NCBI GenBank assembly: GCA_013203315.1
Contig: JABMQJ010000026.1
Location: forward strand, 41,006-105,005
DNA length: 64,000 bases
Reading direction: 5' to 3'
Source: Candidatus Omnitrophota bacterium
Lineage (GTDB): Bacteria; Omnitrophota; Gorgyraeia; JABMRN01; RBG-13-46-9
Shown here: positions 1 through 64,000 of the stretch, piece after piece
How positions within the stretch are numbered: position 1 is the stretch's first letter
How the letters are laid out: the number at the start of each line of letters is the position of its first letter
Position numbers and translations under genes: made by a program
Notes under the pieces: model-generated
Told to the model about the DNA's origin: nothing
Database searches by the model: none
The model's input: the letters and a program-made list of their open reading frames with translations, nothing else

Positions 1-113
1 GTAGCGTACAGGAACTTTTGGGGCACAAGAACCTTTCGACCACGCAGATCTATACGCACGTAACGATGGAGCGCCTTAAATCAGTGTACGATAAGGCGCA
101 TCCCCGGGCATAA
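1..113 (+). CDS. tyrosine site-specific recombinase, XerC/XerD family, C-terminal fragment (5' end outside window)
   Basis: Reading from position 3 gives [36 protein letters not shown] followed by TAA at 111-113. [15 protein letters not shown] is the conserved C-terminal box carrying the catalytic Tyr of XerC/XerD-type integrases. Confidence 0.75.
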
Positions 114-125
114 CGGACAGGACGC

Positions 126-1391
126 ATGACCATATACGATATATCTTTCTTCATGTTTTCCATAATATACCTGCCGTACCTTGTCGTAAAAGGCAAGGCG
201 CATAAAGATTTTATGCAAAGATTCGGCAAATTATCCCCGGATTTTAAAAGGACGAGTTTACTGAAACCTGTGTGGATACACGCTGTAAGCGTAGGCGAAG
301 TCCTGGCTGTTAAAAATTTCGTGGAGAATTTTCAAAAAAGATTTCCGAAACAAAAAATAATTCTTTCCACAACCACAAGAACGGGAAACGCTGTAGCCGG
401 AAAAGTATTGAATAGGGATGTTTTAAAATTCTATTTTCCACTGGATTTTAGTTTCGTTGTTAAGCGGGTGGTGGATTTCATTAACCCGTCTATTTTGATT
501 ATTATGGAAACCGAGATTTGGCCGAATCTCATTTTGGAGCTATCCAAAAGAAGGCTTCCCATCGTTCTGATAAACGGAAGGATTTCAGATAAGTCGTTTA
601 AGGGGTATCGAAAAATAAAATTTTTCTTCGGAAAAATACTCAAAAAAATAAATTTATTTTGCATGCAAACAACCGAAAGCGCCGAAAGAATAAAAGCCCT
701 GGGCGCGGCCCCATCAGGCGTCAGGACAACGGGAAATATGAAGTTTGACGTACGCGAGCTTTCACAGCAGGAGAAACTCATGCCAAATCTTGAATTATCC
801 GGCAAGCTTATTATTGCCGGTAGCACGCATGCAGGTGAGGAAGAAATCGTATTAGAGGTATATAAAGAGCTTTTAGAAGCTTCAGACAGCCTCCAGCTTC
901 TCATAGCGCCGCGGCACATAGATAGAGCCGAAGCAATAAAGAAAAAGCTGGAACAATATGGATTCGAGGGTATATTAATGTCGCAGATTGAAAAGGGCGC
1001 ACGCAAGGCTCTTTCAAAAAAAACAATTCTTATTCTGGATACGCTCGGGGAATTAAAACATCTTTATAGCCTGGCAACGATTGTTTTTATGGGGGGAAGC
1101 CTCATAAAAAGAGGCGGGCATAATATAATAGAACCGGCAATATCGGGAAAACCCATCGTGTTCGGGCCTTACATGTTTAATTTTAAGGATATGGCAAGAT
1201 CTTTTCTTGAAAATAACGCTGCCTTAGAAGTTAAAAATAAAAGGGCGTTAAAAGAAACATTGCAATTATTACTAAAAGACGAGAATAGGAGAATCGCGTT
1301 AGGACGTAACGCGAAAGGTTTAATAGACAAAAGTAGGGGCGCTACGGAAAGAAACATAGATGAGGTTGCGCTCCTTTTAGAAAAACGATAA
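126..1391 (+). CDS. waaA: 3-deoxy-D-manno-octulosonic acid (Kdo) transferase
   Basis: 421 aa with an N-terminal membrane anchor. It has the WIHAVSVGE motif and the overall GT30 KdtA/WaaA architecture, and sits next to lpxK and lpxL-like genes. Confidence 0.85.
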   Translation: MTIYDISFFMFSIIYLPYLVVKGKAHKDFMQRFGKLSPDFKRTSLLKPVWIHAVSVGEVLAVKNFVENFQKRFPKQKIILSTTTRTGNAVAGKVLNRDVLKFYFPLDFSFVVKRVVDFINPSILIIMETEIWPNLILELSKRRLPIVLINGRISDKSFKGYRKIKFFFGKILKKINLFCMQTTESAERIKALGAAPSGVRTTGNMKFDVRELSQQEKLMPNLELSGKLIIAGSTHAGEEEIVLEVYKELLEASDSLQLLIAPRHIDRAEAIKKKLEQYGFEGILMSQIEKGARKALSKKTILILDTLGELKHLYSLATIVFMGGSLIKRGGHNIIEPAISGKPIVFGPYMFNFKDMARSFLENNAALEVKNKRALKETLQLLLKDENRRIALGRNAKGLIDKSRGATERNIDEVALLLEKR

Positions 1392-1412
1392 TTTTAGGAA
1401 GGCGGTTATTAT

Positions 1413-1874
1413 ATGAAGGTAAAAGATATAATGACGAAGGATGTTATAAAAATCAGCCCTTCAATCGGTATACGCGAGATCTACAATATTTTTCGCGAAA
1501 AAAATGTAGGCGGAGTACCGGTTGTAGATAACGATAACAAACTGCTTGGCCTCATCACGAAGACAGAGCTTCTTGATGTCCTGATTCCCGATTACTTCGG
1601 CATGGTGACCGATTTTCTTTTTATCGATGATTTCGGAGCACTTGAAGAAAAACTCGAATCCCTGCCGTCTTTAGAGCTTTTTATAGCCGAAGACCTTATG
1701 ATAAGCGGCCTTATCAGCATAAAAGAAAATGCCTCGTTAATGAAGGCGCCAGTTTTGATGAATAAATATAACATAAGAAGATTGCCCGTTGTGGACGCTG
1801 ACAATAGGCTCGTAGGCATTGTCACGAGAATGGATGTCTGCGACGCGTTATTCAACGGGAAGGGGCGGCACTAA
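1413..1874 (+). CDS. CBS-domain pair protein
   Basis: 153 aa. Two tandem CBS-like units are visible: DIMTKDVIKISP...GGVPVVDNDNKLLGLITKTELL and DLMISGLISIKE...RRLPVVDADNRLVGIVTRMDV. The stop overlaps the downstream permease start by 1 nt. Confidence 0.7.
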   Translation: MKVKDIMTKDVIKISPSIGIREIYNIFREKNVGGVPVVDNDNKLLGLITKTELLDVLIPDYFGMVTDFLFIDDFGALEEKLESLPSLELFIAEDLMISGLISIKENASLMKAPVLMNKYNIRRLPVVDADNRLVGIVTRMDVCDALFNGKGRH

Positions 1875-3145
1875 TGGCTAACTACATCGTTGCAATATCG
1901 ATATTTGCGGTTACTTTTTATTTTATTATTTCCGGAAAACTTGATAGAACCATCGCCAGCTTTGCAGGCGCCCTGGCCATGATCGGCGCCGGAATAACCC
2001 TTGGATTTTATTCGCAAGAAGAGGCGTTTCACGCGATAGATTTCAATATGATGGGCCTTCTCTTAGGAATGATGATTATCGTAAGCGTATGCAAAAAAAC
2101 AGGCTTTTTTTCATATGTAGCGATAAAAGCAGCTAAGGCATCCGGCGGCTCACCGCTTCGCCTTATGATAATGATGGGTTGTATCACAGCCTTTCTTTCG
2201 ATGGCCCTAGACAACGTAACGACGATAATTCTCGTTATCCCAATTACCATACTTATATGCGACATTCTCGGCATAAGCCCGCTTCCTATAATTATGTCCG
2301 AAATAATCCTCTCAAACATAGGCGGCACCGGTACCATGATCGGGGATCCGCCGAACATGATGATCGCCTCAAGCGCTAATTTTTCTTTTACGGATTTCTT
2401 AGTTCATCTTTTACCCATTACTCTTCTTGCTATGGTCATAAGCCTTGTTGCGCTTGCTTTCATATTCAGAAAACAAATGATACATCCGTCAGTAGACTTT
2501 AGCCCGATTTCACAGATAAACGAACGGGCCGCCATACGTGACGAAAAAAGTTTACGCAAAACAGTTTTTTCGCTTATTATCGTATTTGCGCTTTTCATAC
2601 TGCAGAAGCAATTACACCTTCACCATTCTTTCATAGCGCTTTTAGGCGCCGGCATTGTTCTCATTCTGGTACGGCCGAATATCGAAGAAATAATGAAGGA
2701 TATACACTGGCCGATACTGGCTTTCTTTGCGTCTTTGTTTGTCTTAATAGGCGGACTCGAGAAGACCGGCTTACTGAACTTAATAGCCGAACAGATAAGC
2801 AGGATAGCCAATGCAAATTATAATCTTGCAAAGATTTCGATTCTTTGGGTTTCGGCGTGTTTCGCCTCGCTCGTGGATCGCGTTCCTTTCACCACCGCGA
2901 TGATACCCATAATAAAACAAGTGGGTGTGCTCGGGTTTAACATTGATTCCCTGTGGTGGGTTCTTGCCCTAGGTGTCGGGTTCGGTGGAAGCGGAACTCC
3001 CATAGGCTCTGTTGTTGGCGTAGTGGGCTTGGCCATGAGCGAAAAAACAAGCACCCCGATAGATTTCAAGATATGGTTTAAAACGGCAACAGTTGTTACG
3101 GTGATTACGTTAATTCTTGTAACCCTTTTAATAGGGATCATATAG
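1874..3145 (+). CDS. ArsB/NhaD-superfamily anion permease (citrate/arsenite transporter-like)
   Basis: 423 aa, about 10-12 hydrophobic helices, Gly/Ile/Met-rich. The layout matches ArsB/NhaD permeases that are often co-encoded with CBS proteins. Family assignment comes from overall pattern only. Confidence 0.5.
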   Translation: MANYIVAISIFAVTFYFIISGKLDRTIASFAGALAMIGAGITLGFYSQEEAFHAIDFNMMGLLLGMMIIVSVCKKTGFFSYVAIKAAKASGGSPLRLMIMMGCITAFLSMALDNVTTIILVIPITILICDILGISPLPIIMSEIILSNIGGTGTMIGDPPNMMIASSANFSFTDFLVHLLPITLLAMVISLVALAFIFRKQMIHPSVDFSPISQINERAAIRDEKSLRKTVFSLIIVFALFILQKQLHLHHSFIALLGAGIVLILVRPNIEEIMKDIHWPILAFFASLFVLIGGLEKTGLLNLIAEQISRIANANYNLAKISILWVSACFASLVDRVPFTTAMIPIIKQVGVLGFNIDSLWWVLALGVGFGGSGTPIGSVVGVVGLAMSEKTSTPIDFKIWFKTATVVTVITLILVTLLIGII

Positions 3146-4225
3146 ATGCCTTTTTTAAGAGAGTACATACAGGATTTAATGAATGACAGAAAAAGCGATC
3201 CATTGTCGCAGGGCATAAAGCTTTGCCTTTTGGTTTTTTCTTATGCTTACACTATCCTAATAGCCTGCCATCATTTTTTTTATAAAATTAACTTATTGAA
3301 AAGTTATAAAGCGCCTATTGCCGTCTTAAGCGTCGGCAACATAACTTTGGGCGGTACGGGAAAAACCCCTTTTACGATAATGCTCGCCGAGCGCTTGGCA
3401 AGCAAAAACAAAAAGCCCGCCATTCTCATAAGAGGCTACGGCGAAGACGAATGGATAATGACGCAGAATAGGCTGGAAAAAATGGGCATAAAAGTTTTTG
3501 TGGGAAGAGACAGGGTGAAATTTGCCCAAGAAGCGCTTGGGCAGGGCGCGGATACCGTGATTCTCGATGACGGTTTTCAGCACCGCCGTCTCAAAAGGGA
3601 TTTGGATATAGTGCTTATTGATTCCACGAATCCTTTCGGAAACGGATTTCTTTTTCCGCGAGGTATTTTAAGAGAGCCCCCAGGTAGCTTAAAAAGGGCC
3701 GACATCATTGTTTTAACCAAAACTGATAAGGGTTGTTCCGGGATTTTGGCAACAGAAGAGAAAATAAAAAAAATAGCACCGGATAAAAATATCGTAAAAG
3801 CCGAGCATAAACCGCAAAATCTTTGCGACATGAAAACCGGTAGTCCTACCGAAATATCTTACATAAACGGAAAGACGGTATGTGTTGTTTCCGCGATCTG
3901 TGACTCATCCTATTTTAAACACACGGTTCAGGGAACGGGGGCCAAGGTCGGGCTCGAATTTGTTTTTTCAGATCATTACGCGTATATAAAAGGCGACTTA
4001 GATCATATCTTTGAAGAATGCAAAAAAAAGGAAATAAATATAATCGTTACTACGGAAAAAGACGCTGTTAAGCTTAAAAAAATAATGTTGACGGAGAAAA
4101 ATATTCAGAAGGCTTTTCCGGACACGCTTGTATTGGGTATAGAACTTAAGATTGTGCAGGGCGAAAAAGAATTAAATGAAAAAATTGATCGATTATATAT
4201 GCGCACTTCTAGTAAGGGCGCTTAA
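3146..4225 (+). CDS. lpxK: tetraacyldisaccharide 4'-kinase
   Basis: 359 aa. The N-terminal membrane segment is followed by the LpxK P-loop VLSVGNITLGGTGKTP. It is located between waaA and an lpxL-like gene. Confidence 0.8.
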   Translation: MPFLREYIQDLMNDRKSDPLSQGIKLCLLVFSYAYTILIACHHFFYKINLLKSYKAPIAVLSVGNITLGGTGKTPFTIMLAERLASKNKKPAILIRGYGEDEWIMTQNRLEKMGIKVFVGRDRVKFAQEALGQGADTVILDDGFQHRRLKRDLDIVLIDSTNPFGNGFLFPRGILREPPGSLKRADIIVLTKTDKGCSGILATEEKIKKIAPDKNIVKAEHKPQNLCDMKTGSPTEISYINGKTVCVVSAICDSSYFKHTVQGTGAKVGLEFVFSDHYAYIKGDLDHIFEECKKKEINIIVTTEKDAVKLKKIMLTEKNIQKAFPDTLVLGIELKIVQGEKELNEKIDRLYMRTSSKGA

Positions 4226-6119
4226 TTTAATATTCCATTTACTCCCTATAAGCTTCACGTTGTGGTTAGGCGGACGGCTGGGATTAATCGCGTGCTTTTT
4301 TAATAATGAAAGAAGGATCATAGCCTATGCTAACCTGCGAGCCGCTTACTCTCGTGAGAAAACCCCGCGCGAACTAAAAAAACTCACCGAAAGGGTCTAC
4401 AGAAATATAGGCCAGATTTTTTTTGAAATACTGTCACTCACGAAAGTAAATAAAAAATATATAGATAAATATATTGACGTCGTTAATGCGGAGGATAAAT
4501 ATAAATTAACCGATCACCCAAACGGCGTAATACTTTTAACCGCGCATTTCGGAAACTGGGAGTTATCCGGAATGACAAGTGCCATTAAAGGTTTTCCGCT
4601 GGTCGTCTTGGCCAGGGAGCAAAGTATGAAAAAGCTAAACGGACTCCTAAATAGGCTTCGGGAATCAAAGGGCTTGCAGGTTGTTACAAAAGGCATTACA
4701 ACCAGATACATAGTAAAAGCACTCCATCAAGGTAAGACAATCGGCATGGTCGGTGACCAGGACGCGGGAAAAACCGGAACACTCGTAGAATTTTTCGGAA
4801 GGCCGGCTTCCACAGCACCGGGGTCAGCCAGAATCGCCCAGAAAACAGGAGCCTACATAATACCTGCTTTTATGGCCAGGGTCAAAGGGCCTTACCATAA
4901 GGCGATACTCGAAGAAGCGATAAAAATCGAAAAAAAAGAAGATATAACGCCCTATTTGGCAAAATACAATAAGTTGCTTGAGAAATATGTGAGGAAACAT
5001 CCCGAACAGTACCTGTGGCTTCATAAAAGATGGAAATCTTCGCCGCTTAAAAGAGTCGTTATCTTAAGTGACGGAAAAGCAGGACATCTTAATCAGGCAA
5101 AAGCGCTTTGTAAGCAACTGATAAGATACAGGAAGGATTCGGGCTATGATGTTCCGGACACCGTGGTAAAAATTGCGGAAATAAAATACAAAAATAAATT
5201 TGCAAAAATGCTACTTAACTTATGTAGCCTCTTCTCTACGCATAGATGCCAGGGCTGCATGTCTTGCATGAGACACTGCCTTACAAGCGAGTCGTATGAG
5301 AATTTAATGAAACTTCACGCCGATATAATTATAAGCTGCGGTTCAGGCGTTGCGGGCGTAAACAGATTTTTCTCCGTAGAAAATAACGCGAAGAGTGCTT
5401 GCGTGATGAAGCCCTCCATCTTAAGGCTAAATAAGTTTGACATGGTGGTCCTGCCCCAGCATGATCGCGTAAACGGCAAAGAGGGTAGCATAATCGTGAC
5501 GGACACAGTGCCGAATCTGATAGACGAAGAATACATGGAGAAATGCTCTCGGAAAGTTAGCGAAACTGTGAAATTGGACGCTCCTGTAAAAATCGGAATT
5601 CTCCTCGGCGGCAACAATTCGGATTTTGAATTAACAGAAGAAATAACGGAAAGCCTTTTAAATAATGTCATAAATGCCTCGCGAAAACTAGACGCCGACA
5701 TCCTTTTGACAACTTCTCGCAGAACCCCAAGAAATATAGAAGAAGTAGTAAAACATAGATTGCATTCCGAAAAACGCTGTAAATTTCTGGTGATAGCCAA
5801 CGAAAAAAATACCCCAGAAGCTGTGGGCGGAATTTTAGGGCTTTCCGATATAGTAGTTGTATCAGGCGAAAGCGTTTCCATGGTTTCAGAGGCTGTTTCC
5901 AGCGGAAAGGCAGTAGTTGTATTTAATTTAAAAAACAAAAAGAGAAAAAACGGAAAATTCGACAGAATGCTCCGCCGCCTTGAAAAAAAAGGGCATATAA
6001 CCACGACAAGCGTTCGTGGGCTTTCCGATGCGATATATGGGGGCTTACGCGATTCAGAGCCAAAACCTCTCCTGCGCGACCAATATAACGTGTACAAGTA
6101 TATGTGGCGACTACTATGA
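4176..6119 (+). CDS. lipid A acyltransferase (LpxL/HtrB family) fused to a C-terminal ELM1/DUF1022-like domain
   Basis: 647 aa. The N-terminal third has the LpxL-type membrane anchor and the HFGNWEL motif of Kdo2-lipid IVA lauroyl/myristoyl acyltransferases. The C-terminal ~350 aa starts RVVILSDGKAGHLNQAKAL, resembling ELM1/DUF1022 N-termini. It overlaps lpxK by 50 nt. Confidence 0.6.
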   Translation: MKKLIDYICALLVRALNLIFHLLPISFTLWLGGRLGLIACFFNNERRIIAYANLRAAYSREKTPRELKKLTERVYRNIGQIFFEILSLTKVNKKYIDKYIDVVNAEDKYKLTDHPNGVILLTAHFGNWELSGMTSAIKGFPLVVLAREQSMKKLNGLLNRLRESKGLQVVTKGITTRYIVKALHQGKTIGMVGDQDAGKTGTLVEFFGRPASTAPGSARIAQKTGAYIIPAFMARVKGPYHKAILEEAIKIEKKEDITPYLAKYNKLLEKYVRKHPEQYLWLHKRWKSSPLKRVVILSDGKAGHLNQAKALCKQLIRYRKDSGYDVPDTVVKIAEIKYKNKFAKMLLNLCSLFSTHRCQGCMSCMRHCLTSESYENLMKLHADIIISCGSGVAGVNRFFSVENNAKSACVMKPSILRLNKFDMVVLPQHDRVNGKEGSIIVTDTVPNLIDEEYMEKCSRKVSETVKLDAPVKIGILLGGNNSDFELTEEITESLLNNVINASRKLDADILLTTSRRTPRNIEEVVKHRLHSEKRCKFLVIANEKNTPEAVGGILGLSDIVVVSGESVSMVSEAVSSGKAVVVFNLKNKKRKNGKFDRMLRRLEKKGHITTTSVRGLSDAIYGGLRDSEPKPLLRDQYNVYKYMWRLL

Positions 6120-8209
6120 ACATACTACAAACTGTTACTAGATTAGACGCGAGTGATAGTGCAGACGATGTAATCCAGACCACAAGGTTTTTTACGCTAA
6201 ACGGCCATAAGGCCGTTGTGGTTTCGGAAAAAAGCGCGCGCACAAAAGAAATAGACGAAGTTGGTGCGCGGTATTACGCGCTATCCTTAAGGCCGAATAT
6301 ATTTTTAATGCCCCTCGCTATTTTTAAATTATCACAAATAATCACAAGAGAAAATATCGATATTGTGCACGCAAGAGACGCCTCTTCTTCATTTGCGGCA
6401 CTTTTTGCTTCTAGATTTACCGAACGCCCGTTCATAACAACGGTATACGAACATCACAAAAAAAGCCTTTTTGAAAAATCGCAATTTTGGGCAAAACGCG
6501 TAATTTGTTCCAGTGAAAGCGATGCGCGTAATCTCGTAAAGCGCGGTTTTCTTTCGGAGAACAAGGTACGCGTTATACCGCCTTTCATAAAATTGAAGGT
6601 AACTGATTCGGCGCCTCTGGCCAAGAAAGACGGAAGCTTCGTTATAGGAGCGGCAGTCCCTCTATTTTCCCTGGAAGCAAGGCAAAATTTTATAAGAGCT
6701 ATTTCGATATTATCCCGCACAATTAGCAAGTTAAAAGTTTTTATTACTGATAGTAGCCCCCGCCGCGAAAAGGATGCCGCCCAAAAACTAAAACTTTTAA
6801 TAAAAAGACATTCGCTTGCGAATCTCGTTACGCTTTTGCCGCAAGGCGAGGACATAATGCCGATCTTGGGCATAGATCTCTTTGTTCAGATTAATGTGGA
6901 CAAAAATCCTTCCGCAAAACGCCTTTTACTCGCGCAAGCCTACGGTATACCGATTATTACTACTTGCGCTGATTGGATAAGCGATTATGTCGAAGATAAA
7001 AAAACTGCTATTATATGCCAGTCGCCTGCGGCGCAAGAAATAGCTTCAGGAATAAACGATCTATATAAAAACAAGGAATTGCAAAGTCGGATAACAAGCG
7101 CGGCAAAAACACACTTAAAGGAAAATTTTAAGGCCGAAAATATAATGGAATCCACTCTTGCCCTTTATGAAGACGCGCTTTCCGGCACTAATATGTTAAT
7201 TATAAAAATAGGCGCTCTCGGAGACTCTATATTGGCAACCCCGTCGGTAAGGGCTTTAAGAGAAAAATTTCAAAAAGCTACCATAAAACTTCTCACGGGA
7301 CTCGAGCAAAGAGAGGTTTTTATGAACTCACCTTACATCGACGAACTTATAGTTTGCGATTTTAAACGAAGAGATAAAGGTGTAAGGGGCCTTTTGCGTG
7401 TCGGCAAAAAATTGCGGACCGCAAACTTTGACATAGTCGTCGACTTGCAAAATAACAAAAAAAGCCATCTCTTATCCTTTTTATCATATGCACCCAGGAG
7501 ATTCGGTTATGATAACGGTAAGCTCGGCTTCTTATTAAATAGAAAGATTAAGGACACGAAAATCCCCACCGGCCCAATAGAACACCAGTCGAAAGTTTTA
7601 GGCCTTTTGGGAATACACAATATGGACAAGCGTATTGAATTATGGCCCGCAAAAGAAGATAGAATATGGGCGGATAATTTCCTATCATCGCATTGGGTAA
7701 AGGGTAGCACGAAACTCATCGCACTTAATATCGATTCCAGCCCTAAATGGGTTACCAAGCTGTGGCCCATAGAGTATTTCACGGAAGTATTTAACAAGCT
7801 TGCGAAGAATTTCGGTATCCGTGCCGTATTAATCGGCCGGGAAAGAAACACCCCCAGAATAGAAGAGTTTTTGAAACACGCCAAATGCAAACCTATTGTA
7901 GCCCTGGGAAAGACCAATATATCGCGCCTGGCATCTTTAGTCAAAAAATGCGACCTTTTATTGAGCCCTGACAGCGCACCGATACATGTGGCATGCGCCA
8001 TGGGTACGCCTTTTATCGCGCTTTTCGGCCCGACGGACCCTAAGCGGCATCTGGCATCATCAAAAAACGCCGTAGTTTTCAACAAGAACTTAAAATGCAG
8101 CCCCTGTTATCGCGCGCGCTGTAATCAAGGATATGCGTGCATGCTATCTATCAAACCCGAAGAAGTATATGAAGCGATCTTGAAGCTATTAGGCATTAAG
8201 AAGAGGTAA
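6104..8209 (+). CDS. two-domain glycosyltransferase: N-terminal GT-B (GT1/GT4-like) + C-terminal GT9 heptosyltransferase domain
   Basis: 701 aa. Residues ~1-350 look GT-B-like. Residues ~365-701 start MLIIKIGALGDSILATPSVRAL, which is the GT9 (RfaF/RfaC) N-terminus, and end with a GPxxxxxHLA-type C-terminal half. Confidence 0.6.
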   Translation: MATTMNILQTVTRLDASDSADDVIQTTRFFTLNGHKAVVVSEKSARTKEIDEVGARYYALSLRPNIFLMPLAIFKLSQIITRENIDIVHARDASSSFAALFASRFTERPFITTVYEHHKKSLFEKSQFWAKRVICSSESDARNLVKRGFLSENKVRVIPPFIKLKVTDSAPLAKKDGSFVIGAAVPLFSLEARQNFIRAISILSRTISKLKVFITDSSPRREKDAAQKLKLLIKRHSLANLVTLLPQGEDIMPILGIDLFVQINVDKNPSAKRLLLAQAYGIPIITTCADWISDYVEDKKTAIICQSPAAQEIASGINDLYKNKELQSRITSAAKTHLKENFKAENIMESTLALYEDALSGTNMLIIKIGALGDSILATPSVRALREKFQKATIKLLTGLEQREVFMNSPYIDELIVCDFKRRDKGVRGLLRVGKKLRTANFDIVVDLQNNKKSHLLSFLSYAPRRFGYDNGKLGFLLNRKIKDTKIPTGPIEHQSKVLGLLGIHNMDKRIELWPAKEDRIWADNFLSSHWVKGSTKLIALNIDSSPKWVTKLWPIEYFTEVFNKLAKNFGIRAVLIGRERNTPRIEEFLKHAKCKPIVALGKTNISRLASLVKKCDLLLSPDSAPIHVACAMGTPFIALFGPTDPKRHLASSKNAVVFNKNLKCSPCYRARCNQGYACMLSIKPEEVYEAILKLLGIKKR

Positions 8210-8210
8210 T

Positions 8211-9311
8211 GTGAAAATACTAATTTTAACCACACACTTAAACATAGGCGGGGTTGCCAGTTACACCGTTAACCTGGCAAAGGGGCTAAAAAAAAGAAAC
8301 ATACCGGTCTGGGTTGCTTCAAACGGAGGAGACCTGGAGAAGGTGCTGGGAGAGCACGATATTCCCCATCTTAAGGTAAGCGTGAAAACAAAATGTGAAT
8401 TTCATCCCAAACTATGCTTTGCATTTTTTAAACTACTTAAATTCGTAAGAGAAAATAAAATCGATATCATTCATGCTCAGACAAGAACTGCACAGATAGT
8501 GGCGTATGCGCTTTCGAAAGCTACCGGGGCCAAGTTTATCAGCACTTGTCACGGATTTTTCAAGAGCAAACGAATCTCAAGAAGGCTTTTTGGCGCTTGG
8601 GGTGATTCCGTCATTGCCATTAGTGACGCTGTCCGTGATCATTTGATAAAAGATTTTCGCATAAACCATGACAAGGTCTTCCTTATATATAGCGGCGTGG
8701 ACACGGAAGCGTTTTCTGCCGAGATAAGTAGTGATGAAGAAATGCGTTTAAAGCGCAATTTAGGATTTGCCAAATGCCCGGTGATCGGGTCTATTTCGAG
8801 GCTTTCGCCGGTCAAGGGTCTTAAATACCTGCTTTTTGCCATGAAGGACTTACTGAAAACTGTGCCGGAGGCGCAACTTCTTTTGGTCGGCGAAGGGCCT
8901 TCCAAGGTTTTCCTGACAGGACTTGCCAAAAAACTTGGCATTGAAAATAATGTATTTTTCGCCGAAAGCACCGTTCAAATACAGAGATTTTTGTCCATAA
9001 TGGATGTTTTTGTATTTTCTTCGCTAGAAGAAGGTCTGGGCCTTTCTCTTTTGGAGGCACTTGCCTCCGGAAAATCCTGCGTGGCCTCTGACGTGGGAGG
9101 TGTTTCGTCCATAATAGAAGACGGCGTAACGGGTATCCTTGTTCCCCCAAAAGACGCGCATGCGCTGAAAGAAGCGATAATCAAAGTCCTTAACGACGAA
9201 CACTTAAGGGTTTCGTTGGCGAGAAGGGGCAGGGATTTAGTTAATGAAAAATTTTCACTCGATAAAATGACAAAGGAAGTTATCAATGCGTATGATAAAA
9301 CCCGGAAATAA
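8211..9311 (+). CDS. glycosyltransferase family 4 (retaining GT-B)
   Basis: 366 aa with a GTG start. N-terminus is MKILILTTHLNIGGVASYTVNLAKGL. It has an EX7E-type motif (EEGLGLSLLEALASG) and the GILVPP box typical of GT4. Confidence 0.75.
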   Translation: MKILILTTHLNIGGVASYTVNLAKGLKKRNIPVWVASNGGDLEKVLGEHDIPHLKVSVKTKCEFHPKLCFAFFKLLKFVRENKIDIIHAQTRTAQIVAYALSKATGAKFISTCHGFFKSKRISRRLFGAWGDSVIAISDAVRDHLIKDFRINHDKVFLIYSGVDTEAFSAEISSDEEMRLKRNLGFAKCPVIGSISRLSPVKGLKYLLFAMKDLLKTVPEAQLLLVGEGPSKVFLTGLAKKLGIENNVFFAESTVQIQRFLSIMDVFVFSSLEEGLGLSLLEALASGKSCVASDVGGVSSIIEDGVTGILVPPKDAHALKEAIIKVLNDEHLRVSLARRGRDLVNEKFSLDKMTKEVINAYDKTRK

Positions 9312-10095
9312 GCTTTTTTTTATTCTCGCTATCACGGCAACTGTAATTTTCCTTTTAGCCGGAAAACTCTTCCTGAACGCTGTATACGTGCCGGTTATTA
9401 TTATGTATCACTCTGTAGGCCCGGAAAACATCGCGCCCGCCAATTACGGCGGGAAACTTAACGTGACTACCCGCACTTTTGAAAAACAGATGAAGTTTCT
9501 CTCCGACCACGATTATAACGTAATTCCCCTTGCCGAATTCGTAAAGCGCATAAAGAGAAATGAGCGCATTCCGCACAAAACTCTTACGATAACCTTTGAC
9601 GACGGCCTTAAAAATAACTTTACCAATGCCTACCCTGTTTTAAAAAAATACAATTTTCTGGCTACAATATTTATCGTAACCGATTTCATGGGGAAAAAGA
9701 ATTTTCTTACACCCGAAGACATGAAAATCATGCAAAAAAATAATATAACCATAGGAAGCCACACCATGGCGCATTCGTTCCTTCCCTGGATGGCTGATCG
9801 TGATGTCCAGAAAGAACTCGTCGAGTCAAAAAAAATATTAAAAAAAATAACGGGACAAAGAATCGATCTTTTTTCTTACCCCCTCGGTCGATTTAGCGAT
9901 AAGACCAAAGAAATAGTCAAAGACGCAGGGTATATAGGGGCCGTAGCGACAAGCCCGGGCAGGCCCAAGCCAAGCGACGATATTTACGCCCTTAAGAGAA
10001 TCCGGATATCAATGAGCTCTGATAACCTGGCTGTTTTCTGGATAGAGACAAGCGGCTATTATACCTTTATAAAAGAAGTAAGAGATGAAGACTGA
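9286..10095 (+). CDS. polysaccharide deacetylase (NodB-homology / CE4) with N-terminal TM anchor
   Basis: 269 aa. It has the TLTITFDDGLKNN (TFDDG) motif, the HTMAHSFL His motif and an N-terminal hydrophobic helix. Confidence 0.75.
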   Translation: MRMIKPGNKLFFILAITATVIFLLAGKLFLNAVYVPVIIMYHSVGPENIAPANYGGKLNVTTRTFEKQMKFLSDHDYNVIPLAEFVKRIKRNERIPHKTLTITFDDGLKNNFTNAYPVLKKYNFLATIFIVTDFMGKKNFLTPEDMKIMQKNNITIGSHTMAHSFLPWMADRDVQKELVESKKILKKITGQRIDLFSYPLGRFSDKTKEIVKDAGYIGAVATSPGRPKPSDDIYALKRIRISMSSDNLAVFWIETSGYYTFIKEVRDED

Positions 10096-11113
10096 AAATC
10101 CAAGACGCATACTCATAGTAGAAGTAAACTGGCTGGGGGATGTCCTGTTTTCCACGCCGTTTATAAGAGCGCTTAGGGGTAAATTCAAAGACGCCCATAT
10201 TGCGTGCATGGTTGTCCCGCGCGCCAAAGAAATATTACAATATAACCCTCACATAAACGAGATAATAATTTATGACGAAAAGCGTGCGCACAAAGGGCTT
10301 TTCGGAAAAATAAAACTTATCTGGCTTCTTCGAAAAAAGCGGTTTGACCTCGCTGTCCTTTTACACAGGTCGTTTACGAGGGCCTTTATAACATTTTTGG
10401 CCGGAATAAAAGAGCGCGCCGGTTATATCACTAAAAAAAGGCGCACAATTCTTACGCATCCGGTCGAGCCCTCCGAAACGGACCTTCACAAGGTGGAATA
10501 TTTTTTAAAAATTGCCGAATCCCTGGGATGCGATATCTCAAGAAAAGATTACGAATTTTTCGTAACGGACAAAGAAAGAAAATATGTGGAAAAATTGCTT
10601 TCAGAAAACGATGTCCACATGGAGGACTTCGTAGTTGTCATACACCCGGGCGCCAACTGGATTCCGAAAAGGTGGAGCGAGGATAATTTTGCGCGTCTTT
10701 CAGATACCCTCATAAAAAAGTACAACGCGAAAGTGATCGCGATCGGTGCCGAGAAAGATGCGAAAATCGCAACGCGCATAAAAAATAAAATGAAAGAAAA
10801 ACTTATAATATTTTCGGGAAAAACAAGCCTTTTGGAGCTCGGCGCGCTTACCGAAAGAGCGGATTTTGTCATATCAGGCGATTCCGGTCCCATGCACATT
10901 GCCTGCGCGATGAAGTCGGGCGTGATAGCGCTTTTTGGGCCGACCTCTCCTGCACTTACAGGGCCATATGGCAGCGGGAACTATCGCGTGATACAGAACG
11001 ACACCGATTGCGAGATTCCCTGTTACGACCTTACCTGTAATGATTATAGGTGCATGGACGCGATAACCGTAAGTGACGTTTTGCGCGTATTTGAGGAAAT
11101 GTATGCTAGATAA
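10085..11113 (+). CDS. ADP-heptose:LPS heptosyltransferase (GT9)
   Basis: 342 aa. N-terminus is RILIVEVNWLGDVLFSTPFIRAL, and it carries the C-terminal GDSGPMHIACA and FGPTSP motifs characteristic of GT9. Confidence 0.75.
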   Translation: MKTENPRRILIVEVNWLGDVLFSTPFIRALRGKFKDAHIACMVVPRAKEILQYNPHINEIIIYDEKRAHKGLFGKIKLIWLLRKKRFDLAVLLHRSFTRAFITFLAGIKERAGYITKKRRTILTHPVEPSETDLHKVEYFLKIAESLGCDISRKDYEFFVTDKERKYVEKLLSENDVHMEDFVVVIHPGANWIPKRWSEDNFARLSDTLIKKYNAKVIAIGAEKDAKIATRIKNKMKEKLIIFSGKTSLLELGALTERADFVISGDSGPMHIACAMKSGVIALFGPTSPALTGPYGSGNYRVIQNDTDCEIPCYDLTCNDYRCMDAITVSDVLRVFEEMYAR

Positions 11114-12077
11114 ATCCGACATAAAACGAATATTAGTTATAACGTTATCCAACCTTGGCGACATTATCCTGACAACGCCCGTTGTCGAAGTGCTTTCAAA
11201 AGAATTTCCGAAGGCAAGCCTGGATGTTATGGTAAGCCCCGTGGGAGAGGACATTTTTAAATCCCACCGGAGAGTGTCCGAATGCATAATATACGACAAG
11301 AAGGCGACACCCCTTCAAAAATTCAAACTTTTTTTAACGTTACGCAAAAAAAAATACAATCTTGTAGTAGATTTACGAAATACGATTCTTACGCTTCTTC
11401 TCGGAGCCAAATACAACACCGGCCCTTTCAAGCGCGGGCTAAAAAACGATATGCACAAGAAAGACGTGCACCTATCCTGGCTGCAGGCTATAGGCATTGA
11501 CGCGTCAAGCGCTTCTTTTCATATTCCCATAGAGAATGCCGACGAAAAATACGTAGATAGCTTATTATCTAAATTAGGCGGAAAACCATTTATTACGATA
11601 AGTCCGGGCGCAAAAAGCCATGTCAAAAGATGGGCGCTTAAAAACTTCGCAAAACTCGCTGATATGGTAAAAAATGATCTCGGGATTGAAGTAATACTCG
11701 TAGGTAACGAATTTGACAAGATTATTATCGAAAGAATTTTATTCTACATGAAAACCAAGCCGTTCAATTTTATAGAAAAAACAAACGTCCGCCAACTTGC
11801 GTATTTAATTAAAAAAGCGAAGCTTTTAATAACAAATGATAGCGCGCCGATGCACATAGCAAGCGCCGTAGATACGCCCGTCCTTGCCTTTTTCGGGCCG
11901 ACAGACGAAAAAAAATACGGCCCAGTGACAAAAACAAAAAGTAAGGTGTTAAGAAAAAATATAAAATGCGCGCCATGCGAAGTCCCTCAGTGCATAAATG
12001 CGGCAAATAAATACGAATGCTTAAAAACTATCTCGGCAGACGAAGCATTCGCCGCAGTCAGGGAGTTGTTAGGATAA
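11103..12077 (+). CDS. ADP-heptose:LPS heptosyltransferase (GT9), paralog 2
   Basis: RILVITLSNLGDIILTTPVVEVL, then NDSAPMHIASAVDTPVLAFFGPTD. I chose ATG 11103 because GAGG lies 6 nt upstream and the N-terminus then matches the neighbouring GT9 paralogs. The ORF track's start at 11073 is also possible. Confidence 0.7.
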   Translation: MLDKSDIKRILVITLSNLGDIILTTPVVEVLSKEFPKASLDVMVSPVGEDIFKSHRRVSECIIYDKKATPLQKFKLFLTLRKKKYNLVVDLRNTILTLLLGAKYNTGPFKRGLKNDMHKKDVHLSWLQAIGIDASSASFHIPIENADEKYVDSLLSKLGGKPFITISPGAKSHVKRWALKNFAKLADMVKNDLGIEVILVGNEFDKIIIERILFYMKTKPFNFIEKTNVRQLAYLIKKAKLLITNDSAPMHIASAVDTPVLAFFGPTDEKKYGPVTKTKSKVLRKNIKCAPCEVPQCINAANKYECLKTISADEAFAAVRELLG

Positions 12078-12078
12078 T

Positions 12079-13095
12079 ATGCGCATACTGCTGACAAGAA
12101 CAGACAGAATAGGCGATGTAGTTTTATCAACGCCGGCAATTAAAGCGGTGCGCGATAAATATCCCGAAGCGCATATCGCGTTTATGGTAAGGCCATACGC
12201 GAAAGATATTGTCGACGGTAACCCATACCTTGACGAAGTAATAATCTACGATAAATACGGTAAGCATAAAAGCATTTTGAGCACGATTTTGTTCGCGCTT
12301 CGGCTTAAGAAAAAGAAGTTCGATAAAGCCTTTATGCTGCACCCGACAAACCGCGTTCACTTAGTTGCCTACCTTGCCGGCATCCCGGAGAGAATAGGCT
12401 TTGATAGGAAAATGCCTTTTCTTCTTACGAAAAAAGTTCCGCACATAAAGCAGGAAGGTAAAAAGCACGAGTTAGAATATACCCTCGACCTTCTGGCATC
12501 TATAGGTATAGAGGCTAAAGATAAAGAACTTTTCGTACCGGTACACGAAAATGATATCGAAAAGGTTGAAAAACTTTTAACTGAACACCATGTCGGTAGC
12601 GATATTCCATTAATTGCCGTGAACCCGGGCGCCAGCTGTCCGTCCAAGAGGTGGAAGCCTGAAAATTTCTCCGAAGTTTGCGATAATTTAGCAAGTAAAT
12701 ACAAAGCAAGGATACTGATCGTATCTGACCAGGCAAGCAAAGAGTTTGCGGACAAAGTGGTAAGCGGCATGAAGTACGAACCGGTCAACTTGGCGGGCAG
12801 GACCACTGTAGGCGAGTTGGCAGCCTTACTTTCAAAGTGCAAACTCTTCATATCTAACGATTCCGGCCCGGTTCACATCGCCTGCGCTGTCGAAACGCCG
12901 GTTATCTCCATTTTTGGCCGAAAAGACCCGGGTCTTTCACCCAAAAGGTGGGGCCCGACAGCCGAAAAAAGCGCAACATTCCACAAAAACGTCGGCTGCG
13001 ACCCATGCCTTGCCCACAACTGCAAAATCAACTTCAAATGCCTCGAAGCTATTACCTCGGTCGAAGTCCTCTCCGCCGCCGAAAAGCTTTTATAA
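12079..13095 (+). CDS. ADP-heptose:LPS heptosyltransferase (GT9), paralog 3
   Basis: MRILLTRTDRIGDVVLSTPAIKAV, then NDSGPVHIACAVETPVISIFG. It is the third co-directional GT9 gene in a row. Confidence 0.75.
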   Translation: MRILLTRTDRIGDVVLSTPAIKAVRDKYPEAHIAFMVRPYAKDIVDGNPYLDEVIIYDKYGKHKSILSTILFALRLKKKKFDKAFMLHPTNRVHLVAYLAGIPERIGFDRKMPFLLTKKVPHIKQEGKKHELEYTLDLLASIGIEAKDKELFVPVHENDIEKVEKLLTEHHVGSDIPLIAVNPGASCPSKRWKPENFSEVCDNLASKYKARILIVSDQASKEFADKVVSGMKYEPVNLAGRTTVGELAALLSKCKLFISNDSGPVHIACAVETPVISIFGRKDPGLSPKRWGPTAEKSATFHKNVGCDPCLAHNCKINFKCLEAITSVEVLSAAEKLL

Positions 13096-13147
13096 GAAGC
13101 AAGAGACGCAATTCCTTTCCCCACGAAAATTTTTACTTCACATAAAA

Positions 13148-13289
13148 GGGGTAACCGGGAGACAAGGCAGTCCCGGCGCAGCGCCTCATAAGATGTGCCA
13201 TAGTCAAAAGTACCTCATCCCATCGTTCCGATGGTATTCGGCACTTTTGACTGAAACTGCGCCGGGACTGCCTTGTCTCCCGGTTACCC
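13148..13289. repeat. 142-nt near-perfect extended palindrome (33-bp perfect outer stem, nested inner stems)
   Basis: GGGTAACCGGGAGACAAGGCAGTCCCGGCGCAG at 13148-13180 is the exact reverse complement of 13257-13289. Inside the loop, AGTCAAAAGT pairs with ACTTTTGACT, and CCATCG pairs with CGATGG. Confidence 0.85.
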
Positions 13290-13291
13290 AT

Positions 13292-13364
13292 TAAGGGGCT
13301 CCTTCTTTACTAATAAACTAAGAGCTTGATGCTTACTTATTCAAATAGAAGGAGCCTCTTTTAT
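13292..13364. repeat. 13-bp inverted repeat hairpin (AGGGGCTCCTTCT / AGAAGGAGCCTCT)
   Basis: Read directly from the sequence. There is one G-U/mismatch, and the loop is AT-rich. Confidence 0.7.
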
Positions 13365-13566
13365 CGGAATGAGAGGGTATTGGCGAAAGCGGCTTTTTTG
13401 CGGTCTTGTAGGAGATCCTTTCTTTCCATAATCGCCTTGGACCGTGTCCATCTAGTTATTGCTATATGGACACGGTCCAAGGCTTATATAGCTTACTACA
13501 ATTTGTTGAAGAAGAAAGAGCTCCGTCGTTAGCGCCAAGCCGCACTCGCCAATACCCTCTCATTCC
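13365..13566. repeat. 202-nt element bounded by a 20-bp perfect inverted repeat, with an internal 17-bp perfect hairpin
   Basis: GGAATGAGAGGGTATTGGCG (13365-13384) pairs with CGCCAATACCCTCTCATTCC (13547-13566). Inside, CCTTGGACCGTGTCCAT (13435-13451) pairs with ATGGACACGGTCCAAGG (13468-13484). Confidence 0.85.
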
Positions 13567-13629
13567 GTAAGGTTTGGGGAAAGCGAAAAAGGGGTTGAAT
13601 AATGCGGCTGGGTCATTATAATTGATAGT

Positions 13630-15345
13630 ATGAAGAATCTAGAGATCGCGGAAATATTTAATAACATGGCCGATATACTCGAGATAAAGGGCGAGAACCC
13701 TTTTCGCATAAGGGCGTACAGGAAAGCTGCCCAGAATATTGAGGGTTTGAGTGAAGATATTGCGAAGATCGCCCGTGAAAAGAAGCTGGAGGACCTGCCG
13801 GGGATAGGTAAGGACCTTGCCGGAAAGATGGAAGAGTATATTGCTACAAGCAAAATTGAGGCTTATGAAAAATTGAAGAAAAACGTCTCGAAACCGGTCC
13901 TGGAACTTATGGACATACCCGGCGTAGGCCCTAAGACGGCCATGGTTTTATGCGATAAGTTAAAGGTAAAAAGCATTAGGGATCTAAAAAAGAAGGCCTG
14001 CGAGGGAGAGATAAAAGGCATTCCCGGCATTAAAGAAAAAACGATCACGAATATATTGCGGGGTATAGATTTCTTAAGAAAGTCAGAGGGAAGGACACTT
14101 TTGGGGCAGGCTATTAAGATATCAGAAGAGATTATTGCCCGCCTCAGGAAATTACCGGAAGTAAAGAGAATCGAACCCGCAGGCAGCTTAAGGAGAAAGA
14201 GAGACACGGTAAGAGACATAGATATTCTCATAACCTCCGGCAACCCGCGCAAGGTAATGGATGTTTTTACGCGCCTGCCGGAAGTAAGAGACGTCCTGGC
14301 CGACGGCCCCACCAAGTCGAGTATAATTACAAAGGGCGAAGTTCAGGTGGATGTAAGGGTTGTTAAGCCGTCCAGCTTCGGCTCGGCGCTTTGCTATCTT
14401 ACCGGCTCGAAAAGTCATAATATCAGGCTACGAAAAATGGCGGCGCAAAAAGGCCTTAAAATAAACGAATACGGCGTTTTTAATATAAAAACAAACAAAA
14501 GAGTAGCAGGCGCAGAAGAAAAAGACGTTTACAAAACACTTGATCTTCCGTGGATACCGCCTGAGATACGGGAGGATAGGGGCGAGATAGAAGCGGCCAT
14601 GAAGAATAAGTTGCCGCGTCTTCTGGAATTGAAAGATATAAAAGGCGATCTTCACGCGCACTCGGATAGTTCAGACGGCGTGCTTAGCTTCGAAAAAATA
14701 GCTGCCATATGCCAAAAACGCGGATATGAATATGTTGTCATAAGCGACCACTCCAAGACCTTACGCGTTGCGGGTGGGCTAAGCGAAAAGGACCTGTTTG
14801 CAAACATTAAAAAGGTACAAAAACTCAATAAGAGATTTAAGAAAATACGCCTTTTGATAGGTTCGGAAGTGGACATTACTAGCGACGGCGAAATGGATTA
14901 CGAAAACGATATCTTAAAGGAACTGGATTTTGTAATCGCTGCAATCCACTCAGGGTTCAAGCAGTCGAAAGCGGTCCAGACAAAACGCATATTGAAAGCG
15001 ATGGACAATAAATACGTTAATATGATAGCGCACCCCACAGGTCGCTTGATGGGCGTAAGGGAAGGCTATGAAATAGATCTGGAGAGAATCCTAAAGCAAG
15101 CCAAGGCGACAAATACAGCGCTTGAGATAAACGCCTATCCCGAAAGGCTGGACTTAAATGACGCAGGCGTCGGCCGCGCGAAAGAATTTGGCGTTATGAT
15201 TGGTATAGCTACTGATGCCCACGTTGAAGACCAATTTGAAAATATGCGTTTTGGCGTAAGTGTTGCCCGCCGCGGATGGCTAGAAAAGAAAGATGTTTTA
15301 AATGCGCATGGCCTGGAAAATTTCCTGAAAAAGATTAAAAAATAA
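13630..15345 (+). CDS. polX: DNA polymerase X family protein with C-terminal PHP phosphoesterase domain
   Basis: 571 aa. The N-terminus IAEIFNNMADILEIKGENPFRIRAYRKAA is the classic bacterial PolX start. It has HhH motifs, a Pol-beta-like nucleotidyltransferase core (GSLRRKRDTVRDIDIL), and a C-terminal PHP domain with His/Asp metal ligands (DLHAHSDSSDG, ATDAH). Confidence 0.85.
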   Translation: MKNLEIAEIFNNMADILEIKGENPFRIRAYRKAAQNIEGLSEDIAKIAREKKLEDLPGIGKDLAGKMEEYIATSKIEAYEKLKKNVSKPVLELMDIPGVGPKTAMVLCDKLKVKSIRDLKKKACEGEIKGIPGIKEKTITNILRGIDFLRKSEGRTLLGQAIKISEEIIARLRKLPEVKRIEPAGSLRRKRDTVRDIDILITSGNPRKVMDVFTRLPEVRDVLADGPTKSSIITKGEVQVDVRVVKPSSFGSALCYLTGSKSHNIRLRKMAAQKGLKINEYGVFNIKTNKRVAGAEEKDVYKTLDLPWIPPEIREDRGEIEAAMKNKLPRLLELKDIKGDLHAHSDSSDGVLSFEKIAAICQKRGYEYVVISDHSKTLRVAGGLSEKDLFANIKKVQKLNKRFKKIRLLIGSEVDITSDGEMDYENDILKELDFVIAAIHSGFKQSKAVQTKRILKAMDNKYVNMIAHPTGRLMGVREGYEIDLERILKQAKATNTALEINAYPERLDLNDAGVGRAKEFGVMIGIATDAHVEDQFENMRFGVSVARRGWLEKKDVLNAHGLENFLKKIKK

Positions 15346-15346
15346 A

Positions 15347-16144
15347 ATGAAAATTATTCTTATTCTGCTCTTATTGTTTTCAAGTATTTTCAGTCAAGCC
15401 CCTGTCCTGGCAGTAGACATGGATGATATTGTCCCGATTTCAGCCGAGAAAGAAAAGAAAATGGGAGCCGCTATATCTAAGCAGGTAGAAAAACAATTCG
15501 ATGAAGTTGACGATCCGCTTGTCCAAAAGCGCTTCGAGGAAATAGGGGCAAAGCTCGCCAAGGTTTGCGACAGGCACGAATTCGTATACCACTTTAAGGT
15601 TCTGAAGGCAAAAGAGGGCCCCAAGGAGAGGTATTACAACGCCTTTACGCTTCCCGGAGGGTATATTTATATGTTCGAGCCTTTATTAGAAGCGCTCGAA
15701 ACCGATGATAAAATCGCCGCTGTTACGGCTCACGAGATCGGGCACATTTGCGGCCGACATGTTGTAAAAAGGCTACAGTCATCCCTTGGCGTTAACCTTC
15801 TCATGATTTTAGCCGTTGTTGCTGCGCGCGATGGCCGGACAGTAGCGCACACAAATGAGGCCATAACTCAGCTTATGATGTCGTATTCGAGGGAAGATGA
15901 ATTTGAGGCGGACAGATTATCCGTAGAATACGTTAAGAGAGCAGGGTTCGATCCGGAGGGCGTTTTAGAAAGTCTTCAAAGGCTAAAGGAATTAAGAAAA
16001 AAGGGGCCTGATCGGAGATACATAGACTACAGGAGCCACCCCTATTTGTCGGAGCGAATTGCCGCTGCGAGGAAAGAAATTAAAGGTTATGCGGATTTCG
16101 ATAGTTATATAAACTTACCGCACAAAGAAAAGACTTTCGATTAG
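15347..16144 (+). CDS. M48-family zinc metallopeptidase (secreted)
   Basis: 265 aa. It has a signal peptide (MKIILILLLLFSSIFSQAPVLA), the HExxH motif TAHEIGHICGRH, and a downstream Glu (EFEADR) typical of M48/HtpX-like peptidases. Confidence 0.7.
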   Translation: MKIILILLLLFSSIFSQAPVLAVDMDDIVPISAEKEKKMGAAISKQVEKQFDEVDDPLVQKRFEEIGAKLAKVCDRHEFVYHFKVLKAKEGPKERYYNAFTLPGGYIYMFEPLLEALETDDKIAAVTAHEIGHICGRHVVKRLQSSLGVNLLMILAVVAARDGRTVAHTNEAITQLMMSYSREDEFEADRLSVEYVKRAGFDPEGVLESLQRLKELRKKGPDRRYIDYRSHPYLSERIAAARKEIKGYADFDSYINLPHKEKTFD

Positions 16145-16156
16145 AGTTTCGGCAGG

Positions 16157-16579
16157 CTAAAATATCCCCAGGATCTTCCCGCGTATTATCTCGACATTTT
16201 TGAAGCGAAGCGCGTTAAAAGACGTGCCGTCAAACATGCCTTCAAATTGGATTGTTTTTCCTTTTCTGATGCTTTTGGCGGTTTCGAGGCCTATCGTAAG
16301 CACTAGTTCGTATGTCTCACCTTTGAAGCGTTTCGTGAGATACACTACAGCGTCATTTTTGGTACCGGCTACCTGCAAAACGTCTTTCACTCTTCCTTTT
16401 CCAACCGCAACTTGCCCGTTATATTGACGAACGGCGTCTCTTCTCTGAATAGAGGTCAGCTTTGTGTTGGTGAGGTCTTTTAATATCGTATTGACGTTTA
16501 AGGGTTTTGCGTAAGTATATATAGGAGAAAACGCGATAGAGAGCGCGAGAATTAATACAAGGATTTTTGTAATCTTCAT
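16157..16579 (-). CDS. hypothetical small secreted protein
   Basis: 140 aa with a clear signal peptide (MKITKILVLILALSIAFSPIYTYA). It is the only convincing minus-strand gene in the window. I recognise no family. Confidence 0.45.
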   Translation of the reverse strand: MKITKILVLILALSIAFSPIYTYAKPLNVNTILKDLTNTKLTSIQRRDAVRQYNGQVAVGKGRVKDVLQVAGTKNDAVVYLTKRFKGETYELVLTIGLETAKSIRKGKTIQFEGMFDGTSFNALRFKNVEIIRGKILGIF

Positions 16580-16685
16580 TTAGGCCTCCCTGCCTGCCGG
16601 TAGGCAAGCTTTATATTTTTTTGGCTAGTTTTATAGACCATTCAAATATACCATAAAATAGACAAAAATACAAACAAAACAGGCC

Positions 16686-16715
16686 TTGACTTACAAGTTG
16701 GGCCGTGGTAAAAAT
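16686..16715 (+). promoter_or_regulatory. candidate sigma70-type promoter (TTGACT, 17-nt spacer, TAAAAAT) upstream of the helicase gene
   Basis: TTGACT sits at 16686-16691 and an A/T-rich -10-like TAAAAAT at 16709-16715. This would place the helicase start at ATG 16726 rather than GTG 16705. It is a motif match only. Confidence 0.3.
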
Positions 16716-18741
16716 AAATGAGGTTATGAAATACATAATTAAAAAAGACATACCGCGTAAGTTTAAAAATATTGACTATAAAAAAGCATTAAATCCGGAA
16801 CAACTCAAAGTTGTTACAGGAGCCGAGGGTCCGAGCCTTGTGCTCGCCGGGGCGGGCAGCGGAAAAACAAGGACCCTTATTTACCGCGTAGCCTATCTCC
16901 TCGAAAAAGGCATCTCACCGCAGAATATTTTACTCGTTACATTTACGAATAAAGCCGCAAAAAACATGGAGGAGAGAATTGAGGGGCTTTTGGAAGCCAA
17001 GCCCAAGCGACTGTGGAGTGGTACCTTCCATCACATCGGCAACCGGTCCTTGCGCCTTTTTACGAAAGACCTGGGATACAGGCAAAACTACAATATTCTT
17101 GACCAAGAAGATTCCGTTGATTTGCTCAAGGTTTGTATAAAAAACCTGAATATCAAAGTTCACGAAGAGCGTTTTCCACGCCCGAAGGTCCTGCGTTCCA
17201 TAATAAGTTATTCCGTAAATTCCGACAAAACTATAGAGGAGACCCTGGAAAGGCAGCACCCCTATTTCCTGCGTTTTCACGATACGATACAAAAAATTAA
17301 AGCAGAATATGATGCTAAGAAACTCTCATCCAGCAACATGGATTACGATGATCTTCTCGTAAAATGGTTATGGCTCCTCAAGAACGTAGAAAGGGCCAGG
17401 GAGAGATTTTCGAAACAATTTCACTATATTCTCGTAGATGAATATCAGGATACTAACAGGCTTCAATCGGCTATTATAAAGGAGCTTTCCGGATTACATG
17501 GAAACGTTCTGGCGGTCGGAGATGACGCCCAGGCCATATATTCTTTCAGGGGGGCGGACGTGTCAAATATACTGCATTTTCCCAAAGAATACCCCGATGC
17601 GAAAATATTTAAACTGGAAAGCAATTACCGCTCGTCTCCTGAGATCCTGGATCTCGCAAACGACTCCATATCGTATAACAGGAATCAATTTGAAAAGCAC
17701 CTAAGGACTGTTAACGAAAACGGCTCGAAACCCGCCCTTATAGAGGTAAGGGATATGCGCGCCCAATCAAATTTTGTAGCCCAGCGCATACTGGAATTGC
17801 GTGACGAAGGGGTGGAGCTAAAAGATATGGCCGTTCTTTTCAGGGCGCACTACCAGGCGGCGGAGCTGGAAATGGAGTTCACAAAAAGAGGTATTCCTTT
17901 TATTGTCCGCGGCGGAATCCGTTTTTTTGAACAGGCGCATATTAAAGACGTTTTAGCGCATGCCAAGATTTTGACAAATCCTTTTGATGAGATCTCGTGG
18001 ATTAGGGCGCTTTCCATCCAATCCGGTATCGGCACCGCTTACGCGGGCCGCGTTTTTAATGAGTTTTTAAGCTTAGGTGACTTGAATAAAATGACAGGCA
18101 AAGAATTCGGAAGGTTCCTTCCGGAAAGATCCCGAAAGGGCCTTAAGAATTTCAAGAAAATAATGAATTCCATAGTAAATGAGGGATTGGAAAAAAGGCC
18201 TGACGAAGTAATCAGGCGAATTATTGATTCAGGCTACGCCGACTACGTAATGACGCATTTCGACAATGCCAAAGACAGGGTAGACGATTTGCATGAGCTT
18301 GTAAACTTCGCGCACGATTACAAGAATATAAAAACGCTTTTGCATGATATTACGCTGCGGGAGCCGTTCAAGGGTGAAACCATCACCGGATCACCTTCAC
18401 ACGATGAATATATCGTGCTTTCTACGATCCACCAGGCAAAAGGGCTGGAGTGGAAGGCTGTTTTTATGGTAGGGCTTTGCGAAGGGCAATTTCCACACCC
18501 AAAGGCCAAGGAGGATCCGCTACAGCTGGAAGAAGAAAGAAGGCTGTTTTATGTCGCGGCGACAAGAACAAAGAGCGACTTATTCCTGTTGCACCCGATC
18601 ACGAGGTATGATTACCAGATGGGGACAGTTATTTCACGTAAGTCATTGTTTTTAGAGGAGTTAAGTCCAGAACTCTATGATCATTGGGAGATAGAGGAAG
18701 AATATGCTGAGAATTGCGTTATAGATCTTGACAGGGGCTAA
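16705..18741 (+). CDS. UvrD/PcrA/Rep-family SF1 ATP-dependent DNA helicase
   Basis: 678 aa. It has Walker A (AGAGSGKTRTL), motif II (VDEYQDTN), GDDAQAIYSFRGA and the C-terminal VLSTIHQAKGLEW...LFYVAATR motifs. The start may be ATG 16726 instead. Confidence 0.8.
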   Translation: MVKINEVMKYIIKKDIPRKFKNIDYKKALNPEQLKVVTGAEGPSLVLAGAGSGKTRTLIYRVAYLLEKGISPQNILLVTFTNKAAKNMEERIEGLLEAKPKRLWSGTFHHIGNRSLRLFTKDLGYRQNYNILDQEDSVDLLKVCIKNLNIKVHEERFPRPKVLRSIISYSVNSDKTIEETLERQHPYFLRFHDTIQKIKAEYDAKKLSSSNMDYDDLLVKWLWLLKNVERARERFSKQFHYILVDEYQDTNRLQSAIIKELSGLHGNVLAVGDDAQAIYSFRGADVSNILHFPKEYPDAKIFKLESNYRSSPEILDLANDSISYNRNQFEKHLRTVNENGSKPALIEVRDMRAQSNFVAQRILELRDEGVELKDMAVLFRAHYQAAELEMEFTKRGIPFIVRGGIRFFEQAHIKDVLAHAKILTNPFDEISWIRALSIQSGIGTAYAGRVFNEFLSLGDLNKMTGKEFGRFLPERSRKGLKNFKKIMNSIVNEGLEKRPDEVIRRIIDSGYADYVMTHFDNAKDRVDDLHELVNFAHDYKNIKTLLHDITLREPFKGETITGSPSHDEYIVLSTIHQAKGLEWKAVFMVGLCEGQFPHPKAKEDPLQLEEERRLFYVAATRTKSDLFLLHPITRYDYQMGTVISRKSLFLEELSPELYDHWEIEEEYAENCVIDLDRG

Positions 18742-18971
18742 AAACAAGCTTAAACGTTGTTAGGTTATAAAAAAGCCACATTCTTACCCTTCTTTTTCCC
18801 CCCATTCTGTGCTATACTCTATGTAGAGTTAAATAAAGTGCTTGAATGAAGACAACGAGCAAAACGTAAGATTTTCGACAGGCATTTTTTTTGTCAACTA
18901 ACTAAAAGCTTTAAAAAAGTATTACCTATATGTATGATGCAAGTTTTACGCAAGTACTGGAGGAACCCAGA

Positions 18972-19562
18972 ATGAAACATTTCACGGACGAGCAATTGAT
19001 AAAGAAAGCGAAGCGTAAAGATAAGAGCGCTTTTAGCGAGGTCATTGATAGGTATAGCGATAAGATGCTCGGGTATCTCTATCGATACGTGGGTGACTAT
19101 CAGAAAGCCGAAGACCTGACGGTTGAAACATTTTTCAACGCGTATAAAAGGCTGAAAACCTACACGGAAATGGGCAAATTCAGTTCGTGGCTTTACATGA
19201 TAGCGACAAACTGTGCACGGAAAGAGTTACAAAAAAGGGCCCGCTCCAAGGAGGTTTCGCTTGAAAAGCCTTTGGGCGTAGGGGCGAAGGAAGATATAAA
19301 CTTAGGCGACTTGATAGCCGATGAAAAAACACGTCCCGATTACAACGCCAGGCAAACCGAACTTAAAGAGCTGATTTACAGCGCGATATCAAAGCTGGAT
19401 AAAAAGTATAAAGACGTTTTGCTATTTTGCGATGTCGAAGGTTTATCTTATGAAGAGGCAGCCAAGATTTTGAAGTGCAATCCGATAACAATCGGCACCA
19501 GAGTAAGAAGGGCACGAATCATGCTATACAATACACTGCGAAGATATGGTTATGAATTCTAA
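18972..19562 (+). CDS. ECF-type RNA polymerase sigma-70 family factor
   Basis: Region 2 is ...YRYVGDYQKAEDLTVETFFNAYKRL. Region 4 is a helix-turn-helix (DVLLFCDVEGLSYEEAAKILKCNPITIGTRVRRAR). GGAGG lies 8 nt upstream of ATG 18972. The ORF track's start at 18930 is less likely. Confidence 0.75.
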   Translation: MKHFTDEQLIKKAKRKDKSAFSEVIDRYSDKMLGYLYRYVGDYQKAEDLTVETFFNAYKRLKTYTEMGKFSSWLYMIATNCARKELQKRARSKEVSLEKPLGVGAKEDINLGDLIADEKTRPDYNARQTELKELIYSAISKLDKKYKDVLLFCDVEGLSYEEAAKILKCNPITIGTRVRRARIMLYNTLRRYGYEF

Positions 19563-19585
19563 AACAAGGTGTCTATACCCTGTAT

Positions 19586-19617
19586 ATGGGGGCGTCCCCA
19601 TAAAGATGATTTTTTTT
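19586..19617 (+). terminator. weak candidate intrinsic terminator after the sigma-factor gene
   Basis: A GC hairpin ATGGGG-GCGT-CCCCAT is followed 8 nt later by a T8 run. The hairpin-to-U-tract spacing is non-canonical. Confidence 0.3.
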
Positions 19618-19761
19618 GAAATAAAGTGAAATATTCCGGGATTTAGGGGATTATACATAATAGAAGCTTAAAAAAGCTTGGCAAAAATCTACGTGTTTTG
19701 AGTTTCGTATCTACGTCTTTTTTTATGTCCTGAAACTTAGGACATTTAAAAAGGGATAAAT

Positions 19762-19767
19762 AAGGAG
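19762..19767 (+). promoter_or_regulatory. Shine-Dalgarno (AAGGAG) of the giant ORF
   Basis: AAGGAG lies 6 nt upstream of GTG 19774 and 9 nt upstream of ATG 19777. There is an in-frame TAA at 19747-19749. Confidence 0.6.
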
Positions 19768-19773
19768 ATCTAC

Positions 19774-22700
19774 GTGATGAATGCTTGGCGTCCTTGGCAG
19801 TCTTGGCGAGTTTGGCAAGAACGCAAACTAAATAAACGCGAAAGTAATTATAATAATATAGATGCTAATGGTCTATCCGGAGGCGGTGTGTCTTCGGACG
19901 ATTCTATGGAAGGCATGGCAGTTTGGACAAAACGCCATGCCCTTTTAATTAAAACTTTAGCATGGGTTTTAGTTTTTGCTTTTATAGTTTATGACATAAC
20001 ATGGGCGCAGGGCGGCGAGCCGCTTAGCCTTGGCGCTAAGGCGAGCGCCGTAAAAGTAAACGGCAGAGTTCACGAAGAAGGCATCAGGATACCGCGCGAC
20101 GCCGGCTGGGCTCACGAATCGCATATCAACGGCAGCGACGAATTTATATTTAACATACAAGACCCGCACGCAAGCCTCGATGCACAGCACTCAATCGTAA
20201 GAATCCTCGAGTCACTAAGCTCAAACTACGACCTGAACCTAATCGCGTTAGAAGGCGCCGAAGGCCCGATAGACATATCGTTTTTACGGACCTTCCCGGA
20301 CGCTGAGATACGGAAGCACGCGGCCGAATATCTAATGCGCGAAGGCCGCATGTCAGCGGGTGAATTCTTCGCAATTGTATCCGAAAAACCGATAAAGCTC
20401 TACGGCATAGAAAATAGTCGCCTGTATCTCGAAAACGTGGAAGTATTTACGAAATTCATGGAATCGAGGCAAGGCTGCATAGACCACGTAAAAGGCGCTT
20501 TAAAAGCCCTAGAGAAATTCGCGCCAAAAGTTTACTCAAAAGACCTTCAAAAGTTATTGAAAGCGTCCAGGCTCCACGAGGAAGACAAGCTCGCATTCGT
20601 TAAGTACTGGGAAGTTATTACGAAAATCGCAGAAGAACGCAATGTTGAACTTGGGGATTTTGCGGGCCTTCCGCAACTACTGGCAGCAATTGAAATCGAG
20701 AAGGAAATCGATACAAAAGAGCTCAACAAGGAAAGAAAGCAGCTTCTTGACGAGCTTACAAATACGCTCACAAAGCCAGAGCTCGAAGACCTCGTAAAAA
20801 CATCTCTCGATTACAAAACCGGCAAAGTATCCCAAAGCCAGTTTCACAAGTACGTGATGCGCCTTGCGCTGGATAAAGGCCTTTTCCTTCAGCAATACTC
20901 CAACCTGGCAACGTTTAGCCGATACATCGCCGCTTACGAAGACATAAACTTCATGCAGCTTTTCCTCGAGATAGAGCAAGTTGAAGCCCGTCTCAGGGAG
21001 ATCTTATTCCTGAGCGATGAAGAAAGGGAGCTCTATAACTTCACAAAAGCAGTCCGCACCACAAAAAAGCTATTCGATATCGCAGTAGGCAATAGCGACT
21101 ACGAATTTATCCTGGAAAGCAAGAAATACTTCAATACAGATAACCTGCGCGAATTTATTAACAAAACCTACAAAAAATATGCCCTGATCAATGAAGATGA
21201 GTATGACGTAAATCGCGTATTCGAAAAACTAAGTGATGGCACCGAGCTTTATAACGTAGCCCAAAAGCGTAATAATGCCATGATTTCAAACACCCTAAGA
21301 GCCATGAGGATTAACAAGGAATACGCTGCCGCTCTCATAACCGGTGGTTTCCACTCAAAAGGCTTAGCAGAACTCATAAGAAAAAAAGAGCTTTCATACC
21401 TGATTGTAATGCCGAAATACGAAGGCGAAAACAAAAGGCCGTATATAGCCGTTCTTACACAGAAACGCCAACCTTACGAGGAACTTCTTGAAACCGGCGA
21501 ATACATGCTAGCAGTAAGGGCTTTCTGTTGGGACAGCGATCCGCGGAACATGGCAAGGGTCATAATGCCGATCGCAATATTGGCAGAACGCGGGCCTCTA
21601 TCATTTGAAGATCTTGTTACGCAACACTATGAACAATTTTTACCTGTTTTTGAATACTATCAGAAGGCAAGAGAACAGTGGGGTGGCGATGGCTTGAGAA
21701 CGCCGGTTGCGGAAAAAGACTTCTGCGCTATATACGGAGCAGAGGCGGATGCAAGCGGTAAACCGATTAGGGGCGAAGATGGCAAAATTCAGATAAAAAC
21801 AAAACCGGTTGTAGTTAGAACATCGGTAGCGAACACACCAGTTTTTGTCGTGCGCCTCAAAATAAACGGTGAGAGTTTTGTTGGCTGCTTCGCTGAAAAA
21901 GACGGAAATTTTGAGTACCTCAGCCTGGATAGCTCAATGGCTAAAAAAGCAATAAGGAGCGCGACACGAAAAACCAGGAGATTAGCTTCGGAAAGAAAAG
22001 AAATTACCGCCGCAGTAGCGCGAGACGTTTCAATTGACGGGGCTGAAGGCATATTAGAAGGGCTAGGATCGCTATATATAGAGGAAAGCGCACTTAATAC
22101 AGACCAAATAGCAGAGCGTGATAAGGCGCTTGAACTTATTGGAGCAGCAGCCAGTCGGCTTAATGGCCAAGAGGTAACCGTTAATAGGGCTGTTCGAGCC
22201 TTTGCAGGCGCAGCAGGTGCAGCAGGATATAGGATAGACCGAAAGAAGATCGGAGAAGACCTTCAGAATGTTATTGCAGCAGAAATAAAAAAGAAATTAA
22301 CACCGGAAGCTGCAGTCATACCGGATTTAGATAACAGGCTTAGCGAAAAGATAGAAAGATCCTTAAAGGAGCACCCCGAACAGAGAAATCCGGAATCCCT
22401 AGCAAGTTTAAAACAAAAGCTGCTGGAATTATACAAAAAGATTTCGTCTTCTAAAGATATATTAGGTAACCCGGAGAAACAGGAGAAACTAGCGGCATTA
22501 ATTGAATATACATTTGACAAGCTTTTAGATCAAGACGTAGATGATCTGAAGCTCCCGTATACTCCTCACGGCGCAAAACACTCGCTTGACGTTGCTAATT
22601 ATATGGAAAGCCTGGTAGAAAATACCCCCGGTCTTAAAGAAAGGCTGGAAGATCTCTACGGCGAGAATTATAAAGAAATAGTTTTTTTGCTTGGACTTCT

Positions 22701-25700
22701 TCATGACATAGGATATGCCGGATTGGAAGGCGCTAAGAAACAATTTGGAAAAGATAAAGTCGAAAAAGGTTATCATGCTGACTTAGGTGCGGCTATGGCA
22801 AGGGATGACTTATCCGCTATTTTGCGGGAACTTTTTGGCATGGAAAGAGATGGGTCTCGGGAAGACAAAAGCGCGTTAGACGATTTCATAGATGCGATAT
22901 TGCTGCACGGCGCGGATAAACGAAGTGTAGAAGAAGAAGGTCCTGAAGGTTCCGGCGAGCATAAGCATACACCGGCAAGCGAAACTAATAACCCTCTCCT
23001 CATGCTGGTGAGGTTAGCAGATAATCTGGATGTCTCCAGGGATAGGCTGAGAGGTTGGCAGAAGAATCCGTGGTTTATGAGAATACTTTATCACATGGCG
23101 AACGATCAGGTTCTGCAGGATATTTCAGAAAGAAAGGACCTGACAAAAGACCAACGCGAAAACTTAATCAATGAAAGATTGAAATATCTAAGGGCAGAGG
23201 AGCTTAAAAAGCTGAAAAAAAGAAAAAAACTTGCCCAAAGAGTGCGGGAAAGTGGTGATACGGAAGCCATGGAAGAGTTCTGTAATGAGTTTCAGATTGA
23301 TCCGCAGACAGATCAAGAAATGATAATGCAATTATTGGAACAACTAACTAAGCCAGGCTCTGAACAGGAGTTTAAGAGAATTGAAGAAATGATTGGCAAA
23401 ATGGATAACGAGGCATTCAAGCACTTTATAGGTGCCTTGGCTATCAGGGAACTTATATTGAGCGTAGATGAAGAAGGAAATTTAGCGATAAAAGCCATCG
23501 TTACGGACAGGGCAGACAATCCTATTTGGAGGGAGGCTGCCGAATTCCAGATAAATGGTAAAGGAAGAACCAATAATGCGCTAGAGTCACTTAGTATAAA
23601 CGGAAGAACTGTGAGAGTCCAAATCAGCTATGGAAAAAAGCAGTTGGAACTACCAATGCCAGGTGATCTCGGGAAACCAGTTGGTGCATTGGCCTCAGTT
23701 GCTGCATTGGCCATTGATGTAATGGAAGCGCAGAGCGTACTAGCTGTGCCGGGAGCCGAAGTGCATGTAGAAGACGTTACCCTGCCTGCAGCCACGTCTG
23801 TAGTAGACGTTACCCCGCCTGCAGCTACGTCTGTTGTAGATACAACCCAAATCCAGCCTCAAATCGAGCTGGATGAAGCCAAGAAAGTATCTCCGTATTT
23901 AGCAAGAGTACTCCCCACATTAAGCCCAGAAATATTGAGCCAAAAAACCGGTATAAAAGCCGAGGTAGTAGACCTTGCCGGCACGCTACTTGGCATAAGA
24001 GATTATCTTTTAATGAAAGAAGAAGGCAAAGAATTAGTCATGGCATGGATCCTGGAAGATAACGAGAGAAAACAGAAGATGATGGAAAAAGCCGGAGAAG
24101 ATTATAAAGGAGACGGTTATGATTTAGTCTTGCAGGTAGCTGAAAAGCGTTTTGTAGATGGTAAGAGAGAAAAAGAAAGCGACAGGGCTGCTGCCAGACG
24201 CGTTGCATTAGGAATGGTGGCGCAGATTATAGCATACTACGGGAAGGAAAATATCGCTGCCCCCGGTGTCGAAAAAATAACAGCCAAAGCGCTGCAGGGT
24301 AAAATAAATAATGCCTTTACAAGGAGAGATAGGGCCAGACGCGAACAGCTTCTTGTAGAACACGGCATAGACATAGCGGAAAGTAATGCCCAGCTATTAG
24401 TAACCACAAATACAATCGACTTGGAAGGAAGAATAGGCATATTAGGAAGGTTCGGCGTTACGGTTACCGCAGATCTTCTTTTATGCAGCGAAAAGTTATT
24501 GGAAACCAATATACCTATTATAATTGGGCATGACATAAAACCGGAAGATATAACCGCAGATCACGTTCATAACTTTCAAGATACGTTAAGAACAGAGCGC
24601 GAGGAAGATGTAAGACACATAGCGAGCTTAGGTGCTGACGAAGAAAATGCAGGGGCGCAAGCAACCGCGCGGCACGAGGCCGTTCAAGCAAAAATAGACC
24701 GAGTGGATCGTGAGCGTGAGGCACTTGTGAGGAACTTAATATCTGCGCGTCAAAAAAAGCACAATACGCGCATGAAGGCAGAAGGCCAGAACCCGATCGA
24801 AGGTACATACGAGGATATTGCGTTTCGCAGGGACGCGCTAGGAAAAGAAATTTTCGGCAAACTTTCCTCGCTTAAAGAGGAACTTGCACAGAATATTCCG
24901 GAGGACGATGCAATAACAGCAATAAAGCAAGAACTGGAAGAGCTCAAAACAAGGGTAATAGAACTTGATAAGAGAAGAAGAGAAAGAAAAGGTATTTCGA
25001 GAATACTTAATCTCGTAACCCGAATGATAATAGGAAGGCGTGTCCGTAGGATAGCTCGGCTGGAATTTGAACTAAACGAACGAATTCCGCAAGCCGCGCT
25101 CATGATTCAAAAGATAGATCTTTATGAAGCAGGATTGCTTCAGGCCGAGCCGCAGGATATAGGCATGTTGCGAAATGAAATCGAGAATGCCCTTTCTCGA
25201 AATGACGCCAAAGACTTCAAAAAGCTAGTAAGAGAATATCTGACAAAAACAAGGGTATTAAACGATATAGATAACGAGCTAGACAAATTTGAATCGGATC
25301 GAGAAAATCAGGTTGCCCACGAGGAACGATTCTACATGTATTGCCCGCAGTCTGTAAGGGACTATATAGAGGTAAGGCGCTCTGAGATAGCCGAGCTTAA
25401 GGCCAAGATAGATGCGCTTGACGCAAAAATAGAATCCGGAAGAACCGTGAAAGGATTCAGGAGAATCCTTAGAGGTCGTCGCTTTGGAATTTTGACTTTG
25501 TTAACACGTGTTAGAAAATTATTTCATAAATTGCAGCTCAACAGATTAGAGGCACAGTCAACCCCGGAAGCGATTATTGCCAGGCTTTCCGAGGCTGCAA
25601 GGAGACACCTTGCATTCCAAACCAATGAATGGTCCAGATTCAACGGATTTTTAGGAGGTCTTGCGGATATTAACACGCTTGTCAAGGGAGGTATTCCGGT

Positions 25701-28700
25701 GATAGCAGACATGGCAGTTCGTCTTGTTTCAAGGGAGCGGCAAAAACCCCTTACACCGGAGGAAAGAAAAGAACTTGAAGACAAAATAGATGAAAGAGTA
25801 AGAGAACAATTAGGCATTGAAATCACCGATGACGAAATAAAAATAGATGGGAATGGCAAAATACAAAGCGAAATTGCATTATTTTTCGGAAGAAACCTGA
25901 ATTTAAAACCCGGCGCACAGCAGCCATCATTCCTGAGAGACTTCGTTTTTCTTACCGCTGTTAAATCCGGAAAATTCAGAATAAAAGATAAAGATGGAAA
26001 TGTCAAAGAAGTGAATCTTAGTAAAAGGTATGAAGCGCTTACCGGTGAAGAAAAACAAGCATTCGATAGCGAACTTGCCGAGATATGCCGCGGCGCAGAA
26101 GATGACCTGGTAAAATTAGCCATACACGATTTTCTTATACCATGGGCCGGAGAACGGCAACCCAATATAGTAGCTACGCTCTCTGCAAAAAGTGAAGAAC
26201 TAATGAAGAGCCTCGAGGCGCGCAATGAAGCCATAATCGATCTTTTCGAAAAGAATTTGTTAGTTACAGATAAGGAAATGATAATACAAATGGAAGCGCC
26301 GAGCATACCCTGGAGAGATCTCGGCAGGGTAGCTGCTACCATTGCCGGTATTTCCCTTGTTGGGGGCATCATTGCAGCGACCGGGGGATGTGGTGCATCG
26401 CCAGTACTCAACCAGCCTGCCGTTGAACAAGCAGCGCAGCAAGCTGCGCAGCAAGTTGCAGAAGTACCGCAAGAACCAGCCTTGCCGCCGGCAGAGCCAA
26501 CAAAAGCAACCGTACCTACCCCTGCGAAACAACCGGAAAAGCGTGTTACAAAACCTAAAGCAAAGACACCCAAAGCCGAAGTAGCAGAGGAACCCGAGGT
26601 AGAGAAACCCAAGGTATCGGAAGGATTAGATGCATTAGATGTATTATTGCCACAGGTACCGGGAGAAGGCGAATGGCTAGATAAATTAGTGCCAGAGGTA
26701 GAACCGGGAGCAGCGATACCTAGAGCAAGAGTGCCAGAGATGGTAGAGCTGTCCGTGCGAGACTTCCATGAGAGCCTGTATGGTTTCCCACGGGATCAAG
26801 CCGACGGACTTAAAGACACTCATTTAACACGCGATGATTTGAAGAATATCTTTTCAAGGCTTAGCGGAAGTGTCGGACATAATCAGTCGTGGGAAGGTGC
26901 GCTTAGTCAAACAACAATACATATGAACGGAGTTTTAAGATGGCTTCGTGATAACAACATAAAACCTGAACAAATTCCTATGCTCTGGAGCCGCATTCCG
27001 CGCACAATGCTTACAGGCGACCAAGCGCATACGATAGACCAATTAAGCCCCGGATTTTTGGAAGTATTGGGCCTTGCAATGAGCTTTTACGCAAACGATA
27101 TTGCAAGCCCCGCAAATATTGAGGAACGCGGAGGAAGAGCGCTTTTGGCGCAAAAAAGAAGCGAAATATTACGCGACCTGAAAAATTATATAGCAGGCGG
27201 AAACATTATTGCGAAGCCGGGTTCGCGTGCCGCACGCTTTGAAAATATCCCCGAATCACGCCGAAGGCTTGAACTTGGGTGGAATAAATTTGTGACTAAT
27301 AGCCTTGGATCGATAGATGCCGCAACTATGACTCTTTCCGATTCAAAGGACTTAAGAAGTGAACAGGAAAAGTTATCCCCGGCGCTTGATATTATACTTG
27401 GACGACCGGTGAACCTTAGGAGTAAAGTTGATAGAAACCTACTGCAGACCCTCGCTTCCTTTGCAAAACTTAACGGAATTAAAGCAGAGGACATGACCTT
27501 GCTTATAAAAGCCGGTATGCCATTAGGACAGCTTGTACCACTATTTCATAGTTCGGCTACAATATCAGAACAACAAAGAATCCAAGCCAATATGACCCAA
27601 GAAGAGATCAGCAGAACACATGCCCGCCATAATGCAATAGCGCTTAGCCGAGCTCGCCAAAAACATATAGCAAGGCTAGATAAGGCCAACCAAAGATTCC
27701 AGAGAAGAATGAGTACTCTTGAATCTCAAGGTCTTACAGGCCCACGAACAGAATACGTGCAGAGACAATTAGCAGACTTACAAAGCCAAATAGATGCTCA
27801 GCAAACTCTCTTAGGTTATTGGATAGAAGCAGATAATTCCAAGTATTACTTCGAGAGGGAAATAAAAGAGAGTACAACATCACCTGGGGACATCAGGCAA
27901 GAAATCGATGGAACCATAGCCGCAAGCAACAGCATAATATTGTTAAACGAACATTTAAATAATTTCCTTAGCATAATAAAGGCGACGTTCGAGAATCTCC
28001 GTCCGGGCGAGAGCTTGAGCGATATACTTGCCGAGGGAGATACGGCGCAACTCGCTAGGCTCGGACGTGAAGCTTATGCGGTAAGAGCAAATTTTGCAAC
28101 TATGTACGAGGTCATTTCAAGAGTCGCTGACCAATACGAGAACCCGCTAGCAAGCGCACTTTACTTTGCCTCCCAGAACGGGAAGGCTTTTCCGGGCACA
28201 TATGTTGATGAAAATGGTGCTAGAAAAAAACTGGCTTATTTTGTGGAAAAAGACGGCCAGCGCCCGATCATAAAAGTTATTTATGACAATGAGCCGGAAC
28301 CGCGCAGGACCTATGTAGACTGCGAATTTGATGAAAGAGAATGGCGAAATATAGAGGCGTCGGTAAAAGGTGAACGTGACCCCAACCCTACCAGGGATAT
28401 TAACGATCCAACCAAGCCCGGTAAGCTTCTTGAAAAATTAGGTCCCGCTATGGAAATAGAAGAAGGCATAGAGGGAATTCCCGAACCCGTAATCGGCTTA
28501 CCCGGGGGTATAGGCGACTTGGGCGTGACTGGTGAAGATCTCTTACAGCCCGCGACACAACCCAAAGTGCAAACCGAAGCTGAAAAAGCGGAAGAAGCCC
28601 GTCTGGAAAAGGTGAAGGGAGAGATTGCAACTAACTTTGACCTAGCAAATAAGGCACTGGATGGGGCAACTGAGGCCCTTAACGCGGATAACCTCGAAAA

Positions 28701-31700
28701 AGCGGACGACGAAATAGAAAAAGCAAAGGCTTTATACGATAGACTTGTAAGATATTCCTTCCGGAATGAGCCGGTAAAGCCCGGGGACCTTAAGGCGCTA
28801 AAAAACAGGATATCCGAAGCCGAGACTCAGCGGAAGGAAAGCCGGATATATAAGAGAGTACAAAAGCTTGAAAAAAGGTTATCTAGAATCTCAATAACCA
28901 TAGAAAACATACGTAGAAACGCGAATAAATTTGAAAATGAAACGGACTATAAACGCGCGAAAGATATAATTGACGGCATATTCGCTTCTTTAAAGAAAGA
29001 ATTTTCCACCGGGGAATTGGAGTATAAAAAACAAGAAATAGATGCCTTAAAAGTGGAGTCCCGGCTCGCCGATAGTTTTGCCAGGGCATTTTTATTATTC
29101 AAGAAAGCAAAACAGGATCAAGCAAAATTCGATGCCCAAAGGGAAGAAGCAAAGCGTAAGTACGAGGCGATAAAGGAAAAAATAACCAACGCCCCGCGAC
29201 TTCAGGGACTTCCCCTTGCCCGGGGAATGGTGCACGTATTTCTGCATGGCAACGGCAGCCCCAGCCTCGCGCGATTTTTTAACAGAAACAAACCGAGGCA
29301 CGGAAGATTTGACGAAGGCGATGTTATTGTAAGTGATACACCGGTACCCGATCATCTTAAGGGTAAGAATGTGGAATGGTATCGTTATAAAATAAGTTTC
29401 CTCAGGAAAGAAAAAATTCCCCTTAAGTCCGGCGATCCCAAAGCGACCCATGTTTCGGTAGACGGAAAAGAGTACTCGGTATATGGCCCTGTTTACATGG
29501 TATTGGAAAAGATAGAAAAAGGCAAAAAAACTATAAGGGTAGCGAACGATACAATTGATTTGATGAAGCTTGTAGGCACAGGGTATACACTTAATGATGA
29601 AAATGGAAATCCGCTGTTCTCAGAAGCCGTAGTAAAACTCGCCAAGGACAACGACTACGATGCGGCTGCGATACAATGGAATATAGATTTATCGAGACAG
29701 AGACACGAAGGCATACGCCAGGCGAAAGAGAACTCAGAGGAGCATGTGGTAAGACTGATACTCGATTCCTGGCAGGCCCATGCGGAAAATCTTGAGATTG
29801 AAGAAGCGTGGGCGGAAATGCTTCGCACAATGTCCGAGGGCACAAAGGTTGAACTGGGCATATCAATAGGGGCCTATACAAAGTCGCTTCCATTTGTGTC
29901 GGTGTGGGCCGGTATTACCAGGATCATAGATAAAAGAAGAGATGCTTATGTCAGCCAGGGTTTCTGGAAATATTATGTTAAGATTCAAGAGGTTAAGAAT
30001 AGACAGGTTAAGCGGGTAAGCAGGGCCCTCGCGGACCTGACTGAACTGGGAGAAGTAAGGGCCGAATTGACACGCCTCAAAGGCGATGAAACGAATTATA
30101 AAAATCTCCTGAAGAAAGAAAGGGACAAAAAATCTCAAAGGGCAATAAGGGCCAGGCTGGCTTCTATCGGCGCAGAAATAGCAGGGCTCCAGGCCCGCGA
30201 CAGCGAGTTAAGCGAAGGCGTTCTTACTGAAATGGGCGAAAAGCTTAAGATAGATGAGATAGTAATCGATCCTAATAGACGTCTGAGGAAATGGCAGATT
30301 AACCGGATTCTTGCTCAATATGGGGTAGACGCGGGCACGGTTTATCCTGTTATGCGCGCATACTATCTCAAAAAATGGGCTGAGGCCAAACAAAAAGAAG
30401 CAGAAGCAGGAAAAACACCTGTATATACCTCTAAATCCATCGTAAGCGGTTCTGCCAGCGCCGCCGGTTTTTATGGCGGCATATTCGCGAGCATGGATGC
30501 CAAATTCGTAGATAAGGAACTGACCCCGGCAGTGGCTGATGTAATAAAACTACGGCAGGATGTAAATGCCAATTGGACGGCATACAATTCGCAGCAGAAA
30601 AAGAAAAAACTCGAAGTCATTTCTAAGGCGATAGACGAAGTTATAGATGCCTCGAATAGGAAAATCAAGAATCTGGCAGAGCGCAAAGCCGATGCGGAGA
30701 AGAAATACAAAAAAGGACTTTTAACCTTTGGACAATACGACGAGGCGCTTATAAAACTGAGGGAAGCAGAAAAGGAACACTCCGCTATAGTAACGCAGGG
30801 AAGCGCAATACAATACGATTTATGGATGCTTCATGACGGCCTTGACAGACAGCTGGGAGACGCCGTTAAGCTCAAGAGAGAAAAAGGCGCAATAACCGCA
30901 AGTAAGTTCATGGAAGATGTGCTCAAAACATCCCGCGAGATTGGCGCCGGCAAAATGGCAGATGTAGATGTGCTGGAACATACCCGGCGCTTGAAGGAAG
31001 GGAAGGATAAAGGCGTAGTTACAATTGAAGGCGTTGGTGGCTTTGTAAGCACCGGCTCGGACGGAAAAGGTATTTCCTTGGGCGCGGGGGCATCAACAAC
31101 CCTTAAAATCGATACCTCGCGGGAACAGAAATTAGATATATTGGCAGATACCCTTCTTATATCTGAATTAAGAAAAGAAGCAACGGAAGAAGACGCGGCC
31201 ATTAATGCCTTAAACGCACTCATTAGTTATAGGGGTATAAAGAAACAGACAGAATACGCGACCGCAGGGAAGAAGCATTACGAGGACTATAAAAAAGGCG
31301 CCGGCACACGAGAAGAAAAAGCCGAAGCCGAAGGATATCTGGCTGACGCGGTTCTTAATTTGAGAGGAGCCGAGCGATGGCTGACATCCGCAATGAGAGA
31401 GGCAATCACGTTAAGAGGCGGAGATTTTGCGAATGTTACGGATATAGATGACCCCACTGTATTATCCGGTATTATAGCCGAACTAAAGGTGAATCGTTAT
31501 AAAAGAGAACTTGAGATATTAGACCTGCAGAAGAAAATTATAGAGGCCATGGCCACAATAATAGCCAAAGGAGATTCGTTCTCCCTGGCTTTAGGCCTTG
31601 CCTACGCGGTTCAATCAGATGGTGGTTCCACGCTGCAGACGATCGGATTTAACATACAAATGGAATCGAATATATTCGGTCCGTTCTTACCCCTTATTAT

Positions 31701-34700
31701 CGGTAACCCGGAAAAAATAGATTTAGAACTAGCGGAAAAACTCTACCAGGAAAAGCGAGCCAAAATACAGGCCGAAGCTAAGGCGAGCGATGAAAAAATT
31801 GACAGCCTGGAAGTCCGGGTAACCATAGCTAGGCAAGCTGTCGATAGTGCTAAAAAGGCTCTTACAGAAGAAAAAGAGGCGAAGAAAAAAGCCCTTAGGC
31901 TAGCCGAACTCGAAAAAGCGAAAAGTAACTTACAAAGCGCGCAAACTGATCTCGAACTGGAAGAACTCCAAGCGCAGGCATATAAAGGTGTCCAGCGTGT
32001 GCCGAGAGAGGAAGGGATTTCAGTAAAAGAGGCGGAAAAATTAAGGCTAAGGTTGGCAGAAGCAAAGCGAAAGGCGGATGTCATAGATGAAGAAACTGGA
32101 AGGGTGGAGCCACAAGAGGCAAGGGAAAGAGAAGCTAGGGTCAGCGGTGCTGTTAATTTTAGAATTGTCCTCCTCGACCCAAGGAAGCCGGATACGTCTG
32201 AATATGATATCGAAGCCCTTAGAGAAGAATCCAGAGAAAAAGTCGAAGAAGGATTAAAAAATTATAAAACTCTTAAAGTTCAAGCCGCACGATATGGTGT
32301 AGAGCTGGCGTGGCTGAATTATCTTAGGGCAATAGCGGTAAAACAGTTAAATCAATTCAAAGGCGACCTTCCGGCGTTAAAGCCGTTTGACAATGAAGAG
32401 ACCAGTAGAATGAGGAGATTTACAAAATTTGTATCGGAATTAGATGCCAAAATTGCTAATATTGACGGAAAATTGGAAGAAACGGAAAAACAGATTCCCT
32501 ACGCGGGCGATGCGATTGGCGTGGTATACGTGGGCGACAAGATTGCCATAATAGTAGAAACCAAGCCCAACGGGAAAGAAGCAATAAGAGAGCTGAAGAA
32601 AATAAGTGAAAAAGATCGCGCCGCCGTATTGAAAGAGATAGAAGACCGGGACCCTGAACTGAGGCGGTTGAAAGCCCTTCGCGCACAAGCCCAAAAAATG
32701 CACGAGGCCACAGAGCCCCAACTGGGTTTTCTACCCGTTATTGATTTAAAGGGCATGTCTGGCATACCTATAACAGGCGCCCAGCTTGACCTTACATGGA
32801 CTCTTTTCGATTCCGGGCTTAACGAGGCCAATAGGTTACTGGCGTGGATAAAATTAGTAAGGCAGGACCTATTAATTAAAGTGGAAGAAAACAAAAAGTA
32901 CAACAGTCTTATTTTAGCCCTGGATCAACTTGAGAAGAAGACTTTGCGTTTAAAGAAGGCTGCAACGGCTAGAATGCGCTATCTCGGTTACATGGATGAG
33001 AACGGTAAGTTCGTTCCGGGTTTATTGACAGATGTCATAGAATCGTTGGACAATCAGAATACGAATTTGGATGAAGTTAGAAGAATTTTCCGAGAGTCGC
33101 AGGACGCGGTAAGCGAAAATGCCGAAGCCGCTTTTGAAAGTTTAGCCGCCGTAGAAAATTTTATCGTTTCTTTAGAAGTAATAGGTGTTGATCCCGCAAA
33201 ATATCTTAAAAAGCCAAAAAAATTATCAAAACCGGCCATAGAACCTGCGCAGCCGACGACTACTAGGCCGAGCGTTGCGCCGGCGGTGAGTGAATACAAA
33301 GTTCCCACCCAAAAGGTGCAAGATAAGGACATAAAAGACGAGATAGGGATTCTTATAGAGGCATCCGGCATGAGTGAACGAGCGGCCGTATTTGCGGTAA
33401 TATCTGCTAAACGATTTGTCGAGATGAACCGTAATATAGTTAACGTGCAGGGCCGTGAGCCATGGACGTCTAAATTACACTTTATAGGGATGTCAGAATA
33501 CGCCAGAAAAATAGCACGGAAAATGGCAGAAGATCCGGGCTTCAAAATTCCTGATCACCTCGGCTTCAGAAGCATCTATGATTTATCTACTACAATGGAG
33601 GAATCGGGACAAGTTAACGACCCAAAGACAGGCATTTATCCGGGCCTGTTCAACCTGCTTGGCCTGGCACATTATATGCAATGCTACGAAGATAGATTTG
33701 GTAAAGAGAAAGCCACGGCCCATTTTAATGAGGTTATAGCTAAAATTAAAGGTCCAAGGGATGAAGGATGGGAGATAGGGATACAGAAAAGATTAGCGGA
33801 ACTTGGCCTTGGAAAAACAGAAGAGGAGATGCATGCAGGCAGGGTTGCCCTTTCCGGTATAGCCGGTAGAGCTGTCGGCAGAGACCTTAACGTTCACACG
33901 AACCTTCATGACATGGGTATTGCGGGCAGGTTCTACAATTTCGGCCTTTTGCAACACTTAAATCCGGGGCAACTTGATGCTATGGTAGATGTTATGCGGG
34001 AACTACGGTCGTTCCTTAACAGTATATTCGATAATTATGGGGACATGACGAATGACGAATTATCAAAACAGCAGGGTTCCTACAGGCTGAGATTGAACAG
34101 TGAAAGATTGAAGACGCTTACTCCCGGAACGCCGGAATATAAACATGTTGAGATGCTCGTAGAAAGGGCAAGAAATGCGCTCATAGAAGAATTAGAACTC
34201 GACCGTCTCTTCAGCGCCGCCAGGGCAATATTAGAGCAGAGCGGCAAGGTGCTGAAGAATATGTCGAAGAAGGACATACAGGCAATTCTCAAGACCACGA
34301 TTAGAAGCAAGGCGTGGCGTGACTCCCTGCAAGATAATATAATTCCACGAATGAAAGGTGAAGACGGCAAGTTCCTAAGCGATTACGAAAATCCTTTATT
34401 TGACGCACTTAACTTTTCCGATAGTCGCGGAAAAGCCTACCCGGGCAAGGACGCAAAAGGAAAACGCGTAACTTATTTTGTGGAAAGGATGAAAATCGAT
34501 GGAAAAGGAAAATTACAGCCGGTTGTAAAAATTATCTACGCTGGCGAGCAAGAACCGCACAAAATCTATATAGGCCACTTTGACAAAGAAGCATGGTTAA
34601 AGGGAGACGCGTTGCCTATTCTGGACTTGGAAGGGAACAAGCCAACAAAGCCCGTCATAGAATTAGGTCCCGCTATAGAAGTAGAAAAAGGCATAGAGGC

Positions 34701-37700
34701 GGTTCCCGAACCCGAACCCGGAATCGGCCCACGCGGGGCGATAGGTCTCTTGGGCGAGGCTGACGAAGTCGAGAAAAAGTTGCTAAGTGAAACCGGAAGA
34801 CGCGAGTATGTGCCGTTGTCCGCAGCCGGAATGAAGGGTCTCCTGGCGGTATACCAGCGTGACGAAAAAACGGGCGTACGCGGTATGCGGATAGGAACCG
34901 TAAAAAATCTAAAGCTAAATGAAAAAGGAGAAGTCATAGGTGGGGATATTGTTGAGAAGAAATCGCTAAGTGAAACCGGAATACGCGAGTATGTGCCCCT
35001 GTCCATAGAAGGTATGGAGGGCTTCCTGGCAGTATACCAACATGACAAAGAAACGGGTGTACGCGGCGAACGAATAGGAACTGTAAAAAATCCAAAGATA
35101 AATGAAAAAGGAGAAGTCATAGGCGGAGATATTGTTGATAGAAGAAGAACCGCTACAATTGGCTCACGCGAATACGTAATTGCAAGAGTTGAAGATGGAA
35201 ATGATATACCGGAAAGCCTAGCATACCTTCCTGGAGACATGAAGGATGTAGTGCTTGTGTATTCCGGATATGACGAAAACCAGCCGATAGGATACGCTGA
35301 AAGCGGTAAGATCAGCTTCAACGAAGACGGAACAGCCACGTTAAGCGATGATGTCATAATTATGAGGACAGCCCGGGTGCCGTTTACAGGTGAACTTGGG
35401 GCAGTAGGCCACCTTTATGCAAATGGAGAATATTACAATCTTCGTAAGGGCGAAGTTCATGGTTTTGACGGAAAATATACTGCGAAATTATACAAAATCA
35501 AAGAATTCGAAAAAGAACGTGTAGAAATAAGATTTACAAGTACCTCGAAACATCCACGTCATGATTCGGCCAGAGAATCTATCGTATTGGTCCAGGACAT
35601 GGAAACAGGCCTACCTATCCGTGAAGAAAATGTGCCACTGGTGATACGCGATGGAAAACAAGCTTATGTTGTTTACGGGACAATACACTTTTTCAATTGC
35701 AATGAAGAAGGAAGGCCGCAGTACGTGGAACTACGATTATCAGACGGCAAATTCCATGATGGCGTGTCAACGCGCAAGGCTAAAACAATACGATCAATGG
35801 AATGCGAATACAGAGAAGACGGAACGCGTGTCAATACCCGATGGACATACGGAAAAGGAAAAGAGTGGTGGAAGAACAAAATCTTCCAGCGTGGAGTAGA
35901 AGCCGTTGTGGCCCCGGCAACTCGCATGAAAGGCGTATCGGTTGTCACGCTTGCTCAAGTAAGGTGGAAAAATGCATGGTGGAAAACCCAGGCAAGTTTT
36001 GGAAGTGGGATAATAAAGTTAACAGAGCCATTATCCCAAACCGACAGAGGGTGGGAGGCATGGCAGTCAGAGTTTGACGTTGAAATGCAGGATGCCGGAC
36101 ATTCCACCGCACCGATGGGAAGTGCTCAACAAGCTGCCCCCCATGACGATAATTGGAAAGATATGACTAAATTACCGCCGCAACCCCGCACCGCAATAAC
36201 TCCGAATAGTATTGCAGGAGAGGTCTACGAGATAAATAAGGTGATCGAAAAGCACCATCCCAATCTCATGAAAAGGCTTAATCAACATTTGTCGCAAGAA
36301 AATTGGAACGAATTCTGGGCTGATATATGCGAGATACACCGATTAAACGTATGGCCTGCCAGGGTCCACCTTGAAGGCGTTGCGCACTATCTCGATCTTC
36401 TTTTAACTGAAATCGAAGAAGAAGGAGGAGACGTAACTCTTCTTTTCAGTGACCTCGAATTGGCAACGATTACATTTAAGGATAGAAAGCTTCGGGGAGT
36501 ACTTGCAGCAGGAACAAGAGGAACTGACCCAGCGTTAGGCGAGGGATTGGATATTTTGATAAATGTTTTAAAAATTGCAGATAACCTAAAAAGCCGCGAA
36601 GATTCAATACTTTATATGAGTGAGTGGGAGATGAAGGCGCTTGGCGCCGAAACCAAAGAAGGAATAGTCACAGCAAGGCTTCGCATTTTCCTAAAATTTC
36701 TTACAGACTATAAAAACGGAAAAATGACCAAGAGAGATTTTGAATACGAACTAAAAATCGTGAACAACACAATTCACGAGTACGCAGTCCGGCATAATAG
36801 AGATGAACAACGCCAGGGAATAAGAGCTATCAAACCACTGCTGAAAAAACTTTATCCGGGACAGGAAAGATTGGATGAAGAGATCAACGTGTATGAAGCA
36901 TCCGCGAATATGCTCTACTGGTTTATGGTAATGCTGGACCTCTCGCCGAAAAAAGTCGAACAACTTATGCCGCTACTTTCCAAGTTAAAAGCACGCCTCA
37001 ATGAGTCATTGTTGGAATATGATGAATCTTTTGTGGAAATATTATTATACATAGCGTCTTTCAGGATATCCGGACCGAAGACTTACGAAGCTGACCGCCT
37101 CTTCCGGGCCAAGTTACAAGCACGCCTCAATGAGTCATTGTTGAAATATGATGAATCTTATATGCCAACATTATTAAACATAGCGTCTTTCAGGATATCC
37201 GGACGCCACACAACTAATAGAGGTATCGCGAGGGCTTACGAAATTGACCGCCTCTTCTGGGCGTTGATAGCACTGGTAGAGAATACCACTGACACGGAAA
37301 TCGCAGACCTTACCACGGAAGAAATCGAAGATATGATGAATAAAACAATCAACAATGATAGATGGATAGAATACTTTAATATGGCAATCGATGTTCAGAT
37401 AAAAAATGACACGATGCCCGATGTGTTTAAGTCAGCTTATTATGCAAGTGCGTCTCAGAGGCCACCCGCAAAGATAGCACGAATAAGAGAAGATGTACCT
37501 ACAAAAAGTGACACACACTATCTGAGCATAACCTATATACCAGGCTCTGAAATAAAAGAATCCAACGTAAAAGCCTATACCGTATCCGAAGATGCAGATG
37601 GGAAGCAGGAGATGATGAAGTTTATTATAAAGAAGGATGCAGAGGGCCACCCGATAGTAGAGCTTTTTAAGGGTGGCGAAAGCGATCCCAGCCAGGTTTG

Positions 37701-40700
37701 GGAAGGCGTATTCGATGTGAATGAATGGCTTGTAGGATCTGAGCTGGAAGAATGCATTACAATAGACGGGAAACCCGGCAAGCTTTTAGAGACATTAGAA
37801 GAGGCAGAGGTCATCGAAGAACTAGGAGAAGAGGGTGTGCCGGCGCTTCCCGCTCCAGAAGTTCCTGGACCCGCAGTCGGCGAACGCGGGCCAATAGGTG
37901 CCTTGGGCGCAACTAAACCGGCAGAAAAAGTATTGGCAACAACGCCGGATGGAACAAAAAAGTTCGTCCAGCGTCCGGATGGCAGTGTATGGCTAGTGGC
38001 GAAAGGAGACCCGAATCATCTTGAGATGTCTAGAGGAAAGACGCAAGCATGGGCGGACAGGAAAAATGCGCCACCCGAACCTCGCAGTGATATAAACCCG
38101 GAAACGATAAGCGAGGAAGTAAGCGGAAAAACGGAATCTATCGCTGCAACGCTTGAAAAATATTACCCGGAAGAAATGAAAGCGCTTTCCGAAGTTATTA
38201 CGCCGAAACAGTGGAACGAAATGTGGGCAGAAGTTTGCGAAGTTCATAGGCTAACCCCTAGAGGGGCCAAGGAGCATTTAGAGCGCGTAAATTATTGGTT
38301 GAATGAAATTCTTAAATGGGAAGAAAATAATGGTGTAAAAATTGACATTCCGGAGGATATGTACTCGCTTCTTTACGCCATTCGGCCGCTAAAAAATGAG
38401 GTATGGCCCATAGAGAAGGCGCTTCCCGGGTTACTGCGAAAATTGACCTATGTCGATTTTATGGCATCATTGGAAAAGCATAGGTTGTTATTTGATGCCC
38501 CGGTTCTGAAGCTAGCCGACGCAACAGTCAGGAAAGATCTTCGGGAGGTTTTCGTTCGTTTCTTCAAGATACTAAAGGACCATCAGAAAGGGAAGCATGA
38601 CAAGAGTGCCATTTTAAGATTTAGAAGGGAAATAGATGATAGAAACGCAGTGATTGTTGATCTCGCATTACGGCATAATACCGGGGAGCAGCTAACTGGT
38701 GAGACCGCTGCGCTTGAAAAAATCTCAAAACTTTTCCCGGAGTGGAAACTAAAGTATGGAGTGAGCCAGAAGGGTTTTCACGACTCTCATATATTGTTTT
38801 CATTTTACATGTTTATGGTAACCCAGGACCTTTCATCCGGTAAGATCGATGAGCTTATGCCTTTATTGCAGGCGCTGAAACCTTTTCTTAATGATTCCTT
38901 CGGCGAATACAAAGACATGGAATTAGGTAAGTTGCTAAAAACGCCGCGTGGCTTCGATCTTGACGGGGTTATACAAGTGTGGAAAACTCTGGGTGAGGAC
39001 TTAAAGAAGCTTTGGGGCGGCGAGGTGCATAAGCAAATGCTTAGAGGCCTTGAACTTGACCGTCTCTTTGAGGCAGCACGGCTAATAGTAGAATATCACA
39101 GCGGGGGAAAAAGGATAAAGGATTTATCAGGAAAAGAGATACAAGAGATTCTAAAACAGACGCTCGGGAAGAAAGGCTACACGGGATTTCTTGCCAGGGT
39201 AATTAATATTCAAAAGAAGAACGGCCTTACCCCGGACATGCATAAATCAATTGATTGCGCGAATACACGCAAGACACCGCCACAAGCCGAAACGGTGACA
39301 AGAAAAGACCTCCCCGGAAAACTACCGGGAGGAAAATATTACCTGAGCACGACCTACGAAAGCGGCTACAGGACCCCGGAGGAATATACCTTATATAAAG
39401 ATGCGGAAGGAGAGACAAAGATAATAACATTTTCTCTAAGAAAAGACGGAACTGTTAGGATAATATACGGCAATGATGAGGCGGCTTCGCAAGTTTGGAA
39501 GGGCAAATTTAATAAGAATGCGTGGTTACAAGGAAAGGCTTTAAAAGATTGCATTACAATAGACGGCGAAAAAGGCCAGCTTTTAGAGGAATTAGGTAAG
39601 CCAGAAGATGTGGAAAAAGGTATAAAACTAGAAGAGCCTGCGGTGCCCACGCCCACGCCTGCGCCCGGAATAAGTGAACAGGTACTTGGACGTGCAACTC
39701 AAGGCGCAAAGAGCGCAGTTGCAGGCACCGGTTCACCTTTGACGAATTTTGTGATGATCGTAGGTATGAGTGCGATAGGCGTTGTAACCGACTCTCAACA
39801 AGCACAAGAGCCCCCAGCGCAAGTGGCGCAAGTGGCACCGGCGAAGTCGGCGCAACCGGCGAAAAAGGCGGCGACGCCGCCGGCGCAAGCGAAAAAGCCG
39901 ACAACGCAGAAGGCACAAACACAACCCGCAGCGAAACTGAAACCTGCTGAAAAAGCTAATCTACTCATGAACTACAGTGGGCCAGATGGAAAAGATTCAT
40001 ACGGCCGTAATGCCGGAGAAAATTTCTGGGGACATGTTGGCATAAGCGATCCTATACAGGCAGAAAAAACAAGAAAAGCTTTTCGACACATGAAAAAGCT
40101 GGGCATCGACTCCGTGAGAATGGGATTAGTAGCCGATGGCCGCTCACTAATGGACGAAAATGGAAAGGTTGACCCCCAAAAACTTAATAAGTTCATGGAG
40201 GACGTAGAGGCTTTACTTAAAATTGCAGAGGAACAAGAAATCCAAATAGAAATAGAATTTTCCCTTATCGACCATCTTATAGCGTATAAGGGCAGAATAG
40301 ATAACGGCGTCCCAATTTTTGGTAGGGATGAAGTAATAAAAGACGCTGCAGGATTTGTTAAAGACTTCCTGACACCATTCCTTCAGAAATTCGGGAAACA
40401 TAAGGCGATAAAAGGAATCGACATTATAAACGAACCGGAATGGATCTGGATTAATACCCCCGTTACAAAGGACAAGGTAAAACAATTTATAAGAATATGT
40501 TCGAAAGCCATAAGGAAATGGGCTCCGGGTAAAACCATAACAGTCGGTGTTAATACCGAGTATACCGGAGAAATGGCCGCATTAGTTCGCGAAGGCGTGC
40601 TGGACTACGTAGCCATTCACCACTATGAGGATAGGTTCAGAAGGAAAAAAGCCGACGGCACATTCGAGAAAGATAATTTCGCGACATTAGAACGCTTCGT

Positions 40701-43700
40701 AAAGGCACTTAGCGTGCCTGAGGCACAAAGAGTGGCATGGGCAATCGAAGAATCCCAGATAAGAGAAGAAGATATCCCTCGGGTTCTGGAAATCATTAAT
40801 AAGTATAACGGAAAGATAATCGGAATTTGGGGATGGAATGATAGTGACAAGAGAAGCCTTAACCCGGCAACGCGCGGTCCCTTACTTAACAAACTGCAAC
40901 AGCTTAGAAAAGAACTACCTGTGCCGCCTACTGTGACACCGCCCATGCATACCGTAGAAATGACGAAGGCGGTTAGCGAATTAGACCCCGGAAAAGCGCC
41001 GAACGAACCTGTTTCCCCTCTAACAGCACCCAAGATTGTGCGCCCGTCCAAAAAAGACATTAACCGGGTCCGCGTGCGCAAGAAAAAAGACGAAGACGGA
41101 AAAATTAGCGAATCCTATAGATATGAAAAACGAACGAGAGATCACGAAGACCCCAGAAAGCGCAAACACAGCAAAATTCTTGATATCGGCGTTGGAGAAG
41201 TAGAAAGAACGGAAATTCCCAGAGCAGGCGTCGACCTTATTTATATAATACAGTTTGACCCTTTAACAACAGAAATAGTACGCATGGAGTTATGGCGCGG
41301 GAAGTTAAAGGTAGAAGACAAAGGGAAGGTAATAAGCTACTTACCTGAAGGAGACCTTGAGCCCATGCTCGTAGAGTACGCGGAATTCGAATACAATCCT
41401 GACAAGACAGTAACGATGCGCCTCGCAAGGCGCGATGTTCTGGGAGGCGAAGAAAACTACATAGAGGAATACGTATTTAAAAAAGTAAAATTCGAGGATG
41501 GCAAAATAAACATAATGGTTTCGAAGACTGTCTATGACAAAAGCCTCGTAGAAAAAGCTACGGTAATTACGCAGATTGACAGGAATGAAAAAACCGGCGA
41601 AATAACAGAAAGGGAATGGATACAGTGGCAGGGCCAAGAACTGCAGAAGTCATCGATGACTGTCTACGCCTCTCACATAGATAAAACGGGCTTCTTGGTA
41701 TGGGAAAGGCAAAGACGCAGAGACTTTGGCACCGGTGCGTGGTTAGAGACATTACGCAAAAAGGTTAAAGGGCAGAAAATAGAAATTGAGAAAGGTAAAA
41801 ATAAAAAGGGCGCGTATTATGATGGCAAGGGAGGAAAAAGCCGCATTTACTATGCAGATGGCGGTAGGTGGGTTAGCATGGAAGACGGCGTTTCCGCTGC
41901 GGCCGAAATTAAGAAAGGCCAGAAGAGAGATAAGCCGTTCGACCCTATAAAAATCGGTTATACCGAAGCCATAGATATAGAAGGCAAAAAACATGTATTA
42001 TATGAAGCCGACACCGAGATAGAGAACAACGCAAAGTTTGACCACAAAAATAATACACTTACATTACCTGAGGAGATTACCGTTGATGGCAAAGACTTTA
42101 AAATCCCCGATGCCGCGCGAACTTACAAACTCCCTGCTAAACTACCTGGCGATAGGGCGATATATAAATTCCATGTAAAGAGGGAATACGACAGCGAGAA
42201 GAATAAAGTGTTAACTACCCAAGTAGAGTGGGTAGTAAGGGATGAGGCGGAAAAGCTGATCTACAAGGTTACAAAGAATTTGATAACGGGCGAGACAGAA
42301 GTTTATGAACTTCATCCCGAGATGAAGATGGAAATAACCGAATTGGAACTTGAAGCAAAACCGGGCGAACATCATGACCAGACACATAAAGATGTTTCGG
42401 AAGGGACATTTTACGACGAAAAGGGTAGAGAAAAGGGAAAAGTATATCACAGAATGGTTTTTGACCCCAGGTACAGGGATAAAGACAAATGGCGTTTCCT
42501 GCAGGAAAGAGGAAAAATAGTCGAAGAGAAGGTGCGTGATGTCGAGAACAACAGGGAAATCACCGTGCTTTATAGCATAACAGAAACGATAGAGTTCAAA
42601 GAAGATGGTTCGCAGGTCGTGAGAAAGGTAAAAGTATCCGTAGATGAAAATTATAAACCCGATGGCAGGGTTCGAGAGGAGCTCATTGTAAAAAAGGATA
42701 AATATGGCAGGATCAAACAGGTTGATGGGGAACCGGATAAATTTGGCATACGCGACGGGCTTACTACTCAGGGTGTTAAGGATGTCGGAAAAAAGACAGA
42801 ATCCCGCTTTACCCCGCAAACGTATAAATTTGTGCCGGTTACGAAACCGGGGCAGGAGTTGCCGGGGTTAATTACGGATAATAAGGGTGTGCAAAAGGAA
42901 TATGTGCTCGCGACTACAGGACGCGATTCTAAAGGTAAATTAGTTCTAAATTTCAAAAAAACCGATAAACGCTTCGGTTACACCCAAGTTGTGGTGCCCG
43001 AAGGCGCAAGATGGGTTACAGAGACTAAGGAAGATGTAATAAGGGATGAAAAAACAGGGAAAGAGATTACAAAGAAACAAGTGGTATTTGGCCTCTACGA
43101 CGCCCATGGGAAACCTTTATATCAGGATATAGCTACTAAATACGGTGATAACGGAATAGTCCACCAGGTTTTGGTTTATAACCCCACTGATAGCACGATG
43201 GCAGAATACGCCACCTACAGAAAAAATTGGCAGGATAAAGAAACACTCATGCTGAAAAAAGTTTCACAACTCCTGCGCTATCGCAACTCCGAACTGATCG
43301 ATCAGTGGTTACTATTATACGAAGAATCATATCTAAAAGGATTTGTAAGGGAATACACATATGATATGCAAAGGGCCCTTAGCGGCGCTTTTGGCGGCAT
43401 GCAACCCCTCACGAGTAAAAAATGGAAACTAAACAAAGACGGTTCGCGCGGCGAATTGACAGAGCACATGGCATTTCTTTACTATGGGCCGACAGGGCAG
43501 CGCCTGATTGTAGATATGCGTGACAGGAGAGACGACAACGGAAACCTCATAGATCACGAAACGCCGTTGGCAGCGGGTCAGGCAGTGACGGGCCTTGTTA
43601 CCCCGTTTGCAATAGGGGAAGAATTCGAAACAGAAGAGTGGAATACAAAGATTGTAGAGCGTCCGGACGGAACGCTATGGATTGACACTTCACAAGGCGA

Positions 43701-46700
43701 CCTTCTCACTTACAGGGTGTCCGCAAACGACGAGTTTTATCTCACGGTTCACTTAACAAGAAACCCTGAAACAGGAGAATATACGGTACGAAACGTATTT
43801 AAAGGTAAACCTGTTTCCGAATTCTACAGCGTTTATGGAAATAGAAGAATAAAGGAATATACAGAGCTTGACCGAAGGTGCGTAACTGTAAACTCCGAAA
43901 CAGGCAGATGCGAAGTGTCTGAAGAAACAGGCGTGGTAATTCTCACGAATCCGGAAACTGGTAAAGCACTGGATACCGAAAATCCGAAGGACATAAGATT
44001 GCTCGAAAAAAACATGTTCTTAAGCGATTCGGCAAATCCCGATTTCTCTTACACCATACCTTTAAAAGGCCCTGATTTCGAAAATGGATATTTCTACCTG
44101 AATAAGAAACTAAAAGGAAAAAGCATACCGCTTCTAAGATTAAGACTACGACGCGGCAAAACATTTGATGACTTACTTCGAAACGCACAGACCTCGGTCT
44201 CTGATAAAGCAGACGCCGAGTTGACTACAATAGATCCGAGAGATGCGGTGTTAGATGCCGTTTACGCTTCCTCTGAAGGCGTAACATATCGTGGTACAGG
44301 ACTTACTGTTGTATTTTCAATCATGAATATCGGAAAAGCCATCGGAGAAGGCCAGGAAATAAACATGGTTCCGATTCTGAACGAAAAAACAGGTGAAATC
44401 GATGAAGCGCGCGGCACGAGATTTGTCGTGAGGAAAGGCTCCGAAAAGATATTAGATCTGGATACTAATCTCGATAAAGTACCCCCTTCGATGCGTAAGA
44501 TTAAAACCATTGGCGGCACGCCTGCTTCGAAATTTACGGGTACTATTAAATGCCGGGTAGAGGAGCAGGTCCATTGGAAAAAAGTGTCGGTAACACCCGA
44601 GAACCGGGAATCTCTATCTGAAGAAATAGGAGAACCGGGTAAGTTAGGCCTACCAGGCGCAGAAGGGCCGATCGGTGCAAAAGAAATAACACCTCAGCCG
44701 GGAATGAAACTGACAGATAAAGATACAGATATCATCGTGAAAAAGTATTTTGATAAAGATGACAACTTCCTAAGGAATAAAACAGCTTTCGGAATAGGTA
44801 CAAACAAAGCAGCTAAGGATCTCGTTTTGGGAGCGCTCGGAAATTTAGAAAATTCCGACCCAGTATTTAATAAAAATGCAGGAAGCGATATATTAGATCT
44901 TCTTTACACAATCGCAAGGAAAAATAACTTAAATCAAGAAGAGTTACGACGTCTCATCGATGAGAAACTGATACCTTTAACCGATCTCGCCGTAACAGGA
45001 TTTAAGAATTTAGATATTCAAAGCATCGAAGGACTAACAAAGGATGATTACATAAACTTGAGTACTAACGAGAACGCAATGGCCCTCGGTGTACTTATTT
45101 ATTGGGCAAGCAATCGCGATGAGAAGTTTAATTTTGACGAATTCTACGATGCATTTAATGAACTGTGCACATATCCAGAAGGGGACAAAGACAAGCAGGG
45201 CTTGAAAGACGCGCTACTATCATATTTCGATACAAGACTTAACTTGGCAGCAGCGGAGAACAAGGTCAAAGTCGACGAATTGTCAGAGGCTAAAAGATTT
45301 GGCATCTTCGTGGATGTCATGTCATCTTTTGCTAATCAAAAGGTTGCATTAGAAGAAGGACGTTTGTCTGGGGAAAGGTTTATAGAAGGGTTGGGTTTAG
45401 ACGAACTTGGACTGGAACCGGGAGAAACACTTCCGCCGCGCATTATGAAATTATTCATTGAAGCAGAAGAAAAAAGGCTTCAAGGCGTACCCTATGCTGA
45501 GGTGCAGGAGGAATTAGAAGAAAAGCTAAGCCCGGGTATCGGGACTCCGCTATTAGACGGTTTAAAGACAATTTGGAGCTTTGTTCCATATGTAATGGGT
45601 CTTATGAGTGCTTTAATAGCAGCATTAATTGCAATTATTATTAGGAGACGTCTCCCACCGAGATTTAGGCCGGGTTCGTTAATGTCGCAGCTTAGGCCGC
45701 GCGCGTTACTGAGTCTAGGACGCTCGTTACTAAGTCTATCATTCAGGGGACTACGTCGTGCCGGTAAATGGATAGGGCTTCCCTTGGTTCTGGTACTCTT
45801 AGTAGCAGGCGAATCATTCGGCGCCCCCGTTGGTGCGGATCAAGTTTTAACTCTTGTCGATGGCGGTCCAAGTTTTTTTTCAAGCCTTTGGGCCGCTGTT
45901 CCAAGTCTAATCTCATGGTGGGGTGTTTTTTATGCCTATTGCGCATTTACTATAGGTAGAGGGTTATATAGGGCTATTATTTCAGATAGAAGTTATGTAG
46001 ATCGAGGCACTCGCCACTTTGTAAGGCCTGCGACAGCTAGCAGAGAGTCTCTAACACTAGGTTCTCTTCACCAGTCGATTTCTGACATTGACGCAACGGG
46101 TATGACAAAAGTAGAATTCCTGGCAGCAATAGAAGATGCCATGAGTGATCAAGACTTTAATGATGAATTCAACCGTATTTTTGATAGAGAAACCGCAGAT
46201 ATATTGCAAGGTGAAGGTATTCTTGAAAATATAAATAACAATGATGGCGTGGGAGCGAAACAAACCTTGCTTAATGAAGTCATGTGGAGAGAGGTAGGGA
46301 CTTCTATAAGCCACATGCAAGGAGCTATGTGGGATATACACAGAACCCTCGAGCCTTCTAGAACCGGGACTACTGGCAAGAATAGGTATGTTCCTGTATA
46401 TAGATTTTCAATCTCTACGTTTTTAGCATTTCTTGCAGGCAGCGGTCTTTTGCTTGCGAATTTTTTGAAAGCAGGCGCCACAGGTTGGTCCATGGGTTAC
46501 GGCCCGGGCATGTGGATAGCAGGAGGTCTCCTACTTCTTGTTGCCGCTATAAACGGATATAGGTTCATATGGGATGTAGTCATGCGCATACTTGACGGGA
46601 TTCCTCGTATTGGTGCTTTCGCAAGGCGCCGTCGGTTAGCGCTTGAAGTAATGGAGAATGAGTTAAGCGCTTTGAGGGAGTACTACAACCAGCTCAGTAC

Positions 46701-49700
46701 ACAAGGTGGTTACGGTTTTAGCGCGGCCCAGTGGCAAGAAATTCTGAAATTCCCTGTCCATGTTCCGTTTGGCGGTGTCGATGAAGCCATTGAAACCTAT
46801 GAAGAAACTATTTCATTTATGGAATACATTGAATATTGCCGGGCCTGGGTAGATTTTTTAAAGAAAAATAAAAATTACAGAATATTTGCCAGACTAGCAT
46901 ATCCACCGGACCAGCAGAGGCGTGACGTAATGCCGAGGTTTTATACGCAAGGCCCCGAGTACTATATGGCGCATACTCCCGGTACTAACTCTATTACAAC
47001 TCTTATGCCTGGTAATGAAAACGATAGTCCCGAATATGACATAATAGGCCAAGACCAGCCTCGTAACGGCCATCGGAGATATACAAATACTACAGGTATT
47101 CCGTTTACGAGACGAGTTCCGGGTGTTGGGCGTATAAGAAATCCTTACGCGGATCCAATACACCCCTTTGTGCCATTTGATAACATGTATAAATATTTGT
47201 CGCATATCAGAAATAGGGCGCGCGAAGTGCGGAATGCAGGAGGTAATCTTGCGCTTGTTACAGAGCGGGAAGAGGTTGTAGCGCATAATACGGTAGGAAC
47301 AATTGCGGGAAGGTTTGGTCCGGGGTCGGAGCACACCAGCTATCCGGGTGTTTTATGGGACAGGCACCTCTGGCACACTATTCTATTCGCAGGCATGGTA
47401 GTTCCGTTAGTGATGCTAGCCTTTCAGTTCAGGCTTGATCTCGTTGCCATGGGAATCGCTGAAGATTTGCAAACCATGTCTATGGGCTCATTTAGTGTTG
47501 CTGCGATTATTGCGGGTATCATAGGATTCCTTACAGTAGTCGGTTTACTTAAAACTCATCTTTTTGGATCGGGATATACCCAAAGAACGCGGCGCATATT
47601 AGGTGTTTCTGTGGTTGCAGGACTTGGTGGCGTTATTTATGCATTTGGCCGGGACGGACTGGCAAAAATTGCGGAATTTTGGGCTCCATACATACCGGAC
47701 TTTCTCTCCACTTTATTTACACAGGACAGCGTTATAGTAAAAGGCATAATGGCTTTAGGTAGCATATTGAGTCCGAACGTGCTCTTTTGGGGGCTTTGTG
47801 TTACTTTGGTTATTTTGGGTGTAGTCGCGCTTGTCTTCATATTCCGTTATTTCTCTTCAGCCTTTCGCTCGCACGCCAATGAGATACAGGATGAGGATAT
47901 TTCAGATTATGTTCCGGATCGCATCTTAAGAGAAGCGCTGAATAGGGCAATAGAGGATGTGATTACCGAAAACAAGCAAGCTAACTTACCCGAAGTGATA
48001 AGAGACCTAAGAAGAGGCAGGCCGGCCGGGACCCCGCTGATTCTGGAAACTGACAACGTGCAGGATATTTACAACCAGGTTTGCGCGTCATATAGAGGAT
48101 TAAGAAAGGCCGCAAGGCTTCGGGCGAACGAAGCTCTATCAGATTGGCTTATTTACCGTATGAGAATACCGCATGAAGTTTCGTCTGCCGGAAGGAGTAC
48201 TGTTAGCGTTGTTGATATAGGAACTGTCGTAAATGATGTTCGTAGAAGGCAGCATATTATCGATACCTTAAGAGCAAACGGTTATGCAGCGCAAATGGCC
48301 GATTTACCCGCCGCAGCACCTGTAGGCGATGATGGCCGCACGACTAACAGGGACATAATCGAACGATTATCGTACGACGAGATAGAACATATTTTCAACA
48401 CGCCTGCTATAGCGGAGGAGATATTCGAGCCTGTTGTTCTTGCGGATACTGTTTTTGGTGATGACATAGATGGCGTCCGCCAAACGTTGGAAAGCGCCAG
48501 GAAAAGTTATAGAGGCCGCGTATACATTGCTCTCGCCATGGATGACGACGACCCAATGGGCGGCCCCGCAGCTATTAGCGCAGCTATGGAACCGGGAGGG
48601 GCCCTGGCACAATATGCCGATAACATAATAATTTACACAGGTTCAAACTGGGGAGACAATTTAAGGAGATCCCAGGGCAAGATTCGCATGAAACCCGCTC
48701 TTGATGTCGAAACAATCCAATATCTTAAGAAGGTTTTTGGCGAACGGGGAGTAGCGCTACCCGCTTTTGTAGAGTTAGTTGACCAGGAAGATAAGCTAGG
48801 AGCACTTCTTCTAAATTCCAAAGCATTTTTGAGAAAAATGTATGACAGAACAATAGACGATGAAATAGCCGGAAGAAGAAATAGAAGAGACTATGACAGG
48901 TGGGGAATAGGGTACGCCGGCTTGTTTGGCCAAAGGACCAAGTTTTTCATTACATATTATTGGACGCTTCTCAACTTAACAGTGAGATCCTTAGGCGCAA
49001 CGCCTAACGAAGACGGCAGCGCTAGACACAGGATAGCATTTATGCTTGAGAAGTTCAAGGAAGTGTATGGCAACTGGCATGAATTTGCAGAGTCTGAATT
49101 TCAGGCAAGAAGTCATCCCTACATTATTCAGTCCGAACTTCGCCTTGTTCCTAATAAAGACCAGACACATGACTATCTGTCCCATTCCGATTATCTCATG
49201 TGGCATACGCAGATTCAGGTTGGTCAGACTGTCAATAAATTTCTATTCTTAGGCGGAACAGGAAATAATTTCCGATGGGATATGCTTGCCGGCGAATCGT
49301 TTAATCCTGATGGAACGCATTGCGAGTATTTAAATCATAGAGCCGAACTTCAAGACCTTTTAATGCCTTTAAGAAGAAGCATTGAAAGAGATGAGTCGAG
49401 GGTCGCGGAATCTTACGCGAGATTCCCGCTTCCTTTAAGGATTATAATCCATTTAGTCATACATCCTTTACGCGCGCTTTTTGATCCGAGTGTAAGATCA
49501 ACACGCATTTCTTCAGGACTTCTAAAAAGGAATCTTAATACCTATTCTATCGGCGGAACGTGGGATTCTTATAACATAATCGAAGACTCAGAGTTAGGTC
49601 GACGCCTCGCCCTCTATGGACTCGGCGCAACGAGGCTCACAGGTCCCTTTACCAAGGTTCTCGAAGATTTATTGCCGGTTATGGGAAAGCCGTGGTGGCA

Positions 49701-52700
49701 ACAGAGGGCACGCTGGATTATAATGCAGACATTTGCCGTTGTTCTGTCACACCCTGCCGCATTCTTTATGTTTTTCGGCCAGTATGTAAGTATGGGACTT
49801 GGGTGGATGTTACTCGGAAGCGCAGGGGCAATACTGCCCGGGCTGGCAGGAGCTGCTATAGGGTTTCTTGTCGGGGGATTTGTATTTTATTACTTAGGGC
49901 ACCTTGTTAATAACATTCTTATATGGACAGGCTACAAGAGGAACGCCCAGTGGCAAGTAGACCCCGTTAAGGCATTAGGATACTGGAGATTTCAGCATAT
50001 TTCGCATTTGGCCGCAGCGGCCCCCGCTGCCATCGCAACCGCTATAGCGCTTAGCATATCACTTCTTTACGGAATAGCCTTAGTAAATGTTCCCGGATTA
50101 GAGCTGTCAGGTTCGGGGGTAGGAGCATTTCTTGTTGAAGCCATAAGGTTCTTAGGGGTTTACATTCCTTTTATAAACGGATGGTTACCTTTTTGGTGGG
50201 TCGGCGCGATCGTATTTCTCACTCCTCAAGTTATACAGGTATTTATGGGCTGGATAGCAACCGCTCAGCATGGCGTGCAGGATGAAGAATCTACCACTGC
50301 AGCGGCGCGTATTTTTCTAACAGAACGCAACTATACTGGAAACAGTCCTAACCCGCTTATTGGAATACCAAGTTTGGATTTTGCTAACGTTGCCCCTGCA
50401 AGTGTGATTGGCACCAACCGCACGATAGCAGAACATTATAGTCGCTTTTCGGATGATGAATTTGTTCTGAATTGCTTGGAAATGTATATAGCAAATGCCG
50501 GAGACGCACTTCGGGTTGCAACGCCAGGTAATGTTAATCCTGATTCTTTTGGCTGGGTCGATCTTGATGCTAACTGGACTGAAAGGGGGAGGCATCTGTT
50601 AAACCTAGCAAATGCAGACGATATAGAAACTTACAGAAGGGCCCTAAGAGGGGCCATAAGCCACGCTAGGGGGCTCCAGGCAAAAGTAAGGGGAGACATA
50701 AGATTTTCATGGGGGGTCGGTATTTTTGGCGGTGCCTTAGCCTTATGTAGCGCCTTCTTGGTGAGTACAGGATTCTTTTATCCATTTTTTGGTGCTATAT
50801 CTATAACAGTCGGCTTGCTTTTAGTGCTTGGTACCGTTGCAACGCAGGTTCTAAGCTCGAGGCCCAGCAGAGGGCGCAGTTCCCCCGATGCCCCGCTCGG
50901 CACTAGGCCACGTCTGTCCTCAATAGGAAGACGCCCCTACCAGGGCTATCACTATTTTATAAGGCAGCCTCTTATGCTGGTCTATTTCATGAATCTTCTT
51001 CCTGCAATGGCCATAGGCCTTTTCATGTCAGGTTTTACGGGTGATAGATACCAAAATCAGTCTTTCTGGCCGAGAGGAAGGCAGGGGCTTGCTCCGCCTA
51101 GACTTGGTGAAAGAAGGACTTTTACAGGTTTTCGTAGGAGAGTACTCGATGTTATAAGAACATTTTTCCTTTCAGTTACATTGATAGTCGGTCCGATATT
51201 GATCATTATACAAAACCCTGCTGAGAAAATGCACCTGGATCCAATAGTGCTCACACAGTCCATTGTTATGGGTCTTGAAGCGGAATACCAGAGGCATATA
51301 CGCCGTGTGGGGCGGGCCCCATCTCCAAAAGAAATATACGAAATTCTTAACAGCGATAAATATAAGCATCTTCAGTACGGATGGATTCTCGGAAAAATTA
51401 CTGAGCTGGAAAAATATATTGCAGCAGGCGAAAAAGAACGCGCCGAGATATGCCTTATGTGGGTAATAGAAGGCATGAGAGTGCAGAATGACTCTATGAC
51501 TAAAGCAGACGAAACAATAGATTTGGGGGCAAAAGAAAATTTTGAGAAGCTTTCCCAGTGGTTCTTTGAATTTTGTTATCGCAACAATTGCATGGAACTT
51601 TATTACAAGGTATTGCCTATGACTCATAGGGCGCTACCCAACACAGATTGGAAGGTAGATGATTCAAATAAAGCAAAGGCAAAAGTGATTAACGACAAAA
51701 ACGGAGAAGCGCTTAAATTAAAATGTGAAATCGAGGGAAATAGAGGCGCCGGTGCAGGTTCAATTACTGTAAGAACAGAGCTACCGCAGGCCGTCGATAT
51801 GAGCGATCTGGAATATGTACTGAGCTATGGCGTAGAGACCGATGACGGCTCAAAGTGGACCCGAAACATTACGGTCAAACTTATCGATGGAAATGGTAAC
51901 GAATATTCCAATCCTCTTATTCGTGATCTTTACGCAAACAGCGCAAGTGTGAGGATAGCTCCGTTACTAAAAATGCAACGAGAACAGGCAAAGAATACCG
52001 GGACTGAAGGGCAGTTTTTTGATCCGACAAATGTCACAGGTATTGTGATTGAAATAGGCGGGAACCTCGCGAGAGATTTTTCAGGAACAATAGAATTGAA
52101 ACACTCAAGAATCCAGACAACCCCTTCGGCAGCTACTGTAAAGGATGCCAAGGATATAGATGTAAGGTTATTAATAGACATGATGATGAAAAACGCTTTA
52201 CCGCAAAGAGAACAGGTTATTCGCGCAGTAGATAGGCATGTTGCGGAGATGATGAGGAAAATTCTGATGCTTGAGCCATTTATTCCAACCGCAGTAGTGC
52301 AGCGACCTGTAGATGAGGCCGTGACGGCTACGCAACCACGAGTAGCCCCGGAGGTATTAAGCCCGAGAGCGAAAAAAGCGGCAGAGCGAAAAATAGCAAA
52401 AGGACAGGACATCGCAGCAGCAAGAAAAGCAAGAGCTTATAGCGCAAGAGCTAGAGCAAGAAGAAGGGGTATCGCCCTCACATTGATGATACCTATAATA
52501 GCTTTCGCAGGGGCACTTTTCTCATCAGCTCCTTATATTATGGAAATAACCGGCGTAGGTAGCATACCTCTAGCTATGCTTATCGGGCTAGGCTCTATGC
52601 TCGCTTTTGCTTCAATAGCTGCTGTAATTAGTGTATTATTTGTAGTAGCCGTTCTCACATATATGCATTTACTCCTATACAAGACCCTGTCGAAGGTTGA

Positions 52701-55700
52701 ACTGGCGGAAGAAACAGATCCTGCACTTTTGGCGCATATGAGTACAGTTATGGAGAAGGCTAAGCAGAACGCGGAAGAAGATGCAGCTCTTGTTGGTGTG
52801 GCTGCGATGATTGTTGATGCAGACGGGAACGAAGTAGTTATAGGGGCCCAGTCAGAGTCAGCACTTCCCTCAAAACGATTTGATCATGCTGAAATCAATA
52901 CACTTATCGCAAGCCGTAACGCCGGCACAGATTTATCCGATTGCACCTTACTTGTTTCCCTTGAACCATGCGACGGGTGCGCAAAGGCAATAATTAATAG
53001 CGGTATCAAAAAAGTAGTAATAGCGACATTGGAGCCGAGCCAATGGATATTAGGAGAGGGCGCTCGCGCACTATTATTGGCAGGCATAGAAGTAGTTATC
53101 GCATCTAAACCGGTTCAAAGAGACGCTTTGGAACATTTTACTGAAAGAATGCATGTATTAGGAAGAGAAGGAGAACTTGCTATTTCAGTTGAAGAAGCTA
53201 TGCAAGTTAATGATCAACCGATTTCACTATGGAAATCAACAGGTGTGGAAGACTTAAAAGCATTGGCGAGGCAGTCACTCGATAATCAGACAGTTGATAC
53301 CCACAACGATAGACATGATATATATGAGTTCGATAGACTAGTAGCGCACATTTTAAGAGACAGTTTGCAGCTTGATAGAGATAGATTACCGCAAATAGTT
53401 ACGATTAACGCAAATTCCTTTGATAACTCTCTGGGATTAGAAGAAGTTTACGCAGAAAGAAATGTAAAAAATCAAATACTATGGACAGAACAAACTTATG
53501 ACCCATCAAGGCCACATTCTATTATACTTGCCGGAACAGATGAAAATTGTCTTAATATCTTATCCCAAATCGAACGCCAAAATCTAGCACCCCTTGGGCA
53601 TGTATTTATCATGAGAGGTTTCAAACCCGGCCAGCCGGTTACGCTTACAAGCGCTGCCGACTTCAAAGCGCGACAACTTGCAGAGCAACCACCGCTTCGC
53701 GCACCGCCGCTACCGGCAATACCACACGTGCTGCTCGAGGCCCACCGTGGGCTGATAGAAGGCACGAGCGCCGAGGAAAATACGGCTCTTGCACTACAAC
53801 AAGCTGCAAACGACCCAAGAACAAATGCGATAGAGTTCGATGTGCAGCGCTCAAGAACCGGAGAACTCGTGATTGCTCACAGAGGCGGCGCTATCCAAGA
53901 TGCTGATGGCAACACCAGAAATATTGCTGATCTCTCGCCAGAAGAAATCCACGCTATTGACCCAAGCATTCCGATACTTAGAGACGCACTCGATACTATC
54001 CTGATTCCATCCGGAAAAATTTTATTTATAGACATGAAGGATTTCAACTTGGAAGGCGACCAAATAAACGATTTCGTGAACCAAGTAGTGGAATTAATTC
54101 GAGATCGTCAAATCACTAACCATGTAAATATAGGTTCCTTCAATATAGATATTTTACGAAGAATACGGGCAAGGCTCCCTGCGGTTAGAATAAATTACTT
54201 CGGTGATAGTGAAAGAGAGCACCCTACGCCGACTCCAAGCACAATGGATCAAGATATCCAAAACGCCCGCGAACTTGGCGCAGTATATTTTTCAATAGCA
54301 ACCGATGATTTTACAGGTGAAGGTGAGCTTGATGAAGCTATCGACAAGGTGCACGCAAGCGGCCTTTCCTCTGATCTGTATTTTAGAGAAGGGGTCCCTG
54401 CCGGGTTCGAGAACGAAATAGCCACTTTACAAGAAAGAGGGCTCGGTATTGTCAGCACAACTGATAGCGGTACCCTCGCAGAATTTACGCAGCCCACACT
54501 CCAAACAGAAGGAAATGTATTGAGTATACATCCTGATGCAATCCTTGGCATGTATCGTGGATTCTTCATAGGCCATGTCAGGAGATTTACAGGTATTGCC
54601 GGTATATTAGGCCGGGAGCTTAATCTTACTGAGGCACAACAGGCGCTGTTGGAGCAGGCCTCACGGCTTCATAATCTTGGTGAAGATGTAAGGGGCGCGT
54701 ACGAAGCAGAATTTTTTGATTTGTCCAGTCAAGTGCGTAACGAGTTTAAAGAAGATGGAAAGCCGGGAGTTTCCATAAGGAGGGCAGTCGATCTTCTTAT
54801 TTCGCGTGAGATGTCCCAGGATCCTGAAACTCAAGATCAGGAACTTGTATCGCTAGACGCAGATACCAGATATCGATTATTCAGAGCAGGCTTATTAAAG
54901 ATTTTGAATAAAGAAGAGTTAACCAATGTAGAAACGGAACTATCGCATTCATTGTGCAATGCCGCGGAGAATAGACTCAGAATGTTCGGTGAAAGGGGCA
55001 TAGATCTATCTCAGGAATCCCGGGATCTAGAAATTTTGCTAAGATACAACGACGACTACATAGGATTTGAAAGAGACCTACCGCAGTTTGAAAATGAGCT
55101 TACCATGCCGGTTGAAGACATGAGGCTTCTCATAGCCATAATGTTCCTTGCTGATGTCCTGGAGATGGGAAATAATCGGTATGTGCAGCGCGAACAAAGA
55201 GGCAGAGACATTGAAAGCTTGCCGGCAACAATTGATTTTATAGAGACACGTTTAATCGCTGACGAGCGCATACAGGAAAGCGCCCCTCTGGAGAGAGCAC
55301 TGGTTCGTTTAAGAGCGCTTATAGCAAGAGAACATCCGGGCTTGGTTAGATTGCTGCTTCAGGCAAGGGGGACTACCGAGCTCATGCCGGAAGACCGCCA
55401 ATACATACAGACACTACGCCAGGAAGCGCCGAAAAAATCTATTCTCGAAGTTTCCTCCGGCGAAATACTAAATCACTCACGTGGTTATATAAGGGATCAT
55501 GTAGGAAGGGTAGCCCGAATGGTGCTCCGCGTCGGACAGGCCATGAACTTGAGCGACCAGGAAATAAATATTTTAAGGTGTGCGGTGTATGGCCACGACG
55601 TAGGTATTTACACGGTACCGGAAGTCGATAAAAGTTTACGCGAGATGGGAGTAGATTTTGCAAGAGCTAAAACGATGGAGTATGAAGCCTTTATGCAGTA

Positions 55701-58700
55701 CGCGGCTGGTATAAAGAGCGCTACCGAAGAAGGCGCTGAATTAACAGAAGAGGAAAGAATCGTTCTCGATGACGTATGCAGGCACGGCGCAAACTTTGCT
55801 GACTTCCTGAACGAAAGGTATCAGTTACCAGCAGAAGTTGAAATATTAGTTAGGGGTCATTTTAATCATCAAACATTCTTGTCAGATATAGCAACGAGGC
55901 GCAATGAAATATCTATTCCGCTGGCCAGATTAGAACTTCTGTTATCGATAATTGTTACGGTGGATTCATTTGAAAGCGGAAATAATAAATTTAAACAAGC
56001 ACAATATAGAGGAAGCGAGCCCGAGTCATTTACCGATTCACTGGGAACTGTTGAGGTGCATGGCAAAGATGGGTTCGTAGTCAGAATGTGTAGGGATTGG
56101 GGCATAAAAGATACAAGGCCGCAAGATGTGCTAAGAAAATTAATAGTTAATAGGGACCCCGAAATACTAGGAGTCGTAAGAGAAGCGCGGGAAGCGGCGT
56201 CAATCGACGAAGCCCTTACGCCCGCTGATTCGGAATTTATCACAGCCAGCCGCCGAATTATGCCTCGTCTGCGCAGGGTAATTAGAGCAATAGTAGATTC
56301 TGTCCGTGACATATTTGAACGACTAAGAATAGAAATAGTCATGCGCCGGATCGATCGAATGATAGTAGACATAATTGCCAAAGGCGAGTTACCGGTAATA
56401 GTAGCAGACATTGATGGCACGATAACAGAATCAAACATGCCGGTTTCCGATGAAAGCTTAGACGTGATTATTGAACAGGCGCGACTTGGCGTGCCGTTTA
56501 TGATGTTAACCGGTATCAGCGCTGCAACTGCCCGCAAACAATTATTTGACCCACTCATAGGACGCCTTAATGAACGGATAGATGTCGATAAAAGCGTTTT
56601 GATGAATTGTATTTTTGCAAGCGACAACGGTACACAGATCTACATATATGATGAAGAACTGAATAATATAAGGTGTGTATTTAATATTAATATGAGGAAG
56701 TATTTACCAACCGGAAAATACAACCAAATCTTTAAAATTGTCAATTCATGTATTCGCCTGTTTGACATGCGTACGATGCTGCAGGAGAAAATGGGCTGGC
56801 AATTTAACGATGAGGAATGGGAGAAATTCAGAGCAACTTGTACTGTAAGGAGAAAGATAGAGGGGGGTGTCAGTCAAATAACATTGATGGTGCTAAGCAG
56901 GAATGCTACCCATGAACAAAAAGAAGAATTCCAAGCAAAAGGCGGCGAAGTGCTACGAAACGCATACGCAGATTATATAAATAGTGAATTTGAAAGACTT
57001 GGTATAGATGTTAGAGCAAAGGTTTCGGGGTTAAGCTCAATAGACATAAACCCTGCAGGAATAGATAAAGGCTGGGCCATAGAAACTATCTCAAAGCTCT
57101 GTAATTTAACCCTCGATAGCATAATATTTATAGGTGATGCATTTGGTCTAAGAGACAATGATACCCCTGCGCTTAGATTTGCCGAAAAGGGCATCAATGT
57201 CGGCGCGCGTGTTGCAAAATCAACACATAAAGGAAAAGAATTTCTGCAGCTACGGGGTACCGGGCCCAGAGGATTTAACAATGTAATAAGAAGCGTCATC
57301 GAATACGTTACAAGATTCCAAAGGACGTCAACTAGGCTACCCATTGCTTCAGCATTGATGGCAAGATTAGAAGCAGGACCTATCCAGATACAGGATGCAG
57401 GAGCAGTGATAGCGGATGGAGATCTAAGAGATATGCAGCATTTACTGGATACACATCTCCAGATCAGTTTTGGAGGGGCGATTGAAAATTACGAGCTTTT
57501 CACTCAATCTTTCCTGAATCAATGCGTAGCCGTTGGCCTAGCGGTTAATGATAAAGAGTATATGAAATACCTGGCAAACATTACTTACGATGCTGTAGGA
57601 AACACATCGGAAGGCCGTGACGAGGCGCATCTTCCCGTTGTTCCTGTGCATTTATCAGCAGGAATGGGGCAACTCGAGTTTTTGATTGCCTGTGAAAAAA
57701 GACCCGACCTGGATAGCTTTATAGTAACAACCATGGATAACAGTAACATGCCTATTGAAGGCCTGCTGACGCTCGAATTCAAAGTCGCAAATCAGGATAC
57801 GCCTATAAATGTTTTTGTTTCGCGTATTGATCCACATGCTAGGCGTCTGTCCGGCGAAAGGGATCCCCAGTTACTTGCTGCCTTGGAAGAATTAAAAGAA
57901 TTAGTAAGCGATAGAGTAGTGGACACAACTCCTGGCGTACAGGCCACGGGTAGGGTGTTAACGAACAAGTTGGCCAGGCTATTTGATAGCATATTAAGGT
58001 CCAGTTTCAAAACCGGAAGGGCTACTGAGATTCCGGTGGACGAAGGTCGTGGAATTAACTGGAGCGAGATAAGAGAAGGGTTCCAGTTTGTGACACACGA
58101 CGAACTTATGGAAAGCCTGGATGTCCGTGGCTTACCTGTTAATATACATCCGGGTCGTGGAGGGGAAACACTGGGCCATGGCGGCCTCCAGGCTCACATA
58201 GATAGCTATATATATGAGAATTTATCAGATGAAGAGCTTAAAACTCTAGCAAGACACGAATTAGCCCACCTTGACATTTTCAATGTAGAACGTATGTCCG
58301 AACAGGAAAGACAAGCGATTGAAGGCACAGATGCCTATAAAACTTGGGAAGCATGGGTCGAAGCAGGAAAGCGTGAAGGTCGAGCGCAAGAGACATTTGT
58401 TAATAACCTCCCGGGGTGCAATGCAGTAGCGGTAAGCAGAAAAATAGAGCAGCTAGCGCGCAAAAAGAGACGCCAAAACCAAAGAGTAGCAAGCCAAGTG
58501 CTGGTCGCAACACCCGAAACAGTCGAACCCGCAGTCGCAATGCCTCTGACACCGAGCGAATATGCACGCGTATGGTCTCCGGATATAGCCACACACGATG
58601 AGATAGTCGCAGCAATTAACCCAACTCTTGAGACAGCCATTACGGCATTAAGCGGTAATGATCTTGATCCAATAACAGAAGTATTAAGGAATATCGCTGC

Positions 58701-61700
58701 TACAACAAACCCGGATGAAATAAGCGCATTAGAAGAAGCAATAAGGCAATTATCACGAAGGTATTCAATTTGGTCAGCCTATCTCGGCCAAAGAATTGAC
58801 GAAGCAAGAGATAGCCTTTCCGGGAGCGAAAGAAACCGCGTTGACGCACTATTTACAAGAGCAAGAGAAAGCGTAAGAGCTGCTCAGAACGAACAGTGGG
58901 CAGTTATAAACGCCGGCGGCGTAGGAAGCCGATTCTGGCCTGTTGGATATGAGAAAAAACCCAAACAGCTTTTGTCGTTTGAACCGGGCGAACCTTCACT
59001 TCTTCAATCAGCAGTACTGCGTCAGGTGAATCCCGATAACCCCAACTGTATAAGTCCGGATCATGTCGTGATTGTTACAAATGCTAATATCGTAGACGAG
59101 GTTTGGGAGCAGGTAAAGGACATAAAAGTAAATGGTGTAGGAATTCCAAGGGAAAATATTCTAGGTGAACCTAAGGGGTTGAATACGGGGCCTGCACTAA
59201 GGCTAGGCGCGTTATTTATTGAACAAAAAACCGAGGGTGGACCCGATGCTATTATACGAGCCCTGTATGCTGACGCTGTTATTCCTGATCATGTATCTTT
59301 CAACAAGGTACTAGCCAATTCCGCTGATGTTGCAAAGTTTACTAATGTTTATGTTGAAGTAGGTGTAACGCCCGGAAGAGAACTAGATGGAAGTCTTGTA
59401 GTGAATCCAAAATTAGGACATCAGCAACTAGGAAAAGACATAGGCGGAGACGCTAATTATCTTCTTAAGAGAGTTGAGAAAGAGGTAAAGGAAACCCCCC
59501 AGGCAACGCATGATTATTACAAGGGTTTAGTTGAGAGTGGTGCTACATGGAATAGCGGTTGCGTAGTAGTCAGAGCAGGTGTTCTGACAGACATGATACA
59601 GACAATGCACCCCGAGGTAGAAGAGGTATTTCAGAAATACAAGGATCGATTAGGGGAACCAAGCGCCCTTGAAGAATTATATGATGAACTTGAAGAAAAG
59701 GGTGCAAAGTTGCCGTACGACACTTTCTTTTCAAAAGATGCCGTTGAAGGGGAATACCTAAGATTTGGTGTCGTAGTAACAACGGGCCTTGAGAAGGACA
59801 ACTGGGATGACGTAGGTAATCTCGCAGAATCTCGCAGAATGGCCAAAATTCCGTCGGAAGACAATTTCATTGCGCAAGGTAATGAAGAAAACATAACATT
59901 TGAAGAAGACACTGAAGGCAATACTGTTTATGCAACAGATGACGGAACAAAAGTCGTTTTACATAGCGGAGTAAAAGATTTAATAGTTGCTTACGAGAGA
60001 GGATGTAATTCACTACTTGTATTGCCAAGAGATGATTCTGCAAGAGCAGGCGAAGTCGTAAAAGAAATAACTAAGCAAAGTTCACACTATCACAGGTTGC
60101 TTCCCTATGCAACGGGCGAAAATCCGCCCGCGACCTGCGGTGAAGCCCACGAACAAGATGAACACGAAAATACTAAAACCGGCGATGCAATTTTTGTAAG
60201 CGATGACACCCATAATTGCCGTCTTACCACAAGCAAAGGACTTATCGCTGCGATTAATCTAACCGGATATCACATCGAATGGGATGCGGGGAAAAACGAA
60301 ATACATGTTTCTCTTGAGAAACCAGCCGAACCCGCAGTCGCCATGCCTCCGACACCGGGCGTATATGCAGTGTCTCCCGAAAGAGCAGAAATAAAGACAA
60401 CGTCTGTTACGGCTAAGCACGATGGTATTTTACCATGGCTGGAAGAGGGGATAGCAAGCGGAGCAATAGGTGAAAACAGAGACCTTATCGTTTTTGATTC
60501 TCACTTGGATGTTTTTGCCTTCTCATCGGGAAATGACGGCTGGATAGCTACTATCAGGAATACAAATATGAAAGTCGGAAAAATATATGCTGTTGTGCCT
60601 ACAATGTGGGGCACTGTTCATTCGCTTAACGCAACAGCTATGAATTTGGCAAAAAGCCTGAATGTGGAAATTGTATTTGGCCTCGAGCAATTACCACAAT
60701 TTGATGAACCGGTTACAGTTTCATTCGAAAACGACTTTGTAGACATAAATCTAATTCATGCAACTAAAAATGAAGTAGCCGGAAGACAACGTGAAGTTGC
60801 TCGCGCACTTTCCGGAAGAAATATTCAGATAGAAGGTTTCCATATATCAAATGAAACAGAGCCGGAATACGCAGACGGTGAAGATAAAGGCTTTATAGTG
60901 CGCAATATGTGGGCTACGCTTGCTGAGGAAGGTTATGACTTAGAGAAGAAGGACACATTCACAAGATTACGCGCCCGAAACCCGGCCAAAAGAAAACAAG
61001 CTGTAGCTGATTTAAAAGAAGACCACCCGCTTCTTACAGAAGAAATAGATGCGCACCTTGGAGCACTTCCTATATCGGGTAAGACAATATTAGACAGAGC
61101 AAAAGAAACAGGTAGGCCTGTCCTTGCATGTAACATTGATAACGGCGAACTATCATCGCTTCAGATACGTTCAATGATGCAGGCAGCGCTCGACATGAAC
61201 GCATTCATCATGTTTGAAGTAGGACCTGCTGCGCTACTCACTTATGCTGATGGCAAACCCCAGCTTCCTGAATACTGCGCGCGCGAGGCATACAAATTAT
61301 ACAAAGAAACAGGAAAATCCGTTACATACGCTGTTCACCTTGACCACAACCAGATAAACAGAAAGAAATATAATACAAGAGGCGAAAGAAGAAAAGCTGT
61401 CCGGGAAGCCGTTGACCGCGCAAAGAGTGCCCTTGCCGTAGGATTTACATCTTTTGCGACTGATACATCTACATTAACCGACATCGACAAAGACACGGTT
61501 AAAGATCAGTTGCTCCCTGTAGTTAATACGGCCACAAGGATTCTTTCAGCTATATATGATGAAGCAAAGGCTCTTGGAGTAGAAGTAGGTAACGAAGGTG
61601 AGGTCGGCGACATAGGCACTTCAATAAGCACAGTTGAAGACGCCGTGCATTATTATCAGGAACTTGTTAAGAAGTTAGGCGCTCTCTCAAAGAGAATGGG

Positions 61701-64000: not shown

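Follow-up and report, generated by a model that had tools for sequence, protein, structure and literature searches.

Locus and Gene Neighborhood

The window, i.e., the whole stretch of 64,000 nucleotides that was analyzed, carries aa 1-14,741 of a giant protein of 16,609 aa on its forward strand (19777..64000), and the end of the gene was computed to lie near position 69,606. The letters of the window include no N. Neither tRNA genes nor Rfam matches were found across the whole window.

The approximately 30 kb upstream of the giant gene were occupied by LPS-core, DNA-repair, and amino-acid biosynthesis genes, one A24 prepilin peptidase gene, and a gene for an ECF-type sigma factor. No T2SS or type IV pilus locus was found in these 30 kb. 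The sigma factor gene (18972..19562, forward strand) was recognized by the Pfam domains Sigma70_r2 and r4_2 and ends 214 nt upstream of the giant gene. Its ORF encodes 210 aa, while the product called by JGI has 196 aa. Because an ECF sigma factor was absent beside the head genes in 80 of 80 related loci, it was rejected as a conserved partner.

The start of the giant gene was found where a sequence-only reading of this DNA had placed it, with an upstream in-frame TAA stop at 19747-19749, the Shine-Dalgarno motif AAGGAG at 19762..19767 (forward strand), GTG at 19774, and ATG at 19777. The AAGGAG, read from the sequence 9 nt before the ATG, is the strongest Shine-Dalgarno among the 16 gene starts inspected. 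The alignment of the homologue P0001 begins at residue 1 of the giant protein.

A Single Gene of 16,609 Codons

Direct translation of frame 1 from GTG 19774 gave 14,742 codons (14,741 from ATG 19777 to base 63999) with 0 stops. In the same span (19774-64000), 1,203 and 1,055 stops were counted in the other two forward frames, and 760, 638, and 371 in the three reverse frames. The stop probability per codon calculated from base composition is 0.0606, and the chance of such a run is therefore approximately 1e-400. No forward-strand ORF of at least 100 aa is listed beyond 19562. The earlier claims of a frame free of stops, and of other forward frames lacking sizeable ORFs, were thus both reproduced.

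The coding pattern was alike in all 14 consecutive 3-kb bins of the giant ORF, i.e., GC1 of 0.52-0.59, GC2 of 0.34-0.43, and GC3 of 0.36-0.47, with a purine at codon position 1 in 63-71% of codons. The codon usage of the giant gene is native to its genome (RSCU against 15 upstream genes, r = 0.84). This uniform codon bias, together with domains in frame, confirms real coding sequence instead of a stop-free accident. Nucleotide repeats within the gene amount to only four small pairs, and inverted repeats were not found. Internal translation starts were ruled out, as the internal start search detected no Shine-Dalgarno with ATG in frame.

The true length had been regarded as unknown by the sequence-only reading, but it is settled at 16,609 aa by two JGI metagenome contigs that carry the same locus. 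These contigs, 102.5 kb and 74.7 kb long and from different samples, have room to spare for the gene, which begins at the base corresponding to window position 19777 and was called complete at 16,609 aa in both. The downstream extension proposed earlier is supplied by these gene calls, which put the end approximately 5.6 kb past the window. L002 and L003 were identical to the window across the overlap. The base-for-base comparison with other assemblies covers the first 6.4 kb of the gene, and the remainder is supported by the same called length. These assemblies came from one sample series and are therefore not fully independent. Among the homologues returned by the homologue search with the final 1,000 aa encoded in the window, no identical fragment was present, and exact-pattern scans of genome contigs and metagenome contigs for the 3' continuation gave no match.

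That the frame is an assembly or sequencing artifact, i.e., neighboring genes joined by a chimera, a collapsed repeat, or uncorrected indels, is very unlikely. In the relative PLNN01000019.1, the homologous modules are spread over a pair of tandem genes that both carry a head (the N-terminal module described below), and assemblies of the population of the window branch at approximately 13.1-13.2 kb, both of which would suit a false join. However, this branching occurs 6.6 kb before the giant gene begins, and no second head or relic gene boundary was found within the gene. The 0 stops, the uniform coding bias, the near lack of repeats able to collapse, and the identical call in two contigs argue against a join, and indel errors make ORFs shorter, not longer. 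The 44-kb stop-free frame is a single real gene of an uncultivated Omnitrophota bacterium, with 16,609 codons.

Conserved N-Terminal Head

The conserved head module was located at aa ~45-715 (19909..21921, forward strand). It is approximately 650-700 aa long and consists of a TIKI/TraB/ChaN/erythromycin esterase-like core, a helical insert of approximately 300 aa, and a C-terminal beta meander. Near its start, a hydrophobic helix at aa 56-74 (19942..19998, forward strand; Kyte-Doolittle mean 2.12; helix 55-77 in the model) is a candidate signal anchor or long signal peptide. The residues WAQGG directly follow this helix, and the consensus DIxWAQGG is kept in 24 homologues.

The candidate catalytic residues of the head are D129, H131, E159, R498, and H526. 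The set D129-x-H131, E159, R498, and H526 was invariant in 24 of 24 homologues and in 83 of 83 copies, where D129/H131 and H526 sit within the patterns used to search for heads, and E159 and R498 outside them. The set was compared with the TIKI/TraB-PrgY/GumN/ChaN/erythromycin-esterase superfamily, represented by RRSP of MARTX (PDB 5w6l; PMC6254334), in which the counterparts are E3900-x-H3902, E3930, R4001, and H4030. The spacings in the head, E159 (+28) and H526 (+28), closely match those in RRSP, E3930 (+28) and H4030 (+29). The head differs in having Asp for the first Glu, and its helical insert sits between the Glu and the Arg.

The predicted model of the head has an alpha/beta core with a parallel beta-sheet, like the solved TIKI/TraB/Ere members, and resembles the TIKI/TraB/erythromycin-esterase fold. 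Foldseek of the model against PDB gave nothing significant (best E 0.16), and the head profile against PDB sequences gave nothing meaningful. No Pfam model reached its cut-off on the head. PF04187 (ChaN, Tiki superfamily) showed weak sub-threshold matches in 5 of 24 head members (best E 0.0026) and none in the head of the window itself.

Head-bearing Omnitrophota ORFs numbered at least 570 in GTDB species genomes and ranged from approximately 600 to over 16,000 codons. The identity among head copies was 30-57%. The head is always first in the proteins of the relatives, beginning -51 to +53 codons from the upstream stop of the ORF in 81 of 81 assessable copies. Where enough sequence was available, 36 of 46 head copies lay in ORFs of at least 3,000 codons. 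This conserved, hydrolase-like N-terminal head looks undescribed so far.

Domains and Membrane Segments behind the Head

Seven enzyme families were found above the Pfam cut-off, i.e., HD, GH5-like, deaminase, GDPD, HAD, NTP_transferase, and aldolase, in addition to an OEP segment. Such Pfam scans had been asked for earlier, and the enzyme signatures do share the giant frame over a long span as claimed, from the HD domain (aa 933) to the class II aldolase (aa 14077). All features below lie on the forward strand. For approximately 60% of the protein no domain could be assigned, and phmmer of the first ~9,900 aa against PDB sequences gave no match.

The HD phosphohydrolase domain was found at aa 928-1091 (22558..23049; PF01966, E 3.6e-7, above the curated cut-off) with the motifs H...HD...H...D. 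A TolC-like OEP segment was tentatively assigned to aa ~3734-3846 (30976..31314) by PF02321 (E 8.9e-8; 32.6 bits against a cut-off of 22), one Pfam match in 3 stretches within a helix-rich region. For aa 3500-4500, which include this segment, word search and phmmer against 1.84 billion proteins found no homologues. This negative is weak, since the libraries returned no match above 1,669 aa, not even the 16,609-aa protein itself, and may therefore not contain proteins of great length.

The mostly helical modules at aa ~4450-6645 (33124..39711) are, as their alignment with one another indicates, anciently duplicated (self-BLAST at 21-49% identity, alignment A3, and HMM re-scan). A motif of approximately 150 aa at the module ends was present four times (aa 2780-2928, 4864-5006, 5888-6057, and 6492-6645). 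The AF2 model of the repeat unit, which has four internal copies, was poor (pLDDT 52). The module-end motif was also considered as a general linker, and this was rejected with only 4 copies in the HMM re-scan. A GH5-like glycoside hydrolase follows at aa 6764-6935 (40066..40581; PF00150, E 1.2e-5, above cut-off, and E 2.7e-6 as a 1000-aa piece). PF14488 also matches this domain, and the NEP acid/base motif is kept. In L031, the GH5-like module directly follows a head.

The block at 48658..51210 combines a GT2-like processive glycosyltransferase with TM cluster 2 (aa 9981-10478). PF13632 matched it below the cut-off (E 1.9e-4; 21.8 bits against 27) and with the C-terminal half of the profile only. 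The motifs E9936-D9937 and Q9976-R-A-R-W9980, 40 aa apart and followed by the TM cluster, correspond to the (T)ED and QxxRW motifs of processive GT2 synthases (BcsA/chitin/hyaluronan synthase type) and were invariant in 3 orthologues. A profile of the block against PDB sequences gave no match.

A cytidine/dCMP-type zinc deaminase with HAE and PCxxC motifs was identified at aa 10990-11083 (52744..53025; PF00383, E 7e-17; PDB sequence matches), and a glycerophosphodiester phosphodiesterase (GDPD) with HRG and ExD motifs at aa 11323-11530 (53743..54366; PF03009, E 5e-8). The HAD-IIB domain at aa 12208-12476 (56398..57204; PF08282, E 1e-10; TIGR00099) is Cof-type/phosphomannomutase-like, with DxDGT and GDxxxD motifs and a weak match to PF03332 (PMM). 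At aa 13042-13430 (58900..60066), a mannose-1-phosphate guanylyltransferase-like nucleotidyltransferase with a beta-helix was found (PF00483, E 1.9e-9; PF22640; TIGR01479, E 2e-25; PDB 2x5s, E 1.9e-10), and it has the GGxGxRFWP motif. The class II ketose-bisphosphate aldolase at aa 13768-14077 (61078..62007; PF01116, E 8e-24) keeps the motifs HLDH, GTAHG, and LHGFSG, and its Omnitrophota homologues reach 68% identity. The start of a HEAT-repeat region was seen at aa 14684-14740 (63826..63996; PF13646, E 5.9e-4, below cut-off), and this region runs off the window.

By a crude hydropathy scan of aa 1-14,741, approximately 22-29 candidate TM helices were counted in four clusters, in agreement with the published mean of 22 TM helices for proteins of at least 10 kaa. 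In addition to TM cluster 2, these are TM cluster 1 at aa 8604-9356 (45586..47844; ~7-9 helices), TM cluster 3 at aa 10898-10960 (52468..52656), and TM cluster 4 at aa 14292-14367 (62650..62877). The helix number per cluster is uncertain with such a scan, and therefore the side of the membrane on which each arm lies is uncertain as well.

NRPS/PKS and adhesin/RTX proteins are the usual explanations of bacterial ORFs longer than 15 kb. For the giant gene, a conventional mega-protein, i.e., an NRPS/PKS megasynthase, a repetitive adhesin, or an RTX-type surface protein, has almost no chance of being correct. NRPS/PKS was rejected, as no condensation, adenylation, KS, AT, or carrier domains appeared in Pfam and NCBIfam scans. 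Adhesin/RTX was rejected with no Ig-like, cadherin, RTX, dockerin, or TSP3 repeats in a protein that is essentially non-repetitive.

Comparison with Published Large Proteins

ORFs over 20 kb occur in most Omnitrophota classes (Seymour et al. 2023, PMC10066038). West-Roberts et al. 2023 (bioRxiv 10.1101/2023.11.21.568195) reported proteins up to 85,804 aa and named those of 10-30 kaa large and those of at least 30 kaa giant. In 18 samples, Nielsen & Lui 2026 (bioRxiv 10.64898/2026.06.07.730766) counted 3,650 proteins that reach 10 kaa or more, the longest of them with 147,155 aa, and among complete Omnitrophota genomes 94% encode one or more proteins of that size. Against these figures, the sequence-only reading went too far in placing the protein among the largest known from prokaryotes and in treating genes of such scale as rare. 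Thousands are catalogued, and a 16,609-aa gene is therefore ordinary for its phylum. In the terms of West-Roberts et al. 2023, it is a large protein (at least 10,000 aa) and falls short of a giant one (at least 30,000 aa). The gene is one more well-supported example of a phenomenon catalogued in thousands.

The main reading, to which we give a probability of roughly 85%, is that this is one genuine gene of the membrane-anchored multi-enzyme class of Omnitrophota, i.e., the large, Archaeovorin-type proteins or class 1. The Archaeovorin type (West-Roberts et al. 2023), known from the 39,678-aa protein of Velamenicoccus archaeovorus LiM, belongs to the same phylum and likewise has many TM helices and long unannotated stretches. 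It shows the same scattered, divergent glycosyltransferase, glycoside hydrolase, HEAT, class II aldolase, and PMM-type domains. SecA_DEAD is present in most of its members, not all, whereas with E values of up to 1 allowed, aa 1-14,741 showed neither SecA_DEAD nor the SecA preprotein-binding domain. C39/S8 peptidase, methyltransferase, and NUDIX domains were likewise not found in these 14,741 aa. Published giants typically have a T2SS/pilus locus upstream and PilZ genes downstream, whereas the upstream genes here are LPS-core and housekeeping genes.

Class 1, the multi-enzyme metabolic cluster of Nielsen & Lui 2026, likewise draws on many different Pfam families, none of which dominates. HD, HAD, and sugar-metabolism modules, approximately 2% of residues in TM helices, and sequence-unique bodies with little homology between genomes are shared features too. 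The catalogue of class 1 describes no shared N-terminal module, and its text does not contain TIKI, TraB, or OEP. The 16,609-aa protein is at the short end of the class 1 range.

Possible Functions

The functions given here are inferred. Tentatively, and with somewhat less than even odds, the protein may act as an envelope-spanning, glycan-processing scaffold. The N-terminal helix would direct export of an extracytoplasmic arm (aa ~75-8600) bearing the TIKI/TraB-like hydrolase head, the TolC-like segment, and the GH5-like glycosidase. The polytopic middle would be a processive GT2-type synthase, and the C-terminal arm (aa ~11,000-14,300) would hold the enzymes that need cytoplasmic metabolites. 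Here, the PMM-like HAD and ManC-like domains may make an NDP-hexose, e.g., GDP-mannose, with the aldolase, deaminase, and GDPD domains alongside. In this way, a single polypeptide at the cell envelope would couple the activation of sugars to the polymerization or export of glycans and to their hydrolysis. The scaffold probably would serve the cell-cell interaction, with host or prey, proposed for the phylum. The substrate cut by the head may be the polyprotein itself or an external ester or peptide. An HD domain within the exported arm is unusual and counts against this mechanism.

Alternatively, as has been suggested for Velamenicoccus archaeovorus, the protein could chiefly be a weapon or coat used outside the cell in predation or parasitism. 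Most of its domains would then be extracellular, where they would bind and digest the wall of an archaeal or bacterial prey cell and pre-process the sugars set free. This is a published hypothesis, and the 39,678-aa LiM protein was more abundant in attached cells; the GH5-like and GDPD domains and the predicted N-terminal export signal would fit it. However, the nucleotide and sugar-phosphate substrates of the guanylyltransferase, aldolase, deaminase, and HAD domains are scarce outside cells, and the QxxRW motif of the GT2-like block indicates synthesis. Dockerin, adhesin, lectin, and peptidoglycan-lytic domains were all absent from the Pfam scans of 14,741 aa, which, like the lack of a T2SS or pilus locus upstream, also speaks against a weapon. 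We consider this role rather unlikely.

Comparably low odds are given to a polyprotein, i.e., one translation product cut by the TIKI-like head or another protease into enzymes and membrane proteins that act independently of one another. The size would then be a device for packaging genes and not the mark of a giant machine. In favor of it, the His/Glu/Arg set known from TIKI-family endopeptidases is retained in the head, the same modules are separate genes in relatives, and Pro-rich linker motifs repeat at module ends. West-Roberts et al. 2023 raised the same possibility for C39 and S8 domains. However, esterases and even non-enzymes, ChaN for example, belong to the TIKI superfamily too, and the head, if exported, would be out of reach of the cytoplasmic segments.

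Relatives and Evolution of the Cargo

The cargo behind the head is shuffled, fused, and split among relatives. Cargo blocks were reordered or divided between tandem head genes in L011, L015/L016/L088, L031, L037, and L061. This patchwork of shared blocks is direct evidence that such genes evolve through the shuffling of modules and through tandem genes that fuse and split. The head is fixed and the cargo exchangeable, and the giant gene corresponds roughly to two adjacent head-bearing genes of a relative that were fused.

A wider proposal, possible but doubtful at present, is that the head is an active TIKI/TraB-type hydrolase that defines an unrecognized superfamily of head plus exchangeable cargo. 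Much of the long-protein repertoire of Omnitrophota would fall into such a superfamily, running from stand-alone forms of approximately 1,000 aa to more than 16,000 aa. The head would act on the polyprotein or on a host surface after export, and giant genes would become longer or shorter as tandem head genes fuse or split. MARTX and polymorphic toxins are likewise very large multi-enzyme polypeptides in which one terminal module stays constant and the modules downstream of it vary and are shuffled, and the MARTX effector RRSP would belong to the same fold family as the modeled head. However, the giant protein has no RTX repeats, cysteine-protease autoprocessing domain, or recognizable toxin domains, and its cargo consists of metabolic enzymes and membrane segments. 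The likeness is an analogy only.

The head is a handle on long proteins that are otherwise mostly unannotated and unalignable between genomes. It is small enough for expression and assay, and its hydrolase-like active site is recognizable. If the proposal of head plus exchangeable cargo is true, long proteins could be classed by a sequence handle, and a small expressible domain would be available for testing.

The homologues of aa 1-1000 and aa 13742-14741, as well as the 80 related loci, all belonged to Omnitrophota MAGs, and the lineage named in the sequence-only reading was correct in this respect. A few of those MAGs carry the label Planctomycetia.

Open reading frame and coding signal

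The window gene was translated in frame from 19774 to 64000, and no stop was found in 14,742 codons. The remaining five frames contained 371 to 1,203 stops each. At a per-codon stop probability of 0.0606, taken from base composition, the chance of such a run is approximately 1e-400. The sequence-only reading had followed this frame by hand and allowed for a missed in-frame stop; the computed translation agreed with the hand reading. Its start site was also correct, i.e., in-frame TAA (19747), AAGGAG (19762-19767), GTG (19774), and ATG (19777). No + strand ORF of at least 100 aa past 19562 was present in the ORF listing of the window.

A coding pattern was found in all 14 consecutive 3-kb bins. 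GC1 (0.52-0.59) exceeded GC3 (0.36-0.47) and GC2 (0.34-0.43), the latter two overlapping in a few bins, and purines occupied 63-71% of first codon positions. The frame is coding along its whole length. Codon usage correlated with that of 15 upstream genes (RSCU, r = 0.84), therefore the gene is considered native to the genome; GC was 44.9% and 43.1%, respectively. In-frame Shine-Dalgarno plus ATG combinations were absent within the gene, compared with 11 and 1 in the other two frames. Given the uniform bias in the 14 bins, the lack of stops, and native codon usage, the claim of a real gene stands.

Gene length and assembly

The locus was looked up elsewhere with the upstream M48 peptidase gene. 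It was found in two long JGI metagenome contigs, Ga0335114_10155015 (102.5 kb) and Ga0335112_10395179 (74.7 kb), and in shorter contigs from JGI and Logan. The gene start in each long contig corresponds to window 19777, and the gene was called as 16,609 aa. By the reported coordinates, 9.9 kb and 6.5 kb of sequence remain between its end and that of the contig, so the gene is complete; the computed end is window-equivalent ~69,606. The window showed 0 mismatches to two contigs (L002 and L003) across the overlap and was identical to Ga0335114_10155015 rightward of ~13.2 kb, a base-for-base comparison that covers the gene's first 6.4 kb, with assemblies from one series of samples. Nucleotide repeats of at least 40 nt were limited to four small pairs, with no inverted repeats in the same scan, and TRF reported tiny arrays plus one 183-bp duplication. 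Therefore, nothing was present that could collapse during assembly. That the gene is an assembly artefact is very improbable and effectively excluded.

Two small in-frame duplications, at 34768-35133 (183 nt x2, 83% identity) and 36980-37204 (96 nt x2, 92% identity, spacing 129 nt), are the sole signs of recent tandem expansion in the gene. A branch point of the population assembly was located at ~13,100-13,180, in the intergenic region between a GT9 gene (end 13095) and PolX (start 13630). Left of it, Ga0335114_10155015 carries unrelated genes (FtsK, RodZ, MiaB-like, PgsA, and FabG/ACP/FabF), and Ga0335113_11987536 terminates at ~13,256. The branch reflects two arrangements in different strains or else a single chimeric join, and it leaves the window gene untouched.

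Domain organization

Domains were assigned by Pfam, NCBIfam, and PDB-sequence searches and a hydropathy scan. A hydrophobic helix (aa 56-74) lies in the conserved head (aa ~45-715), which was delimited by homologues and a model. An HD domain (aa 928-1091), a TolC-like OEP segment (aa ~3734-3846, otherwise without support), and a GH5-like domain (aa 6764-6935) scored above the Pfam cut-off; anciently duplicated helical modules occupy aa ~4450-6645. Hydropathy gave TM clusters 1 (aa 8604-9356), 3 (aa 10898-10960), and 4 (aa 14292-14367), and TM cluster 2 accompanies a GT2-like domain (aa ~9628-10478) recognized by motifs and a Pfam match below the cut-off. The following enzyme domains were a zinc deaminase (aa 10990-11083; Pfam, PDB), GDPD (aa 11323-11530; Pfam), HAD-IIB/PMM-like (aa 12208-12476; Pfam, NCBIfam), mannose-1-phosphate guanylyltransferase-like with beta-helix (aa 13042-13430; Pfam, PDB, NCBIfam), and class II aldolase (aa 13768-14077; Pfam, PDB). 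HEAT repeats from aa 14684 matched below the Pfam cut-off.

On motif inspection, catalytic signatures were preserved in every enzyme domain, i.e., HD (H...HD...H...D), deaminase (HAE, PCxxC), GDPD (HRG, ExD), HAD (DxDGT, GDxxxD), nucleotidyltransferase (GGxGxRFWP), aldolase (HLDH, GTAHG, LHGFSG), and GH5-like (NEP). In the GT2-like domain, ED and QRARW, spaced by 40 aa, were invariant across 3 orthologues. About 60% of the protein had no assignable domain, and the first ~9,900 aa gave no PDB-sequence match. Self-comparison found the protein essentially free of repeats; an NRPS/PKS or a repetitive adhesin is scarcely conceivable here and effectively excluded.

A 50-nt direct repeat (58517-58566 and 60320-60369, 88% identity), encoding EPAVAMP(L/P)TP..YA, flanks the guanylyltransferase-like module and may be a linker pair left behind by its insertion. 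Protein-library searches with segments of the protein did not return the 16,609-aa protein itself, the longest match being 1,669 aa. Very long proteins may be missing from these libraries, and an absence of homologues for such segments is therefore a weak negative. The gene-position index does know the 16,609-aa product.

Conserved N-terminal head

The AlphaFold2 model of the head was usable (pLDDT 78.4, pTM 0.70; 24 homologues). The active site of the TIKI/TraB/erythromycin-esterase superfamily was defined in the MARTX effector RRSP as E3900-x-H3902, E3930, R4001, and H4030 (PMC6254334). The candidate catalytic set of the head is D129-x-H131, E159, R498, and H526. The His to Glu spacing is +28 in both, and the Arg to His spacing is +28 in the head versus +29 in RRSP; the core of the head is split in two halves by a ~300-aa helical insert. 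All five residues were invariant in 24/24 homologues and 83/83 copies. For E159 and R498 this is not an ascertainment effect, because both lie outside the search patterns. PF04187 (ChaN, Tiki superfamily) matched 5 of 24 head members below threshold, and the top Foldseek match of the model was EreC at E 0.16. As a tentative and rather unlikely proposal, the head would be an active hydrolase defining a superfamily across much of the Omnitrophota long-protein repertoire.

Many relatives were detectable only for the first ~700 aa of the protein. Pattern matching and tblastn over one genome per GTDB species gave at least 570 head relatives, and the best 80 loci (83 copies) were analysed. An upstream in-frame stop lay -51 to +53 codons from the residue-1 alignment point in 81/81 assessable copies, so the head is always the extreme N-terminus. 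At least 3,000 codons of sequence were available for 46 copies, 36 of which sit in ORFs of at least 3,000 codons. The 15 closed head-bearing ORFs ranged from 598 to 3,589 codons, and one of these is a stand-alone head gene of 1,148 codons in the complete 1.43-Mb genome CP070780. Tandem sets of two to four head-bearing genes occur on several contigs.

The stand-alone gene in CP070780.1 lies directly 3' of an OEP, membrane-fusion, and 2x RND efflux set. The window protein has its OEP-like segment fused in cis; the head family may be linked with TolC-type export, or this is coincidence. The 133-kb contig PLNN01000019.1 has four heads (~19.1, 48.4, 80.2, and 90.0 kb), and loci L009 and L059 have two copies each. 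In locus L008, a stand-alone head gene has, 7 kb upstream of it, a gene for a protein of at least 5,111 aa carrying SecA_DEAD/SecA_PP_bind domains, and the next gene after it is head-bearing and encodes at least 8,022 aa. In L008 and L006/L007, head-bearing or very long genes have small PilZ genes behind them; PilZ genes downstream of giant genes were reported previously (West-Roberts et al. 2023, bioRxiv 10.1101/2023.11.21.568195).

Modular evolution

Past the head, the protein matched other Omnitrophota ORFs in patches and in rearranged order. One related locus (L011) was colinear with aa 1381-3623, another (L031) had the GH5-like block directly behind its head, and two (L037 and L061) had the GT2-plus-TM block near the end of a gene upstream of a further head-bearing gene. 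In PLNN01000019.1, blocks of aa 4707-7636 and 10438-11878 were in a single head-bearing gene, and the aa 12206-12490 block came after a new head in the following gene. The window gene thus approximates two tandem genes of that relative, fused. Neither a second head nor a relic gene boundary was found in it. This relationship is a real evolutionary fusion or fission and not evidence of assembly error.

Comparison with published long proteins

ORFs over 20 kb occur in most Omnitrophota classes (PMC10066038). West-Roberts et al. (2023, bioRxiv 10.1101/2023.11.21.568195) defined 'large' as at least 10 kaa and 'giant' as at least 30 kaa, with a longest protein of 85,804 aa; the window protein is 'large' rather than 'giant'. 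Glycosyltransferases, hydrolases, and HEAT repeats are found in their Archaeovorin type, in which aldolase or PMM domains also occur occasionally. Nielsen & Lui (2026, bioRxiv 10.64898/2026.06.07.730766) described a class of 'multi-enzyme metabolic clusters' and an average of 22 TM helices in proteins of >=10 kaa. Their catalogue lists 3,650 proteins of at least 10 kaa, up to 147,155 aa. The earlier claim of exceptional size and rarity is out of date. The window protein shares with these proteins its phylum, size class, density of TM helices, and combination of domains, and its gene is a further example of the kind already described. It departs from these descriptions in that aa 1-14,741 had no SecA_DEAD or C39 domain and no T2SS or pilus locus was upstream. 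TIKI, TraB, and ChaN are unmentioned in both preprints. Neither the conserved TIKI/TraB-like head nor head-plus-cargo modularity was found in the searchable literature; both are modest new leads.

Proposed function

The window gene is a single very long ORF whose product has a hydrophobic helix at the N-terminus, TM helices in four clusters, and enzyme domains with preserved active sites. The basic N-terminus and the conserved WAQGG past the helix suggest N-in orientation or signal-peptide cleavage. The exported part would then comprise the head and the following ~8,500 aa, with the TolC-like and GH5-like regions among them. In its QxxRW motif and the helices behind it, the GT2-type domain is similar to processive synthases embedded in the membrane. 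A cytoplasmic position would be expected for the PMM-like, ManC-like, aldolase, and deaminase domains, whose substrates are nucleotides and sugar phosphates. The product could be an envelope-spanning scaffold joining NDP-hexose supply, possibly GDP-mannose, to glycan polymerisation or export and glycan hydrolysis, with the head as processing hydrolase; we give this a probability of roughly 0.35. A prey-cell-wall-degrading coat, as published, would place most domains outside the cell, and this is doubtful. The hydrolase head might act on its own protein or on a substrate outside it. Cleavage of a polyprotein into enzymes that work independently is an equally doubtful reading. The scaffold reading is preferred.

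Organism and genomic neighbourhood

All homologues of the first and last 1,000 aa of the protein within the window, and all 80 related loci analysed, were from Omnitrophota MAGs, which confirmed the assignment to this phylum. The upstream 19.7 kb encodes KdtA, LpxK, an LpxL-like acyltransferase, several GT9/GT4 heptosyltransferase-type enzymes, PolX, M48 peptidase, UvrD, and an ECF sigma factor. Still farther upstream are amino-acid biosynthesis genes, TopA, DprA, and XerC/D-like genes. This gene content is that of a core chromosomal region in a diderm bacterium.

A 140-aa ORF (16157-16579, - strand) between the M48 peptidase and UvrD genes had no Pfam match and was called as a gene in 4/4 public contigs. 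Domain fusions were also found in ordinary-sized genes, i.e., LpxL-type acyltransferase with ELM1-like (4176-6119, 647 aa) and GT4 with GT9 (6104-8209, 701 aa), and adjacent genes around 4176-8209 overlap by up to 50 nt.

Follow-up and report, generated by a model that had tools for sequence, protein, structure and literature searches.

The giant gene and its neighbourhood

The window, a stretch of 64,000 nucleotides of DNA from a Candidatus Omnitrophota bacterium (GCA_013203315.1, JABMQJ010000026.1:41006-105005), was found to contain a giant gene on the plus strand. The frame is open over 19750..63999, and its likely start is the ATG at 19777, ahead of which lies the ribosome-binding site AAGGAG. 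According to hydropathy, the protein carries an N-terminal TM anchor (aa 65-83) and is then TM-free over aa ~84-8612, apart from a weak hydrophobic segment at 2191-2209. Behind this region lie TM clusters (aa 8613-10969) and then an enzyme-rich C-terminal part. The Pfam domains comprise HD, GH5, deaminase, GDPD, HAD, NTP_transferase, FBP aldolase II and HEAT, and the mosaic also includes a GT2-like domain. The ~19.7 kb upstream encode LPS-core genes, PolX, an M48 peptidase (3.6 kb upstream of the giant gene), UvrD (1 kb upstream) and an ECF sigma factor; no type II/IV secretion or pilus genes were found there. The best matches of UvrD are 95%, 88% and 77% identical and lower, and those bearing a name are all Candidatus Omnitrophota or Omnitrophica, an affiliation read indirectly from these matches.

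Giant multi-enzyme, membrane-anchored proteins of the 'Archaeovorin' type have been described in Omnitrophota (West-Roberts et al. 2023, bioRxiv 10.1101/2023.11.21.568195), and giants of class 1 have been termed the 'multi-enzyme metabolic cluster' class (Nielsen & Lui 2026, bioRxiv 10.64898/2026.06.07.730766). The present protein resembles them in exceeding 10,000 aa, in its TM anchor and internal TM clusters, and in combining many enzyme Pfam domains with HEAT repeats. In contrast to the type II/IV secretion or pilus genes that flank 13/14 giants (Nielsen & Lui 2026), the 19.7 kb upstream hold no type II/IV secretion genes, and the window ends inside the gene. Repeats of domains within one protein, ancient as judged by nucleotide sequence, are reported to be the norm in Omnitrophota giants. 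Unlike the repeats catalogued there, the unit repeated here belongs to no Pfam family and is therefore invisible to the Pfam-based catalogues of those papers, whose main texts make no mention of collagen-like runs or linkers.

Modules, junctions and glycine-rich runs

The features discussed below are as follows.

19777..63999, plus strand: giant open reading frame of more than 14,740 aa, still open at the 3' end of the window
26503..28545, plus strand: cassette A, aa ~2252-2932 (~680 aa), with the J1 tail as its right end
28174..28536, plus strand: junction copy J1, aa 2809-2929, beta subdomain and tail
28426-28539, plus strand: J1 tail, LLEKLGPAMEIEEGIEGIPEPVIGLPGGIGDLGVTGED, with a 5-triplet G-X-Y run at 28495-28539
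33244..34812, plus strand: module B, aa 4499-5021, a diverged, partial copy of the whole module
34423-34776, plus strand: junction J2 of module B, with its tail at 34654-34761
34726-34761, plus strand: 4-triplet run of J2, GPRGAIGLLGEA, in the tail of module B
36112..37974, plus strand: module C, aa 5455-6075, a full copy
37564-37929, plus strand: junction J3 of module C, with its tail at 37783-37914
37879-37914, plus strand: 4-triplet run of J3, GERGPIGALGAT, in the tail of module C
37975..39753, plus strand: module D, aa 6076-6668, another full copy, placed in tandem immediately behind C
39370-39702, plus strand: junction J4 of module D, with its tail at 39580-39699, a PTPTP-type linker lacking a G-X-Y run
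44629..44682, plus strand: independent 6-triplet run J5, GEPGKLGLPGAEGPIGAK, aa 8294-8311, outside the junction family

An earlier note on this DNA had described a junction recurring five times, each time with a short collagen-like run. This observation was confirmed in part, and its interpretation was partly supported. The peptides that it quoted and its four G-X-Y runs lie exactly at 28495-28539, 34726-34761, 37879-37914 and 44629-44682, in one open frame. A junction profile HMM nevertheless finds exactly four paralogous copies (aa 2809-2929, 4892-5009, 5939-6060 and 6541-6651), all in the TM-free region, each forming the last ~120 aa of a module. The fifth site (44.39-44.69 kb, aa 8214-8311) gives no junction HMM match even at E<=100 and no self-similarity match within the giant protein, and the codons of its run differ from those of J1-J3. 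The 620 aa around it yield no homologue in a word-indexed protein search and no Pfam match. The run itself was located at J1-J3, but the fourth copy (39.45-39.67 kb) reads GISEQVLGRAT at the corresponding position.

Chunked self-BLASTP and phmmer revealed off-diagonal similarity well beyond the short motifs, including aa 2796-2925 against 4879-5002 (43% identity, E 1e-22), aa 5647-6000 against 6271-6599 (E 3.5e-38) and further pairs. Modules C and D lie head-to-tail, ~600 aa (1.8 kb) each, and are 34% identical over 555 aligned residues; module B is a third, more diverged copy. Copy A has only its last ~110-140 aa in common with the others (hhalign probability 97.6, last 104 columns only), and the self-similarity search detected no paralogy in the sequence between the junction copies. 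With regard to the proposal that the gene grew by duplication of modules of 1.8, 3 and 6 kb, the C-D tandem of 1.8 kb is the sole duplicated module, and the 3 kb and 6 kb are distances between junctions. A young internal duplication was also found within module C (36980-37075 and 37109-37204).

The repeated unit is a previously undescribed module of ~500-620 aa, with 3-4 occurrences in the TM-free first half of the giant protein. Its parts are an all-helical body of ~430 aa, with the conserved motifs W.EIWAD.CEVHRL, LAD.LQS, F.V.QD.SP and LELDRLF, a small antiparallel-beta subdomain (consensus ...KAY.v.kDa.Gk.k..tf...kD....piv.i..g.....s.v..G.Fd...W...G) and a tail predicted to be disordered. 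AlphaFold2 models module C with helices over residues 21-446; within the beta subdomain (~449-561) the pLDDT of the core is mostly 80-90 and drops to ~65 towards the end of the subdomain, and the core adopts the same fold when modelled alone. The tail (565-621, G-X-Y run included) reaches a pLDDT of about 30; a monomer model would give a genuine triple-helix segment a low score too.

Tails consist of an acidic stretch, LLE.LG.A.E.E.GIE, and a Pro-rich stretch, VPEPEP or PTPTP, and end in J1-J3 with (I/V)G-x-x-G-x-I-G-x-L-G. They are followed by different sequences: J1 by a putative coiled coil, J2 by a 61-aa beta repeat, J3 by the next module, and J4 by a PAQ-rich linker and GH5. The coiled-coil character, judged by eye and seen after J1 only, refers to a long, charged, heptad-like helical stretch within 10 residues of the tail.

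Six G-X-Y runs with 4 or more triplets occur in the giant protein, where a global shuffle predicts 0.32 and a local 60-aa shuffle 0.49; 0/2000 shuffles reached six, which bears out the enrichment over chance. The six are not independent events; J1-J3 all go back to a single ancestral tail. Those at J1, J2, J3 and 44.6 kb measure 5, 4, 4 and 6 triplets. The remaining two, at aa 1560 and aa 13947, look like chance runs inside folded domains: the Gly periodicity of the former is broken in the orthologue, whose sequence there is KRVGILADFGVP, and the latter falls within the FBP-aldolase II domain.

Homologues, orthologue and codon usage of the tails

The junction element had been called conserved and not a described domain, a statement that proved half correct. 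The module family matches nothing in Pfam and has neither a sequence match nor a significant fold match in the PDB. It is also rare, with 16 representatives (P0001-P0016) among 1.84 billion proteins; membership was defined as a match to a B/C/D profile covering the helical body, outside proteins being accepted at E<=8e-5. Modules B, C and D score 717-1026 bits against this profile, which copy A reaches only via its last ~110 aa. Several homologous proteins bear 2-4 modules each. As for conservation, homologues from other organisms keep the beta subdomain, but the acidic/PEP/G-X-Y tail is absent from them, and at no module end in any of the 16 is there a G-X-Y run with 4 or more triplets. Pro/Ala linkers come after the module in P0001, and TM-like stretches in P0002 and P0003; in P0006 a stop codon comes after ...GLPDLPKPPA at the module end, and then an ORF starting with a TM segment. 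The tail position is a genuine domain boundary in every one of these cases. Two module subtypes can be distinguished, A/B with P0010 and P0012, and C/D with P0006, P0002 and P0003, and the tail is common to all four local copies despite this division.

The closest orthologous giant gene (L013/L014) is 82% identical over the first 1715 aa and lies in a syntenic locus (PolX-M48-UvrD-sigma-giant). Its collinearity with the present gene extends to aa ~2251 and is regained at aa 2933, the residue next to GVTGEDLL; aa ~2252-2932 are lacking there. In this comparison of one orthologue at one junction, the right breakpoint of the ~680-aa indel falls directly after the J1 G-X-Y run, whereas the left end of the cassette lies in a Pro-rich linker of ordinary type that does not resemble the tail. 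That the tail would mark the edge of a gain/loss cassette is partly shown, by one indel at J1 only. The two runs that could be compared are not conserved in the orthologous giant gene, a point that the earlier note had wished to see checked: the whole J1 cassette is absent, and the aa 1560 run is the one whose periodicity is lost.

The bodies of J1-J3 are saturated at synonymous sites. Third codon positions are invariant across the three copies at 13/77 sites in the body versus 18/40 in the tail (Fisher p = 0.0018), and J1-J2 third-position identity is 49% in the body versus 80% in the tail (p = 0.001). At three-way conserved residues, identical codons are used in 2/10 cases in the body (1.98 expected) and in 8/12 in the tail (1.6 expected, P = 7e-6). 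An 84-nt DNA repeat of 76% identity joins the J1 and J2 tails; J4, the copy lacking G-X-Y, exhibits no synonymous excess. The excess identity of the J1-J3 tails suggests gene conversion. Within the run, all three copies use the same codons for Gly, Ile and Leu (5/6), while at X/Y the codons are unlike in their first two positions but often agree in the third base, in a small sample of 13 codons. This pattern is odd for simple recent conversion, and could instead reflect nucleotide-level selection or diversifying selection on the X/Y residues.

What the tail may be

The collagen-like character ascribed to the runs goes no further than resemblance: they are 4-6 triplets long, Pro-poor, predicted by AlphaFold2 to be disordered and without a Pfam Collagen match. 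Like bacterial collagen-like proteins (Scl1/Scl2; PF01391), they have an uninterrupted Gly at every third residue and an occasional Pro in X, and adjoin acidic/Pro-rich sequence in a probably surface-exposed protein. Streptococcus Scl2, however, is (Gly-Xaa-Yaa)79 plus a V domain (PMC4066190), as against 4-6 triplets here, and the present runs also differ in low imino-acid content, Ile/Leu in Y, lack of conservation among homologues, and neighbours that include no recognised trimerisation domain, the beta subdomain having no fold match. It is very improbable that they form genuine mini-collagen triple helices, nucleated by neighbouring oligomerising segments and holding three chains or modules in register. 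The enrichment over chance, the strict Gly periodicity of J1-J3, the heptad-like charged stretch seen by eye soon after J1, and J5, which is more collagen-like than J1-J3 with its 6 triplets and 3 Pro, are consistent with such helices. Yet the bacterial collagens that have been characterised greatly exceed this length and depend on a trimerisation domain, J1-J3 have a single Pro each and hydrophobic Ile/Leu in Y positions, and PF01391, whose model spans 20 triplets, gives no match at E<=0.01 over the whole giant protein or at E<=1 for the segments with J1 and J5. Moreover, the run is lost in the paralogue J4, absent from all homologues and, at J1, dispensable in the orthologue. The opposite view, that the runs are insignificant chance features of a Gly-containing low-complexity linker, would fit the unconserved run at aa 1560 and that inside the aldolase fold, but is hardly credible overall, because of the shuffle test and because three paralogues keep the same G-x-x-G-x-I-G-x-L-G register and codons despite synonymously saturated bodies.

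Two further readings assign the tail a function of its own. The tails may be recombination seams, DNA homology patches for inserting, deleting, duplicating or swapping cassettes, in which case the nucleotide sequence rather than the peptide would be what is maintained. Such seams would account for the synonymous excess being restricted to the J1-J3 tails, the 84-nt repeat, the cassette indel that stops exactly at the J1 tail, and the presence of the tail in both module subtypes but not in their relatives elsewhere. An unrelated second repeat (50 nt, 88% identity, at 58517 and 60320), lying between non-paralogous enzyme regions and encoding the linker-like peptide EPAVAMP.TP..YA, points the same way. 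We nonetheless consider seams unlikely: patches of 50-130 nt that are only 76-88% identical serve RecA-type recombination poorly, nothing tail-like is present at the left end of the J1 cassette, a single indel was observed, and gene conversion after duplication yields the same codon signal with no seam function. Quite improbable, too, is a protease site at which a giant polyprotein would be cut, or a docking motif (LG.A.E.E.GIE..PEP..IG..G.IG.LG) for a partner protein. Here the motif shows stricter conservation than would be needed for a passive spacer, the tail is predicted to be disordered and therefore accessible, the P0006 polypeptide ends at the tail position, so that a free module end is viable, and the M48 peptidase gene upstream is syntenic in the orthologue; but the tail has no known self-cleavage or sorting motif, the motif is not conserved in homologues, and J4 lacks half of it.

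Since VPEP precedes Gly/Leu-rich residues, a PEP-CTERM sorting signal was also considered. Such signals have a C-terminal PEP, then a hydrophobic helix of ~20 residues and an Arg-rich cluster. It was rejected: all sites are internal, with no following hydrophobic helix and no Arg cluster, the segment after PEP having Arg, Glu and Asp and not being hydrophobic.

We therefore favour, with moderate confidence, the reading of the module tail as a flexible inter-module linker that marks a cassette boundary, and not as a collagen domain. The tail would act as an extended spacer or hinge between the folded module and the following segment, and its 4-5 Gly-X-Y triplets would supply glycine-rich, polyproline-II-like flexibility and no collagen triple helix. 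The modules probably stem from an old duplication, C and D being a tandem pair and the A/B and C/D subtypes occurring also in other organisms. The tail appears specific to this giant gene; short-tract gene conversion or recombination has probably kept it alike in copies 1-3. Most likely, the G-X-Y run serves as a spacer whose copies have been homogenised by gene conversion, and is not real collagen. The conservation of G-x-x-G-x-I-G-x-L-G is stricter than a pure spacer would need, which counts against the spacer reading.

Modular bacterial enzymes such as cellulases have Pro/Thr- or Pro/Glu-rich interdomain linkers. The tails resemble these in being Pro-rich, acidic segments (VPEPEP, PAVPTPTPAP), predicted to be disordered, between folded modules, and J4 leads through its PAQ-rich linker to a GH5 domain. 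They differ in bearing a specific motif, LG.A.E.E.GIE ... IG..G.IG.LG, that goes beyond compositional bias, and in the synonymous-site conservation among their copies.

Module copies and junctions in the giant protein

This analysis revealed that four of the five junctions pointed out in the earlier note form the end of a module that is both new and rare. The module lies in a protein encoded by a giant open frame on the + strand, which runs from 19750 to beyond 63999 (14,750 codons without a stop) and likely starts at the ATG at 19777, preceded by AAGGAG. Off-diagonal self-similarity is clear in chunked BLASTP and phmmer comparisons of this protein, and all of the peptides and G-X-Y runs quoted previously were found in place.

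Features of the giant protein
Copy A: only the last ~110-140 aa are common to the other copies
Module B, aa 4499-5021: third copy, more diverged
Module C, aa 5455-6075: head-to-tail duplicate with D, 34% identity over 555 residues
Module D, aa 6076-6668: head-to-tail duplicate with C
Transmembrane (TM) segments by hydropathy: N-terminal anchor; clusters at aa 8613-10969 and after aa 14300
Domain mosaic: HD, GH5, deaminase, GDPD, HAD, nucleotidyl-transferase, class-II aldolase, HEAT

Five junctions had been claimed. A junction profile recovered four of them (J1 to J4; aa 2809-2929, 4892-5009, 5939-6060 and 6541-6651). The fifth site (J5, aa 8214-8311) gave no profile match even at E<=100 and no self-similarity, and its G-X-Y run, which is written in different codons, is an independent run of six triplets. 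J4 has no G-X-Y run. With regard to growth by duplicated modules of 1.8, 3 and 6 kb, the 1.8-kb unit is real; as the self-comparison detected no further paralogy between the junctions, the 3-kb and 6-kb units are mere spacings. The original observation is therefore confirmed in part, and its interpretation partly supported.

The G-X-Y runs are enriched relative to chance: six runs of at least four triplets are observed, where a global shuffle predicts 0.32 and a local 60-aa shuffle 0.49, and none of 2000 shuffles reached six. These six runs are not mutually independent: three of them are copies of a single tail, that at aa 1560 has lost its Gly register in the orthologue, and that at aa 13947 lies within the aldolase fold.

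The AlphaFold2 model of module C (14-sequence alignment; mean pLDDT 68) comprises a helical body at residues 21-446, a beta subdomain at residues ~449-561, whose core has a pLDDT of mostly 80-90 that falls to ~65 near its end, and a tail at residues 565-621 with a pLDDT of about 30, containing the acidic and PEP stretches and the G-X-Y run. The module matched nothing in Pfam or among PDB sequences. A Foldseek search against the PDB returned only generic matches (best E at least 0.24), and no fold was assigned.

More local repeats were also observed. Inside module C, 36980-37075 and 37109-37204 form an internal duplication of 96 nt (92% identity, spaced 129 nt) which encodes RLNESLL.YDES....LL.IASFRISG twice and is young, postdating the module duplications by far. 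The J2 tail is immediately followed, at 34768-35133, by a tandem repeat of 183 nt (61 aa) comprising two copies with 83% nucleotide identity and a degenerate third; its sequence, EKK.LSETG.REYVPLS..GM.G.LAVYQ.D..TGVRG.RIGTVKN.K.NEKGEVIGGDIV, has no Pfam match. In the C-terminal enzyme region (~54508-56268, aa 11587-12173), aa 11757-11895 resemble aa 12027-12173 (phmmer E 2e-11); a weak match to HD_5 lies nearby.

Relatives of the module

When 1.84 billion representatives were searched exhaustively with HMMER and a B/C/D profile, relatives of the module turned up in only 16 proteins, several of which carry two to four modules each. Five of them, P0006, P0002 (twice), P0012, P0010 and P0003, have a recognisable beta subdomain. 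The acidic/PEP/G-X-Y tail is not conserved in these five, and no G-X-Y run of at least four triplets was found at the module ends of the homologues. Since the module is followed there by a Pro/Ala linker, by TM-like stretches or by a stop codon, its end is a true domain boundary; in P0006, the stop codon is followed by an ORF opening with a TM segment. Sequence comparison indicates that the tail is specific to this giant gene. Motifs and a neighbour-joining tree separate two subtypes, A/B with P0010 and P0012, and C/D with P0006, P0002 and P0003; despite this split, the tail is common to all four local copies.

Word-indexed homologue searches with the four-junction alignment and with the J5 region gave no match. 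Nothing was found when GTDB genomes were scanned with modules C and D and with UvrD, or when metagenomes were scanned with the module alignment. Scanning metagenome DNA for the pattern of conserved G-X-Y codons returned 11 matches, all out of frame in unrelated marine sequences.

After the J4 tail (39700-39900, aa ~6652-6720), a 16-residue hydrophobic stretch, LTNFVMIVGMSAIGVV, is followed by a long Pro/Ala/Gln/Lys low-complexity linker leading to the GH5 domain. TM-like stretches occupy the equivalent position in P0002 and P0003.

Codon pattern and nature of the tail

The tails of J1 to J3 are more alike in their codons than the body of the junctions.

Codon conservation in body and tail
Third positions invariant across J1-J3: body 13/77, tail 18/40 (Fisher p = 0.0018)
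J1-J2 third-position identity: body 49%, tail 80% (p = 0.001)
Identical codons at residues conserved three ways: body 2/10 (1.98 expected), tail 8/12 (1.6 expected; P = 7e-6)

The J3-J4 and J2-J4 comparisons showed no synonymous excess, and the J1 and J2 tails are linked by an 84-nt DNA repeat with 76% identity. An RNA element could in principle account for synonymous conservation. This candidate was rejected, as Rfam gave no match anywhere in the window and the RNA fold of the tail alignment is weak (-8.4 kcal/mol) and shows no covariation. The simplest reading of the codon pattern is that short-tract gene conversion has acted among the G-X-Y-bearing tails of J1 to J3. Within the run, the X and Y codons often share the third base and differ at the first two, in a sample too small to interpret.

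At the protein level, the 'mini-collagen' is most likely a flexible spacer. A real collagen helix is unlikely: the runs comprise only 4-6 triplets, those of J1 to J3 hold one Pro each, there is no Collagen profile match, and the run is lost in J4 and missing from the homologues. The collagen-like protein Scl2, in contrast, has 79 triplets, far more than any run here, together with a trimerisation domain (PMC4066190). A less probable reading is that the tail is instead a processing site. PEP-CTERM, sortase-type and self-cleavage motifs were rejected on position and composition. A flexible inter-module linker, evolving in concert and marking a cassette edge, is the best explanation of the tail.

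The absent cassette and the giant locus

The syntenic order PolX-M48-UvrD-sigma-giant is present on two ENA contigs, L013 and L014, with ~2900 aa of the giant gene each. The orthologue is 82% identical to the window protein over the first 1715 aa, remains collinear to ~aa 2251 and resumes at aa 2933, so that ~680 aa (window 26503-28545) are absent from it. On the right, the breakpoint directly follows ...GVTGEDLL, where the J1 tail ends; on the left, it lies in an ordinary Pro-rich linker. Of the four junctions, this comparison covers J1.

A second short linker sequence shared between sites is a 50-nt repeat (58517-58566 and 60320-60369, 88% identity) encoding the linker-like EPAVAMP(L/P)TP..YA at aa 12923 and 13524. 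Its sites precede NTP_transferase (58517) and FBP aldolase II (60320), and the protein sequences flanking them are not paralogous. Shared linkers may thus be more general in the giant gene. A bolder reading, which we regard as improbable, is that giant Omnitrophota genes grow and vary via cassette exchange at dedicated linker 'seams'. Such seams would consist of short stretches of linker-coding DNA whose nucleotide sequences are kept alike (the acidic/PEP/G-X-Y tail, perhaps EPAVAMP.TP..YA), at which modules could be inserted, deleted or swapped. In that case, a nucleotide or structural need of the seam could underlie the Gly-X-Y periodicity. If true, bacteria would have an intron-free analogue of exon shuffling.

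These results bear on how bacterial genes attain tens of thousands of codons. The giant protein agrees with the multi-enzyme giants of Omnitrophota, whose surveys describe repeats through Pfam domains only (bioRxiv 10.1101/2023.11.21.568195; bioRxiv 10.64898/2026.06.07.730766). A repeat module with a linker in such a protein is of an already known kind; the module itself is new. The present analysis adds a repeated module family invisible to Pfam, a concrete cassette difference of ~680 aa between two close relatives, and a codon-level signal that a module-end linker evolves in concert. As a protein feature on its own, the mini-collagen is of modest importance. Should further genomes show the pattern, the recombination that builds giant genes would best be sought at the linkers of module ends.

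Genes 5' of the giant gene
LPS-core cluster (KdtA, LpxK, LpxL, several GT9 heptosyltransferases), PolX, M48 peptidase and UvrD
18930-19562: ECF-type sigma-70 factor gene, immediately upstream of the giant gene

The sigma factor gene is syntenic in the orthologue (L013, 5567-6157), and its product may be a regulator dedicated to that giant gene. UvrD has matches at 95%, 88%, 77% identity and lower, and all that bear a name are called Candidatus Omnitrophota or Omnitrophica. In the relatives whose UvrD is 77% identical (L015-L020), the sigma and giant genes are absent downstream of UvrD, which makes these relatives unusable as outgroups. One of them, L018, has integrases and a transposase in their place. 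The sigma-giant locus thus looks variable or possibly mobile.

Elsewhere in the window, the N-terminal half of the ORF at 4176-6119 resembles a lipid A acyltransferase (LpxL-type) and its C-terminal half the ELM1 or 'mitochondrial fission' family, an unusual pairing if this is a real single ORF.

Follow-up and report, generated by a model that had tools for sequence, protein, structure and literature searches.

A string of fused enzyme modules within a 16,609-residue protein predicted in an uncultured Omnitrophota bacterium

The window, by which we mean the whole stretch of 64,000 nucleotides analysed, is occupied from nt 19777 to 63999 by a single open reading frame (ORF) which lies on the plus strand, like all features described below, contains no in-frame stop and is still open at the 3' end of the window. 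The stop-free frame extends over nt 19750-63999, or 14,750 codons. The probable start is the ATG at 19777, with GGAG just before it, which is also the start of a gene called on JGI contigs and coding for a product of 16,609 aa, of which the window covers residues 1-14,741. Scanning GTDB genomes and JGI metagenomes with the protein of nt 60802-63999 gave no match, and no exact copy of a 60-mer from the window end occurs in the metagenome collection. Neither Rfam nor tRNA scanning gave any match at threshold in the window. Neighbouring proteins are exact matches to NCBI entries in the series NQU95881-NQU95895, annotated as 'Candidatus Omnitrophica/Omnitrophota bacterium'; the four matched proteins are NQU95881, 95884, 95892 and 95895, the last via the same 90% cluster.

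An ORF of this kind could be an artefact, with separate genes fused by assembly or sequencing errors. Such a view finds some support in relatives where the same modules are split over consecutive ORFs of 930, 2,750, 6,241 and 11,770 aa, and in frameshifts inside domains on low-coverage contigs. Sequencing and assembly errors break ORFs rather than fuse them, and the 14,750 stop-free codons carry a coding signature that is uniform along the whole length (GC1>GC3>GC2), and the first codon position is a purine in 63-70% of cases in the ORF frame vs 44-58% in the +1 frame. Also against an artefact, the identical 16,609-aa call was made twice, on two JGI contigs from different samples, and wherever the JGI and Logan assemblies, which are independent, overlap, the sequence is identical, the Logan match lying at the 5' end. 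We consider the artefact hardly credible, and the ORF very probably encodes, in an uncultured Omnitrophota bacterium, a true membrane protein of 16,609 residues that belongs to a described class of giant multi-enzyme proteins.

The protein opens with a family-defining N-terminal region, hereafter the head (nt 19897-21669), for which 24 homologues with 24-58% identity were found and whose HMM matches residues 50-640 of the giant-ORF frame. It includes a signal- or anchor-like segment recognized by its hydrophobicity (nt 19942-19998), after which a conserved YDITWAQGG is found (nt 19990-20016). The head also exists as stand-alone genes of 930-1,021 aa and opens another ORF of at least 8,022 aa. 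Thirteen of the 24 homologues are named by source, 12 of them as Omnitrophota/Omnitrophica. Pfam gave no match on the window copy. The pattern QDxH...EGxxG...GGxH presumably resembles a Tiki/TraB/ChaN-type domain; this assignment was considered and set aside, as the PDB profile search of the head returned nothing and the ChaN/Tiki matches of the family in Pfam (Cofac_haem_bdg) were weak and confined to 4 of 15 members, with E values of at least 0.064.

Downstream of the head, the N-terminal third carries an HD phosphohydrolase domain (nt 22573-23031; Pfam HD 30.9 bits, gathering threshold (GA) 22), and a GH5 (cellulase-family) TIM barrel is located at nt 40066-40581 (Pfam Cellulase 25.4 bits, GA 23.5), where a DUF4434 match below GA was also obtained. 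According to hydropathy scans, a cluster of about 17 hydrophobic helices (nt 45586-51210) surrounds a GT2 synthase-like module at nt 49555-49887. The Glyco_trans_2_3 match to this module spans only the C-terminal half of the profile and scores 21.6 bits, below the GA of 27. The module contains an ED at 49576 and, at 49702-49716, a QRARW that is the sole QxxRW of the protein and is followed by hydrophobic helices; DxD was not identified. The sequence-only reading had proposed a GT2 synthase-like membrane module and a GH-like barrel upstream of the enzyme string: the latter holds as a GH5 above GA, while the former stays below threshold, yet with QRARW and ED preceding the helices. Hydropathy further revealed two or three helices directly upstream of the enzyme string (nt 52468-52656), themselves preceded by a very basic stretch with 8 K/R in 15 residues, and two or three others (nt 62650-62877) closing an enzyme loop of ~3,300 residues. 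In all, about 22 hydrophobic segments were counted in the window part of the protein by a Kyte-Doolittle scan, a crude method. A weak HEAT match lies near the window end.

A Pfam search of nt 52171-63999 detected five enzyme domains in one frame between nt 52741 and 62001, all above GA and in the order initially proposed: a deaminase, a GDPD phosphodiesterase, a HAD-IIB phosphatase, a ManC-like nucleotidyltransferase and a class II aldolase. The original list, of five or six enzymes, also contained an HD domain, which scores under threshold (HD_5 17.3 bits, GA 27.2). Over the window part of the protein, HD, Cellulase, dCMP_cyt_deam_1, GDPD, Hydrolase_3, NTP_transferase and F_bP_aldolase are each found once above GA, none being dominant by copy number. 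The spacers between the enzymes, previously described as unassigned, turned out to consist for the most part of conserved modules (the region following the deaminase, another HD-like copy and a HExxH domain). Nine conserved modules stand nearly back to back: the deaminase, its companion region, the GDPD, two HD-like modules, the HAD-IIB, the HExxH, the ManC-like and the aldolase modules. Nor is the string C-terminal as had been claimed, since it sits at ~66-85% of the 16,609-aa length, and 1,868 residues of the protein fall past the window end.

The string begins with a CDA-fold zinc deaminase (nt 52741-53040) matching Pfam dCMP_cyt_deam_1 at 62.0 bits (GA 25) and MafB19-deam at 54.4 bits (GA 27). 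The HAE and PCDGC motifs quoted from the sequence were located at 52885 and 52966-52980; HAE and PCxxC are matched in alignments to T4 dCMP deaminase and RibD (structures 1VQ2 and 2HXV), and are invariant in relatives P0013 and P0038. The best NCBIfam and PDB matches are of the dCMP-deaminase and RibD type, with a faint match to anti-phage dCTP deaminase, and NCBIfam scores stay well under the cut-offs (TadA 24.5 bits vs 150; RibD 46.7 vs 156). The deaminase travels with the post-deaminase region (nt 53041-53664), a conserved stretch of ~200 aa that follows it in three homologues; together they share 50% identity with P0013 and 39% with P0038. This companion region has no PDB sequence match, and its AF2 model is poor (pLDDT 55.8), with RibD/RibG as top Foldseek hits at a TM of only 0.24. 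This low-confidence model hints at a two-domain fold in which a RibD-like deaminase would be followed by a reductase.

The GDPD phosphodiesterase (nt 53743-54366; Pfam 34.4 bits, GA 23.6) contains HRG within AHRG (53737-53751), ExD within IEFDVQ (53830), a second His within VIAH (53866) and FIDMK (54025), in which E is replaced by D; it was aligned to 2O55 and 2PZ0. No GDPD is present at the equivalent position of P0013/L005, the closest relative of the segment, and none was detected in P0038. The HD domain that had been flagged corresponds to a first HD-like module (nt 54418-55419) whose sub-threshold HD_5 match lies at nt ~54541-54681 and whose dyad reads HN, the Asp being lost (RLHNLG, 54664-54681). 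The homologous HD modules of P0013, P0038 and P0054 retain HD, as does a second, tandem copy (nt 55447-56268; YGHDVG, 55588-55605) situated in formerly unassigned sequence. This internal repeat, between frame residues 11735-11895 and 12009-12173 (E=1e-12), surfaced by chunked BLAST, self-BLAST of the whole protein having given the self-match only.

Next comes a HAD-IIB (Cof/PMM-like) phosphatase at nt 56398-57204 (Hydrolase_3 42.6 bits, GA 20.9). Its motifs I-IV are intact according to PDB alignments, namely DIDGT at 56407, the T of LTG, the K of DKG at 57058-57075 and GD..ND at 57133-57162, and most of 20 relatives, themselves parts of long proteins, conserve them; the cut-off of the subfamily model TIGR00099 (44.9 vs 137) is not reached. 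It is followed by a domain that the sequence-only reading had missed, hereafter the X domain (nt 57889-58542), a putative metallopeptidase of the zincin/gluzincin type containing HPGRGG (58147), HELAH (58255-58269) and AQE (58384). Across the family, E138 and H141 of the HExxH are invariant and H137 nearly so. The predicted structure (pLDDT 81) has its best, albeit weak, fold matches among M48/M56/minigluzincin peptidases. As in minigluzincins and M48/M56 enzymes (selecase, proabylysin, projannalysin, Ste24, BlaR1, HtpX), the HExxH lies on a helix and then comes a conserved Glu (AQE). The X domain is nominated as a candidate processing protease.

The ManC-like sugar-1-phosphate nucleotidyltransferase with its beta-helix tail (nt 58900-60066; NTP_transferase 38.6 bits, GA 21.2) aligns over its full length with 2X5S and 2CU2, enzymes of ~336 aa, and weakly matches the ManC beta-helix profile; the PMI cupin domain was not detected in this module. 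It keeps GGxGxRxWP, PKQ, EPxxxNTxPA and WNSG, while ADH reads ADA (His to Ala), and it scores 90 bits with TIGR01479 against a cut-off of 373. The class II ketose-bisphosphate aldolase-like domain (nt 61078-62001; F_bP_aldolase 85.5 bits, GA 25.5) exhibits HLDH (61333), GTAHG (61747), LHGFSG (61882) and NINTD (61948). In alignments to KbaY and FBA structures of the PDB, these motifs supply the three His that bind Zn, the catalytic Asp (in HLDH) and the phosphate site (NxD). The domain shares 66% identity with a partial protein of an Omnitrophota MAG, and wherever a homologue extends over the motifs they are conserved; three of the five named matches of this query belong to Omnitrophota MAGs. 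It reaches no equivalog cut-off, neither that of FBA nor that of tagatose-BP aldolase.

Profile matches and motifs show the enzyme domains to be genuine and, HD copy 1 excepted, catalytically intact in sequence. The profile searches first suggested as a check yielded significant matches for the deaminase, GDPD, HAD-IIB, nucleotidyltransferase and aldolase, and inspection of the catalytic residues showed them to be retained and conserved in relatives, save for the HN of the flagged HD copy. The proposal that one polypeptide unites homologues of enzymes that usually stand alone (those of sugar phosphates, nucleotide sugars and phosphodiesters, and a deaminase) is thereby upheld. The modules are nonetheless distant from free-standing enzymes, with which they share only 25-36% identity and relative to which they contain insertions (e.g., 308 aldolase residues aligned over 242 profile positions). 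None of them reaches an NCBIfam equivalog cut-off, scores being far below, and their closest relatives are other embedded copies rather than free-standing enzymes.

These modules reappear, shuffled, in proteins of 1.6-6.4 kaa that share the head of the giant gene, the head being carried by 24 of 40 long representatives. P0038 (6,241 aa) associates the head with HAD, deaminase, ManC and HD modules, plus PIG-L and FBPase; P0049 (3,024 aa) reads head-FBA-X-PGM/PMM and P0079 head-X-ManC, while P0051, P0054 and P0102 combine the head with HAD. L004 is arranged as AlaDh-hexokinase-FBA. A crude hydropathy scan found a signal-peptide-like N-terminus in 22 of the 24 head-first relatives, some representatives being possibly truncated, and 22 of the 24, including carriers of FBA, ManC and HAD, are devoid of any further strong hydrophobic segment. 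This comparison shows that one head marks a family of modules, that relatives shuffle these modules and that most have a signal-peptide-like start. Because order and composition vary between relatives, the modules are unlikely to form an ordered assembly line.

The signal-peptide-like starts of most relatives, together with the lack of further strong hydrophobic segments, suggest a location outside the cytoplasm. In the giant protein itself, the string is flanked by K/R-poor sequence, the basic stretch lying on the far side of the two or three preceding helices, whose ambiguous number decides on which side of the membrane the string would lie. Within the transmembrane cluster, the hydropathy scan and the positive-inside counts disagree, and helix counting combined with the positive-inside rule was not retained for a firm assignment. 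Were the GT2-like domain cytoplasmic and all 12 helices called downstream of it genuine, the string would lie in the cytoplasm. Some relatives carry hexokinase, an observation that runs against export; ManC and hexokinase substrates are not expected outside a cell, and ManC chemistry needs NTP, or PPi in reverse. Taken together, an array of independent enzymes that is exported or membrane-anchored appears to us the best reading of the string, and a somewhat probable one; its extracytoplasmic location and a scavenging role are more tentative, at a little under an even chance. The modules would act as independent enzymes held together. A Sec-type N-terminus would direct the array out of the cytoplasm, and the hydrophobic clusters would anchor it in the envelope. 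Its substrates, encountered at the surface of the cell or where it contacts a host, may be nucleotides, glycerophosphodiesters and both phosphorylated and nucleotide sugars. The zincin-like domain may either process the polyprotein into fragments or target foreign proteins.

A rival that takes up the main idea of the sequence-only reading is a cytoplasmic, membrane-tethered metabolon feeding the adjacent GT2 synthase-like module, in which activated sugars would be made or remodelled, the aldolase, the HAD/PMM-like and the ManC-like enzymes successively leading to an NDP-sugar, the GT2 would polymerise and export the glycan and the GH5 would trim it outside. All these enzyme families are normally cytoplasmic and the NTP requirement of ManC is established biochemistry; moreover, the catalytic motifs are preserved, the same polypeptide contains, ~1,000 residues before the string, a GT2-like module endowed with ED and QxxRW, and the even number of helix calls from there to the string would place both on one side. 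Nielsen & Lui class 46% of long Omnitrophota proteins as 'TM-only' and read them as membrane-anchored cytoplasmic domains (10.64898/2026.06.07.730766). The glycan-assembly idea is right in that fused sugar and phosphodiester enzymes are real and retain their residues; it fares less well on module order and composition, which are not conserved, and on the GDPD, which is absent from the closest relative. The GDPD, deaminase and HD are moreover hard to fit into an NDP-sugar line, and no PMI, PMM or kinase step that would complete the pathway was detected in the window. Among the relatives, those carrying FBA, ManC or HAD display a signal-peptide-like start instead of a detected GT2 module or strong transmembrane helix, and the GT2 Pfam score of the giant protein is under threshold. 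We regard the metabolon as the less likely reading, though still a serious contender. That the folds have decayed and are reused as non-catalytic structural or binding scaffolds (e.g., for adhesion) in a giant coat protein is improbable. The strong divergence of all domains and the equivalog cut-offs they miss, the large insertions in several of them, the missing Asp of HD copy 1, the His to Ala change of the ManC ADH and the adhesion roles proposed for giant ORFs by Seymour et al. (PMC10066038) are all compatible with such scaffolds. They fit poorly with metal-binding and nucleophile residues that are kept in the deaminase, GDPD, HAD, ManC, aldolase, HD copy 2 and X domain and stay conserved across relatives at 25-66% overall identity, which is the pattern that selection for catalysis would be expected to leave.

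Two further readings deserve mention. The deaminase had been likened to polymorphic toxin cargo, which would make the giant protein a vehicle for a nucleic-acid-editing toxin, and both the MafB19-deam score and the faint anti-phage dCTP deaminase match, in a huge and probably exported protein, could be seen in this light. The likeness finds no support: the deaminase is internal, at residue ~11,000 of 16,609 with >5,500 residues still to follow, dCMP_cyt_deam_1 outscores MafB19-deam, dCMP/RibD-type models score best, and the domain is always accompanied by its conserved neighbour region as well as by HD and HAD modules. As the ORF continues, no immunity-like small gene can follow the deaminase. 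We deem a toxin very improbable. According to the other reading, which strikes us as quite unlikely albeit less so than the scaffold, the polyprotein would be exported by its signal-like N-terminus and cut by the HExxH domain (or by a Tiki/ChaN-like head), releasing a set of sugar-phosphate, nucleotide and phosphodiester enzymes at or inside a host cell. If true, host phosphorylated metabolites would be converted to forms that an ultra-small Omnitrophota parasite could import.

Giant proteins are common in Omnitrophota and constitute an acknowledged blind spot; one of them is more abundant in cells of V. archaeovorus attached to larger cells. The present example is useful in that its enzyme modules are unusually legible and their catalytic motifs intact, and it sharpens the question of whether textbook cytoplasmic enzymes such as class II aldolase, ManC and HAD phosphatases work outside the cell. 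The sequence-only reading had not placed the locus in the context of giant Omnitrophota multi-enzyme proteins.

The protein is a well-preserved example of this published class and not a new kind of system: the genome is that of an Omnitrophota, the product falls in the range of at least 10,000 aa and many domain families are present. Nielsen & Lui 2026 describe a 'multi-enzyme metabolic cluster' class (10.64898/2026.06.07.730766), their class 1, which the protein resembles in its Omnitrophota host, its length above 10 kaa, its many Pfam families with none dominant, its sugar-metabolism/HAD/HD content, its multiple transmembrane helices and its signal-like N-terminus; PF01116, PF00483, PF03009, PF00383 and PF08282 go unmentioned in the main text of that paper. 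Giant Omnitrophota proteins with GT, GH, FBA, PGM/PMM, FBPase, TPI and GPI domains and many transmembrane helices were predicted to be extracellular by West-Roberts et al., who doubt their own predictions (10.1101/2023.11.21.568195). Their archaeovorins, typified by the 39,678-aa protein of Velamenicoccus archaeovorus LiM, are likewise giant Omnitrophota membrane proteins with GH/GT content, and their 'less common' domains include PGM/PMM and fructose-bisphosphate aldolase, the latter being present here (10.1101/2023.11.21.568195). That study analysed genes >90 kb, and the protein described here is smaller, at 16,609 aa. Unlike in archaeovorins, no methyltransferase, NUDIX, SecA_DEAD, C39 or S8 domain was detected within residues 1-14,741 (at E<=0.01 for methyltransferase and NUDIX). 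The weak HEAT match at the window end is a feature in common with archaeovorins. From their consistent domain set (glycosyl transferases, glycosyl hydrolases, methyltransferases/SAM methylases, peptidases and NUDIX), GH5 is present, GT2 lies below GA and a peptidase is represented only by the putative X domain, while the numerous transmembrane helices have their counterpart in the ~22 hydrophobic segments of our crude scan. Most archaeovorins contain a divergent SecA_DEAD domain and have PilZ genes downstream (10.1101/2023.11.21.568195); the related locus L007 likewise has a SecA-domain ORF and then PilZ genes, neither of which lies within the window. With viral and other self-processing polyproteins, the giant protein would share many enzymes in one ORF and an embedded protease-like domain, an analogy of mechanism and not homology. 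Its modules have the same folds and catalytic motifs as free-standing ManC/GMP (Thermotoga maritima 2X5S), FBA/KbaY, Cof-type HAD-IIB, GDPD (2PZ0) and dCMP/RibD deaminases.

On the forward strand, 14,750 consecutive codons without a stop extend from nt 19750 as far as the window's final complete codon; the likely start is ATG 19777, preceded by a GGAG sequence. Residues of the frame are numbered from nt 19750, and subtracting 9 gives the numbering from the ATG. Composition by codon position (GC1>GC3>GC2) is uniform along this frame and the same as in the upstream genes, as is the purine content at codon position 1, which amounts to 63-70% versus 44-58% in the +1 frame. This uniform codon signature implies that the spacers between enzyme domains are coding as well. 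On two JGI metagenome contigs the gene is called from the same start and its product measures 16,609 aa; one of these contigs is identical to the window over 21.7 kb, and two Logan assemblies are identical to the window across the 5' end of the giant gene. The contig is carried by samples SRR28106059, SRR28106079, JGI 3300032731 and JGI 3300032737. With assemblies this concordant, it is barely conceivable that the giant ORF is an assembly artefact. An ECF-type sigma factor gene (18930-19562) ends 214 nt upstream of the giant ORF start, and the JGI and Logan contigs that match the window show the two together as well. At the related loci L006, L007 and L010 this pairing with the N-terminal region of the protein, hereafter the head, is absent, and the head is preceded by different genes.

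Further upstream, a lipid A and LPS-core cluster (126-13095) encodes WaaA, a CBS protein, a CitMHS transporter, LpxK, an LpxL-ELM1 fusion, a GT4-GT9 fusion, a GT4, a polysaccharide deacetylase and three GT9 heptosyltransferase-like proteins; the organism is therefore a diderm whose core oligosaccharide is elaborate. The 534 nt that separate PolX from the last heptosyltransferase gene (13096-13629) are full of nested long inverted repeats, one with 36-nt arms (13146-13181/13257-13292), one with 31-nt arms (13365-13395/13537-13567) and three more pairs; an Rfam search of this gap returned nothing but sub-threshold generic-hairpin matches. From nt 13178 rightwards, the window agrees base for base with JGI contig Ga0335114_10155015; to the left the contig is unrelated, and genes from FtsK through ketoacyl synthase stand in place of the LPS genes. 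This puts the breakpoint within the first hairpin, and its cause could be a rearrangement between strains, a mobile element of palindromic structure or a chimeric assembly.

The sequence-only reading had described five or six normally free-standing enzymes fused in frame within the giant ORF. Pfam searches of nt 52171-63999 confirmed this string and recovered the families in the claimed order, all on the forward strand: dCMP_cyt_deam_1 (nt 52741-53040; 62.0 bits, GA 25), GDPD (nt 53743-54366; 34.4 bits, GA 23.6), a sub-threshold HD_5 (nt ~54541-54681; 17.3 bits, GA 27.2), Hydrolase_3 (nt 56398-57204; 42.6 bits, GA 20.9), NTP_transferase with a faint ManC beta-helix (nt 58900-60066; 38.6 bits, GA 21.2) and F_bP_aldolase (nt 61078-62001; 85.5 bits, GA 25.5). 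NCBIfam families were concordant (GMP_PMI, ketose-bisphosphate aldolase, RibD deaminase domain, Cof-type HAD-IIB), and none of the string domains reached the NCBIfam curated cut-offs. They are divergent family members whose substrates are not readable from sequence. Another HD domain upstream in the giant ORF scored 30.9 bits. The GH-like TIM barrel proposed upstream was recovered as a GH5 domain (25.4 bits, GA 23.5). The proposed GT2-like membrane module holds the sole QxxRW of the protein, an ED motif and hydrophobic helices just after, but its 21.6 bits fall below the GA of 27.

Alignment to solved enzymes shows that the catalytic motifs are largely intact. The deaminase keeps HAE and PCDGC; the GDPD keeps HRG, ExD and the second His, the third acidic metal ligand being an Asp substitution; the HAD domain keeps DIDGT, T, K and GD..ND; and the aldolase keeps HLDH, GTAHG, LHGFSG and NINTD. 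The ManC-like domain, which reads GGVGSRFWP, KPKQ, EPKGLNTGPA, WNSG and WDDVG, aligns end to end with a 336-aa Thermotoga enzyme. Exceptions are confined to the HD copy singled out by the sequence-only reading, which reads HN rather than HD, and to the ADH motif of ManC, whose His is replaced by Ala. Because the catalytic positions are conserved in relatives of just 25-66% overall identity, we consider it improbable that the string consists of fossil domains.

The stretches separating these enzymes, previously taken as unassigned, proved to be mostly conserved, coding modules. The ~200 residues following the deaminase share 50% identity with the relative protein P0013 and 39% with another, P0038, and are always preceded by the deaminase. 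Residues 11735-11895 match residues 12009-12173 (chunked self-BLAST, E=1e-12), revealing a tandem duplication whose second unit is a further HD-like module with the HD dyad kept. Between the HAD and ManC domains lies the X domain (~220 residues; nt 57889-58542, forward strand), the best-conserved piece of the stretch, with 40-58% identity to copies in ~26 long proteins. Its HELAH (nt 58255-58269) is the sole HExxH among the 14,750 residues. In a 14-sequence alignment, E138, H141 and H101, P102, R104 and G105 of HPGRGG are invariant, and H137 and Q181 and E182 of AQE nearly so; an AlphaFold2 model built from this alignment reached a pLDDT of 81.2. Pfam gave no match to the window copy, some family members yielding weak PhageMetallopep, M78 or SprT matches. 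We class the X domain as a putative gluzincin-type metallopeptidase: its HExxH motif is clear, whereas the fold is no more than suggested. In the N-terminal half, which is dark to Pfam, chunked self-BLAST also detected several internal repeats at frame residues ~2796-6600 (window ~28100-39600), for example pairing residues 2796-2925 with 4879-5002 (43% identity), 5722-6000 with 6352-6599 (31%) and 5040-5087 with 5101-5148 (65%).

Four proteins encoded beside the giant ORF in the window exactly match proteins from an NCBI MAG annotated as Candidatus Omnitrophica/Omnitrophota, where they lie on a contig of 120,510 nt. The head (N-terminal ~600 residues, window 19897-21669) has 24 homologues, 13 of them named, and all but one of these 13 come from Omnitrophota/Omnitrophica MAGs. 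It comprises a long basic N-tail, a hydrophobic segment, a conserved YDITWAQGG and a domain lacking a Pfam match. Set behind a hydrophobic segment and a ~55-residue basic extension, YDITWAQGG looks like a signal-peptidase site. The invariant pattern QDxH...AQ...EGxxG...R...TGGxH presumably resembles the Tiki/TraB/ChaN superfamily; Pfam Cofac_haem_bdg (ChaN) matches 4 of 15 head-family members (best E 0.064), and a profile search of the PDB gave no match to the head. Heads occur as stand-alone genes of 930-1,021 aa, and in GCA_049642705.1 a head opens an ORF that is at least 8,022 aa long; an adjacent 5,111+-aa ORF there has SecA domains at its end, with two PilZ genes behind it. A phmmer search with residues 12200-13399 against 1.84 billion representatives (full pass) gave 4,049 matches; among the best 150, 40 are at least 1,200 aa long and 24 of these start with a head. 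The complete P0038 (6,241 aa) carries a head, HAD, deaminase with its companion region, ManC and HD, plus PIG-L and FBPase; its neighbours are an 11,770-aa ORF and a 3,966+-aa ORF starting with another head and carrying PGM/PMM and transaldolase. P0049 (3,024 aa) reads head-FBA-X-PGM/PMM, P0079 reads head-X-ManC, and ~20 other relatives have a head followed by X. A 3,194-aa AlaDh/PNT-hexokinase-aldolase protein from a GTDB Omnitrophota MAG contains a further member of the aldolase subfamily. P0013 (locus L005) lacks a GDPD at the equivalent position: the deaminase region leads directly into the HD module, the ORF stops and the next ORF begins with a head. The module set hence travels with the head, while the modules vary in order, in number and in how they are divided among ORFs.

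In the related loci L007, L008 and L010 (ENA ERZ24794666 NODE_1313), large head-bearing genes lie in tandem arrays (11,770, 6,241 and 3,966+ aa), PilZ genes follow stand-alone head genes, and further enzymes embedded in these loci include FBPase, PIG-L, PGM/PMM and transaldolase/FSA. Low-coverage relative contigs contain frameshifts within the aldolase and deaminase domains (L002 9457-11068; L005 ~318). Gene callers thus split probably longer ORFs, and database proteins of the head family are often fragments.

The string forms a single loop of ~3,300 residues, bounded by one hydrophobic cluster at residues 10907-10969 and another at 14301-14376. A very basic stretch (8 K/R in 15 residues) precedes the first cluster and the string-facing flanks are K/R-poor, which favours an outside location if this cluster forms three helices; two helices would place the string inside, and within the larger TM cluster the counts are contradictory. 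By crude prediction, 22 of the 24 head-first relatives have a signal-peptide-like N-terminus and 22 of 24 have no further strong hydrophobic segment, and those combining both features include carriers of FBA, ManC and HAD. Standard rules predict, crudely, that such relatives are exported.

We lean slightly towards independent enzymes held on one exported, membrane-held polypeptide. At the envelope or host interface, the substrates of these modules would be phosphorylated sugars, nucleotide sugars, nucleotides and glycerophosphodiesters, and the HExxH domain is a candidate cutter of the polyprotein or of foreign proteins. The extracytoplasmic location and role of the array are proposed more tentatively, falling somewhat short of probable. 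The main objection is that ManC, like the hexokinase of relatives, needs nucleotides, which leaves two options: a mistaken localisation, or enzymes operating where they have access to host cytoplasm. The main rival, put forward in the sequence-only reading, is a cytoplasmic metabolon feeding the GT2-like module. We regard such a metabolon as rather unlikely: module order is not conserved among relatives, PMI, PMM and kinase steps that would complete a pathway are missing from the detected domains, and no GT2 was detected in those relatives that start with a signal-like segment and lack a strong TM helix. That the deaminase is polymorphic-toxin cargo, as also suggested, is very improbable, as it is internal and is always accompanied by the same modules.

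Giant ORFs across Omnitrophota were reported by Seymour et al. 2023 (PMC10066038) and by Kizina et al. 2022, as cited by Seymour et al. and by West-Roberts et al. 2023 (10.1101/2023.11.21.568195). The latter defined Archaeovorins, predicted with doubts to be extracellular, whose less common content includes fructose-bisphosphate aldolase, PGM/PMM, FBPase, TPI and GPI. The Archaeovorin domain set fits the 16,609-aa protein partly: residues 1-14,741 (counted from the ATG) contain no methyltransferase, NUDIX or SecA, and the protein is much shorter than the genes analysed by West-Roberts et al. Comparison with relatives adds a head-defined family, a conserved HExxH domain and, in many relatives, a signal-like start followed by cytoplasmic-type enzymes; for these three details we claim no novelty. 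Nielsen & Lui 2026 (10.64898/2026.06.07.730766) catalogued 916 long proteins and named a "multi-enzyme metabolic cluster" class, and the 16,609-aa protein shows every feature of this class that was tested. Giant Omnitrophota proteins with multi-enzyme content are already published, and the present protein is a further example.
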